The position numbers and the translations under genes are program-made. The notes beneath the pieces were generated by a model. That model saw nothing but the letters and a program-made list of their open reading frames with translations. It was not told where the DNA came from and made no database searches. A stretch of DNA of 64,000 nucleotides. It comes from Psammoneis japonica (lineage: Eukaryota). Shown here one piece after another: positions 1-64,000 of the stretch; position 1 is the first letter of the stretch; every line of letters begins with the position of its first letter. The DNA is taken from the NCBI GenBank assembly GCA_008632985.1, contig QPGO01000138.1, positions 124,001 through 188,000 on the forward strand, written 5' to 3'.

Positions 1-2480
1 CCTCTTTGAAACATGCGCAGAGACATTGATTGGTCAGGAGTCTCGAAATGTGCTCTGTGTGCCTGCTGGTCGAACAAGCAGAACAGGCTGTTGCACAACT
101 GATTCCAAAAAAGGAGAGTTGCCACCACCCTGACTAGTGCCGTGTGGGGGGAAAGCCTCAGAGTGGGAACAGGAAGATGAGGACAAGCCGAGGACGGTTT
201 TGAGCCAACATCTGGCTTCGTGCAATGTGGCACCAGCCACTTTTGTGACTTCAGCAGGCATGCCATTGCTCCAACTCTGCACGGAGGTCAACACAGGCAT
301 GTTGTGATTGCAGCACAAGGTGTCATCGCCATTGCTGTGGATCGTAGATTTCTGAGACACCCAAATGGTCTCGAGCACAAGTTCTTCAAGATGGACCAGA
401 GTGTTGGCATTTGGGAAAGGGCATGTGCCGCACATGCCGGGATTGTGGGGCCAACAGTGTTCCACATTCTGATCCAAGAGATGCCACTTGATTCTGGACA
501 TCAGTTGAAAGTCTGCCTTGTAGATTTGAATGACTCAAAGGCAATGAATCTTGTCATTGCTGGGCTCTTTGAAAATCACAACATTCACAATGTCCTTCCA
601 GCAATCACAGGAACATCCCAATTTGAGGGCACAGTTCAACAAGTTCAGCCAGATGGCGGTCAGGCACTGTTGCACCTTGTTCAGTCAGACTTGGTCTTGT
701 GCAGGATTCTTGTCAGAATCTGTAGCCAAGGAGTAAGAATGTGGCACAAACATTGCTCTCTGGTGGCCCAAATGCAATCCAGAACACAATGAAGTTGAGG
801 CAGATTCCTTCCACTTCTTGAATTTACCTTCCAATTTAGTTTTGGTTGACAAATTTGACACTGACACTGGTGATTGTCTTTGTAAGAATTGAGCAAGTTG
901 AGCGGTGGCATCGTTCAAGGCCGACGTGTCATGTTCACCATCAAGCATGAGATCAGCCATGATGGTGTCCCCTTTGCATCCCAAATCAATCAACAAGGGA
1001 GGAACAGTTGGAGGAGTGCTGTGCGCTTGACCAAAGTGTTTCTGATTGTGGCAACAAAGGGCCATGGCCACCTCTTCTGGAGCATCGACAGTCACCCAAT
1101 CCTCACACTTGTTTGGATTCATGGCTGCTGGATTGCAAGGTGCTTGAACACTGCCAATGCCCACATCTCTTTGCGTCTTGCAGGACTGGATTTCCTTGAA
1201 CAGTTTTTGGACTTCCTTGGCTTTCCAGATGTTGCGGAGAATCTTCACTTTGCATTTAGAATCCTTGGTGCCTTTCATGTCTAACTTTGCAATGCATTCC
1301 ACCAGCTCCCATTCTTGGTGGACAACGCTCTCCTTGGCCACTTGTCTGCATTTGGTTTGGGCTTGTCACAGAGCAGTTTGAAAATCTGCGTGAGACTCAG
1401 AAATGATGAAGGACCCCTGCAGCTTGTTTTGCACATTACGAACTTGAGACACACAATCCAATCCGGTTTGCATCATGGCCACTGTTCTTGCGAGGACATG
1501 CACTTGATGCCAAAGGTCTGCCAGTTCCATGGACCATTCCGGCTCTCAACAATTCCAGCATTGTTTTGTGGCTGCCAGTGCAAACTGAGTCATGTCACGA
1601 TCCAATCTCTCTGCAAGCGAGTGGTCTGGAGCCTCCAGGCACAAGAGTTGCCATGACCATTCAAGCACATTTCTGCTGTCAATCATCAGACCAATCACCT
1701 TGAGATGGGACGTCACCTGAGGCTTGGAGGAGGCTTGAATGTTGCAAAAGGTGGCCTTGGGGAGGTCAACAGTTTGGTTGCCAAACAACCAAACAGCGTC
1801 AAAGACAACGTGGTGGGTGCAGTGGCCGGACATCACCCTGCAGCCAAAGGCCTCACACCCTCCAAGACGGGCAGCCGCCAGGGCACCTGGCATTGCCAAT
1901 GCACAGTCAAGCCTTTTGGAACCTCTTGTGTGTGTGGAGAAGTCTGTCTCACCAGCAAGGTCAAACAAAACATCCGACAAGTTGAGTCGTTGAGCCATCA
2001 AGGACAGGAGTCAGTGTCCATGGCAAAGTCCATGTTGAAATCCCCAAACAAGATCACCTGTCTGTCAGCATCAATCAAGAAATCTTGTAAAATTTGTGAC
2101 AAGTTGGTGCAAAAGGCCTTTCTTGGGTCCAAACACTGCTGCTGTCCATTCTGAGGAAGCAAGCAAAGCTGTTGTGCACATGCTGTCATCTTGCCTGGAG
2201 TGCATTGGTTCTTGGTGCACACACAGCAGCAAGAAACAAACATCACTTGGTGGCCATTGCGTCCGTCTAAGACTTGAACAGACCTTTGTCCAAGGGGATC
2301 CACATCATGACTCCGGAAACAAGCAGAAATGGAATTGCAAGAAATTAGAGCCATGCCACCTGGTTTGCACTAAGTGGCAAAGGGAGTTGAGCTGCATGAA
2401 AAGCTGGATTGGCCATGTGGAAGGGAACTCGAAATGGCAGATCTGCACGTGGACAACACCTTGCATTGAGTGACATTCAG
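1..2480 (-). mobile_element. Degenerate non-LTR retrotransposon (LINE; APE endonuclease + RT, resembling diatom Ambal-type), running off the window start
   Basis: Minus-strand fragments: APE motifs VILFGDFN (1998-2354) and THTRGSKRLDC (1546-2001); WKESASTSLCSGLHLGH (685-1341); WKDIVNVVIFKEPSNDKIHCL*VIQIYKADF (~500-600); RT motifs DDTLCCNH and HGTSQGGGNSP (34-501); many stops and frameshifts. Confidence 0.85.
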
Positions 2481-2737
2481 ACAAACTTCTGAAACACCAC
2501 AATGGAAGAAAACAAAATGGGGGGGTCTTTGGAAGCAAGATCATTGAAGGCAGTCTGATTGCCAGTGCATTTGGGGGTTTTCCCAGCACAATTTGCGTGC
2601 ACAAGAAAACACACAGGATCTGTCTGGCATTCCCAAATGCCCCAATTGTGCTGATTGACAGATGTTTTTGGCACAAATTCTGCACAGCTTTCTTTGACAG
2701 TCTCACTTCCAAAGATGCCCCACAAAATTGGAAATGA

Positions 2738-3240
2738 AAAATTGCAAATCCAATGTTGCCCGCAAACAAACAAAGAAGGTTGCTGGCATGCAGAAGCAAC
2801 CAAGTGCCGCACCCAACATGTCAGGCAAATTCAAAGAGAGTGAGGCATTTTGCTTTTGGGTGAAGTGCACTGTGGCTGTCATTGCTGTTGTTGTGCCCTG
2901 TCACACGTGGTGACCATTTCTGCATTGTGGTTGGCATGCTTTCACGACCCCTCCAGAACTGGCAAATCTGGGTGGCAAATGCGTTGACCACCCCAAGCCA
3001 GAGAAGGAGTTGTTGGAAGCATCTGACCATCAAGACTCTGAGAGTGTTCTTGTCCATGGCAAGAGGGGTGGAGGGAAGACATTGCTTGTTCAAGAACATG
3101 CACTCAAAACTGAAAAGGCGTGATCAACGTTGGAATCAAAAGCACCACTCACAACGGAGCATTAGATGAGATGATTGAAAAAATGTCAAAACAGTTTCAC
3201 ATGTTGGGCATGTCTAAAGATCAGGAATTTGTCAAAGATG
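2738..3240 (+). pseudogene. Degenerate P-loop NTPase gene fragment, copy 1
   Basis: Walker A-like VLVHGKRGGGKTLLVQ at ~3046-3093; ~500 bp clearly homologous to 6549-7055. Confidence 0.6.
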
Positions 3241-6212
3241 TGTGTTCAAGATGCAAGTTTGGGCATCTCTTCAACTCAGAAGTTGCCAGCTGCTTTGCAA
3301 TCTTGCACACCGGCACGCCCCACAAGTGTCCCCAGTCACCCAGGAGTGATCTGGCTCTGCCCTTCAAATCAAACTTGGCAACAAACAACAAGGTTCCATC
3401 CTCATCAATGAGAGATGGAGCTGGGCAGCTGATGACATCAACGGCGAGGAGCATGTTGTTAACACTCTGTCCTTTCCAACATGCACACAGAGAAACAGGT
3501 GCACTCTTGCTGAGGCACCCCGTGATTTTTTGTGCACTCTGCATGTGTGTCACCATGTGGTCCATTGCAGCCAAGGAAAGGCTCTTTTTAAAAGCTCTTT
3601 TTAAAAGCCCCCACCCCACCACCACACACACATTTGTCATTCAAAGTGAGCAACTCCACAGCAAAAATTGTCAATCTTCTGCTGGAGCACACAGCCAACC
3701 CACTGAGCCTGAGAGCTTTTCCACAGCACTTCACCCACTGTTGTTGCTCCAGTGGGTGCTTTGATCTTGCCATCAAGAGCTTTCCTTGGCTTCACTTTGG
3801 TGAGGAGCAATTGCACTTTGCACAGAGGCTGTTCTCTTTTTTTTTTTGCAGTGTGCACATCATGACAGAACTTGTCCAGGTGGAGTGCCCTCCATTGGTT
3901 GCAAACATGTGCAGTTGCTCTTGAAGCACTGGGGGACAAACAAGTGGCAAGTCACTGTTCACCCTGGCAGGTTTGCAGGCAGCCCAGTTCCCTTGGTGCC
4001 AGCCAGATGCAGCCTCATTTTCAGTCATGACAGCTCTCCCCCACACTCTTTGCAGGCAGCAGATGCAGTGCTGCTCTCAGCTGTTGGGTGTGCAAATGTT
4101 TGCCATGGACAATCCAATGGTGTCACAGCAAAATGCAATGGTGGTCACACTGAATGCAGCTGCAACAGCAATGTGTGTGATTGTGTGCCACTGCCATCAT
4201 CAGCAATGTGTCACTCTGATGTTTGGAGTTTCTGGCTTTTTGATTCCATGGTCTGACAAAAGGACAGGCCAAGTGCAGCCATTTTTTTCAGATCTCCACG
4301 GTCCATTGCATGTTGGCTGGCCGGGCCAGGGTGCTCTCCACCATGAGCAAGGACCCACAGCATCAGTCTGTCAGGATGCACAAGCTCCAGCATGAATGTT
4401 GTAACCATGAGCAATGATGTGTGCTGCTGTGGTTTGCCAAATTTGTTGCATGTTTTGGCAAGTGCTCATTCACACCAGTGATTCATTTTGGGGTCACCCT
4501 CTGGCAAGGACATGCATGACATGCAAAACACACAATGCAAAAAAAGCATTGTTCACTGCTGGAAGCCCAAGCAAAACACTGGGGCATCATGTGCTGCCCC
4601 TCATTGCTGGCCAAGGGAGTTCTGGGAGCTCCTCTTGGCTCCTGCGACATCAAGCAAAAAAGTGTGTTGCCACTTTCTTTCAAAGAAGCAAGCTCTTTCA
4701 GTGTGAAAAACAGCTTCAACGCCATTGACAATGACAAAACACACTTTGCACAAGCCCCTTGCTGCAAACACAAAGTCATCTCAGCTTTCATTGACAGCCC
4801 ATCCTTGCCAGCAAGCACTGCAAGAGCTGCAAGAATGTGTGCTTTTGCAGAGTGCTTCTTCCATTGCTGCTGGCAATGCAAATGACATGCTGTCAATGTT
4901 GGCTTGCCCCACAGCTGTTGAAATGCCAGATGCCAAAAAAGGGCTTCAACAGACATGTGTCAACTGGATCAAGGTCTGACTCCTCTTCTCCAAATCCTGT
5001 CAAGACAACCTGCACAGCTCCATCAATTCAAGTGCTGCTTGACACAACTGCAAAACTGCTCATGAAACTGTCAATGGAAGTGAGACCAACAAAAAACAAA
5101 ATCCAGAGTGCCCAATTCTGTCCAAATCATGCACAGCAAGAGTGAGCAACAATCGAGCGGCAACTTTAACTCATGTTGCATTGGCACATGAAAAGACAGA
5201 AGATTTGCTGAAAGATGTGTGGCATCCCCTTGCACTCAAGGAAACTGCCTTGAATTCTTTGACTGTGATTGAAAGAGCAAAATGTGGCACAGCATTGACT
5301 GTGCAGGTGTTTTGTCCCCAAACAGCACAACTTGGCAGTGCAACAAATGTCCCCCCCTCTTGTTGTTGAGCACTCCACACACAAGAGCTGCTGCCACTGT
5401 CAATTGACAAAACAGCTTTCAATGTCAAATTCTCTTGGAAGTCATCTCTGACAAGAATGTGTCACATTTTTCTGAACTCAAATCAACTCCTTTGTTGGAC
5501 CTGCACAAAGACAAATGCTTCCCTGACAGAGCTCAAAAAAGAGCTGCTCCTCCATTGACTCAGTGGGCAATGGTCACCCAACTGAAATCACCTTTGCCTT
5601 GTGGAAGAGCCCGGCCCCAAAACAAAGATGTGCCCTTCTTGCAACAAGAACATTTTGTGAAAGGAAGCATGTCAAATCAAGCAAAAGGAAAGCAGCTACA
5701 AGCAACTCCAAAATGAACATTTGTTTGCTCTTGGAATGCTCTCAACAAGAGCAGGAGACCTCCCAAGGTGCTTCCTGCCTCCAAAATGAAAAAGAGCAAG
5801 AGAAAGAGAGTTGACAAGAAGTCAACGAACACAGCAACAAATGCCAGATGAAGATCCTTGAAGTGATGCAGAGAGGACAAGTGGCTGGAAATGATGGCTT
5901 GAGCAACTGCAGATGCAGTCAATGCCACCCGAGCAGAAGCTGCTGTTGCTGTCAAGTGAGCAAGTTGTCACCACAGCTGAGGGCAACACAGCCACCAAGA
6001 AAGTGGCTGATGAGAGGCTGAAGGGCCTGATGATGGTGCACCAGCCATGATGGTGGCATTGTCTGCAAGAAAAAGGGGGGCACAAGAACGTTGAGTGTGC
6101 CAATGCATTTTGAAATGGGCCGCACCAAGTTTGGCTGGGCACAGGTGGAAAACACTTGCAAATGAGACAAGCAATGACCCCTCCAACAGGCAGACCTTTG
6201 CAAATCCTCCAA

Positions 6213-6232
6213 CCCCCCCCCCCCCCCCCCCC
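6213..6232. repeat. Poly-C tract (20 nt)
   Basis: Direct reading. Confidence 0.95.
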
Positions 6233-6548
6233 AAACAACAAATGGAGGCAACACAATGCCAGGGGGCACCCAACCACTTGCAATGCGGCCAAGGCTCCCT
6301 TCACCTGTGGCACAATTGCAGAGCAGATGACTCACCTTCTTGGATCCAAACTTGGCTGTGTGAGCAACCTCATGACAGAAGGCAACATGGGCATGGATGC
6401 AAGGAACATTTAACTTGCTCATGCAGGGTCAATTTGTGCAAACCGGTCTGTCTCTACAACCAACACTGAGGGGAGAGAGACAGACTGTGCCAGTGCATTG
6501 CCGCACACACATGCATGCACAACGGAACAAAAGCAAAATTGGCAATGC

Positions 6549-7055
6549 AAAATTGCAAATCCAGTGTCACCTGCAAACAAACAAGAAGCTTGCTGGCATG
6601 CAGAAGCAAGTGAGCACCGCACCAACATGTTGGGCAAATCTGAAGAGAGAGTGAGGCATTTCACTTCTGGGTGAAGTGCGCTGTGGCTGATGTTGCTGTC
6701 ATTGTGGCTGCCCCCCTGGCACCACACGATTGTGGTGACCATTTCTGCATTGTGGTTGGCATTCACAACACCTCCAGAACTGGCAAATCTGGATGGCAAA
6801 CACATCAACTGCCCCAAGCTGGAGAAGGAATTGTTGGAAGCGGCCAGCAGTCAAGACTCTGAGACTGTTCTTGTCTGTGGCAAGAGGGGTGAGGGAAGAC
6901 ATTGCTTGTTCAGCATGCATTCAAAAATGAAAAGGCGTGGTCAACATTGAAATCAAAAGCACTGCTCATGATGGAGCATCAGAAGAGATGATTGAAAAAA
7001 TGTCAAAAAAGCTTCACAAGTTGTGCATGTCTGAAAATCAGGAATTTGTTGAAGA
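6549..7055 (+). pseudogene. Degenerate P-loop NTPase gene fragment, copy 2 (direct repeat of 2738-3240)
   Basis: VLVCGKRG followed by a 1-bp deletion in Walker A; aligns by eye with copy 1. Confidence 0.6.
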
Positions 7056-9201
7056 TTCACATTTGAGGTGCCCAATTGTTGACCCATTTTTTGTGATTTT
7101 GCTCAAAGCAAGGAGGTGTGGTTGTGACACTCTGGAGAGTGTTGTCACAATGGCCAAAATGCTCTCATGTGACAATGCCCACAAAAAGCCTCCATGAATT
7201 GTGGCAGATGTTTCAAGCTCATGTTCCATGTTTGAAGCAGGGTCTCAGCTTGAAATCCACAGAGTGATTGGCGTCCATGTTCGTTGCTTCTGGATGCAGA
7301 GGCTTGGGAACTTGTGTGCAATTGCCAGGTTGGTTGTGGCCAAATTTGATTGACGCATCCTCACACTGAAGATGGTGTGCAAATTGCTTGAAAAAAACCA
7401 GCGCACCCAAAAAAGTGTCATGGACACACCAATCACAGAGCAGTTTGAGCTGGAGAAGAAATGTGCATTGGCCAGTTGGGACTCATCATGCAAAGGCTTG
7501 GAAAAGGAACTGGGTGCTCAACTGATGCACAAGATTGGGCAAGATGTTGCTCATTTGCTGCTGTTGGAAAGTCCCCAGGAAGAAAAAAACATCACTCGAG
7601 TGTCAAAGACAAATGCATCAAAGTTGCTTGCAGAGTGTGGCATTGGGTTGGCAAGTGCAGATGCTCCATGTCCCCCACTCTCCATTGATCCTTTCAAAAC
7701 TGCCCCATCCACCCTTGCTGGCAAAGCTGTTGTGGCAGCACTGACAGAAGATTTCAAGAGTGGCAACACTGCCTGGTGTCAGTCGAATGACAGATGATGG
7801 ACAGACTGCCTGCCATGGACAGGACACGACAGGCTGCAGAGCAGGAGGGCATGTGTCACAGCTCCTTTCACTCTTTTCCTGGTGTTTGCTGTTTTGTGTT
7901 TTTGTCATGCATCGCTGGAGTCCTGTGCAGAGCACCCTGACTTTCTTCATTCTGCATTCTCTCTGTTCAAAAAGGTGGGGATTTCACAAGAGCCCCCCTT
8001 CACTCTCTTCTCCTGGCTGCTGTTGCCTTTTTGCACTTGTCAACTGTGTTGCTTTGAGGGCGACAGGCTGTCTGAACACAAATTCAAAGCAAAATGACCT
8101 CAGTGACTCCTGCACCCACCCATTTTTGAACACAGATCTACCACAAAAGACTCAAAAAGAGCCAAAATGAGCTAAACTTGAAAGTGCCAACAAGGTGCCA
8201 GTGTGGACCCACAGGTCAACTCTGCAGCACATTGAATGAAGGCCAAACCAATGAACAGTTTCCACAACACCACAATCCACTCATCTGCCAAAGCCTTGCA
8301 GCTTGAAGTTGCACCCAACACAGTGCAACAAAAAACATCATGTCATCCACCAAGGCTCTTGTTTGTTTGCATGCCAATCGTGGCCCCATCATCAACTAAG
8401 ATGAGAGCATTTTCGCACGACAATGACAAGAAGATGACCGCCAGTGCTGGAGACTCCACACCATGGTCATGTTGGACATTTGTTTTCTGTTGACCATCCT
8501 TCAATGTGTCATGTTCAGACATGCCAAGAAAAGTGCAAAGGGTGGGTGCAGGCTGACCCACATTTTTCGGGGGCACTTGACCCGCGTGTTGTTGCTCAAA
8601 ACTTTTTGCATGTGAAAAAGAACGTGCGCGAAACAAGCAGGGAGAGCAGTGCTTTCTTGTTGCCACGTGTGTGGAGCACCCCCCCTCCCTCCCCATGAGG
8701 ACTGGGATGGAAGGGCATCTTCAGCAGTTCAGACCGACAATGGTCCCATGCTGCCATCCACCTGCCAAGAAAAATCAAGGGTCATTACAGTGCAGTCCCT
8801 TGAAAAACAGACAGAAGCGTGCTTGCCGCGCTATCAACACAGTTGACTGGCCAAGCGGCACGCGCGCGAACGAGCCGCGACAATAAGGCAATTGGCGAAC
8901 AAAACAATATGTAGACATTAGAATAACATACAATATATATTTATTCATGCCAGGAGTTTCAACACTTAACTCTCAACGTATGTCTCATGCGTTGGAAAAT
9001 CAAGCTCACATTTTTCTGTAGCGGGAAGCGGGAGCGATTCCCCACCAACCCGCACTTGCGCAGGCCCTAGAGACAAAAGACGTGTACACGTACTGTACTT
9101 CTTGTTGAGCCTGCTTCATTGATTGGACGGACAGTGAATGCTTTCTTGTATGTTTGCGGTGACTGCTTCGCCGATTACTTCGTTGGTTCACAGACGCCAT
9201 C

Positions 9202-10362
9202 ATGGCAAAAACACGTATGAGAAGACTTCTACGTCTTGTTGTTTTCCCGTTCATATTGACATCGTTATTCTTCCATTTGTGGATCCCACAGCAGTACTCT
9301 TACTTTGACTCGTACGCGCTGAAGCAAACAAGCCAAGAGGAAAATGCTGCTCGAGGGCATAGGCCGCAATATTTCAACAATTTGACAAATTGCATTGCCA
9401 GAGGATACAATTTCATGAACCCCAACAGCGGCTGTCGTATTGCCAGTTGGGTTTACAGTAAGGGAGCGAAGAAGAAATTTATAGACTGTGGATTCAAATC
9501 GCGACACTTGGAAGATCCATCAAGCCTGCAGCCATGGGATACAGTTTATGTACCATACAAGAGCTTACAGAATTTTTCACAGGCCATTTTGAGAAATGTG
9601 ACCGTGCCATTCGTTCTGTTGTCTGGACAGTTTCATGTGGTGTCAAACAACAGGATTCCTCAAACTGTCACTGCTCAAGTGTTGGAGAGTGAATTTGTTG
9701 TGCATTGGTTTGGGCATTCTATCAATTTTCATAATGCATTGACGGACTTACATAATTTGACTCACAAGCTCAGTCCCCTGGCCTTTGGATTGCAACCCTT
9801 TAACTACCAACCTCCCTTTCGACCTGGCCCAATGGAGAAATATCAACAAATCATGGAGAGATATCTCACACTTCCAGAAAAGACTATTGATGTTTTTGAA
9901 CCATACTTGAGGCCTTGGAGCAACCCGAAACGTGCAAACATACCTTCAGGAACTAAGCTGCCAATCGAAGAATACTTGGAGCTAGTAGCAAAGAGTCGCT
10001 ATGTTTTGTCGCCCGACGGAGATCGACCGGAATGTTACCGCCATTACGAGGCACTGGGACTCGGGGCCATCCCCATTACTGAACTAGACCCATTGCATTA
10101 TCGGCATTTGGCACCGGGACCCATTCTGTACAACAACACCAAATGGTGGAACCTTACACACGATGAGATTTTGGATAGACTGGGACTCAAAAAGTTTCCA
10201 GAGGTAAATCGAAACATGGTGTTTGAAGAATACTGGATGGAGTACATGGAAGGAATTGTTGGTGTCCCGCTTCGGTGGTTTGATCATCGACAAGGAAAGC
10301 GAGCCTATCTAGCGAATTTTACCATGGTTGTGAACAGTAGTGCAACGGAAAATGCTTCATGA
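9202..10362 (+). CDS. Exostosin/GT47-like glycosyltransferase (type II membrane protein)
   Basis: Intact 386-aa ORF, N-terminal TM helix, motif SRYVLSPDGDRPECYRHYEALGLGAIPI matching the exostosin C-terminal signature. Confidence 0.75.
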   Translation: MAKTRMRRLLRLVVFPFILTSLFFHLWIPQQYSYFDSYALKQTSQEENAARGHRPQYFNNLTNCIARGYNFMNPNSGCRIASWVYSKGAKKKFIDCGFKSRHLEDPSSLQPWDTVYVPYKSLQNFSQAILRNVTVPFVLLSGQFHVVSNNRIPQTVTAQVLESEFVVHWFGHSINFHNALTDLHNLTHKLSPLAFGLQPFNYQPPFRPGPMEKYQQIMERYLTLPEKTIDVFEPYLRPWSNPKRANIPSGTKLPIEEYLELVAKSRYVLSPDGDRPECYRHYEALGLGAIPITELDPLHYRHLAPGPILYNNTKWWNLTHDEILDRLGLKKFPEVNRNMVFEEYWMEYMEGIVGVPLRWFDHRQGKRAYLANFTMVVNSSATENAS

Positions 10363-10435
10363 CGAAAGAATGGAGCATGGCTGACAACACGCAGCAGGGC
10401 GCTTCTCGAATAAATTCCTACAGAAATACAGTTTC

Positions 10436-10657
10436 AAAATCATTGGAATTGTCTCCCGAACCATCATCAAGCACATGTCGTCCTTCTTGATAACGACTCT
10501 ACTAGTTTGGAGTCGAGTTAGGTACTGTACAGTAGAGATAAGCAAGGGCTGAAACTCAAACAAGTTTAAAAATTCATGGGGATTGTCTCTCTCACTCTGT
10601 CATCAAGCACATGTCTTCCTTCTCGATGATGACTGTCTAGCTAGAAGTGGAGTTAGA
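10436..10657. repeat. Diverged short direct duplication (~85 bp, period ~136)
   Basis: catcaagcacatgtc-tccttct...gagttag occurs at ~10465 and ~10601. Confidence 0.6.
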
Positions 10658-10888
10658 CTAGGTAGCCGATAGCAGACAGAACAAGTACATAGGGCCCTAG
10701 TGTAAAAGCAAAGGCGTGAGATGGTTGCGCGCAAGTGCCCATACGTGCGCGGTGCTGTGAGTCGATTTCAGATTGCAGATTGCCGCTTGGCGGCCAAGAA
10801 CCTCACACCTCACACCTCATTCTCGCTTTGTTTTCGTTGAACGACGTTGAAGCTACAACACTCAACACCACATCCAACGACTTTTACC

Positions 10889-13752
10889 ATGACGGCCGTG
10901 TCTGCCTTTGCGCCAACGAGGCGCAATTCTTTTCTCATTCATCATCCCAAAATGATTCAACGACAGAAACGTCGTAGATCAGCCGCTCTTGCCTTTTTGT
11001 TCTTGGTGATTCGTTTTTGGAAATCACCAGCCTTGCAGCAGCGAGTTTGGCAGCTGCTTCGTCTTGATGAATTGGCAAATCATGGTGCGACGAGGCGACT
11101 GATGGAATCCAAGTTTGGTCAACTTGCGAGAGATAGGAGTCTAGTATGGGAGCTCATTTCGAGGGGGTGGAGTATGATTGTGAACCAGCTAAAGAACTAC
11201 GCGGAACAGGTTCAGTCCGGTGTTGAACTATGCTTCCAGAGCGACGTTCAGGACGAACAACACACTTCAGAGCCCCGGAACGGAACTAGAAACAATGATT
11301 TGAATGGTGGAAGCATGTCAAAATCCAGCGTAGATGAGGTCGAGGAGAATCAAAAGTTGATCCGTTCTATTCTAATATACTGGTTCGGACAGTTCTCTCC
11401 AGACAATTCGCAAAAGAAGCTCTGGATGATTGCCTCTTCTTCTGTTGAACAACGACGTCGTGTAGACGCTGAGATTGTGGAAAAGTTTGAAAGCGTCATT
11501 CTAGCCTTGTGCAACGGAGAGCTGTGGAAAGACTGGTGTATCGATTGTACTCTGTACGGTTACACAGGCAAAGTAGCAGCCATTGTAGCACTCGATCAGT
11601 TTTCACGGCATATAAGGCGTCACTATGATGAGTCACAATGCAAACATGCCTGTCCCATTCCACCTCAAAAGGATTGGACAGCCTTGCTTACCGCATTTCC
11701 AGGTCATTTACCCAGGAGCATCAAACGAAATTGAATGCGGCATGATTCCGCTCCCCATGTATGTATTTTCGCTCATGCCCTATCGACATGCAAGCACTAT
11801 TGCCAGCGTTCAGTACGTACAAGAGCAGATTGAACAATGTGCATCTCTGGAAGGAGAGATGGATTCCATGATTCGACGTTTTCGAAAAGCCACAAACCGT
11901 CGCATGGCTCTGTTGCAGGATGAGGCCAGAAGATTGGGCAAAGCGACAGACGATTTGTCCGAAGGCGAGTGCTCTGGAGAAAGCACGGAGGACAGCGCGT
12001 ATTTTAGTGCAGATGAAGAATCTTCACACGACAAGTGGTCTGATGAGGATATTCTGGAAACATTTCCTTTTGACGCTGACATGTCGAAAACAAGGATCAT
12101 CCGGTGCATCGGACTCTACGGAATTTTCTGGCTGACAGAAACATTCATCACGTAAAGAAAAGAAGCAATGAAACGAACGGCCAAGTATCCAAAACGCCAA
12201 TCATTGTGTCTCTTTCGGGAGGAGTAGACAGCATGGTGATTGCGTCGATTCTTGCTCATTTGTCGAGCTCTTGCCAATACAGTTTGCATATTGTGGCCAT
12301 CCACATTGATTATGCAAATAGACCAGAGTCCGGAGCAGAGGCTGACTACGTTAAACGGTTCTGTGAAAGGCTGGGGATCTCTTTTAAATGTCGGAGAATC
12401 GATGAGGTGACGAGGGGTGTGACAGCCAGAGATGACTATGAAAGAATCGCCCGAGAAGCTCGCTACAGCACATACAGAGACACGGTTGATGAGTGCAGAG
12501 CAATGGTTGGTAGCGATGATATCGAGATTGGAGTCATGCTTGGTCATCACAGAGGCGATCTTCGAGAAAACGTCCTTTCCAACGCCCACAAGGGATGCGG
12601 GCCTCTTGATCTGTCTGGAATGACCGCCGTGTCTCGCAACGACGGTGTCGACATTTACCGGCCTCTCTTGCCACTCGAGAAGACAGAAGTATACGACTAT
12701 GCACACAAGTTTGGCGTACCATACTTCAAGGATACAACTCCCCACTGGTCTACAAGAGGGAAACTGCGAAACAAACTATTGCCTCTACTGGAAGAGATTT
12801 ACGGTGAAGGAAGCATGAATAATTTGAGCACGTTGGCCACAGAAAGTGACGAGGCGCGAGATTTGCTGCAGTCGACGGTCCTTGGTCCCTTTTTAGATCA
12901 AGTGAAGCATTGGCCAATGGGCATTAGCTTTGACACGGCACCATGGAAATCACAAGGCCTTTTCTTCTGGAAATTTGTCTTGAGAGAAGCACTTCACGGA
13001 GCGGGTCTGGGCATGTTTAGCGACAAGAGTGTGGCTTCCTTTTTGCAACGGGTACAGGACGAGAAGGTCAAATCTGGTTGGCTACAGTGTCGGCGCGACT
13101 TTGCTGTTTACTTGCAAGAGGACGGTAAGGTTTTGGTATTTTATCCTGATAGCTTTCCGTTTCAAAAGTCAGACCAATATTCATGTGAAGGACAAGGTGA
13201 GTCGCGTCTTTCGCCTTGAAGCTGTGCCACTGCCATTTATGTTGCTCATTAGTTTCGTTTTCTGATCCAATTCTTGTTCAATCAGCGGTTCCTTTTGGAG
13301 ATGAAAATAGAGTTAGGATTGGACCATGGATGGTTACGTCAGAGTTAGTTTCACCCTCTTCCGCGTCGTTGAAGGAAGCAAACGAACTGCTGAATCGCAA
13401 AGCAGTCCCATCAATGGAGAACCTCATGAGTGGCATTGTGTGTTACTACATACAGGCACCGCTTGTAAAGAAAGACGACGGCTCGTATGGTGACATGCCA
13501 CATCCTCTCGTGTTTGCTTCAACATTTACAAAGGAATCGCGTCCGCTCGCGTGGAAGAAAACTGATATGAAGGTACAGTCCACTCTACCGTTGCTTGGAA
13601 TTGACAAAGAATCAAGAAAAGCTGTGATTCATGGGAATGAATATGGAACAGGGTGGGTGCTGGTGAAGGTAACCCTTGCTCGAGACGCCTCCAGTGTCCC
13701 GAGATGGGAGAACGAAGAAAAAAATGCTAAAAACATATTGAATATACAGTAA
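10889..13752 (+). CDS. tilS: tRNA(Ile)-lysidine synthetase (PP-loop) with N-terminal DUF924-like domain; intron 13197-13285; apparent 1-bp frameshifts near 11670, 11725 and 12092
   Basis: SLSGGVDS PP-loop, HIDYANR, GHHRGD, YRPLL, RGKLRNKLLP; N-terminal part YWFG..KLW..DAEI..F..IVALDQFSRHI..LMPYRHA is DUF924-like; GTGAGT..CAG intron. Confidence 0.85.
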
Positions 13753-13906
13753 ATTAACAGCCTGTGGATTGCAGATTTTAAATCGCAACTTCTGAATAGA
13801 CGTCGGATCAACGTCATCATCCTAAAGGCTCCACGAACTGTCACACGGACGACCCCCCAATCTCTACTTCGTCCTACATGAACTCTCTCTCAACAGATTT
13901 AGCTCC

Positions 13907-14371
13907 TCAGTTCACCCACTTGTGATCACAGTTGCAGCATACAAAGATCAGAGCTAAGCTATCATTCTGTGCCGCGTTTGTGTCACTCTGAAAAAACACC
14001 GCTTCATTGTGGCCGCAGTTTTCACACGAGGCGTTTTGCGACCGGGCCAACGTTGGGTCGTCCGACACAGCCGACGGTACCGTGTGCAGGACGTTGCCCA
14101 CTTCTTTTTTCAGAATGTTTCGATAAATCAAGCTCTGTGTCGCCTCTTCGTTGTAGCGACAGAGACGACAGGAGTAGCGCAGAGTCCGTGTCCGCTTGTC
14201 CTCTTGCGGATAAAGCATGGACGAATCGTGCGGACAAAATCGCATCAGCAACGTGTCCTCTAGCTGCGGAGCTGTGTCTTGTCCCATATCCAAAATATCA
14301 TCTTCCTCCTCCTCCTCATGTTGTTCTTCCATCATGGGTTGATGCTGTTCTTCTCCCTCAACGCCGCTCAT
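13907..14371 (-). CDS. RPB9: RNA polymerase II subunit RPB9
   Basis: MRFCPHDSSMLYPQED..CRLC..DPTLARS..CENCGHNEAVFFQ..LIFVCCNCDHKW (two Zn ribbons), with an acidic N-terminal extension. Confidence 0.93.
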   Translation of the reverse strand: MSGVEGEEQHQPMMEEQHEEEEEDDILDMGQDTAPQLEDTLLMRFCPHDSSMLYPQEDKRTRTLRYSCRLCRYNEEATQSLIYRNILKKEVGNVLHTVPSAVSDDPTLARSQNASCENCGHNEAVFFQSDTNAAQNDSLALIFVCCNCDHKWVN

Positions 14372-14821
14372 TGTCGTTACAGTTACGGTATGCTCTAGTT
14401 GCTGGTTTACCGTTTCGATGAGCAACGTGAAACGCGTTTGCTCGTTGCGTTGTTACTTCTACTTCTACTTTAGTTCGTTGTCGTTGCGTGTGTGCGATTG
14501 CGTACGTGCAATGACGGACGGTACACCCTCGAGCAGATTTGAGAGTGGATCATTCGCAGTGTCGTATATAATAAATAAATGGATGTAGACAACAATATTA
14601 TCATGTACATTCTTTTTGTTTATGCAAGATTGCATCCTAAATATGCTCTTTAGTAGTTATAAATAAATGAATACAGAAAAGAGGAAAGATATAAGTTTTG
14701 GCTGTGGGCGGCGTCAGCCTGCCAAGGGATTCCTTGCATCTGGCGTCTTGTGGTGTTGAGATGGAATTTCTTGCGTGAAATGCTGGGGCGAGTCTCTTTT
14801 TGTTGTCTGTGCATGTTGTTG

Positions 14822-14848
14822 GTTGTTGTTGTTGTTGTTGTTGTTGTT
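14822..14848. repeat. (GTT)n microsatellite
   Basis: About 9 perfect GTT units. Confidence 0.9.
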
Positions 14849-15193
14849 GGCTGTTACAGCGTAGACTTAGTATGAATAGCCACGTTGTCTTGTTGGTGCT
14901 TTTGCTCGCCCAACTCAATCCGGGTGAAGACCAGGCTTCGTTTTCGCGGTTTCTGGCTTTTTCAGAAAGAATTCCTTTACATTTTTGAAAAACTGAAAAA
15001 TTCCCAAAAAATCTTTAGGCCCACAACGAAAGTTGATTTTTCTTTCTTCTTGCTTCACAGTTCACAAGCGCAATGGGATTTGCAGCGACGTAAAGTATAG
15101 CCCTTTGCTATGGATGACTACAGAATAGGCTCTAGCTAGAACGGTACTTGACAGAATCAAGAGGTAGCCCCGAGAGAATCGAGGAAAGCCATC

Positions 15194-18100
15194 ATGGTGA
15201 CGACGCAACTGTTGTCGCTGAGCGTTCACGAGGCGCTCACATTTGACGGAACGGAAATTGTTCTCCACCCAGATCTTTTCTCGGACGCACCTACTAACAT
15301 CAACGGAGGCTCTTCATCTGTTGTGAGCGCTGCTACTCGGATTCGACCACCCAATACTCCTCAGCACCCAATTCACCGGCATACAAGCAGCGAACCTGCA
15401 CCTCCAGAGGCCATGGCTATGATAAGTTCGGCACTTGCGGATGCAGATCTAAAAACAACAACTGTAAACAATACAGACGACAATGCCAAGGCTCTTTCGC
15501 CGATAGTTTTGTCACGACAACCCTCTCACGTGGCGGTGGGCGGTCGGTTGGAAGTCGGAAACATGATTGAGATTCGTGTCTGGGATCCACTGCCTTCCAA
15601 TCGCCGTTCGAGCAACACGTCTCCCTCTGGTGGTAGCTTTCGACACCGAACGTCCCCTCCTTCGGTTACTGCCGCCACAAAGTCTCACGTAGATGCTTCT
15701 CAGACTACAGCTGCCACGCTCGAAGCAGCAGCGTCCTCCTTGCAAATGTCGTTCAATTCTGCTAACGCTGCTTCTGAAGAATCGTCGACCGACTCGACGG
15801 CTCCCACTCTACAGTCACCCGCACTCTCCAAACCCACTTCACCAATTCGAAAGAAAGAACCCGAAGGGTCCGCATCGGTGGCGGATGGTTCGACCTTGGC
15901 ATCTGCCGAAAAGCCAAAGGACGATCCGACTTCCGTCGCGTCCAAGAACTCCGGAAAGGATGACGTTCCGCAGACGGTTCTGGCTCCCAGTCCTCCGCGA
16001 TCCGGAAACGTCCCTCCATTGTTTCCTCGGAGCCGATCCAATACAAATGACGCTCCTTCGCGACCACCAATGTCCAGTCTTCCAAGCCCCCAACGGTGCA
16101 TCGGAACCGAACGTCACAATCTGTTCCTGCAGCTGCCGAACCAGGAGAACGCACAGTGATTGACCGAAGGAGACAGGCCGTGCCACCCATTTCAACCGCT
16201 TTGTTGGGATCACAAAACAAACCAAAGACCTTGCATACTCGTGATATATCCGACATGACGATGGATACCGCCGGTGACCATCCCTTTCATTCTTCGGCAC
16301 TAACCACACTTTCTGCAATGCCATCCATGGACAGTGGTGATGACGGTACCGCGCTCTTTGATGATCAGCTCAGCAAGGTTTCGACAACACATCAACTCAG
16401 AATGTCATTCACAATGCTGGTTACTGAGAAAACATTGACATCCATCAAGAGTTCGGCGCGGACACAAGTTTCAATGCTACGCAAAGGTATAATGTTTGTC
16501 CGTGTCTGACTCTGCGCATGATGTATATAGTGTTCAACAGCTTTCTTCTCGCTTTTGCTTTTGTTGTAGTGGCAGACCTGTACAATCTTTCGTCGTATGA
16601 CATGGTGACCATTACAAAGATTGAAAAGTCGAAGAAGCCGCGGTGTTGAGCGAAGTTTCCGCGGATTTTGTCATGGTGACCATCAAGGAGCAATTCATCT
16701 CGCGTGGGGACATGCATTACTTTCAAAAGACTCTCCTCGGCAAGTGGATATACGAGGGTGAACGATTGAGCCAGAGGAATGCGGTAAGTGAAACAAGAGA
16801 TGGAAATTGGCCTCATACGTTGAAACCTTGTTTTCACGCTGTTGCTCATCCATGATTTGTTCAAGGGTGTGAGCGCACTTGCAAAGGATATCAGACACGC
16901 AAACCGCCTCGCTAGGTCAGGAATCATCACGAGCAATACCACCATTACATTCCGAAGTCGATCAGCCCGCATTATCTGGCTGGTACAGATTTCGTCCGAG
17001 ATGTGGGATTATGCTTCACCGTATGAAACCGAACGCACAAGCAAAGACGACGAAGGCTCGTGCGAAATATACTTTGATAAGTTCGTCGCATTCATGTACA
17101 GGTTGTTTGAGAAGTGGAAGGAGTTGGAGGTATGTAAATCTTAAATGCTGTTCTGCGGCTTATGTTGTCCTGAAAGTGCTAATATCGATTTGCTGTTTTG
17201 AATTAGGTCACGCATTCGTTAACAGTCGTGTTCTTTAGCCGCACATTCTTAACTCCAAAAAAGGCCGGTGAATATTGCAGTGAAGCTCATCGCCGTCCCA
17301 ACATTGACGTTTATGGGCGACCATACGAGGTATGTCAAGCTTGCCTCGTATCTCTTTAAAGAGTTTTGTCTGACACCTCCTTTCGTGCTTGCGCAGGATC
17401 ACTATAAGACTGTCATCCAGAATGAAACTCCCAGCGACTGGGATTCACTCGTGCTTAGAATAAAACGCGAATTCATTCAATACCCTCTTGACGTTGGGTG
17501 GAATCTTTCTACCGGTGACGGAGGGCGTCGACCGTCTAATGCGATGCAAGGGAATTTACTCGAAGCGATTAATGTCACACTGAATCTGCTGCATCTTCAT
17601 TTTATGGATAGAGACTTGCTGCGTACAGGAAACAGTGTGGTCGTTGTCTCTCCAGGATGCGGAGTGTTTGAGGTGGACAGAGGCTTAGCAGAGATCACCT
17701 ATCAGAGAATGATGGATGATGGGATTGGCAGCGATATGCTTAGCCTCGGTTTGCCTCCTCTTCACATTGCACCCTTCTTTCTCTACAACGTAAGTGAATG
17801 GCGCTTGTCGTTTGTTTAAAAGCTTCGCTTTTGCAGAATCTCAGTTTCAGATACACCGTGCATTCATTTCAGAATGGTTTCTTTTCGGTAGATAAGCACG
17901 GAGTTGACGCTGGATCGACTTACTATGAGGTGCCTCACTGGATGCATCTTTCGTTTGCTAGCTACGAGAAAGAAGAAACAGGCTTATCAACAGGAACGGA
18001 CCCCAAGCTTTCACAAGGTAAGTGAATCGATGAACGCGTGGTAACATCAACCCTTTTGAAAGGTCTAAGCCTGTTGTCCTCTTGACTTGCCACACCGCTA

Positions 18101-21100
18101 GTTGATGGCACTTCCAACAACACACGATCTCATCCTCATAATTTGAACATCGCGGCTAACGGGTTCATGTTACCAAAACGATTGGTGGAACCGGATTTGC
18201 ATAGTAACAGCCCGCAACGATTAGCATCTCCCGTGAAGAATCCACCTGGCGAAGAAGATACTTCGAACAAGAAGGAAACTTACACAAGACAGCGCGCGCT
18301 CATTTCTGGTCGCGAGTTCGAAGACATTCTTGAAGCCTGCCGCCCACGGGATATCACGAACTCTATGCCATCCGCATTGATGGCTCTTTTGCAGATGCAT
18401 CAACATGCCCTTGAGCGCAGATCCGACGTGAAGGAGTCAAAGATATCTACCTCTGCAAAACTCATGAGGTCGGTTAGCATGGGATCGGATGTGAGTTCTA
18501 CTGGATCAAACGGAATGCGATCCAAGAAGCCACAATCGTTGAAGGAAAGTAATTTGATTTCAGAATGGGGAGCAATCGATGCTGGTGCGACTGAAAACGG
18601 GATCGGGAGATTGTCGAGTTCTAGGGCACAACAGATATGCAACGAGCTGGAGAAGTCATTGCTTCCATCCGAAAATACGGATAGGTCAGACTCATCTGAC
18701 AGATCAAGTCCAGCATCAAGTTTTGTGAGCGTCTATTCGCATATAATGGGAAAACCGCCTGAACGAGGATCATCACTCGGAAGCTACCACGATTTTCATC
18801 CTCCCGGTGGGTTGCAAATTCAACGGTCGCCGTCTTTGGACTTCGATCCTTCCGAGGAGAAATGTGACATGGCAAAGGCATCTGGCGAAAAAGACAACGC
18901 CGGTCACGTTTCCCATTCAGCGGCAGTTCCCGCGGCGAATCAGGGGACAAACGCTCTATCAAGAACAACGGAGGATCGTGTGGAAATTGAATATGAGAAG
19001 CAAGTGCGAGACCTGATTGCAAAACGGGATTCGAGCTTTTTCTCTCCTCCCCCTCAAAAGGCTAACATTTCCATTCCCGAGAGTAGCTTTCACTCAAGCC
19101 CTTTGATAGGATTGGATGTCAGTCCGGCTGTAAACAGAAGCATGCAGCGTGATACGTACGTAACAGCGAAAGCACGAACTGTTGCCGTTGTTAATTTTGA
19201 CAGCTCGAGAACTCACCCACTTATTTCTGCTGTTGGTAGCCCTAATCAGACTAAAGGAAACTTGGGCGCTGCACTTTTACAGTACAGTAACGCCGGGGAG
19301 TCAGCTATTGGCAACCAAGACAGCATAAAGAGGATTATGAGCGTCGGCATGATTCACAGTGGCACTTTCTTGGGAACCTCACCCCATGGACAGTACCAAG
19401 GTCGTTTGTCACCAGGAATGCAACTAGGATCAGACCCACCAGAGCCGAACCAGTTTCATCGATATCGAAACCAGGGCGCGGCTGGAGATGGAGCACTTCG
19501 TACATACTTGGCTCCAGACGGGACCGCGATTCAGAGACTTGATGGCATTCCCCAGGGGAGACCCACTGGCAACCCAGGCATTTCTTATCCACTTGTCGGT
19601 AGCGCCCCTTCGGATAACTTGCTTCTCCATCGAAGTAAACCAAAACAGGTAAGAAGATCTGTTACTGATATGAACCACTTCCTTGGCGAAAACTCTCAAT
19701 GGGGATTGCGGACGTTGTATGGATTTCTCAGTCAAACCCCGGCCTCAAACGATCGAGCACACGAACTTCAAATAGCTCTCTTCGCTTCGGTGCTGGTGTT
19801 TCTCCGCCGATGGAGTCGATACTTACTGGAAGAATGAACTCGCCGACAGGTAGCCCGTCGAGCCAGAAACTACCTACAAGAATGAACAAGCATGGGTCGA
19901 AGGCGGGGACAGACGCCGGGCGGAGAGCAGCTCGAAACTCGCGTCAGTTGAAGAGTGCTTTCAATCCTTTTCGCGAACACGACGAAGAAGAAGTTCTGTC
20001 CAGGAAGGTGAGACCAGTTTTCTCTCACTATTATCTTGTTCCTCGATAACTCTAATCTTGTGTGCTTTGCATCGATGAAAATAAAGACGCATAATCGAAG
20101 ACGGTGGTCACATGTGTTTCCAATAGGTGAAATAGAGTTTAAGAGACACGCCGGGCCTAACTGGCGGTCCCTCTGTCAGCCTGCAATTCTTCCACTTACG
20201 ATAGACGTGCACCCCTCTCCTCAGGAGCTCCGAGACCGCAGCAAGTTTTATTTCAATCATTATTCCATCGCACTCAGCGCGATGGACAGGTCTTACTACA
20301 ATAGTAATGAAGAGCTCGTGTTGGAAATGTGCAGGCAAAGACTAGCTCAAGACTACCAACTGGTTCCACCGGCCGTTATAAATGAAAGCACCCGCCGCGG
20401 CGAAGCGGAGAGAATGGGTATGTACATTATGTTTCTTGGTCATAGCTTCTTTCATGTCGCTGACTTGCTGTCGCTTCATCCCAATTCGTACCATAGCTAA
20501 GCTCAACAGCTCTTCTATTAGGAGAGCTCGTCCTACCTCGAACGTACAGCAACGAAGTCCCATGCAGGGCTATGTCCCCATGCAGCGGCACAAGTCGCTT
20601 CTACGAAATGAACAAAGCGAGGACGACGAGACCATTCAGCACACTCTCAGCATGGGGCATAAAATCCAGGAACTGAGGTACCACCCGAATTCAGATTCTG
20701 TGGAGGTTATCCAGTATCATGGGGCTTATGCAATGCACGATACAAGAGACGTCTATGAGTATAGGTACTTCCTTTTTTCAGAATCGACAAAGGTAAGAAC
20801 AGACGCTTTGATAATTTTCCAAATGAAGCAGTCACACCTCATTTCTCAACTTCAATGCGACAAATCAAAATGATGCGTAGAAATTCCAAAAGGTTGCGCA
20901 GAAGTTCCACAAGTATGGCGGGAAATACGGATGGAGCAAAGTGGACAACATCATATGTAAGAGCCGTGCTTTATTGTTCTTTCAATATAATTCGGAACTT
21001 TGACAGCTGACGTGCCCTTCTACCTGCGACTTTTTCAGGCGGCGATTCTGAGCACCTTTCGGAAGAAATGAGATATCGTCGGCTATCATTCGGCCTCATT

Positions 21101-21970
21101 CCTGGAAAATTCCCGAATGAGGAAGCAGAAAAGGAATATATTTCAAAGTTCAAGCGGCTGTTAGATTATCTGAGTAGGTTGAGGCAATCAGATGAGGTCT
21201 CAGATGAGCTTGATATCAAAATAATATCGGGCAATGATGCTAGACCGGATCGAACGGTGCATCCACACAGAACCCAGCACATGCGACGTCTTGTTGTTCA
21301 CCTTAGAAAAGGAAAGGATGATCGCTATGAATGGATGGAAATCGCACTCGACCCAACATTCGATTTAAAACGCGCTTACCGAATCTCTGTGAACTGGTTA
21401 GTGGCAAGTGCGAGCAAAGTCGAGACACAGGTTCAGCTTCTCCAACGACGATGTGCGCAATACGGATTGAAGCTCATCAGTTTTCCCCAGCTGTCAATTG
21501 CAGCAAACGTCTTTCTCAACCCTGTAAGTTCTGTTTGGGATTGGACTACTGCAATGAGCTTCGTCATACTGACACAGAATGGGTCTCGTCTTCTTTCTTT
21601 GCATTTATCGTTCAAGTTCCTGGCTCCACCAACGATTGCACTACGCGATCCAGAAAAAATCAAGCGCATCGAAAGCGTTCTCACTGGAGATGATTTTGTC
21701 GAAGATGGAGTGTACACAACAGGGCGACAATTCTTGGATTGTGTGGACGGGATTGACGACTTTGAGTTTCAACCGAAACGTGTCCTGGGAAAGCAATTCG
21801 TGCATCGTTCAGGAGCACTTTTTATTCGTCTCCTTCGTGACTTGAAGGGACGCGTTGTCATTGTTGCACTCGAGAATACCAGGTTCATTGGCCGGGATGA
21901 CGAACTAAGAAAGACCGCCATTTCTACCTTGCGAGATGTATGGAAGCTCTTTGAATCTCTCACTGCCTGA
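15194..21970 (+). CDS. DEPDC5: GATOR1/SEACIT subunit DEPDC5/IML1 (multi-exon; frameshifts near 16075 and 16625)
   Basis: FISRGDMHYF, FRSRSARIIWLVQISSEMWDY, GNLLEAINVTLN..DRDLLRTGNSVVVVSPGCGVFEVD..GIGSDMLSLGLPPLHIAPFF, HNRRRWSHVFP, WRSLCQPAILPLT, QRLAQDYQLV, LSMGHKIQ, FVHRSG; several GT-AG introns. Confidence 0.9.
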
Positions 21971-21998
21971 GAGCAACCTTTTCAAAAACCATTAACCC

Positions 21999-23565
21999 TC
22001 ATTTTTGCTCCTCTTGTCCTGCTTTCAAAGCACTGTCCTGCCGCTTTCTCCAAAAGCCGTCCTTGTACGGGTTGTCGAAGTTCTCCAACGAGTCTGGCGG
22101 GTGATACCAATAATTCAGAGCAATGTGGCAGCCGTGGAAAGAACCAACGTCATTCTCTGTAGCTTTGCAAACATTATCGCTACTTCCACCAAATGATGTG
22201 ACCTCGTGAAACCAACCACTACAACATTCCGTTTTTAAGGATGCGTAAGTCGACAGCATCAGTGGACTATTCCCGAGCTCCGAGGCATGCAACCCAAAAC
22301 TTACCTCGGTAGATAGAGTGTCTGCCCGGCAACCAGCTCTACGACGCATTCCTTACACTTTTCGAACAATGGATAGTGCTCGATAAGTGCAGTGCGGTCT
22401 GCAGCATTGGGATCAATGCGTGAAAAACTATCCGGTCGTTTCTCGTCCTGTTGTGAATCAATGTCGTCTTGTTCTTGTTCAGCGGTTTCAGAGCCCTCCC
22501 CAACAATCTCGTCAAAATCATCGACACCCGAAGATTGGAAACACTCGCTACCCTCAGAATCACTCTTGTAGTCAAATCCCCTGCCAATAACAACCTCTTC
22601 TTCATCCGATTCTTCATCATCAGAGTCAGCGTTGTTGTTTGCCAAGCATCTCTCGCCCGACTTTGTGATTTCAAGAGGAACTCCATCCGCACGGCACTCA
22701 TTGCCCTTGTACGATATTCTTCCATTAAAGTGTACCTTTTCGATTTCTCCAAAAGTGCTCATGAAAAGAGCACAATCCGGCGAGTACAAACGAAACCGTT
22801 TTCGACCCTGCAGCAATAGATAAAAATTGTCGTGGTAGTCGTGATGCAAACCAGAGGACGTGCCTTGGCGTGTCTTACCCACCCACTTGAGTGAAGAACA
22901 GAAAGAAGAGCAAAAGCGTCATTAGAGATTTTGGAAAGAATGTCAGAACGCTATCGTAAGCGCCACTTCCATGGTATTAACATTGCTATTCAGCGACTCA
23001 CCAGGTTGCAAGCATGAAGCACCATATTGCCCGCCCATTTCAAGGAATCAGAAATTATCTTGTTTTCCACAAGTTGTCTACAAGGGACCTGAAATGGGCT
23101 AGAATCATCCTCTACATCTTGTGTAGAGAGATACAGCATTTCACCATCATCGCCATTTAGTTTCTGTACAAAATCTTGAATCGTCAAGAGACACTGTCTC
23201 GATTCCGTACGATTCTGCCCAAAATTCTCCGTGGCCAAGTAGCGCCTCTCCACCTGAACTGTCGAACTCCCAGCGGCATTCATCAAAACTTCAGAATTTA
23301 TAGTAGGGTCCTTTCCATTGGATAGTTCTGGTAAAGCATTAATGATGCACGGTCGTCTCTTGGCAACATGCTCTTGAAAGAAATCTTGGTCTGAAATAGT
23401 CGACGCATCAATGGTTGGAATCGCCGACGGCGAATCAGTAGCGTTGTTATTTTGAAGTGAGAAACCAGCATACTCCTGTCTGTCATCTTTCAAATCTATT
23501 CGAGACTTCTTTTGAGAGACTGTGACCGGGTCCTGCTCTGTTGGTCGTTTCGGCAACGACGCCAT
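21999..23565 (-). CDS. JmjC (cupin_8-like) 2-oxoglutarate/Fe(II) dioxygenase, about 3 exons
   Basis: GLHHDYHDNFYLLLQGRKRFRLYSP (HxD), AGQTLYLP/GWFHEVTS (distal His), IALNYWYHP; introns at ~22886-23001 and ~22220-22304. Confidence 0.85.
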
Positions 23566-23689
23566 GGTTGGTGGCTGTTTTTCAGTTGTTTCTGCAATCC
23601 CGCAAATCTGGAATCTCTCACGGACAGCGGACAGTGCTGGACGGTAGACGGACAGACTCAAAATTACCCAACGTGCGTGCGTGCGTGCT

Positions 23690-26600
23690 GTGGACAGAAT
23701 TTCTTTGGGCCCCAAAATGACACTCCCAAAACACTTCTCTCTCTGAAGGTTCCCCAGTGCCCAGCACAACTTGAACAATTGCTCACAGGATGGTGGTGGC
23801 TGGGTGGTGGTCACAACACTGTCACCCACGTTGGGCACTGAAAAGCTTCATCAAGAGCCCCGTGCGCGCGTGTGAGATGGCGCCAGAGACTCTCTCAAAG
23901 CACGTCCAGAGGTTTGGGGCCGTCAAAAAATAAAAATAAAAGGACTTGGCTGATTTTGAGTGGCTGGTGTTGAGCAGCTCCACCCACCATTTTGGGTGGG
24001 TGGGCAGGGAAAGGGCAAAAAATTGCCCTGTGACAGGTGTTTTGTCTGATGGATTGTCCAAATTGTGAGGCCTCTCTGGACTTGGCTTCCAAAAGTGCCA
24101 AAAAAGTTTCATGTGGGTCTTTTCTTCTAAAAAACTTGGGTGTGGACTCTGCACAGCAAGCCGCCTGCTCCAACTCACTCGAAAAAGTGTCCATTTGCGG
24201 CACTTTTTGATGTTGGACCCAGAGCATGGGTCAGAAGATGCTCTTGAGCTCACTCAGGAGATTGGCATGCAGGGGAGAGATAAAAATGCTGCAAGAAAAT
24301 GAAGCCAGTGCACCTGTCTCCAAAAGTGCTTGTGCATGTGGGAGGGAGTAGGTGGAAGCTGTTCGTGCTTTGTCCTGAGGACTCTGCTGCAAGCTGTGCC
24401 CAGGCTGCATGCTGGGCACCTCTTTGTGCTCAACATTTTGGAAAACCCCTCATGTGAAAAGCTGCACTCTGCAGACATTTCCAACAGTGCAGCTGCACAA
24501 AAAAGTCAAGAGGTGTTGAGTGGATGGCCCAACAATGCACTTGAAGCTGAGCTCCAAATGGGTCACTTGAGCTGTCATCAAGCTTTTTGGTTGTCAGGCA
24601 GCAACTGAAATGAGTGGCCAGTTGGTGCCACTGTAGATGATGGCTCTGGAGTTGGAGCACAGCTGGTGAATCTCAGTCTCACGCAGTTGTTCATGTTGCA
24701 ATCATGGGCTTTCTCAAAAAGGTGTTGCTGCGCTCTGGTTGTTTTTTTTTGTTGCACTTTTTCCATTGTTTTGCTCCACTTGTTCCCATGTGGGTGCATC
24801 AACAAACAATTGACCATGCCAGAATGACAGACTGGATGGAAGAACACAGACAATGCAGGGTGGCATCATGGTGTGGCACAACAAACAGGAAAAAAAGAAG
24901 AGCTCAAAAGGCAAAAATTTTGTTCTGTGTTTTGTGTTTTGTGAGCATCCACAACTCTGGTCTTAGACCAAAGGGGTGGCTTTCTGATTCACCTGTGTCA
25001 ACATTTGTGTGCTTCTTGAGTGGCGCACACATTGACACAATTGTGGCACAATTGTTTTGTGTTTGCACACCCAGCACTTCTAGCACCCACCAAAAACACG
25101 GTGGTGACAGCACAACATGCAAAAGAACCAGGTGTCATGAGTGTGCAAGAATTGCTGCCATGTGAAGGACACAAAAAGCACTTCAAACAAGAAGCAACCA
25201 AGAGTGTGAGATCAAGAAAGAGGTGTGCAAAGAGGGTGCAGCAATGACAAAGCACATGGAAGCCAGGCACACAAGCCATTTTCTAAGATGAGATGCAAGT
25301 CCATTGAGAAGAAACACTGGTGTGCTTCCAGAAAAGTGATTGATTGAGATCAAATGTTGGAGCCAACCCACTGATCTGTTTTGGTTGTCAAACTTGACAT
25401 TCTGCCTGTTCTCAAAATGCAGCCACTTTCATTTTATTCACTGGCTTTGTCCTCTTGGCAGCCTTCCATGGTGCTGACAAAGTTGCTGCTGGTTGTTTTG
25501 AGGTGTGCTTCTTCACTTTTCAATTTCCACTGACTTTTTTCACATTTTGCACATTCCTTGGCATGTCCAATTGCAGCAGGATGGTGGTTTGACAGAAAAC
25601 CACCAAAATCTGACACAACCATGAAATCCAGCACCATCTCATTGCAGTGTGTGACAATGCTCTCATCTTTGTCAATGATGTGGCCATTGACTCACAAACA
25701 AAAAAGTCCCATGCTGGAGATGCAGTGTTTTCTGTTGAACACCTGTGTGCTGTGTGCTGCACATTGGGTGCAACTTCTCAACCTGCAATGTCATGTGCCA
25801 TGATGCAACATGGCTTTCTGTGTGGTGACAATGTGTGCTTTTGTTTGGCAGTCAACTCACAAAAGCAAGCACAAAAACCATGCTTGAGTCCAAAACAATG
25901 GCAAATGGGTGCCTGGAAGCAACCAAAAGAAGTGTGTTGCTGTCTCTGAGAACTTGTGAGACAGTGACTGCATCCTCATTGGCTTCATGTCTCTTGTTGC
26001 AAGCACAGGCGTGAGAAACAAGTTGTGCCATGTTTGTGGGCTTTGCTGCACCTGCTCTTGCAGTCAACTGCTTCTGGCTGATTGTGCACAAGAGCAGAAG
26101 AACACTTGCCCCACCAGACACAAATGTTCAAGGATGGCATCAAACTTTTTTCAGTCCAAGAGGAGAGTTGGCATTTTATTGTGGAGCCCACATTGGCAGA
26201 GTTCATTGCAGTGGATTTTGCCGGAGAACCATTTTGTCAGTCACTTTGCTGCTGTGACAAGCTTTCAAGAGAGAAACGTGACAGCCATGTTGACCACCAC
26301 AAAAAGAGGTGCAAAAAATGCCACCGGAAACAATGCATCTTCAATCTGTCAGCAAAAGTGAGGACAAAAACTGGTGCCTGGGCTGTTAAAAAGCCATTGG
26401 ACAATGGCAAAACAGAAAAATGATTGATTGGATCAACAAACTTGGTGTTTCAGAAGATGGGATCTGTGTCAAGTTCAAAGGTTTTTGCAAGAATTTTTGT
26501 GCATGCTTTGAAGAAAGCAGAGACCAATGATGTCAATGGAGAGTTTTTGCTGGGCTCTCATCACAAACTTTGTGCACAATGACGGAGGCCATTTTACAAA

Positions 26601-27620
26601 GAAATTCATGGTGGCCAATGCTCCAAAGGCTGTTGTTGTTCCACAAAGGAGTTTCTGGAGCTTGGAGAGCTGCAGCTGTTTTGTTGTGGTGCTCTCAGAA
26701 ATTGAGAGAGTGTCGATGATGTGGGGGCATCACATCAATGTGTTGAAGCCATTGTGGCTGCAATGAAAGAAAATGGGCCAAATGTCACCTGCAAGAAGAC
26801 ATGGCCATTTTTCTTGAAAGGGCATTTTCACAACCCAACGACATGGCCTCCAACAAGCCACTGGCTTTGGCCAATCCTGTGATTGCTGCTGTGAAAAAGC
26901 ACAATGACAACAAATCACTTGTTGAGTGTGGTGTTTGGCTCCTCATCAAACTTGCAGCTTCTAACAATGAAACAAAGGAGGAGATCATGGAACAGGGTGA
27001 CAGTGATGCAGCTGTGGCAGCTGAATGCAAGCAGAGTGCAAGCAGCACAATGAAACAATGAGAACATCCATCAGAAGGCTCTTGCCTTGTTGGAATGCCT
27101 CTGTCCTTCAGAAATGTCTGTTTGTCAGATCTCCATTTCAACAAAGTGTGTGTTTTTGAATGAACACAGATGGTTTCCTCTGTTGCAACACCACCTTGCC
27201 CATTGCATGCTGCAGCTTTTGCATGCTTCTCTCCAGCACAATGCAAAACACATGGTGGCATTTCTCAGAATTAAAGCCTTGCAGGAGACTCAGTGCCATT
27301 CATTGTGCTTGGTTCCATTGTTGCAAGGCCGACAGTTTCATTGTGCGGACATTGCACTTCATCCATCTCCTGTGGTCAAAGCCAAGGATTGAATGATGCC
27401 CTGCAACAACCTTCCCTGCAGTCTTCTTTGCCAGCAAGTGGGAAAATGCATGCCCAGCAGAAACAAGCTCTGTTCTGTTCCATTGACTGGTGTCTGTGGC
27501 TGCCCAAGGTCTGCACCAGTCCTCATGGCCAGCAGAAAACGCACCACCGGCAGTGCTGCAGCTGACGGCAGCTTGTCTGATCCGTTCCTCCTCGGCCATT
27601 TGTTGCTTTGCCAGGACGGC
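23690..27620. other. TpA/CpG-depleted hypermutated domain 2
   Basis: TA and CG nearly absent, TG/CA-rich, only fragmentary Cys/His/Gln-rich ORFs. Confidence 0.88.
26801..27061 (+). pseudogene. Relic of an ARM/HEAT-repeat protein
   Basis: VIAAVKKHNDNKSLVECGVWLLIKLAASNNETKEEIMEQG resembles one armadillo-type repeat. Confidence 0.4.
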
Positions 27621-27994
27621 TAATGTTCAAAATCTGAGTTGTTGCAAGATTAAAACATGCTCAGTTTTAACCTTGAATCTGTTTTGTTCTTGCAATGCTA
27701 AGTGCACTATAAAACTAGACGGCTCCCAACAAGAAAGCGACAGCGGCCAGAAATCCAGGCAAACGGCCGTCCAGGGCGGACAGCAAATCTGATCCGTTCC
27801 TCCACGGCCATTTGTTTGCTAGGACGGCTAACGTTCAAAATCTGAGTTGTTGCAAGATTAAAATATACTTAGTTTTAACCTTGAATCTGTTTTGTTCTTG
27901 CAATGCTAAGTGAACTATAAAACTAGACGGCTCCCAACAAGAAAGCGACAGCGGCACCAGAAAACCAGGCAAACGGCCGTCCAGGGCGGACAGC
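27576..27994. repeat. 212-bp tandem duplication of the 3' end/3' UTR of the FAD oxidase gene (27576-27784, 27788-27994)
   Basis: Near-identical units starting tctgatccgttcctcc and ending ccagggcggacagc. Confidence 0.95.
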
Positions 27995-30324
27995 GGCGGA
28001 GGGGGGTGAAGTGGTTGGCGCCTCCGTGCTTGACGCGGGCGTAGATTTGTCATGTTCCTTAAAGCCCACGCAACCATAGCAATTAAACATATGCTCCGGA
28101 TCCGCCGCTGCCTTGATGGCCTCCAACCGGGCAAGGCCCTCGGTACCAAAAATAAACTCCAGTTTGGAAATGCACATTTCGTCACGTTCGCTTCGGCGGC
28201 CAATGGGGCAAGGCACAGACCAGTTCGTCTTGAGGGGGCCCATGTTCAACTCTTGCATGTGATTGAATTCACCCATGGGCGGGAAGGAGTCTTGGGGAGT
28301 GCCATCGCCCACATAGGCCATGAGCAAGTTGGTCTTCAAGTCGTCGCCGCCGAGGATACCGAGACTAGAAAAAAACGCCGATCCGCGGTACGCCCGACTC
28401 GTTGCGGTGGTCCCATCGTGATGCGTGGCATGGTTGCCGCCAATCGTGTAGGGAGGAATGTCAAACAAAACCGATCGTCCCTCCTCCGAATTGACATAAT
28501 CAATCGGAGTGTGAATCGCCATTCCGGCAAAGTTCCGAATCAACATGGGGGTTTCTTGGTCTGCAATTCTTCCCGAGGGTACCCCAGGGAATTCGCCGAG
28601 ACTCAGCGCCAATTCGGCATAGTCCTTGTTGGTGGCCTTGAGAACGATCGACGCGCGAATCATATCCACCAATTCATCCGTAAATCCAGCCTCCAAGAAA
28701 TAGTCGCGGTTGCTCTCAACGACGGCGGCATATGCAGAAGAAAAGAGTTGGCCGCCCTCTCCAAAGCAAAAGAATTCATTGAAGACCCCTTGACAAAGAT
28801 TGCTCTGCTCCACAGTCAAGTTTACCGCGGTGGGATTATAGTACGCGTCCAGTCGAAAGTTGCCATTGACCCAAGCGAGCGCTGCGGTTTGGTTATCACA
28901 TGACGACCCACAAAGTGCAGCCAATTCTTCTTCAAACCCATCGGGATTTTCTAATTTCAACTGGCTAATCTCTCCTGGCCAATCGGGCAATTGATACTCT
29001 ACCGAAAGGACAACACCAAAGCCGCCGCCTCCGCCCCGCACGGCATGCCACAAGTCGTCAAAGGAAACACCAATCCCGGCATTGTCGGGACAAACTTGCC
29101 ATTGCCAATCTTCTTCGGGTGAGGAAGGATTCGTATTGCACCATCCAGTCACTTTTGTGGTGCGAGGCCAGGCAAGCGTGTCGTCGTCGGTCCACTCGGT
29201 CGGACCGAAACGAACATGATGTCCCGTGGGCAAGACCATTTCCATTTGCGTGACTTGATCGACACCAAAGCCAAAGAGGCGGCCACCGTTGGTGGCTGCA
29301 ATTCCCGTGGCTGACAACCACCCACCCGCGGCACCCACCGTTCCAGAACCACCACCCAACATGTGGTAGGTCCAATTTCCGTCCTTATCCGCGCTGCGGA
29401 TTCGATTAAAGTTCGACACGGATCGGTATGCCTCGTCAAACAGGGTTCCTCCACCCACGCGCATTATGGCACTCCAACCACGAGACGTAGCCACGCGGCA
29501 GGCCTGGGCACGCAAATCGGCCGTGGTCAAATTTACGCCCTCTTCCTTCACTCTACTCGTAGGGCTTGTTTGCGGGTTGCCCTGCAAAATGTCAGGGCAT
29601 TCCGTCAAGAATCCACCCTCCACCAAATACTTGGGGTACTGACGCATATTGATCAGGATGGAATCCTTGTCGGTGTGACTGCCCGTATAGCTGTGTCCCG
29701 TCGCCTTGACGCTCATACCGACATGGTTTTTTAATGCAAACTCCACGGCAGCCACCACATCACCTGCCGTGCGAGGATGAACCACGGCCGCGGGCAAATT
29801 CCAGTCCTCGTCGGGAACAGCCTCGGGCTCAAATGGGAGATTCTCGGGCCATGGCGTGGTAGAAAGGAGATCGTAAAGGTTGGTGGGGGACCAGTCGCAG
29901 TATCGCCATGCGCAAGCCTTGTGAGAGAAATGAAGAACAATGTTGCAAATGATTAGAGCAAGACTCTTTTTATCATAACACACAGTACAGTAGTAAGCAT
30001 CATAGCGTGACACAACAATAAACTTACAAAAGCATAAGAGCACAAACCGGCCGGTTGATCTACCAATTGATAATTGGACCCCTCTGCCAAACGTCCCGCC
30101 GGACCAAACGCAAAGCGAAAGTCTTCGGCCGCAAAAACGGGGGAGCATTGTTCCAACCATTGCGCATTGTCCGTATCATTAAATACAAACGTCAGAGACG
30201 TTTGGGACGTCAAGGACGAACGGAGTGAGGCCCAATCGAGAGTTTCAAGGTCGGGGTCGTGTCCCTCGGCGACGGAAGCAATCGTCCCAGCGGAAAAGAA
30301 TAGCAACCAAGAAAAGACACGCAT
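27923..30324 (-). CDS. Secreted FAD-linked oxidase, berberine-bridge-enzyme-like; intron 29918-30027
   Basis: Signal peptide MRVFSWLLFFSAG; PAAVVHPRTAGDVVAAVEFA..VKATGHSYTG; GTVGAAGGWL; AVRGGGGGFGVV; C-terminal RLEAIKAAADPEHMF; Ser/Thr/Pro spacer plus hydrophobic tail. Confidence 0.88.
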
Positions 30325-31849
30325 CCTGCTGATTCCCGTTAATGATGATGATGATGATGATCGCCTTCTTTCATCAACGTTGCTCTTCTTGTGAGAAGAG
30401 TGAGAGTGCAAAGAAGAGCAACGCATCAACATCAATCTGTCAATCCAGATGCACAACCAAAGATCTAATACATAATCTTCTTCAATTTCGAATACATAAG
30501 CATCATTGCATGCAGCATTGGTCGTTTCTTTTTTGGCGAATCGGCAGCTGGCGGTGTTGACGTGGCATCAGGTCGCTCAAAGATACTGTGTAATAAAAAC
30601 ATCAGAGCAGAAGAATGCTACCGTACGGTATGCATCGCATCGTCGGTTTTTTTTTGGCAACCTGCAACAACCTGGAAAAAAATCGCTGGCCCCACTGGCA
30701 TTTGAGGGTGCAAGCAAGAAGAATCATCGCAGTGGCAGTCTGTCTGTACGATGGTTTCTACGCATATTTTGTACTTTCGTCCGTCCCTACCACCTCCAGC
30801 CCGATTCCGACCAACCCGATTCGGGCAGATGGCAGGTCGGACGATAGTACAAATTATGCATAGAATCCATCGTACAGACAGACCGCGCTGCGATTCTTTC
30901 TATGTATCTACTTTCTATCTCCTGCCTTGCTCGCATTGCAAGTGGCGACACGCGACACCCAACTTGCTGGCGGGCGCGTTCCGACGGTCTGACTGCATGT
31001 CCAGTGATGGGTTGCTCGTCGCACAGCCCTCTTTTTACGGCATCATGTGTCCAGTCACGCAGCTCAGGGTTGAAAAGAAGAAGAGGAAAAGGGTGAGGAG
31101 GAGAAGGAGGGAAAGGAGGAGAGGAGAGGGGCTGTGGGCACAATTTGGGGGCCCCCGCTTTCCCCCACAAATTTTTGCACTTGCCTTGTTGAAGTTGGCT
31201 GTCAATGAGCCGAACTTGAAAGTGCCAGCAACAGTGTCCAACAAAATGCACTTGTTTTGTGTGTTTCTTCTGATCATGTCTCACCAGCTTTTCTGACACA
31301 AGCTTCACTCAAACACGTGCAATGTTCAACTTGAGACAATTTTGGGGGGTGTTGGCGCCTTTTTTTTGTTGCACAGTTTGTTTTCTTCCTTTTGATGGTG
31401 GTCAGCTGAGCTTGGTTTCAACTTCATTCTCCCCACTCATGTGTGTGTGTCCTTGCATGTGTGCAGTCCACCTCATGTGCACACACTCTCCCACCCTCAT
31501 TTCAAATTTTTCCTTGTGCTTTCCCCCAGACTTGCGCAGCCCATTCTTGGTGTCCGCAGTGTTCTCAGCTTTTTTTTGCATGCACAATTTTCTGCACACT
31601 TCATAAAAGTGCCCTCTCCCCAAACATTAAAAAGCAAAGGTTTGCACTGTTGTGACTCCTGTGTGCTCCACATGTTGTTGCAAATTTGCAAATTGACAAC
31701 CTGCCAGGGCAGAGAAAGACTTTGCCCCATTGGCCGATGACAGCAGCTCAGTGCATGGTGAGAGCTGCTGTCCTTCTGGTTGGTCAAGATGGGTTGTGAT
31801 TGGGACATCTCTTCAATTTTGTGGTTGCAAGTGTGCTGTCATAAATCTG

Positions 31850-32760
31850 TCAAAGAGTTGCCCAGAATCCAGAATGCTGAGCTGGGGTGTCATGGCGAGT
31901 CGCCTCCTCTTTGCAGACTTTTCTGCAGCATTGGCAGCACAATGGAGCATGATGTCCGAGTTTTGCATCCAGAGTCATTGCAAGTTGCCACAAATTTCAT
32001 TCTTCAAACAAGGTGTGTGCAAAAAGAGGTTCATCATTTTTTGATGCATTCAGCAACAACGCACCCATCTTCTCCAATTTTTAAGCTCAGATCCAGAAAG
32101 ACTGCAGAGGCAGAGAGTGGCAGGGAGGCAACCCAGTGGAGGTTGCCTGAGTTGTCAAGCTCATTTCCAAAGGCTTCCCAAGTCTCTCTGCTGTTTCTGG
32201 TCCACACTCCAAATGTGTCATTGATGGGCTGTCTGCAGCACAAGAGGTGTGGGGCAAACTTGTCTGCATAACTTGTCATTCGTGCAGCGCCTTGTGCAGT
32301 GTGGAGCACATGCAGGCAGTGCTTGTTCCCATGGCCATTCCAGCAAGTGCATTCTGTGGCACTTGGGGTGGTGTTTTTGCTTCCTCATGTGCTGTCTTGA
32401 GTGTTTCCATGTTGCCCTGGAATCAGCGGTGCTGGCTGCAACAGCAAGCCCATGTTGCCACTCCCATCAGTTGTGTTGGTTCATCCACGCTGCACTCTCA
32501 CAATGTGCTCTGCACTTTTTGGCAATGAACAAGGTGGGTCAGAGCAGCGGCACTTCAAGAGCTGCAGCTGCCGCCACAAACTTGTGGGTGCCAGAGTTGG
32601 CAGCAGTGATGGCGGATCCAACAGCAAGTCCATGTTGCCATTTCCATTGGTTGTGTTGGCTCATCTGCATTGTGCTCTCACAATGTGTTCTGCACCTTTT
32701 AGCAATGAATGACTTGAGTTCTGTGTCCACCCACTTGTGTGCTGGATCATTCTTGTCTGG
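31850..32760 (-). mobile_element. Degenerate Penelope-like retroelement RT fragment
   Basis: GMAMGTSTACMCSTLH, CCRQPINDTFGVW (degenerate YxRYIDDxFGxW), GNLHW, AVFLDLSLKI, KMMNLFLHTP, EICGNLQ*LWMQNS; internal ~90-bp duplication (32440/32620). Confidence 0.7.
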
Positions 32761-32989
32761 GGTGACTCGATGGTTGTCTTGCCCCAAAGACAATTGGATC
32801 TTGGAGGTTTTTTGTTTTCAATTGATGGCGAGCAGCACCAAGTCTTTGAACTTGCCCATTTCTTTTTTGGTTTCATTCTAAATCTTGTGCTCCACCACTC
32901 TCTGCATTGTCGGTGGTGTTGTGTTGTGCAGCACAACAGCTCTTGAGTTGCTCACTTGTTGTGCCAGCAGTGTTCTGCATTTTTCCTCT

Positions 32990-35352
32990 GACAAGTGCGC
33001 CAATGAAAAGCAAGGTGAGAGAAAATCCAACAATGGACAAAAAACTCATTCTTGCCAATTTTTTGCTCTGTTGTTCAAACTCAGCTCCCACAGCTGCACA
33101 TTTCTGCCTCAGCTTGTTCTCAACAGATTGAAGGCCAGCTGTCTCAGTCAAAGACATTGAGGCACCATGCACTCTTGTTTGCACTTGCAAAATGAAGGTT
33201 GTTGTGGCAATGTCTGGGTTTCAGCATTTGGCTTTTGCAGCAAAAGCCAGCAAGGACAATGACTTTCTGTGCAGCCTCTTGTTGTGTCATCAAGTGCATT
33301 CTTTCTGCAAGTGAAGAAAGCAGAGTGGGCATGAGTGTGTTGTGGGTTGAATTGTGAATTGGGGCTCTGCTGCTTGCATTTGTTTCTTGCTTGCTGCAGG
33401 CAGCACTCCTTGCATTTTCAGCATGGTCTTGATGACTGAATGTTCTTGTCATGAAAGTGTTGCACATCTGAGACTGGCACCAAAGTCCAAGGATTTCTGA
33501 CTGCACAGTCCCAGAAAAACTCACCTGTCAGCTGGGCTGTTCTCTTGCCTGCTGGCAGCAACACTCTGACCAATCATTCACTGAGCCCTGCAACTGACTG
33601 GTGTGCTGTGCCCATGTCACAAGATGTCAAACAGTGTCCCACTTGTGGTGGCATGTGTCACAATGGAAGAGCTGTGACTTGCCACACCACATGATCCATC
33701 TGGGTGCAAGGTCTGGCTGCACCTGATTTGTTGCTCACACCAGAAAACCATGAAAATGCTGCTCCATCAGTGCAGGAATCCCAGGTGTGGGTGGGGCATT
33801 TGACAATCTCCTCAACAGCTCTGCCACATCATTGCTTTGGATGCGCAACACAAGCCAGATGTTTTCAAGAAAAGCAAGAAAACTGGGAGGTTTGCTCTCA
33901 ATGCCAAGATCTCACTTTGTCTCTCACCTTCAATTTGTGTGCCAAGTCATCCACAATGGTGCTGCAGGAAAAGCTGTGAATGTGGGAGGTTGTTGGCAGA
34001 CTGCTCAAGCTCTGTTCTGGTGCAGCAGCCTCTGCACCAATCTGGGTGCTGAGAGTTTCAGGATCTGATGTCCTCAAATGAGCAAATGATGTCAAAAAAG
34101 GACACAAGCCATGCAAAGAGGTTCATCCCAGAAGGAGGACAAATCCAAGAGCTTGCAGTTGCAGACATCCATGCTGGCTGAATGATGGGCAAAATGCTGC
34201 ACAAATGAGTGGGGCAACTGCACAGAGACAACCCACCAAGGCCACAGAGCACAGTGTGCTTGCTGGGACATCTTCTGCTGGAAGCAGTTTTGAGCCACAC
34301 CTTGTCTGGTTCCATGCCCCCCAGTGCCACCAGCGGCATCTGCACATCCAAGAGAGGAGGTGAGGAGCCTGGGGCAAAATGACCAGCATCTGCCTTTCAT
34401 TTTGTAGAGTGCAAAGCCTTGGCTCACAGCTGCAATGTTGCAGTTGCAGAGCAGAAAGAGAGGGTTACAAAGACCAGACTCATGCTGCACACATGAGCTG
34501 GACACACAAAAAAGGCTTGCAAGGTGCACAAGTGACACAAGGGCAACTCCAAAACTCAACTTTGCAAATTGCAGATTGCACGAACAGCAGCATTCATCCA
34601 GCTGCACAGGCAGCTCTTGCAAATCATGGAGGATGAGTGCTGAAACTTGTGCAGAATCTCCCATGATGACACAGCTCCATCAACTCTGTGAGATGATGAG
34701 TGGAGAGGCAAGTGGTCCAGAAGCCTGGTGCACACTGTTCAGTGGCACAAGGGATGGAATCTTCTTTGTTTTCTTTCATTCAACAAGCCAACAAGAGAGG
34801 AAACACCTCACAGTGGTGCTCGCCAGGAGAAGACAAAAAGGGGTGCTTGTTGATGTTGTTGGGAGCATCATTGGGTGCTGCGCTGCCAAACCTTGTGCAC
34901 TGTGAGCAGCCCACCAAGAAGTCTGGCATGCTCAGCTTCCACAAGAGAATGGCCCTCTGGCAGAGCGGCAGCAAAGGCTCCTTGTAGAAATTGAGCTTGT
35001 CTCCAAGTTGCACTGGGTCACGCACCCACTCAAGTCCTCTTTCCAGCTGCAAAAAGGGTGCACTTGATGGCACACAAGGTCAAAACTTTGCTGTCACAGG
35101 CTTCTGCTGCACAAGTCAAAAATGCCAAAACCTGAGCATTGCAACAGTTTTTGCTGCATCGGCACAAGCAAGAGTGCAGGGTTTCTCAATGTCCTTGATG
35201 GAGACAGCAGCTGGCCTTCAATCTGTTGAGAATGAGCTGAAGCTGAGACATGCACTTGCAAGAACTCAGCCTGAGCAGCAGAAAAATCACAGGAAGGAAG
35301 TTCTCATCTGTTTTTGGATTTTTTCTCATCTCTCTTTTCACGGGCGCACTTG
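32990..35352. repeat. Diverged inverted repeat pair (~32990-33190 minus; ~35162-35352 plus)
   Basis: Translations QTRVHGASMSLTETAGLQSVENKLRQ and QARVQGFSMSLMETAAGLQSVENELKLRH on opposite strands. Confidence 0.7.
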
Positions 35353-36566
35353 TCTGCAGCAAGGAATGCATTGGCGTGATTTTGGTGGGAACATGTTTGA
35401 TGGCAAAATTGAACATCAGCTGTTGCTGCCATCACCATCAATTTTGTGTCACTTGGTCAGGGGGTGGGCCTGCGGTGGTGTGTGCAACTTGTGTGGGAAT
35501 TTGCAATGCTGCAAAAGTCTGCCATTGGTCAGCATGTGTGGGGCTTGCTTTTGGTGAATGCTGGAGGGCAGACATGTCTTTTTCACATGTGACAACTGCA
35601 CTTGCCAAAGACCCAAACACACTGGAGGACAGCATTTCTTTGGACAGTCCAGCTTGTGTCCACAGTTGCCTCCAAAATCAAATGTGATGCCACCACCCCT
35701 GTGCTGGGCAGCAGAGAGGGCCAAAAGCCAAATGGCTGATGCCAGGAGGGACTCAAAGCACAACCAGAGATTTGGAATTTGCAGGTCCCAGCCCTGGGGG
35801 ACTTGGCTCATGCCCTGAGTTGCCAGCACTGAGCAGCTCCTTCTGCCATTTTAGATGGTTGAGCAGCAAGGAAAGAAGGCAAAAAAGTTGCACAGCCCAG
35901 GTGGTGCTGGCTCACTGATTGTTCAGACCATGAGCCTCTTGACTCAGGGTTTCCAAAATTGGCAAAAAACTGTTCTCACCCAAGCCCCTCATCTTCTCCA
36001 AAGCTTGGTGTTGAACACTCTGCAGTTTGCTGTTGACTCTGGCTCATTTGGCATTTCCTGTTTTGTGGCACTTTCTCATTGACCCCCAGACGCAGAGCAG
36101 GTGCTGCACCAGCAGATGTTTTTGAGTTGGCCTGGCACTCTCAAAGAGTGGCTTCCTCAAAGAGGAGCCAGCTGGCACACTCCATTTGCAGAAGAACACT
36201 TGTGCCTGTTGGAGATCTGTCTTTTGTGGTGGGAGAACCCCAGGCATCAATTTTCATGGAGTGGAGGTGGTTGCAACATCAGGCTGCCCCCCACCCCGGG
36301 CACTGGAAATGTCCAAGAGCTGAGCAGTGCCAGAGGCTCAAAGCAAGTCTGGAGATTTGGGATTTGCAAATCTGAGCCCCAGGGAACTTGGCAGACATTT
36401 GGAGTCCCTGGCACTGTGCACCATGCAAACAAGCTCTGTTGCAACAAACACAGGACCAATGTGATGTTCAGCAAGGGAGCAAACATTGCAAAATCTCAAA
36501 ACACCACTCAAAAAAGCCATCCAAGTCACCCCAAGATGGCGGTTGGTGCCAGGATGCAATTTCTGT

Positions 36567-36792
36567 GAACTCAATCAATCAACCCAAAAATGACAAATGG
36601 GTGATCTGCTTCACTTTTGATTTTGACCACAGCTGCACATGTGGCATGTCCATCTGGTTTACATTCTGACAGACTGGAACTCAGTCAATCAACCCAAAAA
36701 TGACAAATGGATGATCTGCTTCACTTTTGATTTTGACCACAGCTGCACATGTGACACATCCATCTGGTTTACATTCTGACAGACTGGAACTC
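36567..36792. repeat. 110-bp tandem duplication
   Basis: Two near-identical units aactca-tcaatcaacccaaaaatgacaaatgg...acagactggaactc. Confidence 0.92.
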
Positions 36793-37918
36793 TGTCCAGT
36801 CCAACAAATGTGGCAATTCATGTTGCATCTGAGCTGTGCTTTTTTTCCTGAATCTCATTTGAGCTGGAGATTCAAATGCGTGTGCATCTCTTTTTTGTTG
36901 TTGATTTTTTTCAGGCTCGCAGATTTCCAGAAATGAGGCGCCACTCTCTGGTTGCACTCATTGGCTGCATCTTTCCATGATTTCCTTTTGTGGGGCAACA
37001 GCAAAATGATGTTCTCTGTCACCACTCCCAACTGATGGCATCATTCTTGGACCTCTCAGATTCATTGTGGTGGTCAAGACATGCTTTGTCCTTGGGGATG
37101 ACTTTTTTTTACACTCAACACAGGTGATTGACAAGCAACAGAAATGCTGAATGCTTTTTCTGGTGGTTTGCCTTTGAAGAGTGCCAGTGTGTGCTGGCAT
37201 CTAGTTTGAGATGCATGGCAGAGTTAGATTTTGATTAAAATGACACAAACAAGGGCAAACTCAGGCAGAACAAATCTGCTGCCTCACTGGTTGCCTTCTC
37301 AAAGATGCCAGGAAACTGAAGCACAAACATCCTTCACCCCCACGTGATGGCATTTGCAATGACCTTGGTGATGACAGCAGCCTCTTGTTGCTTGCACCAG
37401 TGGCAGGTGCTTTTTGAGAATCCACCAGGCCAAAAATGTCCTGGTCTTCTTTGCTGTGCAATGCAAGCAACTCTTCTGTGCTGTGAGTGGGTGATGTCTT
37501 GTGGCTGGAAGGGGCAGGAGGAGCAGGTGGGAGAGTGGCTCACAGCTCTGGGCTCATGGTTGCTTGTGTGTTTTCTTGACAATGTGACAAATCATGTTGG
37601 AGGGAGCCACAGTCAAAGTCCTGCCAGAGCAGGTGGGGGATTGCACGGGTTGTGGGCACTCATCACTTGCCAGGCACCCTGCAAAGAAGCAAAGCGCCCA
37701 GCCAGCAGGGCATGGTTTTCATGGGGTGCCTTCTGCCTGGCATTGCTTTTTTTGCCTGTGGACACAAATGCATGTTTTGTTGTCCTGGCACCTCAGCCAA
37801 AACAATTGCCATGTCTTCATCATCTCCTTGGGGGAAACTCACCCCCATTCTTTCTGAGATGAAGTGAGATCCATCGATTTGGATGCAGCAGATGAGCTTG
37901 GCTGAGCTTGAGTGTTGG

Positions 37919-38112
37919 TGACAGAATGCCGAAGGTCAACAGTGACAGAGGTGTGAAAGACTCCCCAAAGCACCAGGACTGTGACAACACGAGTGCCAGC
38001 AGATGAGAAAGTGAGAAGCAGATCTCAGAGAGATCTGCTCATCTGTCCAAATGGTCCAGCCATCATCCGCATCCAGTCTGTCCATCCTGCGACAGGTGTA
38101 GACAGGCTGACA
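37919..38112 (-). repeat. LTR A (194 bp), preceded on the minus strand by PPT GATCAGGGGAGGG (38113-38125)
   Basis: Aligns with 38263-38456 and 48304-48497. Confidence 0.9.
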
Positions 38113-38262
38113 CCCTCCCCTGATCTGTGACATCTCAACATAGAGAACAGTGCAGATCAAACCAAAGAACAGGGATGATGTGAGGAAAAAAAACAGAGAG
38201 ACTGGACATGGGACACAATGAGTGTCCATGCCCAATGCGCCATCAAACAAGGGCTCACAACC

Positions 38263-38456
38263 TGACAGAATGCTGAAGGTCGACAGTGACAGAGGCATGA
38301 AAGACTCCCCAAAGCACCAGGACTGTGACAACACGAGCACCAGCAGATGAGAAAGCGAGAAGCAGATCTCAGAGAGATCTGCTCATCTGTCTAAATGGTC
38401 CAGCCATCATCCGCATCCAGTCTGTCCATCCTGCGATGGGTGCAGACAGGCTGACA
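38263..38456 (-). repeat. LTR B (194 bp) with PBS-like GGTTGTGAGCCC (38251-38262) and PPT (38457-38469)
   Basis: Direct repeat of LTR A. Confidence 0.9.
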
Positions 38457-38761
38457 CCCTCCCCTGATCTGCAATGTCTCAACACAGCGAATGGTGCAGA
38501 TCAAACCAAAGAATGGGGATGATGTGAGGAAAAAAAACAGAGAGACTGGACACAGGACACAACAAGTGTCCATGCCCAATGCGCCATCAAACAAGGGGGG
38601 CAATGCGCAGCAGGGAGGCCAAGCTTTCTGTTTCGATTCATTTGTTTTGTGAGCCGATCAAGCGAGCCTCATCGTCTGATCCGACAACTTTTTGTCTCGC
38701 TTTCCCGGCATTTTTCACGACCGTAGAAACATGCCAGATTTCTGCGCGTGCATGACCAAAA

Positions 38762-40813
38762 ATGGCTCCACCCACTAAAACCATGGCGTCTCCCGACCTT
38801 ACAAAAGCCGCTCCCACGTCAACTGCAGAGATCCACTGCGAATTTGAGGCACATGCAACAATGCCACATCTACATCAGTGTCTGAGTGCGGTTTGTGCGG
38901 ACTCCATAACTGATCTTGATCGATTTTTTGACGATCCAGAGCACACGCAACCCAAGAATGATTTTGCGGACATGCTCCGCGATTGTTTCATCCACGAAGC
39001 GTTTCCACCTTACACAGCTGATCCCACGGATATAGAATCAATCAAGACGATTATGGATCAAGCCCCGTTCAGACTTCTTGACCCTCAAAGGCCTCGTCCA
39101 GTCCACCTGACGACTCCGATCTCATCAAAGATGATCAAGACGAATCTTCAGAATGGTGAACAATCTCTGTTCATTGCCACATCTACCCAACACATGCATG
39201 TTCATCCGGACATGCCACGGAACTATCGCAATTGGAGCGAGTTCTCTCTTATGCCCCACCAGAAGAAACAGCAGCCTCCGTCTTCTTCTCAGAAACCTGC
39301 AGGACCTGCTACATTGACTGTGGCTGACTTAGTCACTGCACTCAATGCACACGCGTCGAGCCATGCTCCGCCTTCTACAGCTTCTGCTGAGACATCTGGA
39401 AGTGCTGCATCCTCCATGACATCGAAGTGCCTCTTCAATCCAAACACACTTCCTCCAGATGTTCACGCACGCTGTGACCGCAAAGAAGATGGAAAAGTCA
39501 CTCTTCAGAGCTCTCTCGTCCCTTACGACCATGGATTCCGTCACTGTGTTGATGCATCCGATCGCATCATCCTCAACGATGGCACCCTTTTCATCATGAG
39601 CTCGACTCCTGATCAGAAAATGCTGTTCAGGGAACCTCCTGCATGTCATGACGACTCCCCCCCTGGGATGCGAGCATGGTGCCAAAATTTCCAACGTCAT
39701 GCCTTTGATTCAGGTTGCCACACACATCCATTGTGGTGTTTTGCCAAGGACCACGGTGGTGAGAAAGGTTTCGAGATTGGAAACGGCAAAGATGACGACT
39801 TGCCCCAGCGTGTGTACATCCACTGCAAGGAAGCCCAGAGCTCTCTCCACAAGATCCTGTCCAAGTCGGACATGTTCCCCAAGAACAGCAAGCATCATCC
39901 GATTGTTGCATCATGCTGCGGTGACGGATGCAAGGCTCTCAAGCAGATCATCTACGAGAATCACCCTGCTTTTGACCATGATGCTGCAGGACTAGTTGAT
40001 TCCCATCCTGCCCAAGGCAATCGATCTTTGACGGACTGCCACATGATTTTCAATGATTTCCTGCAGCTGCGTGCATGCATCTTTGATGCGGACTCTACGT
40101 TGAGTGATCCACGGGAGATGACTGTCTTTGTCAAGAACAGCAAGTGCACCAAGTTCTCATCTCGTGCTGCCAGAGATGAACGGAAGTCTCCAGCTGTGCA
40201 GAAGAAGTGCACCGATGCACAGATTGTCGAGACTCTCTCTGATTTCCTCCGCCAACCAGATGGTCCATCCATTGACACCCGTGCAACACCAAGCATTTCC
40301 TGCCGTAAATGGAATCGTGCCAATTGGGAAACACGATGCACGACTGTTGATGTCAATGCTCTCCAGGTCCCCGAGATCCCTCCACTTGAACCAGTCGATG
40401 ACTCTGCTGTTGAAGATGCTGGTGCGGAATCTCTCTCTTCGGATGCCTTCGACACTCTTTGCGACGAGTTGCATGGACTTGAGTTCCCCTCCACGGATGA
40501 AGATCGACTCCTTCACCATGTCCACTCGGCTTCAGTTTATGGGCTGAAAGTTGCTCCGACTGAAGCTTCCAAGAAACCGTGTCTCGTCTGCTCCGGTGAA
40601 CACTTGTTTGACGACTGTCAAGTCTTGAAGAACAATCCGTACATCAAGGGATTCCATGTCCGCTTTTGCCAATTCTTGAAGAGGGAGGCAGCCATGCGTG
40701 CTTCTGAGTTCCAAGGACCCCAAGGCCTGCTCCCCCCTCATCATGAAAACCCTGAAAATTCGACTAAATCTGGTGCTCCGCCTTCGGATTTTCAATCGGG
40801 CCATCGCAGCTAG
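38762..40813 (+). mobile_element. Copia gag ORF, copy 1 (683 aa, open but mutated)
   Basis: Zn knuckle CLVCSGEHLFDDC; homologous to 46076-48125. Confidence 0.85.
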
Positions 40814-42890
40814 TTTCGGATCTCCGACGCTGCCCGTTTTCTCCTCACCGAGATGTGACGAATGTCAGCGGGATGACCTTGAAAGAGGGACTAACCGTCT
40901 CGTCATCTGCCGCTGAAGTGCCTCTTTCTCCGCAGATTGACATGGATGCCACCCCTGCCACTGCCAAGAAGGCATCATTCGACACCAGTGAATTGCCAGA
41001 CGATGACCCTGCTCCTCAAGAAGACACCGTCGATGCTGCTCCCACTCCGGATCCTTTGGAACAGGGGAGGGAAGCCTCAGAAACACCGGATTTCGAGGAA
41101 TGCATTGATCTCACCTACGATGACATGGCCATTGAAGATGGTTTTGCTGCAGTCAATTCTGTTCAAGTTGCTCCGATTGATCCATGCCAAGCGACTCACT
41201 CTCCTGCACCAGAACCAATGTGCTCTACTTGCTCTGTCCATGGGGTCAATTTTGCTCCGAATGAACGTTGCGCTCAACTCGACACAGGTGCTGACATTGC
41301 GTGCACAGGTGACCGTGACCTCCTCCATCGATGCCAAGAATTCACTCCGTCTCATCCCTGTCCCCTTGCTGTCAATCCCACCCTTGGCCATCACGCTGTC
41401 CCAGTTGGTTTCGGATGCCTGCGGATTCCTGCAGAGAACTCTGCCGGATGTGTTGAGGTTCGCACATGCTGTCACCCGCAGATCCAATCTATGTTGGTCG
41501 ATGAGCGACTGCTGCTCCATCAAAATGGTGCTCGTCGCGCAGATTGCAATGTCAATTGTGTTCTCAAGTTCCATGATCTCGGCACCTGCAAGTTTGTTGC
41601 ACGACACCGATTGCGCAAGAGTTAGGATGTCATTGTTCATGGGAAATTGATCAATGGAAAATGTTTCACTCACCCTCTCATTCTCCCGGAATCTAACGAC
41701 GAACTGGATGCATCTGTCAAGCGCCTCAAGACTGGTGATCCTTCTTTTGCCAATGAGTGTGAAGCGGTCTCTGCGCACATGATTGAGACTTGTCGTACCC
41801 ACCAACATGAAGCTCTTTGTCATGAACGCAAGTTGATCCCCCGTGTCTGTCAAGACATTCCTTTCGAGAAGCATGCTGAGAAGAATGTTCCTGTCCAGTC
41901 TCTCAAGGCCGACACGGAACGTCTTTTGTGGCATCAGCGACTTGGTCATCCGAGTGATCACTGCCTTTGTGGTGCCCACAAACACGTTGACGGCGTCCCC
42001 AAGTTTGCTCACGGAACCTCTCCCCTCGACACTTGTCCTGCATGTGTACAAGCAAAGCAGACGAAGGAACCTGCCAGTCCGAACACTGCTCTCACTGCCA
42101 CCCAACCCCGCCAAGGCCTTGCGATTGATTTTTCCTTCTCTGGCCTGCCCTCCAAGAACTCGGAGCGCACCAAGGACTGTGTTGGATTGAGTGGCGAGAC
42201 TTGTTGGATTGCTGTTTACGATCATAAAACAAAGCGTCTCCATGGTGCGACTCGTGTCTCCAGAGGAAACCCCTTTGACTTGGCTTCGCCACTTTCTGGA
42301 AGAGCACTCGCCAAAATGTCCAGACAAACATGCATTCATGGATCAAGGAGGTGAATTGCATCAAAACCCAGAAGTTCAACGACTCTTTGAGGATGACTTT
42401 CATCATGCAATTCGTCCTGCGGGAAAAGATGCTTCAAATCAGAATGGCCCAGTGGAACGCAGTCATTTGTCTGTTGCCAACGCCATCCGGGCGATGCTCA
42501 TCGGTGCCGATTTGCCCACAAAATTCTGGCCCTGTGCTTTTCATCATTTCATTCGAATCAACAACACTGTGCCATCCCGCGGACAACCTGCTGCTCCGAT
42601 TGCTCTCGCCACTGGTTGGAAGGATGATTTCAAGAACTTTCGCATGTTTGGTTGTCGAGTGTGGGTGCGTGCATCGAATCACCACCCCGCAAAATTTCGG
42701 TCCGTCTCTTGCAAGGGAATGTTCTCAGGCCATCTTCTGGACACCACCAAGAACATCCCATGGTGTGATCCTGAGACATCGCGTGTCAAGCTTGCCAAAC
42801 ACATCCACTGTGATGAGGGCATGAATGATCTTCCCCACGACGCTCTTCCGCCGAATGCAGTTCACTTGGAACGTGCTCAAGATGGCAACA
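40786..42890 (+). mobile_element. Copia pol 5' half (protease, GAG-pre-integrase, integrase), degenerate and truncated
   Basis: AQLDTGAD protease; LWHQRLGHP..CPACVQAK; IDFSF, DQGGEL, QNGPVERSH, FWPCAF, FGCRVWV. Confidence 0.88.
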
Positions 42891-42925
42891 CCTCTGTCAC
42901 TGTCGACCTTCGGCATTCTGTCAGT

Positions 42926-43066
42926 GCCAGGACTGTGACAACACGAGCACCAGCAGATGAGAAAGTGAGAAGCAGATCTCAGAGAGATCTGCTTGTCCAT
43001 CTAAATGGTCTGGCCATCATCCACATCCAGTCTGTCCATCCTGCAACAGGTGCAGATGGGCTGACA
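42926..43066 (-). repeat. Partial LTR C abutting an inverted LTR end (~42888-42922)
   Basis: Matches LTR A/B/D; PPT at 43067-43079. Confidence 0.85.
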
Positions 43067-43246
43067 CCCTCCCCTGATCTGCAATGTCTCAACATAGAGA
43101 ACAGTGCAGATCAAACCAAAGAACAGGGATGATGTGAGGAAAAAAGACAGAGAGACCAGACACAGGACACAACAAGTGTCCATGCCCAATGCGCCATCAA
43201 ACAAGGGGGCAACACGCAGCAGGGAGGCCACCGCGGAAAAAAAATG

Positions 43247-45895
43247 TCAACAGCAGTGTCCCATCATGCGTCGAGCATGGCGGGCGTGTGACACCCAGCC
43301 AAGAGCCTTGGCAAGGTCATCGCTGGGGTTGACAATGCCAGGGACATGTCTTGTGACAATCTTGCCCGCTTCCTTCCATTCTTGAATCGCAAAAAACTGG
43401 ATCTCAATGTGACGGGAGTGCTCGGTCGGAATCGAGTGATTGATGATCTTGATCGCCGATTCGTTGTCAACATGTGACGGGGTTGGCTCCGTCTGAGGGA
43501 AGCCTGGGTCGTGCAAAACGTGATGAAGGTGCAGGACATGCTTGGCAGCAGTTCCAGCAGCACAGAATTCAGCTTCTGTAGATCTCGCAGCGGTCACCGA
43601 TTGGGTCTTGCACCGAAAAGACACAGCAGCACCAGCCAACATGCAAGCACAGCCAGTCGTAGAACGACGGTTGCGGAGGTCATTGCCACAAGCAGCATCC
43701 AAGAAAGCAACGAGTTGATGATCACATGCAGGTCAAGGGAACGATGGTGAGGTCGGGTCCGGAGTGAGACGTTCGAAGGGGCAGGCAGGTAGTTTTGAGT
43801 CTCGGGTGGGCTTTTTGTGGTTCAATTCCCAATGCTCAGTGCGTCGAAGGTGCTTGCATGTTCCTTTGAGCGCGTCACAGTGAACCACAGCAGGACAGGT
43901 CGAGAACTTGGAGAGAGCAGTGATGGCATGCCCAATGTCCAGTCGACAGACAACGTGCGCATGCAACAACTCGCCAAGAAGAGTGCGGCAGCCGAAACCA
44001 GCAGCTTGTTGTGGCTCCGCATGCTCCGGGGTTCCTTCAGCTGGGCCAATGGCAGTGTGCAGTTCACGAACAGAGTCAACAGGGAGTGGTGTAGCCTTGC
44101 AGTCGTCGTCGAGTTCCTCGTCCGTCGGTGTCGACCAACCATGTGAGGCACAAACCCGATCTACACAGCTGTGAACAGCAATGCCAATGGAGTCGTCACA
44201 CTGATGAACATCTGCACCATTGAATTCGTCAATCATGCCAAGATGCTTGAATGGCGGAGAGGTTTCCAAATCCAATTGGAGAGCTTTGCCAATCCTGTCG
44301 TAGATCTTGATTGCAACAGACTCTTCAGGACAAGCGAGAGAGAAATCATCAACCTGATGGAGGAGCAAGATCTTTTGTCCTTCAAAAGCAGCAGAGCAGA
44401 CACATTTGTCATGAGTGGTGTTGCGAAAAAGCAGGTTCACATCAGACAAAACACCATTGATGTGTGTCTCCCAGAGCACACCGGCTTCTGGGTGTCCTTG
44501 GAGTGCATGTTGCATCGGAAGTGCCATGCTCCTGTCCAAGTCAATGCCAAATCGAGCCTTGCACCAGGTCGCGCATGCCTCGTCTGTGGCAACACACACG
44601 GGATGTGACGGTCGTGGAGAGTGTGCACAGGCATCACGAGCATCCCCACCAAAGACAGGACAGCTCATGGTCGCAGCAAGGGCAAAAAACATGCGTTGGA
44701 CAGGTTGCTCGACACAGGATGAGTGCATCAAGTAGAGACGATGTAGGATCGACGCAGCACGGGGAGATCCATTGCAGCACTGTCGAGAGTGCCGTGTGCC
44801 ATCATGCTTGAGGTCACATTGCCAATGCGGACAAAGTACGATGGCATCCTTGGGTCGTTTAATCGGTGCACCAAACATCCCCAACTCATGGAACTGGTCA
44901 AGTTGTTTGAATTCACCTGCATGCCATTCGGGCCACGTGTCCAACTTCTTGAGACGATGGCGGGTGAAAGTGCCCAAGGCTTGTTCCTCTGGAGCAATGG
45001 CATGAGATGATGTGGCACAGATGTTGACCACACCATTGTCACAATCGACAAAGAACGGCGGAAGGACATCGTCATCATTCGTTTTGGAGAAATCAATGTT
45101 GGGGTGGCGGACAGCAGCAACAGCATGCATGTCGGCGTTGGTGATTTCCGGAACATGCTCATCATCAGGATCAGGAGTCGGTGCACATGTGTTGTGTTCC
45201 ATCAGAGCACGTTGTAGAGCTTGAGAGTCCAGGCGACGTTCCGGCGCGAATTCAACGTCAAAATGAGTCTTGCCAGAATCACAGACTTGCTGAAAACATT
45301 TGACAGCCTCCTCTGCCGTGAAGACAGGGTGATCATCGATCGATGCGACATGCGCACCCTTGATCTTGTTGCGGGTGGCCTTCAAAGAAGAGAAAAGACG
45401 CGCAGCAGGAGAACCACGTTTGATGTCAGAGACAAATGCTCACCGACAGAGATCGTCTGTAGCCAAGGAAAGTCCAAACGTGGGATCAGCAAATGGTCCC
45501 TTCATCGTGCGCTTGATGGTCTTGGCAAAAGGATTCCCATGAAAGTGAAACTCATCCATCGTGGTTTCTTCAGTCTCGGCAGGTAAAGCCTTGCCATCTT
45601 GAGCACGTTCCAAGTGAACTGCATTCGGTGGAAGAACGTTGTGGGGAAGATCATTCATGCCCTCATCATGGCAGATGTGTTTGGCAAGCTTGACACGCGA
45701 TGTCTCAGGATCACACCATAGAATGTTCTTGGCAGTGTCCGGAAGACAGCCCAAGAACATTCCCTTGCGAGAGACAGACCAAAATTTGCGGGGCGGTGAT
45801 TCGACGCACGCACCCACACTCAACAACCAAATGTACGAAAGTTCTTGAAATCATCCTTCCGACCAGCAGCGAGAGCAATCGGGGCAGCAGGTTGT
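43247..45895 (-). mobile_element. Copia pol 3' half (integrase tail, RT, RNase H), degenerate
   Basis: ALQGHPEAG, HQVDDF, CRLDIGHAITALSKF, DAACGND..RRSTTG, STEAEF, DNESAI, HIEIQFFAIQEW, NPSDDLAK. Confidence 0.92.
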
Positions 45896-46075
45896 CCGTG
45901 GCAGTGTCGAATGATGCCTTCTTGGCAGTGGCAGGGGTGGTGTCCACATCAATCTGCGGAGAAAGAGGCATTTCAGCGGCAGATGACGAGACGGTTAGTC
46001 CCTCTTTCAAGGTCATCCCGCTGACATTCGTCATGTCTCGGTGAGGGGAAAACGGGCAGCGTCGGAGATCCGAAA

Positions 46076-48125
46076 CTAGCTGTGACGGCCCGATTGAAAA
46101 TCCGAAGGCGGAGCACCAGATTTAGTCGAATTTTCAGGGTTTTCATGATGGGGGGGAGCAGGCCTTGGGGTCCTTGGAACTCAGAAGCATGCACAGCTGC
46201 CTCCCTCTTCAAGAATTGGCAAAAGCGGACATGGAATCCCTTGATGTGCAGATTGTTCTCAAGACTGGACAGTCGTCAAATGAGTGTTCACCGGAGCAGA
46301 CGAGACACGGTTTCTTGGAAGCTTCAGTCAGAGTGACTTTCAGCTCACAAACTGAAGCCGAGTGGACATGGTGAAGGAGTCGATCTTCGTCCGTGGAGGG
46401 GAACTCAAGTCCATGTAACTCGTCGCAAAGAGTGTCGAAGGCATCCGAAGAGAGAGATTCTGCACCAGCATCTTCAACAGCAGAGTCATCGACTGGTTCA
46501 AGTGGAGGGATCTCGGGGACCTGGAGAGCATTGACATCAACAGTCGTGCGTCGTGTTTCCTCATTGGCACGATTCCATTTACGGCAGGGATTGGATGGTG
46601 TCGTACGGGTGTCAATGGATGGACCATCTGGTTGGCGGAGGAAATCAGAGAGAGTCTCGACAATCTGTGCATCGGCGCACTTCTTCTGCACAGCTGGAGA
46701 CTTCCGTTCATCTCTGGTGGCACGAGATAAGAACTTGGAGTGCTCAGTGTTCTTGACAAAGATGGTCATCTCCCGTGGATCACTCAACGTAGAGTCCACA
46801 TCAAAGATGCATGCACGCAGCTGCAGGAAATCATTGAAAATCATGTGGTGGTCCGTCAAAGATCGATTGCCTTGGGCAGGATGGGAATCAACTAGTCCTG
46901 CAGCATCATGGTCAAAAGCAGGGTGATTCTCGCAGACAATCTGCTTGAGAGCCTTGCACCCGTTGCCGCAGCATGATGCAACAATCCGATGACACTTGCT
47001 GTTCTTGGGGAACATGTCTGACTTGGATGGGATCTTGTGGAGAGAGCTCTGGGCTTCCTTGCAGTGGACGTACATGCGCTGGGGTAAGTCATCATCTTTG
47101 CCATTTCCAATCTTGAAACCTTTCTCACCACCGTGGTCCTTGGCAAAACACCACAATGGAAACATGCAGCAACCTGAATCAAAGGCATGACGTTGGAAAT
47201 TTTGGCACCATGCTTGCATCCCAGGGGGAGAGTCGTCATGACACACAGGAGGTTCCCTGAACAGCATTTTCTGATCAGGAGTCGAGCTCATGATGAAAAG
47301 GGTGCCATTGTCAAGGATGATGCGATCGGGTGCATCAACACAGTGATGGAATCCATGGTCGCAAGGGACGAGAGAGCTCTGAAGAGTGACTTTTCCATCT
47401 TCTTTGCAGTCGTAGCGTGCACGAACATCTGGAGGAAGTGTGTTCGGATTGAAGAGGTATTTCGATGTCACGGAGGATGCAGCACTTCCAGACGTCTCAG
47501 CAGAAGCTGCAGAAGGCGGAGCATGGCTCTACGCGCATGCATTGAGTGCAGTGACTGAGTCAGTCACAGTCAATGTAGCAGGTCCTGTGGGTTTCTGAGA
47601 AGAAGACGGAGGCTGCTGTTTCTTCTGGCAGGGCACAAGACAGAACTCGTTCAAATTGCGATAGTTCCACAGCATGTCTGGATCAACATGCACATGTTGG
47701 GCAGATGTGGCAATGAACAGAGATTGTCCACCATTCTGAAGATTCGTCTTGATCATCTTTGATGAGATCGGAGTCGTCAGGCGGACTGGACGAGGCCTTT
47801 GAGGGTCAAGAAGTCTGAACAGGGCTTGATCCATAATCGTCTTGATTGATTCCATGTCCGTGGGATCAGCTGTGCAAGGTGGAAACGCTTCGTGGATGAA
47901 ACAATCGCGGAGCATGTCCGCAAAATCATTCTTGGGTTGCGTGTGCTCTGGATCGTCAAAAAATTGATCAAGATCAGTTGTGGAGTCCGCACAAACCGTG
48001 TTCAGACACTGATGTAGATGTGGTGTTGTTGTGTGTGCCTCAAATTCGCAGCAGATCTCTGCAATTGACGCAGGAGCGGCTTTTGCAAGGTCGGGAGACG
48101 CCATGGTTTTAGTGGGTGGAGCCAT
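46076..48125 (-). mobile_element. Copia gag, copy 2 (frameshifted); protease and integrase deleted at ~45895
   Basis: Translation nearly co-linear with 38762-40813. Confidence 0.88.
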
Positions 48126-48303
48126 TTTTGGTCATGCACGCGCAGAAATCTGGTGTGTTTCTACGGTCGTGAAAAATGCCAGGAAAGCGAGACAAAAAGT
48201 TGTCGGATCAGATGATGAGGCTCGCTCGATCGGCTCACAAAACAAATGAATCGAAACAGAGGGCTTGGCGCAGAGGTCTGTGGCACAGCGCATGGCTACA
48301 ACC

Positions 48304-48497
48304 TGACAGAATGCCGAAGGTCGACAGTGACAGAGGTGTGAAAGACTCCCTAAAGCACCAGGACTGTGATGACACGAGCACCAGTAGATGAGAAAGTGAG
48401 AAGCAGATCTCAGAGAGATCTGCTCGTCTGTCCAAATGGTCTGGCCATCGTCCACATCCAGTCTGTCCATCCTACGACAGGTGCAGACAGGCTGACA
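48304..48497 (-). repeat. LTR D (5' LTR, 194 bp) followed by PBS-like GGTTGTAGCC
   Basis: Aligns with LTR A/B; TSD adjacent. Confidence 0.9.
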
Positions 48498-49263
48498 GTT
48501 GGAGAGTGTTGCCTTGCAAATTGCAGACATGTTGCATTGGCACCTGGTCATTGACAAGGACACCCCTCTTCTGTTCATTGTGGGAAAAGGAAGCAACGGT
48601 GCAAGTGCCATTGAGGCTGCCAGGATTTTGCATTTTCAAGGCTTTTCTGTCAACGTGGTTTCTCTTGTTTTGCCAACTGACAAAAACTTGAGACCCAACA
48701 TGTCAGAGCAATTGGAGCTCTGCAAGCAATTTGTTGGATGTGACATTTTTCATCCTCTTGACTGGGAAATTGTCAAGCTGCACAACAAAGGTGTCACTGT
48801 GCTTCACCGTGGTGAAAACCGTAAGCCATGAGTTTGCAATGAAGGTGTGCCGGCAGACTCACTTCAAAATTGTGTTCCTCAGCTGTCAAATGATTGATAT
48901 GATGCATTCGTCTGGTGCCGGAAGACTGCGTTTTTGAGAAAGATCGATGATTGGCGTCATCGTCGTGCTTCGATCGCCGATCGCGGTGTTTGATCAGTGG
49001 TGCATTGGTTTCATGTTATTATTTTCGTGCGCGATCGGGTGCGAATAAGAATAATTTTTGTATTCAAAAATACACACTTATAAATAGCTTTATTGAAATG
49101 TCATTGTAATTTTAGGATAAACCCGGGACTGACTACCCTAAAGTCTGCCATCAAAATTGGCCCAGAACTCTCCACGGTCCGCAGTGTGGGAGTAGCCAAT
49201 GGCGATAAGGCTACCAGGTTGTCACCGTTCGTACTTTTAACAAAGCTCGGCCGACGCTGATTA

Positions 49264-50233
49264 TTGTTTCTTGCGAGACTCTATCGTACACAGATATCAC
49301 TTGCGTGGTTTGCCTTGCCCTCGGAGGCTCTCGTGTGGTTTCCAGGACTGCTTTGTCGTTGCTCGGCATCGTTCCCGCGAAAACCGCATGTTAGCACGAT
49401 GACAACAACAAGAATGACAACAACAAATCTCCTACGCTTGATCCCAGAGAACGATACTCTCATCATCACTGACACATCGTTGTGCTCGACTGCTCGAACC
49501 GTAAAGTCATCGAAGAAGAGGAGGAGGAGGAAAAATAAATTGGTGAGTGTTTTGCAGCTGGGCTATTGTAGAAATCAAAATTTGACCGTTGTAGAATCGG
49601 CGTCAGTTTCGAGAAAAAACTCACTTTTTTCCTTCACTTTCCCTTCATGATGGAGGTTCCAAATAGCATTAATCAATGCCCCCTTCCTGGTATGTAGTAA
49701 ACGCACCGGGAGACCAACAGCGGGTTGTCCGTTCACAGTTGGCATTTTGTGGTCGAGTTCTCACACGTGTTTGCTTTACGTTGCCTCTTCATGTAGATCC
49801 GCTGAGACGTATCTTGGATGGTCTCACTGAAAAGCAAAAGGAAGACACACATTATCTGCTACTGTTTCCCGGTGATTTACCTGATGTGAGGCTATACTGC
49901 AGACTTCAACTCCAGAAGTGGATTGGCGAAATAGGAGCGGCGGCGTTTGTGGATGGCCTTTCCGATCAAGTTCTATTGGACTACCGCCGCAAAGATGATG
50001 AATCGGTTTCGGATTTGTCCAGTGAGGGCGACGACGGTCACCTTTGGAGTGAACGTCCCCGTGCTGGGCTCCCTCGCCTGTCTAAAGGAGCATCTTCCGC
50101 TCTGTCTCAGGGCGATGAGGTCCAGGGGATGCATCCAAGTAACAGTGTCTCTGCGACTGGTGCTACCGCTGGGAGTGTAGATTCCTATCCTAGTGATGAG
50201 ACACCTGGCAACGGAGTGCCAAGGCGTTCATAG
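49264..50233 (+). CDS. Hypothetical protein, exon structure uncertain (last exon ~49798-50233)
   Basis: Open frame with normal composition after an AG acceptor; no recognised motif. Confidence 0.3.
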
Positions 50234-50702
50234 ATGATCCTTTGCAATGTGATGAGCTGTCCCGGTGGTTTATCACGATCCCGTATTTCGCAACTACACT
50301 CATCGTCGCCTATAATTCCTTACAAATAGCACAACACGTTCTGATTCATGGTTCATCATTCTAGGTTGACAACACAGTGCCGTCGTCCGCGTGCGAGTAA
50401 CGCCTGAGCATCGGCTGGTTCGCTCTCTTGCCACGGTAGGTGCTTCTGTATCCGCAAGTTAGAGTTTCTTAAGGCTTTCTATCTAACCGACATCTTTCAT
50501 TTGTTTTGGCGTTTGTTTTGGCGCGTCTGAGGTGTTCGAAATGCGAGCATTTTTGTGTTGTGTGTCGCCTCATTGTTTGTTCGGTTCTGCAGAGTTTGCT
50601 GTTTTGCTTGCTTTTCTCCTTGCTTTTGTGCTGAACCTTTCCCTTTCCTCCAGTCACAAATCTTGAAACAGGTGTCGTCTCTCTCACCCAACACAAGCAA
50701 CA

Positions 50703-51295
50703 ATGAAGTTCACCGGCCGTGCCGCTGCTGCGTTCGCCCTTGCCCTTTCTCTACGGAGTGCCTGTCCCGAAGACGGTACATCTTCTGAAGCATTTGAAAT
50801 TCCCACGTGCAACTACATTGATTGTCTCGGCACGGTTCTGGACAGCATTGGACGCGAAACATTCGGTGATGCCAAGCTCGATCGACGTTCCCGCATCGCC
50901 CATACGAGACTTGCTGTTGCAAAAGAAGCCATGGAAGAGGGCGGGAAAGGCATCCTGGGGTCGCTTAATACGCTCATGAATGTGAACGCGCGTCTTCAAA
51001 GTATAGCATACAGGGCTGCCATGAAAAACAATTTGCAGGCAGAAGAATCATCAACGAAGCAGCAAAAACGTTGAGCCCGTGTGCAGCGGAACTCATGGAA
51101 GGCATGATTTCCATTTTGCCCAAGAGGGAATTGAGCGACTTTCTTAATCCTGGAAGGGCGACGCGAACGTTGGAAAGGGTAAAATCCCTTATCGAGGAGG
51201 GTAGATACGCAAAGAGTGCATATAGGTCCGAACTTGGAATAGAACGGATGACCGCCAAATTCGAAAAAGAACGGATTCGGTTCAGTTGTTTTTAA
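50703..51295 (+). CDS. Hypothetical secreted protein (one frameshift near 51025)
   Basis: Signal-peptide-like MKFTGRAAAAFALALSL; adding one A in the A run joins ORFs 50703-51074 and 51071-51295. Confidence 0.45.
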
Positions 51296-51557
51296 GATCA
51301 TTAGAAGAGACTGCTTCAGAAAAGCGAGTCCATGAAACCATGTAGATAGAATGGCGTTTCTTCTTATATCATAAAACACAGCATTGTACTACCAGCATAC
51401 CGGTAAGCTACACGGTGCTCCCAGCCGTAATTATGAAGTCGCTCTTCTCGTTTTACCCAAAAACCAAGCCACCCGTGTATGTGTTGTGTCTTCACGCGTC
51501 TATACCATGTAAGTATGGCAACGCTGTATTGCTCTTTTAGCGTGTTCAATCCAAAAG

Positions 51558-52517
51558 TCAAACCACCGCGTGATGGCGTGTCCCAACAACGGGTTTGCTT
51601 TCAACTTTCTTAACATTTTGTTCACAAGTTGAAGTAGCTTTCAATAAATGTTCCAATGTCGGAGAAGCAATGTCCATTGGAATGCGTTCTTCAACCGGAA
51701 TGTGTCTATACTCAACTTCTTCATCCTCTTCATCCTCATCTTCGGCTGCAAACACGATCGAGCACACCTCTGATCTCTTCCATACACTAATCGTATCTTT
51801 GACGTGCAACCAGTTTGTCAAACTAGCTTTGAGAACGCAGTGATACTCTTGCACGAGTCGTTCCTGGAACTCCCGACTCGATGATCTACCCCACGGTCCC
51901 TGATCAACTGATACGGTATCACCATAGAGTTCGCCGACATGAATGACATGGTCGCCTTTGTAATTTTCGAGACATTCTGCTCCAAGTGATAACGTGCTTT
52001 CTGGTTGATCATTCTCGTCGGGATAGCATAAGAACAACGTACGATTGGCATTACGAATCTCATCAGAAGCCAAAACTTCGGGCCCACCTTTAGCAACTGG
52101 GAATTTATGACCGCTTTCACCATCAGGCTTCGATTCGCCAATCTTCCCACCCTGCTCCAATTCAGCATCGTATCCGACAACATCAATGCCCGTTTCTTGC
52201 ATACATCGGCACCAATACGCGTTTGATCCACAGCCAATTTCGACAATTGGACTAAAGTGTTTTAGAATTGCGAGAGCGCGGTCGTCTGGTGTAGCCCACG
52301 AGTATTTGTTTACGAGGGTTTCACCCAAGTCAGCTTGCTCCATCCAAAGCTCGCCGCGTCGCTCCGCCGAAAGCGACGAGGAAAAGAATCGATCTCGTTC
52401 AGGCTGTGGGACGGTATTGAGGAATTCTGACTGTGCAGCAAGGAGTGGGTTGGAATTATCGCGGTTCTTTTTTTCTCTCTTCCGTTTTCTGTTCTTGTTG
52501 CTGCTCTTCTTTGTCAT
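51558..52517 (-). CDS. Conserved SAM-dependent methyltransferase-like protein
   Basis: YSWATPD..IVEIGCGSNAYW..VVGYD..LFLCYPD..VIHVGE. Confidence 0.7.
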   Translation of the reverse strand: MTKKSSNKNRKRKREKKNRDNSNPLLAAQSEFLNTVPQPERDRFFSSSLSAERRGELWMEQADLGETLVNKYSWATPDDRALAILKHFSPIVEIGCGSNAYWCRCMQETGIDVVGYDAELEQGGKIGESKPDGESGHKFPVAKGGPEVLASDEIRNANRTLFLCYPDENDQPESTLSLGAECLENYKGDHVIHVGELYGDTVSVDQGPWGRSSSREFQERLVQEYHCVLKASLTNWLHVKDTISVWKRSEVCSIVFAAEDEDEEDEEVEYRHIPVEERIPMDIASPTLEHLLKATSTCEQNVKKVESKPVVGTRHHAVV

Positions 52518-53203
52518 GGTATATAGCAAGCTCGAAACACTATCGTCAACCAAGACCAAGACTTTCTACTACTTATACCTTATACTTTACTTCATCAAGC
52601 CAACAAAGGATAACACCACACAATCGACTAAAGATCCTTCGGTACGGTGTGCGATTTCTTTTGAGGGCTCTGTTGCGCTCGGCGAAACTCTACAGTCCAA
52701 TATGTACCTGTTTTGGAAAGCTATGATACGTGGTGACGTGTGGAAGTTGTTATTTATGGATTTTGTGAACACCGGTCGCCAATTCAGTCAGTCATCTACA
52801 GCTACGAATGATGCATTAAAATTCCAAAATTTACACCTCGTAGGGGCCCACGGTGTGACGGACATACATAGTCGTAGAAAAATGGACTCTAATATATTAC
52901 TTTTAGTACGATCATCAATATTTCTGATACAATAACGGTTATTAATCGTCGTATAAAGACAATTTCCAATGAAGAACCCCGCCTTCAACATGTCACGTAG
53001 AGCTCTCGTATGCTGGTGCGATGGTTAATCGCGCAGCTCGAGATACTTCCCACGTGATTTCTACGCAAGTCTTGTATGTGTGACACGAACTTTTTTATCA
53101 CTCCTCGCGTTCTCATGAGAACTCCTTGACAAACGATTGGATATCTTTTGTTGTTGCCAACAGAGCAGCTCTATTTGTCACTATAGCGGCGGCGAAGCGC
53201 AAA

Positions 53204-54430
53204 ATGAAGGAGGCCGCTGGGGATGTGTATGCTGGAATTGCGGTTGGAGCAGCGCATTCCGTTTACTTTGTGAAAAAATGGGTAAATCACAACATGCTGC
53301 GTCCTGCATTACATGCGCTTGGACTTCCTGCCACTGAGGAGGTTCGTGGGGTTGAGCGACTTCGTGATGGTTCCAAGCCAGGTCTCAAAGTTATTGGCGT
53401 TGGGTATGGAAGAACAGGAACGGTAAGAAAATGGCTCCTTTGCGGCATGTCGCCCATCGTTTCTCGATCTTGTTTTCTTCATCGTTCCGGCGGGAGATTT
53501 TCGTTGCCGTTCATTTAACGGTCGGATGGACGAGCATTGCGCGTTATTCGTGTATATATAATTGTTATTAACCGGACTCACAATTTCTTGATCTTCTTTG
53601 CCTTCTTTCGTCAGTACTCTCTAGCTCTTGCACTGGATGAGCTAGGATTCCCCACCTTGCACACCCAACACTTGTATGAAATGGACGAAATCTTTGATAT
53701 GTGGACCAACGAGATTATCCTGCCTTCTATCGAGGCTAGAAACGCGACCCTTGGGAGACCAAATTTCGATTTGATTGCACAGCATGGATTCACGGGGACA
53801 ACTGATCTGCCCATGGCACTCTACTTTGAAGAACTTTCCAAAGCTTATCCGGACTGCAAGTTTGTTCTAACAGTCCGTGAAAGCTCGGAAATTTGGTTCA
53901 AGTCTTGGGACACGCTCACAAAAAGCATAACGAGACCGACCCGTAATTTCAGCTTTTTAACAGGAGTGAAGCGTCTTGGCCTTTACCTTCGATGGCTGTT
54001 TGCTATTGTCAACCACGATAATTCATATTTGACGGTCCCGTACCCCCTTCCTGACCAGAATAAAAAAGCAGCCATAGCCTCCTACGAAGCACACAACCAG
54101 AGGGTTCGGGAAGTGATTCCTCCGGAGCGCTTGTTGGAATACAGTGTCAAGCAGGGATGGGAGCCACTCTGTAACTTTCTGCAAGTTGACGAATGTCCCA
54201 CAAAGCCTTTTCCAAAGACAAACTCGGCGCGATCGGTACAGATTCAGTCGATATCAGCCATGATCTTCCCCTGCACTGCAGTCTTGGTTGGCTTGTACTT
54301 TGTGTCTTTGTGCGTAAAGCGAATGTCCAAAGACATGCCGCAAGGGCCGCCCAATATAGATGTTATTCGCAAGATTGAAGCTCCTCAACGAATGAAGAAA
54401 CGAAACCTCAGACGAATCAAAGCGGCATAA
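53204..54430 (+). CDS. Sulfotransferase-like P-loop protein (Sulfotransfer_4 type); intron 53423-53614; start uncertain
   Basis: KVIGVGYGRTGT/YSLALALDELG..H, TDLP, YPDCKFVLTVR, HNQRVREVIPPERLL, GWEPLCNFL, PFPKTN. Confidence 0.85.
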
Positions 54431-54673
54431 AAAATTGATTGGGCCGAAATTACATGTTTTATGCATGGTGATGTGGTGTCAAGATGTATCGAATGTTAAC
54501 ATGGAACTGGTTTTTGTTGTGTTCAGTATGCAATTTGTTTTGTTTGTTCTGCAAAATTGATTCAGCGAGACAATGTCAAAACGTGAGACCGTGCACGTAC
54601 TGTAGAATGGATCTCGCAACAAAAGAAGTACATGTATCACAAGTTTGTCTCTAGAGTACTAAACTGAACCAGT

Positions 54674-55441
54674 CTATTCTTTCTTGATGACTCCCACTTC
54701 AGCTGGCCGTATCACACGATCATTGAGAATGAATCCAACCTTCATGACCTGCCCAATGGTACCGGCTTCTGACTTTGGGTCAGGATACTCGTAAAGAGCC
54801 TCATGACGATTCGGATCAAAAACTTCTCCCGGTTCTCCGAATTTCTTCAACCCATTCTTGGCAAACGCCTTGGTGAGGCCTTCGTCCGTCATTTGGATTC
54901 CCTCGTACAAGGTAGCCAAGACGGGATGCTGCTCACGGTCGTTGCGGTATTCCTCCGGCACGGCTTCCAACGCACGCGTCAAGTTGTCCGAGGTGTCCAA
55001 CAACGATTTTGCAAAACTAGCTACTGCAAAGTTCCGCGCCGTATCGACATCTTTCTTGGCAATGCGGCGAGTGTTTTCCTGTTCGGCCAAACTCCTCAAC
55101 AGCTGATCTTTCAGATCCTTCACCTCATTCTCGAGTTCCTCCTCGCGATTTAATTCTCCTCCTTCCTCTCCTTCAGCCGGGGTTGGTTCTTCTTCTGTTG
55201 CTTCAGCCGGTTCTTCCTCGATCTTTTCTTCTTCCACTTTTTGTTCAGCAGAAGCAGCACTGTCCTTGTCGCTCAAGAAGCGCATTTGTGAAACGGTGTG
55301 ACGGTACGAAGCAGGTCTTTGCATGGTGAACGCCGTGTTGACGCTAGGAACGCTGCTTTTTGCAAAAGGTTGTCGCCCACATGCTAGCACAATCTGACGC
55401 ACCGATCGGCTCGTCGGTACCATACGAGTTGATAAAGACAT
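54674..55441 (-). CDS. grpE: Mitochondrial GrpE nucleotide-exchange factor
   Basis: Transit-peptide-like N-terminus; LRSLAEQENTRR, FAKSLLDTSDNL, FDPNRHEAL, GFILNDRVIRPAEVGV. Confidence 0.95.
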   Translation of the reverse strand: MSLSTRMVPTSRSVRQIVLACGRQPFAKSSVPSVNTAFTMQRPASYRHTVSQMRFLSDKDSAASAEQKVEEEKIEEEPAEATEEEPTPAEGEEGGELNREEELENEVKDLKDQLLRSLAEQENTRRIAKKDVDTARNFAVASFAKSLLDTSDNLTRALEAVPEEYRNDREQHPVLATLYEGIQMTDEGLTKAFAKNGLKKFGEPGEVFDPNRHEALYEYPDPKSEAGTIGQVMKVGFILNDRVIRPAEVGVIKKE

Positions 55442-55809
55442 GAGTAGGTGGTACAGTATGTATATTTGCTTCCTGTTCCTTTCCTCCCCTCAAACGAGCT
55501 TGTTGGCGGCTGCGTCGATGTTCGAAGATGCAACCGCCGACGACCAAATTAAAATGCGTGGCGTGTGTTGCGCTTATTGTGCGGCGGCCGCAGACCCCAG
55601 TACGATTTGTACGTGGAAAAAGCGCGGGAAATCTGCTTGCAGTGGCTGACGTCACGAAATCACTGAGGCATGCTCTCCTATTTCGCATAAACACGAGCTT
55701 GCAACACTGTTTGCTGGAGCTGCCGGTAAACGTGTTTTCGTTGGAATCAGCTCGAGCTACCTCTCCCTTTCTGCATGAGCTCTCTAGAGAGACAGACCAG
55801 CAAGTAGAT

Positions 55810-56333
55810 TCATGAAAGAACACTCTCTGCCAGAGAGTGGCTCTGCTGCAGGTGAACTTTCAGGCCTGCTCTGTGCTGTGTGCTCCCCCACTGTGGCTGT
55901 GCCACCTGCCTGCTGGCTGGCAGGAGCGAACAAGTTCTTGAAAACAGATTCAGATCTCTGTGCCACTCATTGGTCATGTGCACATGGTGACTGTGCCTTT
56001 CATTTGTTGTTGTGTTGAAAACGTCAACGAAAGTGGGCTTGTCCTCTCCTCCTCTGAACTCAACGCAGCAGCCTCTCGCTTCTTGTCTCGAAAAGCTGTG
56101 CATCGCCCTCCAATGTGATGAACAAACAGGCCAAGTCAAAGTGACCCAAAAAGCCATCATGAGCCACACGGGGGCATGGCAGTGAGGCAAATGCCGGTGT
56201 GCTCACAAAAAGGTTCCAGCAAAGAACCAAGGCGCCACTCCACTGGCAGAGCAGCTGCTGTGGCTGAAAGCTGAGGAGACGCGAGTGGACAGCCCAGAGT
56301 GGAGTGAGAGATGCATCATCTCTCCTGCAGAGC
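55810..56333. other. Small TpA-free island (domain 4)
   Basis: No TA seen by eye in ~525 bp; some CG retained. Confidence 0.8.
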
Positions 56334-56816
56334 ATAGACAGATTATCTAGCTAGACAGCCACCGGTAGACAGGCAGACAGACAGCTGCGGTAGATAGATG
56401 GGCGGGGCCATGCATGCGTGCCGCGCATAGACGCAACCTGTTTCGCGCTGCGCGGCTGAATTGCTGTGACACCTCCACAGCCAGAATTTTTTTACCACGA
56501 CATAACCACGGCCGCTAGCGACATCCTCTTTTTGATGTTACCACTGTTCAACAAGAAGCTTGCTCTCGCCGACACCACTTGCGCTCTTGACAATAGAAAC
56601 TAAGAGATTTTTATCGGGTAAGTCACACCCTTTATCGTGCGCTTTCCACGGGCTCAGGAAGTATCGGCACTAACCCATTTTTTTCTCTTCAGCTCTTATT
56701 ACGGCTCGACCCATCCCAACCTACCCGAAGACGTGTATCTCCATTACCGTCAACAGGAGCCCGTCACCACTGGCGCCTCTATCAGTTCTGGGCTTGCTAT
56801 ACCTGCTGTAGTGACC

Positions 56817-57558
56817 ATGACCATCGACAACCTATATCTTGATATTGTGCACCGGCCCGAGTTTGACATGATTGACGACAAACCCAAGAACAATTTGTCG
56901 CAACTTAGAGGAGAAACGGTTGCAATTGACGTGTCCATTCCTCTTTACAAGATCCTCCTCGACCCAATAGCGGCAAGGCAAGTGTATGCCTCACCGAAGA
57001 CACCTGTTGGTCAAGCAGCAAAACTTTTGGTACAGCGTCACAACAGACTTTACAAACAAAACGGCATTGAAGCCATACACGTTTTTGACGGCGCTCACAA
57101 CCCGCTCAAATGGCAAACTGATGCAAAGCGTAGAGCCAGAAAAAGACCTGTTGAAGATAGGATATTGTTTCTTCTTCAGCAGAACCGGCCAGAACAAGAT
57201 AGACTCGAGGTGCTGAACAGGTGGAAAAGCATTGTTTGTCCAAGAGGTGACATTATGCTCCTGATCAAGAAAGTATTCGACTGAGAAGGAATCCCGTATA
57301 TGCAAGCTGCCATTGAAGCTGAAGCGCAGTGCGTGGAGATGCAAAATTTGGGGATTGTCACATATATAGAATCTGAGGATGGCGACGTGTATGGGTACAA
57401 TGGTGAGAAATGGATCACCAACTTAAACCCCCACAATGGTGACTGCTGTATGGGTGGCGGCTGATATTGATGCTCGTGAGAGTGCTGGAGGTGGCCGTTG
57501 GAAGGATTTCAAGTATGCCATTCCTGCTTTTCGTGGTTGTGACTACAATACTGGGTAG
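56817..57558 (+). pseudogene. XPG/FEN1/EXO1-family nuclease, interrupted and truncated
   Basis: LRGETVAIDVS, HVFDGAHNPLK, in-frame TGA at 57282-57284, then GIPYMQAAIEAEAQC, ESEDGD, GCDY. Confidence 0.75.
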
Positions 57559-57835
57559 GTAGTGTTCGATAGCTACCGGTGGCATTTGATGTGATAGCCA
57601 ATAGCCAGCATTCGATACTGTACGACAGGGTAGCTAGCATTCGATACTGTACGATAGGGTAGCTAGCATTCGAAAGCTAGAGTACTAGCATTTGGCACGA
57701 TGTGACAGATAGTAGTATTTGATGGCTACTGGTAGGAGTAGTATTTGATCTGATACGATGGATAGCATTCGATGCGATGCGGCAGCTAGAGTGTTTGACA
57801 GCTAATGTTCGATACGATACGATAGCTAGAGTTCC
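57555..57835. repeat. TA/CG-rich degenerate minisatellite (29-bp core tagctagcattcgatactgtacgataggg)
   Basis: About 2.5 near-perfect units at 57602-57672, with decayed units on both sides. Confidence 0.8.
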
Positions 57836-57939
57836 CCAATGGCTTCCTGGATTACTTCTTAGATTTTACAACAGAAGCTGAGGGGATAAATGTGTCCTCT
57901 GACCAAAGCTATTAAAGGCAATGATAAAAACGGAAGTTA

Positions 57940-58460
57940 TCCTTTATAGTTACATGCACGACCACAACAAAGAAGCTCAGCAAAACGACTTTTTGACGAT
58001 GACGACAATGCCCGCCATGAAATGCAACACTCAGTCGCTCTTCTATATACAATAAACAAATGACACCAGCGATGAAATTCAATGGATGAAGCCAAATCAA
58101 CGAAGTGTAAACGACACAGCCAAAACGGCATGCGATCAAAAACCACAACACTGTATAAAACGACTTTACACAACGACGACAACACCCGCCATAACAACAA
58201 AAGACTCGGTTGCTCTTCTCAATGCAACAAACAAATGATGCGAGCCGTGAAAGCCAATGGATGAAGCCAAATCAACAAAGTGCCGGTATAAACAACACGG
58301 CCAATGGCATTTGATCAAAAACCACAACACTGCACACATAAAACGACTTTGTGCGACGATGACAATGCTTGCCACAGCAACAAAACATTCAAGCATGCTT
58401 TTCTTGATACAACAAACAAACATGATAGCCACCTTGCCAAGCCAAATCAATGAAGTAACA
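57940..58460. repeat. Three diverged ~175-182-bp tandem units
   Basis: aaacgacttt at ~57983, 58158, 58341; aagccaaatcaa at ~58089, 58264, 58439. Confidence 0.8.
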
Positions 58461-59247
58461 TCAAAATAGCCAACAACGGACGCAAAAAAAATTGAATCCA
58501 ATGTATTCAAAATTGCATGTGGGTCCCGGTGGCACACAAGAGTTCTCAACAAGGTGCCCACACACCACATCTCTCATGTTGTTGTTGCTTGCATTGCCAC
58601 TTCCATAACATGGCCTTCTTTTGCTGGCACACGGCAGATGCAAGGGTGGAGCCGCACACCTTTGCAATGGTTCCTCTGGGGATCTCGCTTGCATTTTGGG
58701 AGACGATGCCGTGGGCGATTCTTCTGTCATCACTGCAACAGGTAGAGGAAGGAGAGGTCAATCAAAAGCGCCAGTGGTGACGGGCTCCTTTTGACGGTAA
58801 TTGAGATACACATCTTCGAGTAGGGTGTGATGGGTCGAGCCGCAATGGGAGCTGAAGAGGAAAAAATGGGTTGGTGCCGATGATTCCTGAGCCCGTGGAA
58901 AGCGCACGATAAAGGATATGACTTACCAAAAATAAAGCTCTTAGCATCTGTTGTTAAGAGCGCAAGTGGTGTCGGGGAGAGTAACCTTCTTGTTGAACAG
59001 CGGTGATATCAAAAGAGGAGGTCGTCAGAGGCCGTGGTTTTGTCGTGGTAAAAAAATTCTGGCTCCGGAGGGTCACAGCAATTCAGCGTCCGGGTTCCGT
59101 CTATGCCGCATGCCAGTAGACAATGGTATAAAGCTCGCCACCCTATTTCGCATCAACCACCGACACAACATCACGATGGCACGATCACCCCGTTTGTGTG
59201 AAAGTCCTTTTCTTGAACAAATCTACCTGGCAGGGCACTGCGACAAG

Positions 59248-60720
59248 ATGGCTAAACCTCAAAGGAAGAGCTATAGAAAGAATTCAAACCTTCCAAAAAG
59301 CAACTCAAAGACCGCGGACACGAAATCGATTCTCGTTGCAACTATCGTTGCTCTTGCTTCTGTCGGAGTTTATCGGATACGTGCGGCTCGCAAGGACCCA
59401 ACGACTCAGTTTGTCGATTGGTTCCATAACAACGGTGGTTGGATGTCAACAAAGATCAAGCTTGCTTCCTTTCCCGTCTATGGGTATGGCCTCTTGGCGC
59501 AGCAAAATGTTTCAATTGCCAGAGACGAGTTGCTTCTCAGAGTACCAGAATCCATTCAATTCAGTCAAGAGTCCGCAAGGACGAGATTTCGTCAACTCCA
59601 ACCCATCCTGGATACCACCATTTATGATTCACTCGGAAAGCTTTTTCAGGATCCACTCGAGAGACAGGATGCAATAATTGCCGTGTTGTTCATGGTGGAG
59701 TGCTCCTTGGGAAAATCGTCAAGATTCTACCCATATCTTGCCATACTACCTCAATCCGTTTCGCGCTTGGACACCTTTGGAGATGAGCAGCTAAAGCTAT
59801 TGCAAGATGCAAGTCTTGAAATGTTGGCCAAGCAGTCACAAAGGCGCCTCTCGTCTAGCTACAAAAGTATCCACGAAATAGTTTGGGATTTGTCCAAGCT
59901 TGCTGCAGAGAGAGCAGAAACGACAGCTGATGCTTCTTGCGTGTCATTCGAATCATATCATCGATACGTCGCTATTGTCAGCTCTCATGCGATGATTTTG
60001 GACGAAACCAAGTACGTCGTTCCAATGGCTGACATGATAAATCACGAGTCTCACCCTCATGACGGCAACGATAAAGGAGGAGAATCATCATCGTTTGCAT
60101 CGTTTCACAAGCGCGACTCGGTCAGTGGCGATATTCACGTCCATGCCGATCGGTTCATAAACGCAAATGATCAAGTCTTTGAAGAGTATGGGAAACTGGA
60201 TAATAGTCTCTACCTTGTTGCACACGGGTTTGTGCCGTCGAATCCTCACCACTGCGCCATTTTATCAGCCTCAACCCTACCAACAACGTCGAATCCTGTT
60301 CTTCAACAAGTTTTAAAGCAGATGAACTTCGCCAAAGAACTGATGCACAATGTTTGTGTCCAAAGAGATGGATCAGTTGTTGGGGATCCAGAGGGTGTCG
60401 TTTCTAAGTACATTGCTGTTTCCAGCCTCGAGCACGGGAACGCAGAGCAGTTGGAATTGTGCATACAGACGCTGCACACTGAGGATCAAGAAGCGATCCG
60501 TTCATCATGTGTAGAGTATCCCAAGAGCAAAGCAAATATCGTACATGCAATCTGCAAAAGTGCTGCGGCGACGCTTTTGCAGGCCAAAACAACACTCGAG
60601 GAGGATTTGGTACTTCTGAGAGAGAGTGAGGGCAGAAACGATCCTGTATCCACTCTACTTGCTCTTAGGTTTCGGATTGCAGACAAGCAATTGTTGGACG
60701 CCATTGCTTGTTATGATTGA
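59248..60720 (+). CDS. SET-domain lysine methyltransferase (Rubisco-LSMT/SETD3-like)
   Basis: FVDWFHNNGG, GYGLLA, SRFYPYLAILP, VPMADMINH, QVFEEYG..NSLYLVAHGF, TTLEED..ALRFR. Confidence 0.88.
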   Translation: MAKPQRKSYRKNSNLPKSNSKTADTKSILVATIVALASVGVYRIRAARKDPTTQFVDWFHNNGGWMSTKIKLASFPVYGYGLLAQQNVSIARDELLLRVPESIQFSQESARTRFRQLQPILDTTIYDSLGKLFQDPLERQDAIIAVLFMVECSLGKSSRFYPYLAILPQSVSRLDTFGDEQLKLLQDASLEMLAKQSQRRLSSSYKSIHEIVWDLSKLAAERAETTADASCVSFESYHRYVAIVSSHAMILDETKYVVPMADMINHESHPHDGNDKGGESSSFASFHKRDSVSGDIHVHADRFINANDQVFEEYGKLDNSLYLVAHGFVPSNPHHCAILSASTLPTTSNPVLQQVLKQMNFAKELMHNVCVQRDGSVVGDPEGVVSKYIAVSSLEHGNAEQLELCIQTLHTEDQEAIRSSCVEYPKSKANIVHAICKSAAATLLQAKTTLEEDLVLLRESEGRNDPVSTLLALRFRIADKQLLDAIACYD

Positions 60721-60789
60721 ACGATGATTGAGCCGATTCGAGATTTTGGGCGTCCGCTTAAAACAGCTTATCGTTACGACTAACTGTTA

Positions 60790-62616
60790 CTATGAAGGAG
60801 GCGTCAAGACTTTGTCAATGACATGTATGACCCCGTTACTCGCTAAGAAGTCAACGGCGACGATGTTGGCTTCGTTGTTTATTTTCAGTCCAAGAAAGAC
60901 AACGAAGAAGAGATAGCGACGCTTGATGTGGATTTCCGCGCCGTCGAGGGATGTTGCGAGTGAACCCTCCTTTAAATCTCTGGATCTGATTTCAGCTGGC
61001 ACCACATGGTAGAGCAATGTATCAACAAGGACATCCTTGTTTTCGGGTTTGAGTAAATCGTCAAATGGAATATCCATTTCCCTGAACGCTCTGTCTGACG
61101 GTACAAAAATTGTGACTTTCTCTTTGCTTTGGAGAGTTTCTTCCAAGTCCGCTGCCGCGACTGCCTCAAGAAACTTGGAGCAGTACGACTTGGACGAGGC
61201 AACCTCCATGATATCTGGGAGCGGATTTGGCGGAACCAGCACTTTGTCAATTATGTGGATGACGCCATTGGATGCTTCAATATCGAACTTTCTGATGTTG
61301 GTGTTGCCATTTATCGTAGCACCAAACATCCACCAGAGAAAGTAGTGCACACGAACCATAATATCGCTTCCGAGCTCAGTTGTCAATCGTCCTGGTCTCA
61401 AATCTTTGGATCTAAACTCACCAGGCACAACATGATAGCTAAGAATTTCAACCAACGTGTCTCTGTTGCTCTCCTTTAGGAGGTCTTCAACCGGAAGGTC
61501 GAGTCGTTGAAAAGAATCATTGCTAGGAGCGAAAATTGTAAAAGGACCGGGTTGTTCCAACAAATCCTCGAGATCGGCAGCCACAATTGCTTCCGCAAGA
61601 ATGGAGAGATTATCGTCAGCCATGGTAACTTGTACAATGTCGGGACCGGGAGCACGAAGACTTGGAGGCGTTAGAAGCTTATCAATAACGTGAATCACGC
61701 CATTCGACGCCAAGATGTCAAAGAGGGTGATTCTTGCGTCGTCGTTGATTCTTGCGCGGTCGACTTGAAACCCTACATCCACTTCAATGGATTCACCCTG
61801 CAAGGTTTCGAAAGTTCCATCCTCTAACTTTTCTAGCACATTTATCCCTGGCACAATATGATATCGAAGGATGCTTTTCAGGGTTTCTTTGTTTTCGTCT
61901 TTGAGAAGATCGTTGAGAGCATCTTCTCCCAAGGAGGCAAAGACTTCATTTGCTGGAGCAAATATCGTTAGAGCGTCGGCTTGGGAAATGTCTTTGACCA
62001 AATCGGCTGCAATGATTGCATCCACGAAGATCTCAAAAGTACCGGGATTAGCAGAGGCAACCTCCACCAACGTGTTTGTGGCAAAAAATGGCAGAAGAAC
62101 ACGGTCAATGACATGCACGACTCCATTCACCGCTTCAACGTCTGGTTGCAAAACAGTCGCATCGTTTATCATCACATTGTCACCATCGTTTGTTGTGTCA
62201 ACGGTATCCCCAAGGGCAGTCTCAATGGTTCCTTTATCTACTATATCGTCAGAGACAACGACTCGACGAACTACATGGTAGCGCAGGAGGGCGCGGAGGT
62301 GCTCGACATAGTCTTCGTTGGAAAGCATATTGTTCAAGAGTTGTTTGTCAATGCCGTCAAAACTATTTGGTGCAAAGACTGTGAACTTTGGACAGGAAAA
62401 CCTAAACCTGCAGTCGAGGTCGTCGTCAAACCCAGCTGTCTCGAGAGCATCAACGAGCGATGTAAGCCCATTCTCAACCGCAACATCCAGAATTGTGTCC
62501 CCAAAGCCCCACCAATCCAATTCGCGAGACCAAAATTCCACTCCTTGGACAAAATTGTCAAAAGATAAGGTCGCTGCGGCAAACAGCAGTGATTTCTCCA
62601 ACCTCATTGCCACCAT
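60790..62616 (-). CDS. Secreted fasciclin (FAS1) protein with four domains
   Basis: Four repeats of T(V/I)F(A/V)P..L.YH(V/I)V..NGV(V/I)H(V/I)ID.(V/L)L; signal peptide. Confidence 0.92.
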   Translation of the reverse strand: MVAMRLEKSLLFAAATLSFDNFVQGVEFWSRELDWWGFGDTILDVAVENGLTSLVDALETAGFDDDLDCRFRFSCPKFTVFAPNSFDGIDKQLLNNMLSNEDYVEHLRALLRYHVVRRVVVSDDIVDKGTIETALGDTVDTTNDGDNVMINDATVLQPDVEAVNGVVHVIDRVLLPFFATNTLVEVASANPGTFEIFVDAIIAADLVKDISQADALTIFAPANEVFASLGEDALNDLLKDENKETLKSILRYHIVPGINVLEKLEDGTFETLQGESIEVDVGFQVDRARINDDARITLFDILASNGVIHVIDKLLTPPSLRAPGPDIVQVTMADDNLSILAEAIVAADLEDLLEQPGPFTIFAPSNDSFQRLDLPVEDLLKESNRDTLVEILSYHVVPGEFRSKDLRPGRLTTELGSDIMVRVHYFLWWMFGATINGNTNIRKFDIEASNGVIHIIDKVLVPPNPLPDIMEVASSKSYCSKFLEAVAAADLEETLQSKEKVTIFVPSDRAFREMDIPFDDLLKPENKDVLVDTLLYHVVPAEIRSRDLKEGSLATSLDGAEIHIKRRYLFFVVFLGLKINNEANIVAVDFLASNGVIHVIDKVLTPPS

Positions 62617-63287
62617 CGTCCACAGAGGACCGGCCTTTGAAAAAATGAGGCGCTGTCCCGGATGGATGACACATGATTGCGCGTTGTTCGCCGTGAAGTT
62701 GAGTCGTGATGACAGTCCTGGTTCACATCTTGACATTGAGGGGTTTGACCGCCTCTTTTTCCCCGCCGCCTCCACATCAAAAATCAATATGCCAAATAAA
62801 CAATCACGAAGCATCAAAATGAAATTCAAATTGAGCTATAATGGAAAAATCTATATCGAAATTAGTGTACTTACTTTCGGTTGAATTGCGATACTTCTCA
62901 ACCTTCATACTTCACTACGAGCTTTTGAAACAGCAAAAATCTCGTGGGCGCACGGACGGACTGGGACGAGCTCAGATCTTCTTCGCTTGCTTGGCTTGGT
63001 TTTGCCAGTTTTGAGTCGCGGTGGCTGCAAAAGCTTCCAGAATCGCATTCCAAAACGCCACTTCTTACGTTCGCAAGACACGACAACAAGACAGGTGGTA
63101 AAGCAACACATAATGTTGAATTACGTGCACGATCGACGGGCAAGAAGAAGGACGTAAAGGATTTGTTCGCGCGTTGCGTTTTTTGCCCACGTAAAAGAGC
63201 GGTCAGAGCGCGTTGAACAAGGTGAAACTGGCGAACAAAAAAAAACTCGGACTATCTCCTGGTTCAAATTTTGACATTCCTGTAGAA

Positions 63288-64000
63288 ATGAATCAACTGG
63301 TTCAAGTTGGTGTTTTCTTCTTGACGTTTGTCGCTGCATTTGAGCCTGCTTCGAAACGAGCGAGAAGGAGAACAATCCTCAAGAAAAACATGCTTTGCGT
63401 TGGCAAGAACTGCCCGTTTGATACCTCCGGCCTCTCAAAGGATCTTGGCGACATTGGATTGATCGAGCTAGACTTGGGGAATGGGCATAAAAAGACATTC
63501 ATTCAAACTGGAACAACCAAGAAGCATTATTACCATGGCGAACACGGACGCGAAGCTATTAATCTTATGGTCCGACAAGCAAATGGAGCCGTTAATGGTG
63601 CTTCCGTCCTTGTTTTTGGTTCCATCACTGACGATGAAAAAATCTAAAAGATAGGTCCAGATGCGCATGGGAACTCGCAAATATTAGAAACTCGCTTGGA
63701 TGAGTATTTGGAGGAAGCAGATCCACTTCCACCTCCAGAAGAAGATGACAACGAAAACCAAAGGCGAAGGACAATTTCTACCAACACCACAACAGAACGG
63801 AAAATTTCGTCTGTTGTCGAGTCGCCATTTGGACTGGATGAGAATGGTCAAATTCGAAAGCTCGCTTTTGATGATAGCGGAAAGAATATTGACGTTATGG
63901 TTGTGTGGAGCAAAGAAGCAGAGTGCGCAAACTCGGGATTTGCTGAAAATTGCGTCTTGTCGGCTCAAACCAACACCAATATGCTCGGTTTGGTCACCTT
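63288..64000 (+). CDS. Secreted M12B/reprolysin-like metallopeptidase N-terminus (partial; in-frame TAA at 63645-63647)
   Basis: Signal peptide; the frame continues past the stop to RKLAFDDSGKNIDVMVVWSKEAECANSG..C; catalytic motif would lie beyond the window. Confidence 0.5.

Follow-up and report, generated by a model that had tools for sequence, protein, structure and literature searches.

Near-complete loss of the dinucleotide TpA from bounded domains of a 64-kb window of Psammoneis japonica DNA: evidence for a probable TA to TG/CA process in silenced mobile or foreign DNA

Introduction

The locus described here raises the question of which process can remove the dinucleotide TpA almost completely from sharply bounded stretches of DNA that lie among genes with ordinary TpA content. 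In Neurospora and other fungi, RIP changes C to T at CpA and so generates TpA, lowers the GC content and makes stop codons; it is duplication-dependent and premeiotic. Diatom transposable elements (TEs) are reportedly CpG-methylated, and DNMT5 is said to be the enzyme concerned.

The window (the whole 64-kb stretch of Psammoneis japonica DNA that was analysed) encodes a TilS-DUF924 protein whose best named matches are from Fragilaria crotonensis (71% identity), a Bacillariaceae sp. and Cylindrotheca closterium, and the named homologues of its reverse transcriptase (RT) come from Cylindrotheca fusiformis, Nitzschia inconspicua and Fragilaria crotonensis; judged from these proteins, the host is a pennate diatom. 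It is highly likely that ordinary genes are interspersed in this window with islands of silenced DNA, mobile or foreign in origin, and that a process working there at the DNA level turns 5'-TA-3' into TG or CA.

TpA-poor domains and their borders

Depleted domains were delimited by two-state segmentation on P(A|T); the number of TpA expected in each of them was computed at the rate of the normal domains and compared by binomial P:

3-8785, no strand: depleted domain, 28 TA against 315 expected, TpA o/e 0.05, CpG o/e 0.19, log10 P -106
23499-27609, no strand: depleted domain, 17 TA against 163 expected, TpA o/e 0.06, CpG o/e 0.20, log10 P -52
30918-49016, no strand: depleted domain (the large block), 99 TA against 667 expected, TpA o/e 0.09, CpG o/e 0.49, log10 P -183
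55809-56326, no strand: small depleted patch flanked by the genes for GrpE and an XPG-like protein, 0 TA in 518 bp against 17 expected, CpG o/e 0.32, log10 P -8
50493-50750: doubtful TA-less stretch, 258 bp, 0 TA

The four sharply bounded domains sum to ~31.5 kb and contain 144 TpA, where the frequency found in neighbouring genes would predict ~1160; the depletion is real and far beyond chance. TG and CA are enriched in them (o/e 1.6-1.9; 1.74-1.87 in 3-8785), whereas the gene-bearing stretches in between show TpA o/e of 0.53-0.69 and CpG o/e of ~1. TAA and TAG stops fall to ~1.5 per kb each in depleted DNA, against 8.2, and as a result long spurious frames are open on all six frames. Sharp borders, each spanning less than ~50 bp, delimit the domains, as at the right end of the large block, where TpA returns abruptly at 49017. 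Segmentation and border maps agree with the nearly TpA-free, sharply bounded domains that the sequence-only reading had described amid TpA-ordinary genes, and its counts (3 in 1-600, 0 in 33181-33780 and 0 in 55810-56333) were exact.

Related to this, the CpG o/e of 0.19-0.20 in the two leftmost domains fits decay by 5mC deamination, and in 30918-38600 TpA and CpG are both nearly gone (TpA o/e of 0.00-0.16 in 500-bp bins; CpG o/e of 0.00-0.28 per bin until 38500 and higher in the last bin). The TpA-free zones overrun the CpG-poor ones by 80-400 bp into the flanking DNA, reaching ~400 bp at the left margin of 23499-27609. Deamination of 5mC accounts for the CpG loss alone and not for the TpA loss: the two processes share their products (TpG and CpA) and their location in 3-8785, 23499-27609 and 30918-38600, but 5mC decay acts on CpG and the process considered here on TpA. 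The resemblance to RIP is a dinucleotide-specific, transition-only inactivation of mobile DNA in bounded domains, with some spill-over into the flanks. Unlike RIP, the process seen here destroys TpA, removes TAA and TAG stops and is GC-neutral; a fungal-RIP-type change of C to T at CpA was rejected, since TpA is lost instead of gained and GC is 0.47-0.50 in the depleted domains versus 0.47-0.51 in the normal ones.

Content of the domains and fate of duplicated sites

The following features are used below:

2723-3239 and 6534-7056, + strand: direct repeats, 82% identical, possibly an LTR pair
27576-27994, + strand: tandem duplicate that spans the right border of the domain 23499-27609
37919-38597, + strand: two tandem units of ~335 bp
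38618-43230, + strand: Copia-type fragment 1, TpA o/e ~0.1, CpG o/e ~0.7
38756-40810: gag-like frame of fragment 1
41626-42351: GAG-pre-integrase of fragment 1
42191-43129: integrase SH3-like domain of fragment 1
43217-48269, - strand: Copia-type fragment 2, inverted
43736-45439: RVT_2 frame of fragment 2
46212-47528 and 47532-48131: gag-like frames of fragment 2
48270-49016: right margin of the large block, holding a degenerate YjeF_N fragment (48496-48831, + strand)

Searches with Pfam and with tblastn, the latter with 269 Copia gag/pol homologues, found recognisable TE sequence at 38762-48131 only and matched no family in 3-8785, 23499-27609 or 30918-38600. The TE relics reported earlier for the domains are therefore confirmed for the Copia part and lack a family match in these three stretches, and the duplicated genes also reported inside the domains were not substantiated. 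Repeated DNA within the window consists of the Copia-bearing part of the large block and a few short segments, among them the ~335-bp unit, which recurs in direct orientation at 42927-43230 and 48294-48497.

The duplicates record separate outcomes at the same sites, most of their differences being double mismatches of TG against CA. In the inverted Copia pair (48269-45904 versus 38618-40985, 93.8% identity), transitions make up 132 of the 145 mismatches, and 31 aligned dinucleotides pair TG with CA, besides 13 TA:TA and 19 TA against TG or CA; the remaining signal is CpG decay, with 94 CG:CG and 34 CG against TG or CA. The direct repeats differ by 16 such TG/CA double mismatches and the ~335-bp tandem pair by 9. 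In the border-straddling duplicate, 4 sites that are still TA in the outer copy read CA or TG in the copy nearer to the depletion, and the reverse occurs at 0.

Loss of tyrosine from the transposon proteins

The Copia frames of the window contain 0.57% Tyr, 4.63% Cys and 5.55% His, compared with 2.59%, 1.37% and 2.59%, respectively, in ten host frames. The polarity of these differences was followed in the conserved columns of an alignment of the Copia RT frame with 31 homologues. Tyr is kept at 0 of the 19 Tyr-conserved columns, which now hold Cys (8), His (8), Phe (2) and Ser (1), while all conserved His (11/11), Trp (7/7), Glu (13/13) and Gln (9/9) are retained; conserved Ile is retained at 6 of 14 columns and replaced by Val at 6, and conserved Arg has become His or Cys at 5 of 19, a change that fits 5mC deamination. 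The median Tyr content of 119 RT homologues is 3.8%. Frame composition and polarised columns bear out the systematic Tyr to Cys/His change that had been noticed in the TE proteins; as these columns show, this change and that of Ile to Val are consequences of the TpA process, and the transposon proteins are wrecked by the former.

When the two copies of the gag-like protein were compared with 30 homologues, the 16 Tyr columns held Cys in both copies (4), His in both (4), Cys in one and His in the other (3), Tyr in one and Cys in the other (2), Tyr in both (1), His and Met (1) or Phe in both (1). The loss is thus partly shared and partly independent between the copies, and the 8:3 ratio of shared to discordant losses implies that part of the depletion is older than their split, so that a picture in which everything happened in situ after duplication is too simple.

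Related Copia loci in metagenomes

For comparison, 80 related Copia loci were taken from metagenome contigs and a family alignment of 35 copies was built. TpA o/e is at least 0.4 in 76 of the 80 loci, which are kin, include near-duplicates and so do not count as independent events, and whose diatom host is deduced from protein similarity only. It is 0.01 and 0.11 in the loci L065 and L068. There are 100-139 TA sites in the consensus of the family, and the copies have lost them to differing degree: L065 has lost 102 of 102 (63 to TG, 30 to CA and 9 otherwise, i.e. 93 changes to TG or CA), L068 101 of 109, L018/L019 ~70%, L035/L038 ~60% and the others down to 6%. In L038 the TpA depletion stops at the element end; bounded depletion with normal surroundings is seen in this locus as well as within the 64-kb window.

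It could be supposed that a low TpA content is native to the elements or to their source, or that TpA is selected against, the more so as TpA is mildly low everywhere in this genome (o/e ~0.55). This reading is already contradicted and retains hardly any probability: the homologues hold Tyr at positions that are Cys or His in the window copies, the relatives are neither TpA-poor nor rich in Cys and His, a TA-bearing consensus has been variably lost, and duplicates disagree, TG against CA, at one and the same site. These comparisons show that the TpA loss arose after insertion or duplication.

An artefact of assembly or base calling, such as the misreading of modified bases in heterochromatin, is judged very improbable. 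If a palindromic site were miscalled alike on both strands, TA and CG would be expected in the consensus too, but both are near zero, and the same signature is present in contigs of other assemblies (L065, L068). Besides, the partly mutated copies are near-identical across different metagenome contigs (99.96% for L018/L019, 99.2% for L035/L038), and Illumina-based mutation-accumulation data show the process in Bigelowiella natans, according to Mettrop et al. (bioRxiv 10.64898/2026.01.13.699255).

Sequence context and independence from CpG decay

In L065 and L068 taken together, A to G changes per A amount to 0.46 at TA against 0.10 at AA, 0.13 at CA and 0.06 at GA, a large excess at TpA; the corresponding values in 20 normal copies are 0.06, 0.04, 0.04 and 0.02. 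In the partly mutated copies the rate is 0.34 at TAC, 0.27 at TAT, 0.20 at TAG and 0.15 at TAA, i.e. a 3' pyrimidine (TAY) is preferred roughly twofold, and within a given context the two strands are equal. In the window itself, ATAC/GTAT survives at 0.005 of its normal density and CTAA/TTAG at 0.31. Runs tests on 8 copies detected neither clustering nor strand-coordinated runs.

These values bear on the earlier suggestion that a Pol-eta-like polymerase fills repair patches with errors at WA motifs, in a step coupled to the repair of deaminated 5mC. The coincidence of TpA and CpG depletion in 3-8785, 23499-27609 and 30918-38600 would suit it. However, ApA is no more affected than CpA, and single differences occur at 4 of 554 ARN contexts versus 18 of 385 TRN contexts, so that the WA motif fails. 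The coupling is likewise unsupported: the Copia part combines TpA o/e of 0.1 with CpG o/e of 0.7; TA loss ranges from 6% to 100% among the 35 family copies, all with CpG loss of 16-50% (other transitions, 2-8%); the two most TpA-depleted copies have CpG loss of merely 0.29 and 0.23; and L038 and L059 contain stretches that are CpG-poor and TpA-normal. The suggestion is accordingly given very little probability. By the same comparisons, the TpA process is independent of CpG decay, faster than it and able to saturate.

Another possibility is that the copies were edited before integration, by an ADAR-like enzyme on retroelement RNA or by a deaminase on cDNA, and inserted in mutated form. The sole identified content is indeed an LTR retrotransposon, part of the Tyr loss is common to both gag copies, and ADAR favours sites at which U precedes the edited A (bioRxiv 10.64898/2026.01.13.699255). 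Nevertheless, strands are equal within a context, Tyr has become Cys and His equally often in the RT, and clusters are absent from the 8 copies; on these grounds ADAR-type RNA hyperediting passed on by reverse transcription was rejected. Tandem DNA duplicates, never reverse-transcribed as separate units, carry the same double mismatches, which counts against editing before integration, as do the changes in the border-straddling duplicate, the extension of TpA-free zones past the CpG-poor ones into the flanks, the equal depletion of domains without a retroelement signature and, in B. natans, de novo mutations in integrated DNA-virus sequence (same preprint). Pre-integration editing is on the whole very unlikely. 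ADAR hyperediting and APOBEC3 editing in animals remain comparable as deaminase-type hypermutation of selfish elements; they act on RNA or nascent cDNA and leave clustered changes on a single strand, whereas the changes described here are unclustered, on both strands, and found in DNA-level duplicates and flanks.

The proposal of a second process apart from 5mC deamination, converting A:T to G:C at TpA in bounded silenced domains, is supported because the substitutions are polarised against homologues and a family consensus, duplicates have independently become TG or CA, and TpA loss is uncoupled from CpG loss. Two outcomes that would have spoken against it, relatives just as TpA-poor and Cys/His-rich and the absence of an A to G excess at TpA, were looked for and not encountered.

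Comparison with Bigelowiella natans and the possible agent

The sequence-only reading knew of no description of such a process, a statement that is now out of date. Mettrop et al. (bioRxiv 10.64898/2026.01.13.699255) report A:T to G:C hypermutation restricted to TpA in integrated NCLDV and virophage DNA of B. natans. Of the 231 mutations that arose in two integrated viral regions of mutation-accumulation lines, 230 were A to G or T to C. All of these fell on TpA, and the rate was ~6e-7 per site per generation; a de novo rate raised ~1000-fold and active in some lines only would be a mark of this type. The hypermutated NCLDV region is reported as single-copy, and TpA-poor clusters rich in CpA and TpG are enriched in reverse-transcriptase domains, DDE domains and unannotated ORFs. 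The TpA loss in the diatom shows the same signature and is most probably the same kind of process, and its description is not the first; a targeted TA to TG/CA process had so far been reported solely in that one unrelated alga. A mutation-accumulation paper on P. tricornutum reports, in the passages covered, a GC-to-AT bias and no TpA hotspot.

Both cases share the substitutions (exclusively TpA to TpG or CpA), the confinement to bounded regions and a bias toward GC against the genomic norm. In B. natans the regions are of mobile or foreign DNA; here Copia content was found at 38762-48131 only. They differ in host (a chlorarachniophyte of the Rhizaria there, a diatom of the Stramenopiles here), in the identified target (giant virus and virophage there, an LTR retrotransposon here) and in extent, since the NCLDV region has a Rho of 0.45 and the domains described here are near saturation (o/e 0.05-0.09) and overlie strong CpG depletion. 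The rate was measured directly in B. natans, while the diatom process is known from sequence comparison; the TAY preference, strand symmetry and lack of clustering described here were not found in the accessible part of that account.

The palindromic nature of TpA leaves the attacked base ambiguous, as the counts fit T to C at R-T-A as well as A to G at T-A-Y. If adenine is attacked, A to G on one strand or the other would give TG or CA. The agent would then be a DNA adenine deaminase that produces hypoxanthine and has a preference for U/T before A that is natural to deaminases of the TadA/ADAT type; it would be recruited to silenced chromatin, act slowly per generation over many generations, and serve genome defence, also erasing TA-containing signals (TATA boxes, AATAAA). 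Taken jointly, an adenine deaminase with this recruitment, low rate and defensive role is a tentative proposal, with a chance somewhat below even.

If thymine is attacked, a TET/JBP-type hydroxylase would modify the thymine of TpA in silenced DNA to 5-hydroxymethyluracil (5hmU) or to a base resembling J, and mispairing of the modified base with G would lead to T to C. All counts fit this equally well, 5hmU occurs preferentially at TpA and TpC in dinoflagellate DNA, and base J is a mark of silent DNA in kinetoplastids. Still, no finding points to thymine specifically, and we know of no 5hmU- or J-type modification in diatoms. Adenine deamination is the reading preferred in the B. natans study, which names an ADAT2-like candidate (bioRxiv 10.64898/2026.01.13.699255), and thymine attack is considered unlikely.

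Returning to adenine deamination, a broader and more speculative extension is possible, with perhaps one chance in three: diatoms and chlorarachniophytes would share a SAR-wide, TpA-directed DNA-editing defence, most likely a silenced-chromatin adenine deaminase, which in diatoms would be a principal means of inactivating LTR retrotransposons for good, faster than methyl-CpG decay and proceeding to saturation. If so, the enzyme could be found by comparing diatom and chlorarachniophyte lineages, and it would be a natural A-to-G editor of double-stranded DNA with a TA(Y) motif.

TpA landscape of the window

The whole-window averages (TpA observed/expected, o/e, 0.33; CpG o/e 0.67) conceal a two-state landscape, the depleted domains of which were delimited by two-state segmentation on P(A|T).

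Table. TpA-depleted domains of the window. The expected TpA number is that at the rate of the normal, gene-bearing stretches; P is binomial.
Domain A, 3-8785: 28 TpA, 315 expected; TpA o/e 0.05, CpG o/e 0.19; log10 P -106
Domain B, 23499-27609: 17 TpA, 163 expected; TpA o/e 0.06, CpG o/e 0.20; log10 P -52
Domains C and D, 30918-49016: 99 TpA, 667 expected; TpA o/e 0.09, CpG o/e 0.49; log10 P -183
Domain E, 55809-56326: 0 TpA, 17 expected; TpA o/e 0.00, CpG o/e 0.32; log10 P -8

The loss of TpA in bounded domains that the sequence-only reading had described is confirmed by these values, and its three spot counts of TpA (3, 0 and 0) were exact on recount. Between the domains, in the gene-bearing stretches, TpA o/e is 0.53-0.69 and CpG o/e about 1. 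Within the domains TG and CA are raised to o/e 1.6-1.9, and GC content is nearly unchanged. TAA and TAG number about 1.5 per kb each, against about 8.2 per kb in normal sequence, so that long open frames appear in all six frames. Besides these domains, the 258 bp at 50493-50750 contain no TpA, but CpG o/e (0.88) and the surroundings are normal; this stretch is doubtful as a domain, and it could be due to chance or be a very small target.

The domain borders are sharp, as those of the C and D block illustrate. On the left, TpA is found at 30901, 30905, 30909 and 30916, once more at 31036, and then almost nowhere; on the right it returns at 49017. The TpA-free zone extends outward beyond the CpG-poor zone by 80-400 bp (8400-8785, 23499-23921 and 30918-31058), and this suggests a TpA process that reaches further than CpG decay or outpaces it. 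A tandem pair lies across the border at 27609, and its inner copy has lost four TA that the outer copy keeps, the reverse being seen at no site. Two frames reach into the TpA-free margins:

22993-23847, minus strand: weak Cupin_8 match, its 5' third within the margin of domain B
48496-48831, plus strand: degenerate YjeF_N (NAD(P)HX epimerase) fragment, in the margin of the large depleted block

The continuation of the YjeF_N domain was sought 3' of 48831 and not found; the frame is probably a gene fragment trapped in a silenced zone.

Contents of the domains

Eukaryotic genes flank the domains: a DEPDC5 C-terminal region, XPG_N, GrpE, a sulfotransferase, a four-domain fasciclin protein and a PP-loop/TilS-like protein, the best named relatives of the last being from Fragilaria crotonensis (71%), a Bacillariaceae sp. 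and Cylindrotheca closterium. These relatives, together with those of the reverse transcriptase given below, identify the host as a pennate diatom and not as Bigelowiella. Recognisable mobile-element sequence is confined to one block:

38762-48131: two truncated Copia-type fragments, mutually inverted, with gag-like frames, GAG-pre-integrase, integrase SH3-like and RVT_2 domains
38618-40985 and 48269-45904: the inverted pair of gag-bearing copies
43736-45439: reverse transcriptase (RVT_2) frame, with named relatives in Cylindrotheca fusiformis, Nitzschia inconspicua and Fragilaria crotonensis

Around these fragments a unit of about 335 bp occurs four times in direct orientation, and in this block (domain D) TpA o/e is about 0.1 but CpG is mostly kept (o/e about 0.7). 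Of the 156 stop-to-stop frames of at least 90 aa that overlap the depleted domains, 134 were searched against Pfam; the other 22 are all in 39332-48000 and overlap searched frames. Outside the Copia block the search yielded the YjeF_N fragment, the GrpE gene already known and three weak matches below threshold, and nothing else. Domains A, B, C and E gave no match among Pfam families or, by tblastn, among 269 Copia gag/pol homologues. The description of the domains as relics of transposable elements consequently stands for the Copia block; for A, B, C and E it is likely but unproven.

Loss of TpA after insertion

The proteins of the Copia-type frames are poor in Tyr (0.57%) and rich in Cys (4.63%) and His (5.55%), compared with 2.59, 1.37 and 2.59% in ten host frames and with medians of 3.8, 1.9 and 4.3% in 119 reverse transcriptase homologues. 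The systematic change of Tyr to Cys or His that the sequence-only reading had noticed is borne out by the alignment of the reverse transcriptase frame with 31 homologues, where none of the 19 Tyr-conserved columns retains Tyr (Cys 8, His 8, Phe 2, Ser 1). His, Trp, Glu and Gln are retained wherever they are conserved (11/11, 7/7, 13/13 and 9/9 columns, respectively); Ile is replaced by Val in 6 of 14 columns, consistent with A>G at codon-boundary TpA, and Arg by His or Cys in 5 of 19, consistent with a milder CpG decay.

The two copies of the inverted pair are 93.8% identical, and 132 of their 145 mismatches are transitions. At 31 aligned dinucleotides one copy has TG and the other CA, a pattern that requires TA (or CG) in the ancestor and separate mutations, one on each strand; with 94 CG:CG and 34 CG:TG/CA sites, CpG can account for about 1-2 of the 31. 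Homogeneous independent decay was rejected, as it predicts about 3-4 such discordant sites (from 13 TA:TA and 19 TA:TG/CA); the excess indicates that most TpA was lost rapidly and that the survivors are refractory or newly arisen. When the gag-like protein was aligned with 30 homologues, the 16 Tyr columns read, in the two copies, CC 4, HH 4, CH/HC 3, CY/YC 2, YY 1, HM 1 and FF 1; on this alignment, the Tyr loss is partly older and partly younger than the split of the two copies. Double TG/CA mismatches are also present between two tandem units of about 335 bp (nine), for which separate reverse transcription is impossible, and between 2723-3239 and 6534-7056 (16). These comparisons show that TpA loss came after insertion, the process acting on resident DNA.

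Related Copia copies

A scan of metagenome contigs recovered 80 related Copia loci. A general poverty in TpA among relatives of the window's element, which would have spoken against the proposal of the sequence-only reading, was looked for and not seen, since 76 of the 80 have ordinary TpA (o/e of at least 0.4); the exceptions are L065 (0.01), L068 (0.11) and L018/L019 (about 0.3), and four is a lower bound because the scan patterns favour unmutated copies. Six further database homologues have Tyr replaced by Cys or His, for example P0360, with C or H in 12 of 14 Tyr columns.

A single family (78-100% nucleotide identity) comprises 35 of the loci; its copies are mutually related rather than independent, and their hosts are taken as diatoms from similarity alone. 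Scored against the majority consensus, L065 has lost all 102 TA sites (63 to TG, 30 to CA, 9 other) and L068 101 of 109, followed by L018/L019 (about 70%), L035/L038 (about 60%), L075 (53%), L027 (44%) and others down to 6%. Each of the pairs L018/L019 (99.96% identical) and L035/L038 (99.2%) represents one partly mutated element found on different contigs, which counts against an assembly artefact. CpG loss is 16-50% throughout the same copies, and other transitions amount to 2-8%. The coupling to methyl-C repair that had been suggested is not supported, as TpA loss ranges from 6% to completeness over this interval of CpG loss. In L038 the TpA depletion stops at the end of the element. Element-flanking DNA in L038 (6501-7500) and L059 (3501-5000) has CpG o/e of 0.14-0.33 with ordinary TpA o/e (0.5-0.84), that is, CpG decay without TpA loss, so the two decays are separable both ways. 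A bias of Vsr-type very-short-patch repair, which probably erodes CTAG in E. coli, was also considered: it would require coupling to cytosine methylation, and none is seen in the family copies or in L038/L059.

Context and strand of the changes

The polarised substitution spectrum was obtained for L065 and L068, in which A>G per adenine depends on the preceding base (T 0.46, A 0.10, C 0.13, G 0.06), the corresponding values in 20 normal copies being 0.06, 0.04, 0.04 and 0.02. The target is thus TA only and not TA plus AA, and the proposed Pol-eta-like repair with its WA motif is removed, since ApA is no target. In partly mutated copies the 3' context matters (TAC 0.34, TAT 0.27, TAG 0.20, TAA 0.15), and the two strands have equal rates within each 3' context. 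An apparent sense-strand bias, a TG excess of about 2:1 in L065, L068 and L019, vanishes once this context is controlled and is a context effect. The window agrees in that tetranucleotides containing ATA or TAT survive at 0.005-0.08 of normal density and others at 0.09-0.31; in the inverted pair, 15 of the 18 single TRN differences have a 3' pyrimidine.

Mutated sites are not spatially clustered in seven of eight copies (L021 being borderline, P about 0.04), and no runs of TG or CA outcomes were found in any of the eight; burst-like or processive action was rejected on these grounds. Editing before integration by an ADAR-type enzyme also fails, given equal strands, no outcome runs and marked tandem DNA duplicates. 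These patterns show a process that is TpA-specific, TAY-favouring, strand-symmetric, unclustered, domain-bounded and independent of CpG decay. They point to many independent hits over time on either strand of resident DNA, rather than a processive burst on an exposed strand.

Proposed mechanism

The central idea of the sequence-only reading, a second process converting A:T to G:C at TpA in bounded domains, is supported by the polarised spectra, the duplicates and the uncoupling from CpG. Its agent is, tentatively, an adenine deaminase acting on DNA and recruited to silenced chromatin. TadA/ADAT enzymes naturally deaminate A34 of tRNA, directly after the invariant U33, so a preference for T before A would be a native property. 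TpA is palindromic and, for this reason, A and T as the attacked base look alike in sequence alone; a modification of thymine at TpA would leave the same marks, and is considered unlikely.

Comparison with known systems and implications

Fungal RIP is the opposite of this process in chemistry and outcome. TpA-specific hypermutation has previously been reported in one organism, Bigelowiella natans, in one 2026 preprint (bioRxiv 10.64898/2026.01.13.699255), a precedent that the sequence-only reading did not know of. Of 302 nuclear point mutations in mutation-accumulation lines of that alga, 231 lay in two places, an integrated NCLDV region and a region of virophage DNA; of these, 230 were A>G or T>C, every one of them at TpA, with a rate of about 6e-7 per site per generation, and they arose in some lines only. 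The B. natans genome contains 124 clusters poor in TpA and rich in CpA+TpG, with an excess of reverse-transcriptase and DDE domains and of unannotated ORFs, and the authors of the preprint propose DNA adenine deamination with an ADAT2-like candidate (bioRxiv 10.64898/2026.01.13.699255). The window carries the long-term footprint of a process of this kind; the differences are that the window belongs to another supergroup branch (a diatom) and that the loss is on a retrotransposon, near saturation and overlaid on CpG decay. The literature search brought up no account of such hypermutation in diatoms; for P. tricornutum, the accessible part of a mutation-accumulation paper gives a GC-to-AT bias (PMC6604790).

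The Psammoneis case is not categorically new and extends a recently described phenomenon to diatoms, which are among the main groups of primary producers of the ocean; it also supplies context rules for TpA hypermutation. If this is true in diatoms, it would be not the curiosity of one alga but a mode of genome defence in at least two distant SAR branches, and the enzyme could be approached through genes common to diatoms and chlorarachniophytes; a DNA-acting deaminase would be a natural A-to-G DNA editor. For annotation, the loss of TAA and TAG creates false long ORFs in all frames and inflates counts of 'orphan genes', and TpA-depleted domains confuse both the annotation of transposable elements and divergence-based age estimates. 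Double mismatches of TG against CA between copies offer a simple, specific diagnostic that is usable on any genome.

Other features of the normal stretches

10847-11734, plus strand: DUF924 frame
12104-13219, plus strand: PP-loop/TilS-like frame, in tandem with the former
60790-62829, minus strand: four-domain fasciclin protein
56455-56814 and 58730-59087: inverted repeat, 85% identical, in the normal-TpA region around the XPG-like gene
57982-58275 and 58157-58464: degenerate tandem repeat, 74% identical

DUF924 and the TilS-like domain are on one protein of about 600 aa in many homologues, including one from Fragilaria crotonensis, and 10847-13219 is probably a single fused gene, interrupted by an intron or a change of frame. 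The best matches of the fasciclin protein are 36-39% identical and without taxonomic signal (those named including a Poseidoniales archaeon, Bacteroidota and shrimp TGFBI-like proteins), and no close diatom relative is among the matches listed from a large protein collection. The inverted repeat has 13 TA-versus-TG/CA sites, with TA kept by the first copy at nine and by the second at four, differences that may reflect mild or early hypermutation. The tandem repeat has TG/CA o/e of 1.84 and adjoins a locally TpA-rich stretch within 57501-58500 (TpA o/e 1.14 for 57501-58000).

Follow-up and report, generated by a model that had tools for sequence, protein, structure and literature searches.

Asymmetric TpA loss in a tandem duplicate at the edge of a TpA-depleted domain in a probable diatom genome

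Results

Organisation of the locus

The locus lies in a window of 64,000 nucleotides (contig QPGO01000138.1), which denotes here the whole stretch of DNA that was analysed, and comprises the 3' end of an oxidoreductase gene, a tandem duplicate of that end and a neighbouring domain purged of TpA (TA) and poor in CpG (CG). The features referred to below are as follows:

23498..27620: neighbouring TA-purged domain (HMM on TA), with a CG-poor core at 23922-27539
27576..27784: domain-side (left) copy of the duplicate, containing C-terminal codons, stop and 3' flank of the gene; dead (Tandem Repeats Finder and alignment)
27612..27663: class changes in the left copy, namely TA>CA at 27612, CG>TG at 27624, TA>CA at 27656, TA>TG at 27659 and TA>CA at 27662
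27664..27708: putative outer limit of TA loss (change-point fit with context-specific rates)
27788..27994: gene-side (right) copy, containing the last 24 codons, the TAG stop at 27923-27925 and ~135 bp of 3' flank (alignment)
27923..30474, minus strand: gene for a FAD-binding oxidoreductase (PF01565) with a hydrophobic C-terminal tail and a provisional 5' limit

The stop codon at 27923-27925 ends the true C-terminus of the oxidoreductase, since homologous proteins have this hydrophobic tail at their ends as well. The one homologue match that names an organism is from Thalassiosira, which is the direct support for the probable diatom origin. An intron of this gene (29917-30026) is skipped by a contig from sequencing run X2, which stops at 28008.

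Tandem Repeats Finder reported a two-copy array at 27576-27994 (period 208, 2.0 copies, 93% match), and pairwise alignment of the two copies revealed eight substitutions and two indels of 4 and 2 bp, respectively. The 2-bp deletion frameshifts the left copy, the minus-strand translation of which leaves the frame after AW. All five transitions are located at unit positions 37-87 of 208, and each represents TA or CG in the gene-side copy and CA or TG in the domain-side copy. Four of these are TA to CA/TG changes and one is a CG to TG change, all on the domain side, exactly as the first-pass annotation of this DNA had described, and the gene-side copy, which that annotation described as looking untouched, retains 11 TA and 10 CG dinucleotides with 0/11 TA lost. 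The remaining three substitutions, absent from that annotation, are transversions (27592, 27705 and 27754). Site 27612 adjoins the 4-bp indel and vanishes in a less parsimonious two-gap alignment (judged by eye). The changed bases had been taken to be host-gene DNA, a description that does not apply: the five sites lie 53-103 nt past the stop codon and the duplicated codons are without such change, so that the altered DNA is non-coding 3' flank of the dead copy. A DNA search of the genome assembly (G000) yielded no second locus for the duplicated unit, and an exact 30-base pattern, used to find an outgroup for the duplicated flank, gave 0 matches in metagenome contigs.

The core of the adjacent domain (23922-27539) exhibits an observed/expected ratio (o/e) of 0.06 for TA and 0.09 for CG, the latter demonstrating that CpG depletion over repeat-rich blocks is present. 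For ordinary DNA of the window (intergenic stretches included), the corresponding TA and CG values are 0.54 and 0.98, for the purged window blocks (three window domains) 0.05 and 0.15, and for a Copia-containing block at 38.8-48.9 kb 0.13 and 0.70. The adjacent domain consists of degraded DNA, with dispersed-repeat pieces near 25560-25860. No close paralogue of it was found in G000, among whose sequences 17 weak matches (best, 73% over ~230 bp) were identified, nearly all of them TA-poor. Four ORFs of the domain were without a Pfam match, as were a 66-aa remnant and eight ORFs from three of the 17 related loci, and the domain is a degraded repeat region.

The 66-aa remnant (26840-27037) represents host-like coding DNA within the purged domain and looks armadillo-like; its only relative found, a weak one, is located at G000:C2:941865-942041 (E 7.7e-4). 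At its other edge (23498-23921), the domain includes the first codons of a minus-strand cupin-like gene (start near 23565) together with its upstream sequence; this segment contains 2 TA in 424 bp with a CG o/e of 0.71, and TA loss here extends ~420 bp beyond the CG edge. Elsewhere in the window, a 529-bp island (55806-56334) with TA and CG o/e values of 0.0 and 0.32, respectively, is located amid ordinary DNA.

The account that we favour, and consider probable, is that a domain-addressed TpA mutator hit the displaced flank copy because of its position. By itself, the focal pair is suggestive of such a dependence on domain position. Under context-blind transitions, five of five transitions falling in the TA/CG class with one polarity corresponds to p ~0.0012 (two-sided), and at least four of five in the TA class to p ~0.0016. 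One-sidedness alone is weaker (5:0, binomial p 0.06; 5/21 versus 0/21, Fisher p 0.048). The concentration of changes in the proximal half, also pointed out in the first-pass annotation, is borne out by the unit positions of the sites, but is statistically weak (p 0.19 for TA only; p 0.035 for TA and CG, with a post hoc split). The pair offers five informative sites, one of them alignment-dependent; these are too few to carry the interpretation, and 864 kb of the same genome was therefore surveyed.

Direction and chemistry of the change

The surveyed sample, composed of five contigs of G000 and representing <1% of the genome, was partitioned with a two-state HMM, by which 42% of the 864 kb was assigned as TA-purged. 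From 148 repeat pairs found, 46 non-redundant pairs with ≥85% identity were classed. In the six pairs with one copy inside and one outside a domain, TA was kept outside and lost inside 133 times and the reverse was observed 0 times, counts that are partly circular, since the domains were called from TA density, and that derive from sites clustered in ~20 loci. At the 287 sites with TA in the outside copy, the inside copy carried CA/TG in 235 cases, TA in 47 and another dinucleotide in five, whereas the equivalent comparison between outside copies (n=1118) gave 219, 690 and 209, respectively. A restriction of A:T>G:C transitions to TpA is borne out by these 235/287 survey sites and by the focal pair, in which 4/5 transitions are of this kind.

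Triplets in which two outside copies agree allowed the changes to be polarised (sites fall in six bins and are not independent): TA>CA/TG was scored in 22/28 cases and CA/TG>TA in 2/111, compared with 18/140 and 42/1285, respectively, for a third outside copy as background. The direction of change is TA to CA/TG, in agreement with the polarity originally proposed for the domain-side copy. CG loss in the same triplets amounted to 10/63 inside and 74/414 outside and is not raised, which shows TA loss to be the fast process. In young elements, depletion of TA is ahead of that of CG (o/e 0.13 versus 0.70).

Regarding the underlying chemistry, we see about an even chance that TpA is altered by deamination of adenine to inosine, catalysed by a TadA/ADAT-like enzyme. 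TadA-8e editors are described as favouring a TAC motif in RNA off-targets (PMC9126838). G000 contains nine matches to the deaminase family PF00383, as putative candidates, and 27 matches to PF00145. An adjacent pair of deaminase domains was observed twice in this assembly (G000:C41:505477-506590 and G000:C317:55748-56795), with one identical score, representing either a duplicated locus or an unmerged haplotype.

An alternative for the chemical step only, which retains the same position dependence, is that T is the targeted base, through thymine oxidation or through T:G-type error-prone repair linked to 5mC. TpA is palindromic, so that A>G on one strand and T>C on the other leave an identical record in the sequence, and the coincidence of TA and CG loss in old domains is in keeping with such a process. 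Against it, CG loss lags behind TA loss in young elements and stops short of it at domain edges, and no Tet_JBP match was found in G000, a weak negative given that the control was silent (0/14 genomes). We regard targeting of T as unlikely, if a serious contender to deamination of adenine.

Sequence context and the edge of TA loss

When the target is read as A, losses were observed at 88/148 TAC, 73/142 TAT, 34/114 TAG and 32/138 TAA sites. In terms of four-base contexts, CTAA/TTAG and TTAA lose half of their sites and ATAT, ATAC and ATAG nearly all. The proximal half of the left copy lost 4/7 TA, with 4.8 losses expected at in-domain exposure, and the three sites that escaped all belong to the slowest contexts (CTAA, TTAA and TTAA). 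The distal half lost 0/4, with 3.2 expected (P 1.7e-4), although three of these sites are in fast contexts.

Equal exposure of both copies is rejected: its lnL was -10.3, compared with -6.9 for uniform exposure of the left copy, -4.5 for a decay and -2.5 for a sharp edge, the last two fits having one extra parameter and the decay fit lying at the grid limit. The fits favour a sharp edge over a decaying gradient, but do not settle the choice. Of the spreading from the chromatin domain that the first-pass annotation had favoured, the effect of position stands, whereas a gradient is disfavoured by 2 lnL units. The best-fitting change point is at ~27665, positions up to ~27700 being within 1.5 lnL units. 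A smooth gradient outside domain edges was not seen in the survey, where loss was 0.26, 0.27, 0.32 and 0.18 at 0-100, 100-300, 300-1000 and >1000 bp, respectively, from TA-defined edges, with few loci in the near bins.

At the focal locus, the TA edge as fitted lies 125 bp outside the CG edge, which is at 27540. Among 69 filtered domain edges of the survey, the TA edge lay beyond the CG edge in 50 cases, with a median offset of 129 bp, compared with a median of 8 bp and 58% positive offsets in a common-edge simulation. This offset may represent a fixed halo, or slower CG loss after a recent outward movement of the domain.

The gene-side copy has its TA, indicating that the sites were intact at duplication, although this flank was then nearest to the repeat-derived block. 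This would mean either that the working 3' flank was shielded, by transcription or selection, or that the block arrived later. The same retention, fastest contexts included, is what would be expected if domains had no reach at all and any untranscribed or unselected DNA were hit, the edge then marking the end of the transcript or of purifying selection, 215-260 bp past the stop codon; at the other edge, TA loss continues through the sequence upstream of the cupin gene as far as the start of that gene, which also fits. Such an explanation is nonetheless improbable, as ordinary window DNA, including intergenic stretches, retains TA at the o/e of 0.54 given above, redundant tandem copies far from domains retain TA (see below), and the offset between the fitted edge and the CG edge is near the survey median. 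Within the favoured account of a domain-addressed mutator, distance may not be the sole reason why the gene-side copy is spared; transcription or selection may also contribute, and shielding by the gene is retained as one of the possible elements of this account.

Position versus duplication

Nine tandem pairs located >500 bp from domains (pairs of 92-444 bp) displayed 13 TA-class differences versus 12.9 expected from their other transitions, and retained 56 shared TA; this far class is survivor-biased, in that duplicates that were fully purged would be classed as domains. Position rather than duplication matters, because these far tandem pairs are without a TA excess. Eight within-domain tandem pairs had 2 shared TA and 26 CA/TG swaps, a swap being one ancestral TA or CG with a different outcome in the two copies. 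In the far pairs, CG-class differences numbered 28 versus 14.2 expected, i.e. twice expectation, for which reason the focal CG>TG change, listed as evidence in the first-pass annotation, is not diagnostic.

Several other duplicates in the window bear records of their own. A 344-bp tandem pair within a domain (37919-38597, with a third copy at ~42927-43230) carries nine CA/TG double swaps and six TA/CG-class changes among 25 substituted bases, and documents much more strongly that the two copies were resolved independently. A 110-bp within-domain tandem pair (36567-36796) shows one TG/CA swap and three other transitions. Inverted copies (94%) in the Copia block (38618-40985 and 45904-48269) have lost TA reciprocally 13 and 6 times, with 31 swaps. 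In an inverted duplicate at 56455-56814 and 58730-59087 (85%, 24 transversions), the copy 120 bp from the small 529-bp island retains more TA (9 versus 4), the opposite of the focal pattern.

Repeat-induced point mutation of the fungal type (RIP) has the context CpA>TpA and is premeiotic in timing. In Neurospora crassa, it is a C>T process triggered by duplication anywhere in the genome and proceeds through RID and DIM-2 pathways (10.1101/2021.04.05.438447). In an equivalent process at the present locus, a mutator that hits one copy or the flank would be recruited when the two copies pair with each other, or when the old repeat pairs with related sequences. The asymmetry of the focal pair, from which spreading had been preferred over RIP-like pairing, cannot on its own exclude a pairing trigger, because DIM-2-dependent RIP is reported to mutate flanks and not repeats, one pathway preferring adjacent non-repeated DNA, while RID-type RIP spreads ~150 bp from inverted repeats (10.1101/2021.04.05.438447). 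Furthermore, a relationship to RID is possible for the DNMT4 of diatoms (PMC9998398), G000 has the 27 PF00145 matches mentioned above and the domains contain repeat-derived DNA. Shared with RIP are dinucleotide-specific transitions that destroy repeats and extend a short way into the DNA alongside.

The preference for spreading over RIP-like pairing is supported as far as the dependence on position goes. Unlike RIP, the process is position-set, with far duplicates left untouched (13 versus 12.9 in the short, survivor-biased pairs), and, unlike RID-pathway RIP, it hits one copy (5:0 in the focal pair; 133:0 for homologous inside/outside pairs, in which TA loss is confined to the inside copy). 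The changes also run in the reverse chemical direction to RIP, being A:T>G:C at TpA with the TA-creating direction in only 2/111 cases, and the model in which both copies are equally exposed fits worst. The process is not fungal RIP, and a homology-triggered mechanism of a RIP-like kind appears very doubtful.

Integrity of the duplicate and polarity of its differences

Three runs of one sample were mapped on 23000-31500; the assembly may derive from one of them, X1. X1 depth summed over the two bins of the copies was 124, near the ~114 expected for both copies and not the 72 expected for one, a result that bears on copy number and not on the five sites themselves. The X1 contig of the gene begins at 27948 and shows a variant at base 31, which would be the mark of a graph branch caused by the second copy, and X1 contigs in the domain are TA-poor like the window. 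On the other side, at least seven single-base X1 insertions are listed in the domain between 25280 and 27224, and X1 may carry the left copy without its 2-bp deletion. Taken together, we consider it highly improbable that the duplicate or its differences represent assembly or base-calling consensus errors.

Although no close paralogue of it was found in G000, the domain differs from X1 at 24 positions over 2054 bp, compared with 5 over 3504 bp in the flanking genes, which counts in favour of the domain-addressed account; this comparison left out one 334-bp contig (29 differences, 11 gaps) overlapping a better-matching contig. The 32 X1 differences listed in the domain comprise 15 of the TA, CG or CA-TG-swap class and 17 others, which weighs against that account. 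Many insertions of 1-2 bases in X1 relative to the window were observed across 25280-27224, with none listed in the flanking genes, reflecting either haplotype decay or assembly consensus errors.

C>T transitions are common generally, and the five sites are without a direct outgroup, yet it is just as implausible that the left copy is ancestral and that the TA sites of the gene-side copy arose through C>T changes at CpA/TpG, the direction of fungal RIP, as the pattern has p ~0.001 under context-blind transitions, the working copy would have had to mutate while the frameshifted copy stayed still, and the polarised survey direction is TA loss.

Discussion

In the mechanism that we propose, a local duplication would have copied the 3' end of the oxidoreductase gene into the gap between that gene and an old repeat-derived block. 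In marked chromosomal domains of this genome, TpA is converted to TpG/CpA by A:T>G:C change at A on either strand, with TAC and TAT favoured. The mutator would act by position, covering the CG-depleted core, which is presumably methylated, and reaching ~100-150 bp beyond it. The near half of the new copy would have been hit at about full in-domain strength, and its far half and the gene's own copy would have been spared. Of these elements, the data show the changes and their direction, the dependence on position, the context preference and the location of the TA edge beyond that of CG, whereas the chromatin state of the domains, the earlier shielding of the sites or late arrival of the domain, and the adenine chemistry are inferred.

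The domains would correspond to heterochromatin with CG methylation, by analogy with the DNMT5 system of diatoms. In Phaeodactylum tricornutum, CG methylation of transposons is DNMT5-dependent (PMC9998398). Methylation of this type would account for the conversion of CpG to TpG/CpA in these domains, which is best read as 5mC deamination on the strength of that analogy, and the same system may supply a candidate chromatin address in the form of H3K9me2/3 and H3K27me3 regions (PMC9998398). TpA loss, which here proceeds faster and reaches farther than CpG loss, is not accounted for by this system.

Among the literature searched, only one preprint describes a process that fits. In Bigelowiella natans, a rhizarian, TpA-specific hypermutation of integrated viral DNA was reported, with two viral regions and 124 clusters from which TpA is partly lost (Rho 0.45) (Mettrop et al., bioRxiv 10.64898/2026.01.13.699255). 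The rate was obtained from mutation-accumulation lines, with an ~1000-fold raised de novo rate in some lines only, and an ADAT-type (ADAT2-like) deaminase was proposed, but is unproven there (10.64898/2026.01.13.699255). The process described here resembles that of B. natans in its TpA>TpG/CpA change on both strands, in its regional nature and in TpA-poor, CpA/TpG-rich clusters tied to foreign DNA; it likewise acts on a single-copy region and is found in discrete regions rich in mobile DNA (HMM domains, Copia and dispersed repeats). It differs in its host, a probable diatom, in its extent (42% of 864 kb, with o/e values mostly of 0.02-0.1), in its association with retrotransposons and degraded repeats, in the joint loss of CpG and in its sharp edges, as well as in the spill into host-derived flank and the TAC/TAT preference. 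CpG, diatoms, boundaries, flanks and trinucleotides are absent from the main text of the preprint, the supplements of which may bear on context. No diatom report of a TpA-loss process was found in the literature searched, the coverage of which excludes subscription journals.

Tentatively, and with more doubt than conviction, we put forward that this diatom possesses an undescribed, heterochromatin-tethered DNA adenine deaminase with TAC/TAT preference, in effect a natural base editor of adenine, which would have rewritten ~40% of the genome with a reach of about one nucleosome repeat past the CG-methylated core while being kept off transcribed genes, and that the duplicate would record both this reach, of ~125 bp, and a loss of protection once a 3' flank is moved away from its gene.

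The duplicate is a small witness of five sites, and the weight of the argument derives from the 864-kb survey. TpA hypermutation, described so far for a rhizarian in a single preprint, is thereby extended to another lineage, a distant one, in which its scale is far greater. Targeting by position, an edge ~130 bp outside the CpG-poor core and the TAC/TAT preference represent testable properties that are new relative to the main text of that preprint, and these properties narrow the search for the enzyme and for its chromatin address. A natural editor of adenine in double-stranded DNA, if true, would constitute new biochemistry.

Follow-up and report, generated by a model that had tools for sequence, protein, structure and literature searches.

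The window analysed here is a stretch of 64,000 nucleotides from the diatom Psammoneis japonica (contig QPGO01000138.1, positions 124,001-188,000, forward strand), and all coordinates below are window positions. A repeat-rich, gene-free block of this DNA, flanked by a GrpE gene, contains two dead Ty1/copia-type retrotransposon copies arranged tail to tail. Copy 1 begins with a 5' arm that comprises the 5' untranslated part and gag (38618-40985, plus strand) and forms an inverted repeat with copy 2. Its translated gag frame of 683 codons (38762-40813, plus strand) is open, and most of the conserved tyrosines are replaced. A BLAST map places the same arm, inverted, at 45904-48269 on the minus strand, in copy 2. 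In copy 2 the gag gene is disrupted, since codon 199 reads TAG (47529-47531) and, close to the 3' end, two single-base gaps sit opposite copy 1 positions 40628 and 40738.

Copy 1 continues with a protease/integrase segment (40986-42576, plus strand, from the BLAST map) that includes a gag_pre-integrs match in 41647-42351 (37 bits, cut-off 28.4). These 1591 bases are absent from copy 2, between 45901 and 45904. Copy 1 ends in an integrase segment common to both copies (42577-42888, plus strand), which carries an SH3_retrovirus domain (32.5 bits, cut-off 27) and whose counterpart in copy 2 (45591-45901, minus strand) is 90% identical. A reverse-transcriptase part is found exclusively in copy 2, located 3' of the integrase (43231-45590, minus strand), and its RVT_2 match (E 7.9e-6, 26.1 bits) lies under the cut-off of 31.6. 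The order of domains is that of Ty1/copia elements, with gag followed by integrase and then an RVT_2-type reverse transcriptase, the last of these sub-threshold. The gag product of copy 1 matches no Pfam family, is 33-38% identical to its relatives, and contains 1.0% tyrosine versus 4.2% in P0003 and 2.8% in P0004.

Four copies of a repeat that we call the U unit accompany the elements, all on the plus strand. Two tandem units (37919-38253 and 38263-38621, spanning 37919-38621) adjoin the 5' end of copy 1, a third lies between the elements with its initial 36 bases inverted (42888-43230), and a partial fourth (48294-48497) lies next to copy 2 at its 5' end. With a length of up to about 359 bases and TG...CA ends, the unit resembles a long terminal repeat (LTR). 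However, the U units do not fit as LTRs of both copies, because they point the wrong way on both sides of copy 2, including the fourth unit at its 5' end. No target-site duplication was identified. Within the tandem pair, 24 of the 25 mismatches fall in pyrimidine-purine steps.

Differences between the two copies

The two arms (38618-40985, plus strand, and 48269-45904, minus strand) are 93.8% identical over about 2368-2370 aligned columns. The alignment includes 145 mismatches, consisting of 132 transitions and 13 transversions, and 2 single-base gaps. Pyrimidine-purine steps cover 1108 of the 2366 aligned positions and hold 117 of the 132 transitions (binomial p=5.7e-24), and the mismatches are enriched by dinucleotide context, as the preliminary description of this DNA required of its reading. 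That description quoted seven sites at which one copy keeps TA and the other carries TG or CA, and a codon-by-codon comparison recovers all of them. Written as copy 1/copy 2, these are codon 84 (TAC/TGC), codons 90-91 (GAT ATA/GAC ATG), codon 223 (TGC/TAC), codon 238 (TGT/TAC), codon 255 (TAC/TGC), codon 398 (TAC/TGC) and codon 593 (TAT/TGT).

Across the arms, TA in one copy faces TG or CA in the other at 19 sites, and the copy that keeps TA alternates as had been claimed, being copy 1 at 13 sites and copy 2 at 6. This class of the original site list therefore stands, but two larger classes had been missed. In one of them CA faces TG (31 sites), and in the other CG faces TG or CA (34 sites). 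CG is never found opposite TA (0 sites), and only 30 mismatches (17 transitions and 13 transversions) fall outside these three classes. In the shared integrase segment, the differences comprise 7 CA/TG sites, 11 sites of CG versus TG or CA, 2 CA/TA sites and 3 others. The observed pattern is real, and it is larger than first reported.

Background transitions alone are expected to produce about 4.8 differences of TA versus TG or CA among 355 shared TG/CA steps. With 19 such sites seen, about 14 are in excess and about 5 could be ordinary TA gains. The background expectation for CA/TG doubles is essentially nil.

Direction, extent and context of TA loss

The ratio of observed to expected TA is 0.18 in the copy 1 arm and 0.14 in the copy 2 arm, against about 0.5 in neighbouring genes, and it reaches 0.09 (40986-42576) and 0.10 (43231-45590) in the parts that the copies do not share. 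The G+C content is 0.51 in the copies versus 0.47-0.48 in flanking DNA. If about 75% of the TAs disappear from each copy, most copies will show TG or CA where TA was ancestral, and majority rule among genomic family copies was thus rejected as a means of polarising the sites. Instead, outgroups were taken from a pile-up of 63 metagenomic gag relatives with normal TA content, which are only 26-41% identical to the copies.

Among the 31 CA/TG sites, 26 fall within the readable gag frame, and a site was considered informative if the majority residue reached at least 70% among at least 20 relatives. By this measure, eight sites are of TA type, with a CG ancestor excluded, versus one of CG type (Ala 180). 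The relatives carry tyrosine at codon 320 (56 of 63), codon 426 (62 of 63) and codon 462 (46 of 60), and the other five TA-type sites are Leu 366, Asn 388, Ile 455, Lys 461 and Thr 470. These five strictly exclude CG yet are also compatible with two hits in one copy, and therefore TA is read directly, through tyrosine, at only 3 of the 31 sites. At the Tyr/Cys codons, aromatic residues dominate in the relatives, with 40 Phe, 14 Tyr and 1 Cys at codon 238 and 49 Phe, 4 Tyr and 1 Cys at codon 255. Tyrosine is present in at least 60% of the relatives at 17 gag positions, where the two copies have Cys/Cys (4), His/His (4), Cys/His or His/Cys (3), Tyr/Tyr (1) or other combinations (5). The integrase segment (312 bases, only 5 TA-normal relatives) has seven CA/TG sites: a CG ancestor is favoured at two and TA clearly at one, and at a further two the relatives show aromatic residues. 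The sites favouring CG indicate that the CA/TG class is mixed.

The depletion of TA in both copies, the tyrosines of the relatives at CA/TG codons and their aromatic residues at Tyr/Cys codons together support the view that TA is probably ancestral and was lost rather than gained, as the preliminary description had argued. Its further proposal that the copies lost different TAs independently is borne out by the reciprocal pattern and the CA/TG doubles. A signature of TA gain like that of fungal repeat-induced point mutation (RIP), one that would have contradicted this reading, is rejected by the outgroup direction and the TA depletion.

The TA count at the split of the two copies is reconstructed as about 79-94 (observed/expected 0.55-0.66), a level equal to that of the 63 TA-normal relatives (observed/expected 0.55-0.81). 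The fraction of TA lost since then is 0.71-0.76 per copy and that of CG is 0.13-0.23, with a background of 0.012 per base per copy at other positions. In the same DNA, TA is thus lost 5-10 times faster than CpG decays. From the pair alone, the relative estimate is 1.25-1.43 hits per TA site versus 0.012 per other base per copy. In total, 13 TAs are retained in both copies, 19 are lost in one, and 31 sites are CA/TG doubles. A model with a uniform rate predicts about 3.5 doubles for a TA origin or about 1.5 for a CG origin, and neither fits the 31 seen. Either sites differ strongly in sensitivity or mutation occurs in bursts. Since the misfit holds for both origins, we relied on the outgroups for direction.

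Both strands are affected: counted on the sense strand, TG replaced TA in 45 and CA in 36 of the 81 losses, a ratio that does not reveal a significant bias (p=0.37). The mutated strand likewise has no significant association with the TA-pyrimidine half-site at asymmetric sites (28:17, p=0.14). The flanking nucleotides do matter. A 5' purine is present in 109 of 162 half-sites of lost TAs versus 40 of 90 half-sites of retained TAs (Fisher p=5e-4). Over the whole window, depleted bins keep 140 TAs, of which 13 are purine-TA-pyrimidine, versus 349 of 1136 in normal bins. Purine-TA-pyrimidine is lost most readily, and pyrimidine-TA-purine survives best. When the window is divided into 500-base bins, 61 are depleted and 56 are normal, and these are arranged in blocks, with a sharp step in TA density at 49017, where 2 per 500 bases gives way to 20 per 250 bases. 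TA loss is confined to repeat blocks beside normally composed DNA. Outside the element, the pattern also extends to the U units, to a tandem repeat and to an element-adjacent flank.

CpG decay is a second process at this locus. Outgroup polarisation of sites with CG versus TG or CA in gag identifies CG as ancestral at 4 versus 1, and the relatives carry the residue of the CG codon at six such integrase sites. The observed/expected ratio of CG is 0.72-0.78 in the copies (0.78 in the copy 1 arm) and 0.10-0.24 in older blocks, and the arms retain 94 CGs in both copies while 34 are lost in one. Diatom LTR elements are CpG-methylated (PMC2806351). Decay of methylated CpG accompanies the TA loss and does not explain it.

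The TA-poor, tyrosine-poor signature extends beyond a single strain, since it is present in 12 of 80 metagenome gag loci, including loci from three different record series. Protein P0002 is in the same state. One TA-poor metagenome locus, L062 (observed/expected 0.14), has five relatives that are 84-90% identical and normal in TA content. Measured against these, 22 of 30 TA sites are changed, 14 to TG and 8 to CA, whereas the reverse change from TG or CA to TA is found at 0 of 112 sites. CG is changed to TG at 4 of 30 sites. Among four metagenome relative sets in which private changes were counted, only that of L062 is clean; the mutated loci in the sets for L032 and L024 have equally mutated partners with the same changes, and few changes are therefore private.

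Proposed explanation and alternatives

We consider it likely that, after the copies split from an ancestor of normal TA content, each one independently lost TA by TpA hypermutation at the DNA level, with CpG decay alongside. In this scheme, the shared ancestor of copies 1 and 2 would still have had its normal complement of TA. Each copy would then have been struck separately, on both DNA strands, by changes of TpA to TpG or CpA (A:T to G:C) that erased about 71-76% of its TA steps. Methylated CpG would have decayed to TpG or CpA in parallel at a rate 5-10 times slower, such that TG and CA would have been fed by both processes. Because tyrosine codons become cysteine or histidine codons and TAA and TAG stops are removed, long meaningless reading frames would persist. 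The agent might be an ADAT/TadA-like deaminase that acts on silenced chromatin and deaminates adenine next to a 5' T. Targeted adenine deamination, as proposed for the alga Bigelowiella natans, is a tentative choice of chemistry that we regard as somewhat doubtful. We infer that the process is enzymatic and that it acted at this place after insertion.

The preliminary description had likewise placed the mutation in situ, after duplication. Among the places listed (40 of 597) in a family comparison, 15 of the 17 best-supported copy 1 differences are private to copy 1. Together with a TA count at the split that matches the family norm, this provides indirect support, and we infer that mutation occurred in place after insertion or duplication. 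The pair may represent two insertions rather than a local duplication. However, a few sites point the other way. Position 39251 is TA in copy 1 alone and TG in copy 2 and 9 other family contigs, and positions 41623 and 41796 are TA in copy 1 and CA in all 25 and all 7 other contigs, respectively. These look like TA gains, or like retention against a shared loss. In addition, the two copies have the same replacement at conserved tyrosine positions 8 times and a different one 3 times, which hints that some loss preceded the split.

The mutations might instead have been carried in, either by ADAR-like A-to-I editing of RNA or from source copies that were already mutated, and brought to the locus by two retrotranspositions. 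The family is abundant (2163 contig pieces at >=80% identity), the pair differs from a simple fold-back duplication, and the 5' end of the homology is a natural element boundary. However, editing of sense RNA would yield only TA to TG, and TA to CA constitutes 36 of the 81 losses. The U units, tandem repeat and flank, which lie outside the element, carry the same pattern. Moreover, with 11 of 17 conserved tyrosine positions holding Cys or His, and in copy 2 a stop and frame breaks as well, such elements are unlikely to have served as sources, and the predominance of private differences in copy 1 among the places listed also speaks against import. We therefore regard this explanation as unlikely, although it is the least improbable of the alternatives. 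A still weaker candidate is cytosine methylation acting by itself, in which deamination of methylated CpG would have produced the CA/TG and CG sites, and background transitions the TA sites. This process is consistent with the CG ancestry of the 34 sites of CG versus TG or CA, with the CG ancestor favoured at 1 of 9 informative gag sites and 2 of 7 integrase sites in the CA/TG class, and with the methylation of diatom LTR elements noted above. However, the numbers of kept and lost CGs lead to an expectation of only about 1.5 CG-derived doubles rather than 31, CG is excluded at 8 of the 9 informative gag sites, the 19 TA sites exceed the 4.8 expected, and an observed/expected TA of 0.1 would be unexplained. 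Methylation alone is thus very improbable.

Two further readings have almost no claim on the data. A RIP-like process, as known from ascomycetes, would make TG and CA ancestral, with TA gained in each copy through C-to-T change at CpA. A comparison of the two copies is symmetric and gives no direction by itself, and the three positions with TA in copy 1 alone are what TA gain would produce. However, TA is down five- to tenfold rather than up, G+C is not lowered, and the 31 CA/TG doubles have no explanation by TA gain. The copies also carry Cys or His where TA-normal relatives have conserved Tyr, and none of the 112 TG/CA sites in L062 has turned into TA. It is equally hard to credit an artefact in which base modification at the TpA of repeats led the base-caller or assembler to write G or C. 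Only 54% of the 31-letter words of the stretch are kept in the one sequencing run that contains it. The same state nevertheless appears in independent metagenome assemblies (the 12 loci described above, with their three record series), protein P0002 is also poor in TA and tyrosine, and the two copies differ in opposite directions at the same site. Real mutations of this kind are described in B. natans lines (10.64898/2026.01.13.699255).

Relation to known systems and significance

The favoured explanation, TpA hypermutation in place, has a close precedent. In a preprint on B. natans (Mettrop et al., bioRxiv 10.64898/2026.01.13.699255), mutation-accumulation lines acquire de novo changes of TpA to TpG or CpA, and integrated viral DNA is a target of the hypermutation. 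TpA-poor coding sequences of this species are enriched for reverse-transcriptase and DDE domains, and the Discussion of the preprint mentions that ADAR prefers a 5' U. The signature at our locus matches this system. In both, only TpA is changed, to TpG or CpA and on either strand, the changes are confined to foreign or silent DNA domains that adjoin normal DNA, and the long-term footprint is depletion of TpA with enrichment of CpA and TpG. The two cases differ in that B. natans is a chlorarachniophyte with mutations observed de novo, whereas the diatom case is read from two copies and outgroups. The footprint is also deeper here, with an observed/expected TA of 0.02-0.18 compared with the 0.45 given for their viral region. 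The TA loss is coupled to CpG decay in the diatom. It also shows a preferential loss of purine-TA-pyrimidine and retention of pyrimidine-TA-purine, a bias not found in the parts of the preprint consulted.

Other systems share some of these characteristics. RIP in Neurospora and other ascomycetes likewise kills transposons through repeat-associated, dinucleotide-specific transitions that can be read from pairs of copies. However, RIP is the reverse in direction and in chemistry: it turns CpA into TpA and enriches TA, whereas in the present copies TA disappears with no drop in G+C. The decay of methylated CpG in silenced transposons is paralleled by our 34 CG sites with CG ancestral. ADAR and APOBEC editing of retroelements resembles our case in its deaminase-type, context-dependent transitions, but marks one strand of RNA or single-stranded cDNA rather than both strands and non-element flanks. 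In their host, which named relatives of a flanking gene also mark as a diatom, and in their order of gag, gag_pre-integrs/integrase and RVT_2, the elements resemble the diatom Ty1/copia elements of the CoDi lineages (PMC2806351). They differ in a gag without a Pfam family and in LTRs that are not securely identified. A search of full texts, including diatom transposon papers, found no description of TpA hypermutation in diatoms; subscription journals and bioRxiv supplements lie outside its scope.

Knowledge of a TA-specific A:T-to-G:C mutator directed against mobile DNA comes from one alga, in a single 2026 preprint. The present locus adds numbers beyond what one sequence can offer, namely independent loss, the share of TA lost since the split, relative speed and flank preference. 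There are also practical consequences. Annotation is misled when the change of Tyr to Cys or His and the loss of TAA and TAG stops create long false reading frames, a consensus built by majority rule from mutated copies gives TA sites the wrong polarity, and divergence-based dating of transposons is distorted by TA loss. It is possible, although we would not place it at even odds, that diatoms have an active TpA mutator, directed by chromatin or repeats, that probably deaminates adenine following a 5' T and prefers purine-TA-pyrimidine. Such a mutator might be the same system as that of the rhizarian Bigelowiella and might represent an old, SAR-wide defence that mirrors fungal RIP. If this is true, new retrotransposon insertions would be inactivated at about 5-10 times the pace of CpG decay and about 50-100 times that of background mutation.

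An inverted pair of copia-type elements

The window has a G+C content of 48%, and at about 37900-48500 it carries one retroelement present twice in an inverted, tail-to-tail arrangement. Copy 1 occupies 38618-42888 on the forward strand, and copy 2, on the reverse strand, extends from 48269 to about 43231. Their shared 5' parts including gag, here called the arms (38618-40985 versus 48269-45904), are 93.8% identical across 2370 columns, and a second common piece (42577-42888 versus 45901-45591) is 90% identical. A segment of 1591 bases in copy 1 (40986-42576) is absent from copy 2, and copy 2 alone has a reverse-transcriptase part (45590-43231). Pfam matches to gag_pre-integrs and SH3_retrovirus in copy 1, and to RVT_2 downstream of copy 2's integrase piece (26.1 bits, under the 31.6 cut-off), give the Ty1/copia domain order. 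The 683-codon gag matched no Pfam family. For a flanking sulfotransferase gene, all five organism-naming rows among 120 listed relatives are diatoms (Fistulifera, Epithemia, Pseudictyota and two MMETSP diatom records).

The elements are accompanied by four copies of an LTR-like unit that begins with TG, ends with CA and is at most 359 bases long (37919-38621, 42888-43230 and 48294-48497, all on the forward strand). One unit adjoins copy 1 in the position expected of a 5' LTR, the two flanking copy 2 have the wrong orientation for it, and the middle unit (42888-43230) has its first 36 bases inverted. CG is much scarcer in these units than in the element interiors. A simple fold-back duplication does not account for the pair, which may be the product of two insertions. 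The reverse-transcriptase frame of copy 2 (43733-45385, reverse strand) has 2 Tyr per 550 residues and reads His-Gln-Val-Asp-Asp; copia-type reverse transcriptases usually have Tyr preceding Val-Asp-Asp.

Mismatch classes and the direction of change

A preliminary description of this DNA proposed that the two gag copies carry reciprocal Tyr/Cys differences derived from ancestral TA. Its seven examples are all correct at the codon level, and alignment of the arms with MAFFT, with mismatches sorted by pyrimidine-purine dinucleotide, bears out a class of sites with TA opposite TG or CA. There are 19 such sites, with TA kept by copy 1 at 13 and by copy 2 at 6. However, this class is the smallest of three, as CA opposes TG at 31 sites and CG opposes TG or CA at 34. 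CG opposes TA nowhere between the arms, and 30 mismatches fall outside these classes. The 145 mismatches comprise 132 transitions and 13 transversions, and there are two single-base gaps. Pyrimidine-purine steps hold 117 of the 132 transitions versus 1108 of 2366 positions overall (p=5.7e-24). From the transition density elsewhere (17 in 1258 positions), ordinary TA gains should account for about 4.8 of the 19 TA differences. The gag copies differ by 75 non-synonymous and 26 synonymous codon changes, and the copy 2 frame is interrupted by a TAG stop at codon 199 as well as by two frame breaks.

Comparison of two copies alone has no polarity, because C-to-T change from CG through TG/CA to TA mirrors T-to-C change from TA through TG/CA to CG. 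A RIP-like gain of TA from ancestral TG/CA would raise TA, but TA is depleted. Its observed/expected ratio falls to 0.18 in the arm of copy 1 and 0.14 in that of copy 2, to 0.09-0.10 in the unshared parts and to 0.02-0.11 in older repeat blocks, against 0.43-0.60 in wholly gene-bearing 4-kb bins, and TG and CA are enriched to 1.3-1.7. We therefore reject a RIP-like process. Closer evidence comes from the metagenome locus L062, a TA-poor gag relative (0.14), compared with five TA-normal relatives of 84-90% identity at sites where at least four of the five agree. Here 22 of 30 TA sites have turned to TG (14) or CA (8), whereas the reverse change from TG/CA to TA occurs at 0 of 112 sites; CG has become TG at 4 of 30.

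Distant relatives also argue for ancestral TA. A protein search found three gag relatives of 33-38% identity, two with 4.2% and 2.8% Tyr and the third with 0.1%; the copies have 1.0% and 0.6%. A metagenome scan with alignment gave 80 gag loci with TA observed/expected of 0.02-0.81, including 63 TA-normal loci (at least 0.55) and 12 below 0.45. Outgroup residues were taken from a query-anchored tblastn pile-up of TA-normal relatives. At 17 gag positions, Tyr is present in at least 60% of these relatives, and the copies there read Cys in both (4), His in both (4), one of each (3), Tyr in both (1) or otherwise (5). The readable gag frame includes 26 of the 31 CA/TG sites. Where the relatives' majority residue reaches at least 70% (n of at least 20), eight sites match the prediction for a TA ancestor and one matches that for CG. 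Codons 320, 426 and 462 read TA directly, with Tyr in 56/63, 62/63 and 46/60 relatives; at the other five sites only one base of the two is fixed, which rules out CG and is consistent with a TA hit once in each copy. At no site with TA opposite TG or CA do the relatives favour Cys (codon 238, F 40, Y 14, C 1; codon 255, F 49, Y 4, C 1), and at codon 206 they have Thr in 33 of 56 and Ala in 1.

For the CG class, CG is ancestral at four gag sites versus one, and in the integrase piece, relatives have the CG-codon residue at six sites (5/5 at five sites, 4/5 at one). Composition, distant and close outgroups and this CG polarity together show that two processes act here, TpA to TpG/CpA and CpG to TpG/CpA. 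Two of seven CA/TG sites in the integrase piece, judged from only five TA-normal relatives, favour CG, and thus the CA/TG class is mixed.

TA loss varies with the flanking bases. A 5' purine precedes 109 of 162 lost TA half-sites versus 40 of 90 retained ones (Fisher p=5e-4). Across the whole window, purine-TA-pyrimidine makes up 13 of 140 residual TAs in 61 depleted 500-base bins versus 349 of 1136 in 56 normal bins, and pyrimidine-TA-purine 48 of 140 versus 189 of 1136. At asymmetric sites, the mutated strand is the TA-pyrimidine half-site in 28 cases versus 17, which is not significant.

Timing, rates and location of TA loss

Rates were estimated on two assumptions: double losses hidden by an identical product in both copies are as numerous as the visible doubles, and 75-100% of CA/TG sites are TA-derived. 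The common ancestor of the arms then had 79-94 TA steps (observed/expected 0.55-0.66). This equals the family norm, so the ancestor was essentially unmutated and nearly all TA loss followed the split. Each copy has lost 71-76% of its TA and 13-23% of its CG, corresponding to 1.25-1.43 hits per TA site, 0.14-0.26 per CG site and a background of 0.012 per other base per copy. A single rate, fitted to the 13 TAs that both copies retain and the 19 that only one has lost, predicts about 3.5 visible doubles where 31 are seen; thus TA sites differ in sensitivity or mutation occurs in bursts. At the conserved Tyr positions, eight shared and three differing replacements are compatible with independence (expectation about half) and hint at some loss before the split.

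The family is abundant, with 2163 contig pieces at 80% identity in one sequencing run. Among the 40 of 597 variable places listed, copy 1 is the sole TA carrier at 39251, 41623 and 41796, where it may have gained TA or kept it while the others lost it, and the sole non-TA carrier at 41463 and 42858. Of the arm places where copy 1 departs from nearly all other family contigs, the 17 best supported include 15 at which copy 2 agrees with the family, so copy 1 bears private changes. Cys or His has replaced Tyr at 11 of the 17 conserved positions, and copy 2 has in addition a stop codon and frame breaks, so the copies are unlikely sources of new insertions. Together these points make it likely that TA was lost after insertion, at the present place. 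The earlier proposal of mutation in place after duplication is to that extent probable, although two insertions may account for the pair.

Elsewhere in the window, in the older blocks (1-8500, 23500-27500 and 30500-38500), TA and CG (0.10-0.24) are both nearly gone and TG/CA stands at 1.7-2.0. Since the copia copies have lost most TA and at most a fifth of CG, TA goes first. An inverted pair in TA-normal DNA (56455-56776 and 58768-59087, 88% identity) has 11 differences of TA against TG or CA (7 and 4 by direction), 16 transversions and no CA/TG doubles, and may represent an early or weak stage of TA loss or ordinary divergence. A tandem pair of roughly 210-base copies at the edge of a depleted block (27576-27994) has four such TA sites, one-sided in that TA is always in the second copy.

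The two elements (9652 bases) contain 77 TAA and TAG triplets, compared with 312 in a genic stretch of the same length. This scarcity explains the open gag of copy 1 and the 43 overlapping frames of at least 100 codons on both strands of 36000-52000, which are no evidence for genes.

A candidate mutator and its relation to known systems

Editing of the sense transcript is rejected as the cause. Sense-strand losses divide into 45 to TG and 36 to CA (p=0.37), the LTR-like units beside the elements differ almost solely in pyrimidine-purine steps (for example, 24 of 25 mismatches between 37919-38253 and 38263-38597), and the TA-poor state extends about 520 bases beyond the last repeat unit until TA becomes abruptly dense from 49017. 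A YjeF_N gene fragment (NAD(P)H-hydrate epimerase-type; 48496-48937; Pfam E 2.4e-8, profile positions 6-82 of 169) begins exactly at the end of this unit and seems to continue in another frame. Its DNA lacks TA and almost lacks CG to about 48808, with normal TA density only from 49017. The fragment represents either what is left of a truncated gene within the mutated domain or a sign of the process spilling into unique DNA.

The evidence best supports a DNA mutator that is restricted to certain domains and works at TpA irrespective of strand. Silent chromatin is suggested as its address by the overlap of the TA-poor blocks with DNA that is poor in CpG and presumably methylated. tRNA adenosine deaminases target A34, which is preceded by an invariant U33, and such action would fit the T-A specificity. 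A thymine-based route, in which modified T mispairs with G, may operate instead and would leave the same footprint as adenine deamination.

A preprint on Bigelowiella natans (10.64898/2026.01.13.699255) reports that two integrated viral regions hold 231 of 302 new single-nucleotide mutations, all but one A:T to G:C and each of these at TpA, confined to some mutation-accumulation lines. Its authors propose an ADAT2-like adenine deaminase. The copia signature matches this one in specificity, direction, action on both strands and domain restriction, and it lacks the defining features of RIP. CpG decay accompanies TA loss here, as expected for diatom LTR elements, which one study reports to be CpG-methylated (PMC2806351). 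Full-text searches, together with term look-ups in diatom transposon papers, turned up no description of a TpA to TpG/CpA process in diatoms, and the word "diatom" is absent from the preprint.

What the copia pair adds is a reciprocal two-copy record, polarisation by outgroups and a rate relative to CpG decay. A further addition is TA depletion among the environmental gag relatives, which affects 12 of 80 (L024, L076, L062, L048, L032, L030 and six more; below 0.45 and down to 0.02). In these loci Tyr is close to 0% and Cys or His is elevated; the remaining loci lie at 0.5-0.8 with about 3% Tyr. Therefore, the process acts on the copia family in other, uncultured hosts.

Follow-up and report, generated by a model that had tools for sequence, protein, structure and literature searches.

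The closest described system is that of Bigelowiella natans, in which integrated NCLDV and virophage DNA undergoes TpA hypermutation (Mettrop et al., bioRxiv 10.64898/2026.01.13.699255). Mutation-accumulation lines of B. natans gave ~6e-7 per site per generation, with modest long-term depletion. During vegetative growth the local rate is ~1000-fold, switched on in some lines but not in others; hits can extend to a single-copy region, and ADAT2 was proposed without test; the available text does not contain the word "diatom." The locus described here resembles this system in that TpA changes to TpG or CpA, on both strands, on the chromosome, regionally and in foreign or mobile DNA, with host genes spared. 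However, B. natans is a rhizarian with viral inserts, whereas the present genome, probably that of a diatom, has Copia, LINE, and inverted-repeat elements near saturation. A preference for RTAY, a polarity from the 5' LTR, and a co-located decay of CG are seen here and are not described for B. natans in the available text.

Other systems share part of this pattern. RIP (RID/DIM-2, in ascomycetes) also makes dinucleotide-specific transitions after insertion, inactivates repeats, and spills into flanks, and RID has a relative in diatom DNMT4 (PMC9998398). Its chemistry is nevertheless opposite, since RIP turns C:G into T:A and creates TpA (PMC2621366), whereas the direction here is A:T to G:C. 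Moreover, RIP senses paired homology and mutates both partners, whereas here only one LTR of an identical pair is hit, the 3' LTR escaping in 6/6 hit copies. APOBEC3 and ADAR have cDNA or RNA as their substrates, and each affected copy shows a single class of change. Their context-specific, deaminase-type hypermutation of retroelements is reminiscent of our case, but here the classes interleave within copies, LTRs differ, UAG is disfavoured, and the change is not restricted to reverse-transcribed sequences. Decay of 5mCpG likewise gives symmetric transitions at a palindromic dinucleotide in silenced domains, and it also occurs here; it acts on C, however, and TpA is lost far faster than CG in the same DNA.

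Two Copia elements in a TpA-depleted domain

The window, i.e., the whole stretch of 64,000 nucleotides that was analysed, contains a sharply bounded TA-depleted domain (Table 1). Within it lies the Copia pol interval 41647-45385 singled out in the sequence-only reading; it is not one gene but spans two Copia pieces in opposite orientations. The elements show the Ty1/Copia arrangement (GAG-pre-integrase, integrase ahead of reverse transcriptase, RVT_2, LTRs), and the closest named relatives of their pol are from Nitzschia, Cylindrotheca, and Fragilaria, the basis on which the genome is taken as probably that of a diatom. Element 1 has a frameshift near 42270 and is cut at its end. Element 2 has lost its protease and most of its integrase through a deletion at ~45900; Tyr accounts for 2/568 residues of its reverse transcriptase, which is at most 53% identical to intact pol, and for 0/161 in what we take to be its RNase H region, where a Pfam search found no match.

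Table 1. Features of the window
Feature	Positions	Strand	Remarks
TA-depleted domain, sharp edges	31100..49000	.	contains the interval 41647-45385
Further TA-depleted block	1-8700		LINE
Further TA-depleted block	24000-27500		
LINE motifs RLDC, HGTSQG	1914 and 144	-	
Two tandem LTR + 3' UTR pieces	37919..38621	-	element 2 family
Copia element 1, internal	38618..42888	+	gag, protease (both presumed from position and family motifs), GAG-pre-integrase, integrase/SH3; PF13976, PF25597
Copia motif GELHQN	42350-42367	+	
Copia motif FWPCAF	42524-42541	+	
3' LTR of element 2	42927..43066	-	truncated
Polypurine tract of element 2	43067-43075		immediately upstream of 3' LTR
RNase H region of element 2 (presumed)	43247..43732	-	within tblastn match to intact pol
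Copia motifs DACAHSP, GFGCRTLLG, TTGCAC, ELLHAHVVC, DIGHAI, PFKHLG	44635-43643	-	
Reverse transcriptase of element 2	43733..45439	-	PF07727, E=8.6e-6, under the curated cut-off
gag of element 2	45904..48269	-	inverted copy of 38618-40985
5' LTR of element 2	48304..48497	-	
YjeF_N host-type gene fragment	48499..48828	+	adjoins 5' LTR of element 2
Control: TA-rich element	56472..59071	+	~340-nt terminal inverted repeats, XPG_N ORF

As for composition, the interval has a TA o/e of 0.084 (18 TA in 3739 nt) and element 1 one of 0.14; mobile regions are at 0.04-0.14, versus 0.44-0.58 in three host-gene blocks. The two gag copies are 93.8% identical, with TG in one and CA in the other at 31 sites. 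Over the 140 nt of the 3' LTR that were compared, the LTRs of element 2 differ by 12 transitions and 0 transversions, including TG/CA (three), TA/TG (one), TA/CA (two), CG/TG (one), and CG/CA (two). The adjoining YjeF_N fragment has 0 TA and 2 CG in 296 nt, a composition to be read in an apparently single-copy piece for which there is no unmutated reference: we found neither a second DNA copy nor a homolog, the intact paralogue being only 28% identical. Contigs that may themselves be the source of this DNA cover 30/30 bins with 8 letter differences listed, which, although these contigs are not independent, argues against an assembly artefact; a second contig set gave no coverage.

All ten motifs in which Tyr had been proposed to appear as Cys or His were located, and at the marked positions of the eight Copia motifs Tyr predominates in intact relatives. 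Among the 33 relatives (of 116) taken by the alignment, Tyr is found in 31 for FWPCAF, 30 for GELHQN, 22 for DACAHSP, 26 for GFGCRTLLG, 22 for TTGCAC, 32 at each of the two sites in ELLHAHVVC, 32 for DIGHAI, and 30 for PFKHLG. Of the relatives that lack Tyr at the marked residues, almost all have Phe. The assignment holds for the first Cys of TTGCAC but not for the second, which is Phe in 29 relatives. In the LINE, the 20 genomic copies give C9 H5 F5 Y1 at the RLDC column, and the 17 that cover the HGTS column give Y9 C4 L3 H1.

The interval has 29 conserved Tyr columns (those with ≥70% Tyr), which now encode His (14), Cys (9), Arg (1), Phe (4), or Tyr (1), with a binomial p=0.40; the 32 such columns mapped overall give His 14, Cys 12, Arg 1, Phe 4, and Tyr 1. 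Across 30 genomic copies, the TGY versus CAY count proposed in the sequence-only reading yields the anticipated ratio near 1 (Cys 212 : His 188 : Arg 2), with both classes at 15/16 columns. Individual copies show no Cys/His bias (chi2 p=0.38), the two classes do not form runs (190 vs 185±9), and a second cross-copy test for one strand class per copy gave p=0.31. The loss is specific to Tyr, of which.02 is retained, versus.99 for W, C, and Q,.97 for K,.96 for H and E,.90 for D, and.88 for F, and the underlying change is TpA>TpG/CpA. Could the polarity be misread, the products being those of ordinary CpG decay or of fungal-type RIP seen in reverse? CG decay does yield TG and CA and is active here (CG o/e is 0.1-0.2 in old blocks, and CG>TG/CA is the most frequent singleton class). 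Nevertheless, this reading has a negligible probability and is refuted by Tyr in intact relatives and by the polarised pairs, in which TA is lost and hardly ever gained (81 vs 0 for L043, 109 vs 1 for L101); Arg (CGY) is found, moreover, at only 2/402 changed Tyr codons.

Mutation after insertion in partly hit copies

A young Copia family, in which copies are only partly mutated, dates the change relative to insertion. In six of its 11 copies, the 5' LTR keeps 2-8 TA and its own 3' LTR 13-18 (5'/3' counts of 6/14, 3/17, 8/15, 4/18, 7/14, and 2/13), and the remaining five have 14/14, 13/15, 14/15, 18/17, and 19/19; none of the 11 has the reverse polarity. TA loss declines from 5' to 3'. In the copy on C388, whose LTRs have 13 vs 2 TA (6 lost in one direction, 5 in the other), positions 1-4100 keep 10 TA, with 94 changed to TG, 59 to CA, 1 to CG, and 2 to AA, whereas 91/99 TA are kept in positions 4101-6229. 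Both TG and CA occur within a single LTR, and differences across nine LTR pairs are TA-type (57), CG-type (7), or other (27). This 5' polarity is based on one family with incompletely independent copies, L176 and the copy on C388 having 42/49 states in common. Some changes seem to be inherited from copy to copy.

A non-retroelement points the same way, and the flanks may do so. Upstream 600-nt flanks of hit copies contain 3, 1, 5, 16, 6, and 7 TA, versus 11, 13, 25, 29, and 27 for unhit copies (p=0.017), a deficit that could already have existed before insertion; downstream flanks do not differ in TA between hit and unhit copies. Two copies of an inverted-repeat element, L043 and L047, are hit although the element has no reverse transcriptase. 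Of 100 TA in L043, 19 are kept, 39 are TG, and 42 are CA, with 86/89 CG kept, and the inverted-repeat control element in the window shows the signature in some of its genomic copies. Unrelated metagenome contigs carry it as well, one family of 7 related copies having a skew at YTAY (CA 45 : TG 27) opposite to that of the present genome; host genes next to these metagenome loci pointed to no taxon. A search for look-alikes across the other genomes of this survey found none.

These results bear on editing of RNA or cDNA, or a bias of the reverse transcriptase, during retrotransposition. Such a source would fit the prominence of retroelements among the targets, the presence of ADAR-fold genes, and the changes that seem to be inherited between copies. 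It is nonetheless very improbable, and as the main source it is ruled out by LTR pairs, because TA sites differ in both directions between the two LTRs of a single copy; the hit on an element without reverse transcriptase, the TA-poor unique flanks, and the lack of per-copy strand bias also speak against it. The DNA-level origin advanced in the sequence-only reading is thus upheld by LTR pairs, the non-retroelement, and unique flanks, and not by the symmetry from which it was argued: RNA editing combined with editing of minus-strand cDNA would yield both classes too, and it takes the LTR and flank tests to exclude that mixture. Neither does a ratio near 1 indicate a double-stranded target, since independent single-strand events sum to the same result. 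We conclude that the mutation is chromosomal. It is nearly certain that it follows insertion, affects both strands, and is TpA-specific, strongest at RTAY, limited to one change per site, and independent of reverse transcription.

Sequence context and candidate lesions

In three polarised pairs, TA is kept at 0/104 RTAY, 11/55 YTAY, 21/83 RTAR, and 11/28 YTAR sites, and A with a 3' pyrimidine is preferentially changed (74:29); of the A>G changes outside TA in the hit zone, 13/20 have a 3' C. On a coding strand, a ratio of 1 is not a necessary outcome: it holds in self-complementary contexts (306:328, p=0.40) but not over all TA-type columns (TG 692 : CA 555), because YTAY favours TG (353:179). 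One young family has a mild coding-strand excess even in self-complementary contexts (63:41, p=0.04, from copies that are not independent). Strand-coordinated tracts, sought in six data sets, gave a single weak signal at ≤15 nt (98/172 vs 83.8±6.2, P=0.02), which was not reproduced in repeat tests (P=0.10, 0.62, 0.59, and 0.72). Since TpA is a palindrome, A>G affecting both strands cannot be told from T>C affecting both strands; from sequence, lesions on A or T would look alike, as would duplex and non-duplex substrates.

With modest confidence, we favour a host DNA adenine deaminase as the explanation. A host process would mutate the chromosomal DNA of mobile elements after insertion, with TpA becoming TpG or CpA on one strand or the other, site by site, each site stopping after one change. 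In the young Copia family, the mutation sets in at the 5' LTR/gag end and fades downstream. The sparing of the identical 3' LTR and the scarcity of TA in unique flanks suggest that what is targeted is a chromatin or transcription state established at the promoter end, and not sequence homology; CG methylation of the domain is probable too. In the weakest step, a TadA/ADAT- or ADAR-fold deaminase preferring T-A-pyrimidine would convert A to inosine, which would be fixed as G through replication, and successive rounds would saturate old copies, wipe out Tyr codons, and inactivate elements.

The deaminase genes of this genome include one like ADAT2 (L036), one like TadA, and two of the ADAT1/ADAR fold. 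They are putative candidates, not linked to the mutation by any result here, and ADAT/TadA enzymes are typically housekeeping and widespread. An Atlas search with the second ADAT1/ADAR-fold deaminase, C79, found generic A_deamin clusters only. ADAT2/3 was proposed in B. natans (10.64898/2026.01.13.699255); the presence of an ADAT2-like gene here does not in itself imply such a function. A deaminase-SAM-Tudor clade has been described in stramenopiles (PMC3239186). An engineered TadA-derived editor prefers YAC (PMC13109818). The hot spot of ADAR is UAG (PMC10661471), a context disfavoured in our data, which counts against an ADAR-type preference, as missing strand-coordinated tracts count against a processive single-strand deaminase.

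The palindrome equally accommodates a thymine lesion, in which enzymatic oxidation of T to 5hmU or 5fU at TpA in silenced elements would give T>C by mispairing with G. In a dinoflagellate, T is replaced by 5hmU preferentially where it stands in TA or TC, and TEs are marked in this way (PMC11572971). We regard this as unlikely: TpC shows no visible mutation, AT>GC changes private to a copy in the hit zone affect 20/1707 non-TA versus 42/143 TA sites, and a TET/JBP search of the genome was blank, which weighs little as its control was also silent.

CG decay is confined to the TA-hit zone (22/239 vs 0/99, p=5e-4). A two-step route, in which the adenine of TpA is methylated to 6mA in silenced elements and then deaminated or misrepaired to G, would account for this shared location and for the restriction to domains, and 27 C5-methylase matches suggest an expanded modification machinery. 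We give it a low probability, as ApT, where eukaryotic 6mA usually lies, is hit much less than TpA; a blank MT-A70 search is uninformative, its control being silent too.

Outside TA, A>G is raised ~sixfold in the hit zone (28/1479 vs 3/922). Together with the site-by-site, non-processive pattern, this would suit a TpA-prone lesion or slip (a photoproduct, error-prone synthesis) that is left unrepaired or misrepaired in silenced chromatin, with no dedicated mutator. Such an origin is rather improbable. The hit 4.1 kb of the copy on C388 lost ~94% of TA and kept ~91% of CG, with only 5 transversions; loss is polarised, beginning at the 5' LTR, and in copy L177 the downstream flank is poor in TA and CG although the 3' LTR beside it is unhit. 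The on/off switching of the 1000-fold local rate between B. natans lines (10.64898/2026.01.13.699255) also argues against it.

Possible implications for genome defence and genome reading

In the literature searched, A:T>G:C hypermutation of chromosomal DNA is described in only one 2026 preprint, on a rhizarian alga, and we found no report of the TpA signature in diatoms, most subscription journals lying outside that scope. The present genome adds a second lineage and ordinary transposons, near saturation. Its young, part-mutated copies provide a motif (RTAY), a polarity (outward from the 5' LTR), and a boundary, which are lacking in the available text of the B. natans study, and their known positions are open to assay for inosine, 6mA, 5hmU, and 5mC.

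If a deaminase is responsible, it would be a natural DNA adenine editor. More tentatively, and with considerable doubt, diatoms and perhaps SAR lineages widely may possess such an editor for genome defence, C79 or ADAT2. Its recruitment would not depend on homology and would take place at the promoter end of elements that have just been silenced; from there it would spread over several kb in both directions and rewrite TpA centred on RTAY, on both strands, until the element is inactivated. In such genomes, TE ages estimated from LTR divergence, and Tyr-free ORFs, will mislead.

Tyrosine columns and the window

The sequence-only reading had reported that Tyr positions of Copia pol appear as Cys and His in window 41647-45385 (the interval), as in a LINE, and had ascribed this, from its strand symmetry, to a DNA-level process. 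We aligned the window sequence with the 33 best of 116 intact relatives, a Tyr column being one with at least 70% Tyr. The observation was confirmed, the 29 columns of the interval reading His 14, Cys 9, Arg 1, Phe 4 and Tyr 1 (the 32 columns of the window, His 14, Cys 12, Arg 1, Phe 4 and Tyr 1). The ancestral assignment holds for all eight Copia motifs, which are Tyr-majority among relatives, and fails for one extra Cys in TTGCAC, a Phe position in relatives. Two LINE motifs behave like the Copia columns.

Genomic copies vary in the same way. In 30 of 42 RT matches in this genome, 16 Tyr columns gave Cys 212, His 188, Tyr 29, Phe 29, Arg 2, other 4 and missing 16; 15 columns are mixed between copies, the remaining one being Phe in the interval's Copia family. 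Residues without TA or CG in their codon are 87-99% conserved in these copies, which show neither strand bias at the level of single copies (p=0.38) nor run structure of Cys/His states (P=0.32). The missing strand tracts fit an activity that treats each site separately better than one that scans a single strand processively.

In the window, RPB9, GrpE, PP-loop and fasciclin genes, all of them eukaryotic and intact, are interleaved with nearly TpA-free blocks (observed/expected TpA 0.44-0.58 versus 0.04-0.14), and the Copia nest carrying the interval is rearranged. Among named elements, those closest to its pol come from diatoms, so the host is probably a diatom, a placement based on Copia pol. 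The older blocks are also CG-depleted (observed/expected 0.10-0.18) while the TA-poor nest retains CG (0.7), so TA loss came before CG loss.

Features of the window and of contig C79 in G000, the genome under study
Feature	Coordinates	Strand	Remarks
Window	G000:C138:124001-188000
Copia piece	38618-42888	+	gag to integrase
Copia element adjoining the + piece	5' LTR 48304-48497; 3' LTR 42927-43066	-	5' LTR, gag, deletion, RT, RNase H, 3' LTR
Inversion/deletion junctions	42888-42927; 45900		two Copia pieces left tail to tail; 37-nt LTR piece at nest junctions, exact inverted repeat
YjeF_N gene fragment	48499-48828		adjoins the window's 5' LTR, between LTR and another repeat
Inverted-repeat element	56472-59071		~340-nt terminal inverted repeats; 2.6 kb; TA-rich; no RT
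Older blocks	1-8300; 24000-27400; 31100-37900
Inverted repeat, 52 nt	30726-30894		48-nt spacer; borders TA-depleted block; itself TA-rich
Candidate second ADAT1/ADAR-fold deaminase (L184/L185)	G000:C79:344558-345390		HAE, PCG, CSDK motifs
CDA-fold deaminase (L035)	G000:C79:87006-90176		fused to DIOX_N / 2OG-Fe(II) oxygenase

Mutation after insertion

The two LTRs of an element are identical at insertion. We compared 11 full-length copies of a young, partly hit Copia family. In six, the 5' LTR holds fewer TA than its own 3' LTR (6/14, 3/17, 8/15, 4/18, 7/14 and 2/13); the opposite occurs in 0 of 11 (p=0.03) and five are level, two of these (L174, L175) with light internal hits. The copy on contig C388 lost 11 TA within a single LTR, six to one class and five to the other. 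Across nine LTR pairs, differences comprise 57 TA-type, 7 CG-type and 27 other sites, and over 140 nt the two LTRs of the element in the window differ in the same manner.

The RT-less inverted-repeat element, with 95 matches across the genome, is hit as well. One copy has lost 81/100 TA (39 to TG, 42 to CA) and kept 86/89 CG, and a second has lost 32/48 (14 TG, 18 CA). The element carries an XPG_N (FEN1-like) ORF that ends at a stop; no transposase was seen in it. In L041, another copy, hits are grouped in one short patch whose first five states are common with copy L043, suggesting inheritance or gene conversion among copies. The YjeF_N fragment has 0 TA in 296 nt where ~11 are expected, a count that has no unmutated reference. 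It is also stripped of CG; a distant intact paralogue exists (L117), and no second DNA copy was found.

Since the LTRs now differ and an RT-less element is hit, a DNA-level, post-insertion change is supported on firmer grounds than symmetry; the TA-free fragment may be a further case. RNA/cDNA editing of retroelements was rejected as the main source, since copies do not carry one strand class each and the hits are not limited to reverse-transcribed sequences. The change is post-insertion, affects both strands at TpA (RTAY foremost) with a single change per site, and is independent of RT.

Symmetry and sequence context

In 107 TA-type columns of 13 close copies, the coding strand reads TG 692, CA 555, TA 92 and CG 3. 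The TG excess is due to context, since TG:CA is 353:179 in YTAY and 32:47 in RTAR, versus 306:328 in the self-complementary classes. What counts against perfect symmetry is the 63:41 ratio (p=0.04) that self-complementary contexts show in four heavily hit copies of the young family, although two of the four share 42/49 states.

When TA-rich and TA-poor copies were paired (n=3), TA was kept at 0/104 RTAY, 11/55 YTAY, 21/83 RTAR and 11/28 YTAR; in the mixed classes the change falls mostly on the A with a 3' pyrimidine (74:29). In agreement, RTAY makes up 10/136 of the TA remaining in depleted blocks versus 294/952 in gene blocks of the window.

Among 235 relatives examined, 229 covered at least six Tyr columns and 13 of these had at least 25% Cys/His there, the mutated query itself favouring such matches; none came from named genomes. 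For one metagenome family we examined DNA of 35 loci, 34 of them matching copies in this genome at 65-75%. It ranges from intact (L146, Tyr 15/15) to saturated (L126, Tyr 0, Cys 15, His 6, TpA observed/expected 0.02), with totals, near-duplicates included, of Tyr 187, Cys 160, His 119 and Arg 2. After removal of 7 near-duplicates, 7 copies of at least 84% identity gave TG 82, CA 104 and kept 237. As in this genome, RTAY is hit most (99/160); YTAY leans the opposite way (CA 45, TG 27).

Candidate mechanism and geometry

We lean towards A>I deamination, which at TpA would give A:T>G:C, because it is the simplest such route, candidate genes are present, and the T-A-pyrimidine preference resembles that described for a TadA-derived editor (PMC13109818); the UAG preference described for ADAR is less similar (PMC10661471). 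Thymine oxidation seems unlikely as the lesion, and 6mA followed by decay, or passive misrepair, slightly more so. The genome encodes an ADAT2-like (L036), a TadA-like (L033) and two ADAT1/ADAR-fold genes, versus the single Tad1 described as the pan-eukaryotic norm (PMC3239186). All are candidates, their presence being no evidence of function; no dsRNA-binding domain was seen in the L184/L185 ORFs read. The C5 DNA methylase family has 27 matches, of which several retain long open frames and some contain stops.

An identical TpA>TpG/CpA change is described for viral sequences integrated into the genome of Bigelowiella natans, with ADAT2 proposed (Mettrop et al., bioRxiv 10.64898/2026.01.13.699255). 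The present case, in which transposons are the target, works in a similar way, and the two may share machinery. Fungal RIP differs in mutation direction and in pairing. No report of TpA hypermutation in diatoms was found in the literature searched.

Within the young family, TA loss peaks in the 5' LTR and first 2 kb, declines over 2-4.4 kb and leaves the final 1.5 kb almost unhit in 11/11 copies. In the C388 copy, positions 1-4100 hold 10 kept TA, 94 TG, 59 CA, 1 CG and 2 AA, and 91/99 TA are kept at 4101-6229. CG decay (22/239 versus 0/99 outside) and non-TA A>G (28/1479 versus 3/922) are limited to the same TA-hit zone. TA is scarcer in the DNA just upstream of the six hit copies than in that upstream of the five level copies (p=0.017), with no such difference downstream (one 271-nt flank excluded). 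Simple spreading from neighbouring DNA was rejected as a full account, because the 3' LTR of one copy (L177) is unhit beside an old, TA/CG-poor downstream flank. In this one family, whose flanks may already have been poor in TA when the copies inserted, the geometry suggests that hypermutation may nucleate at the element's promoter end, inside a methylated domain.
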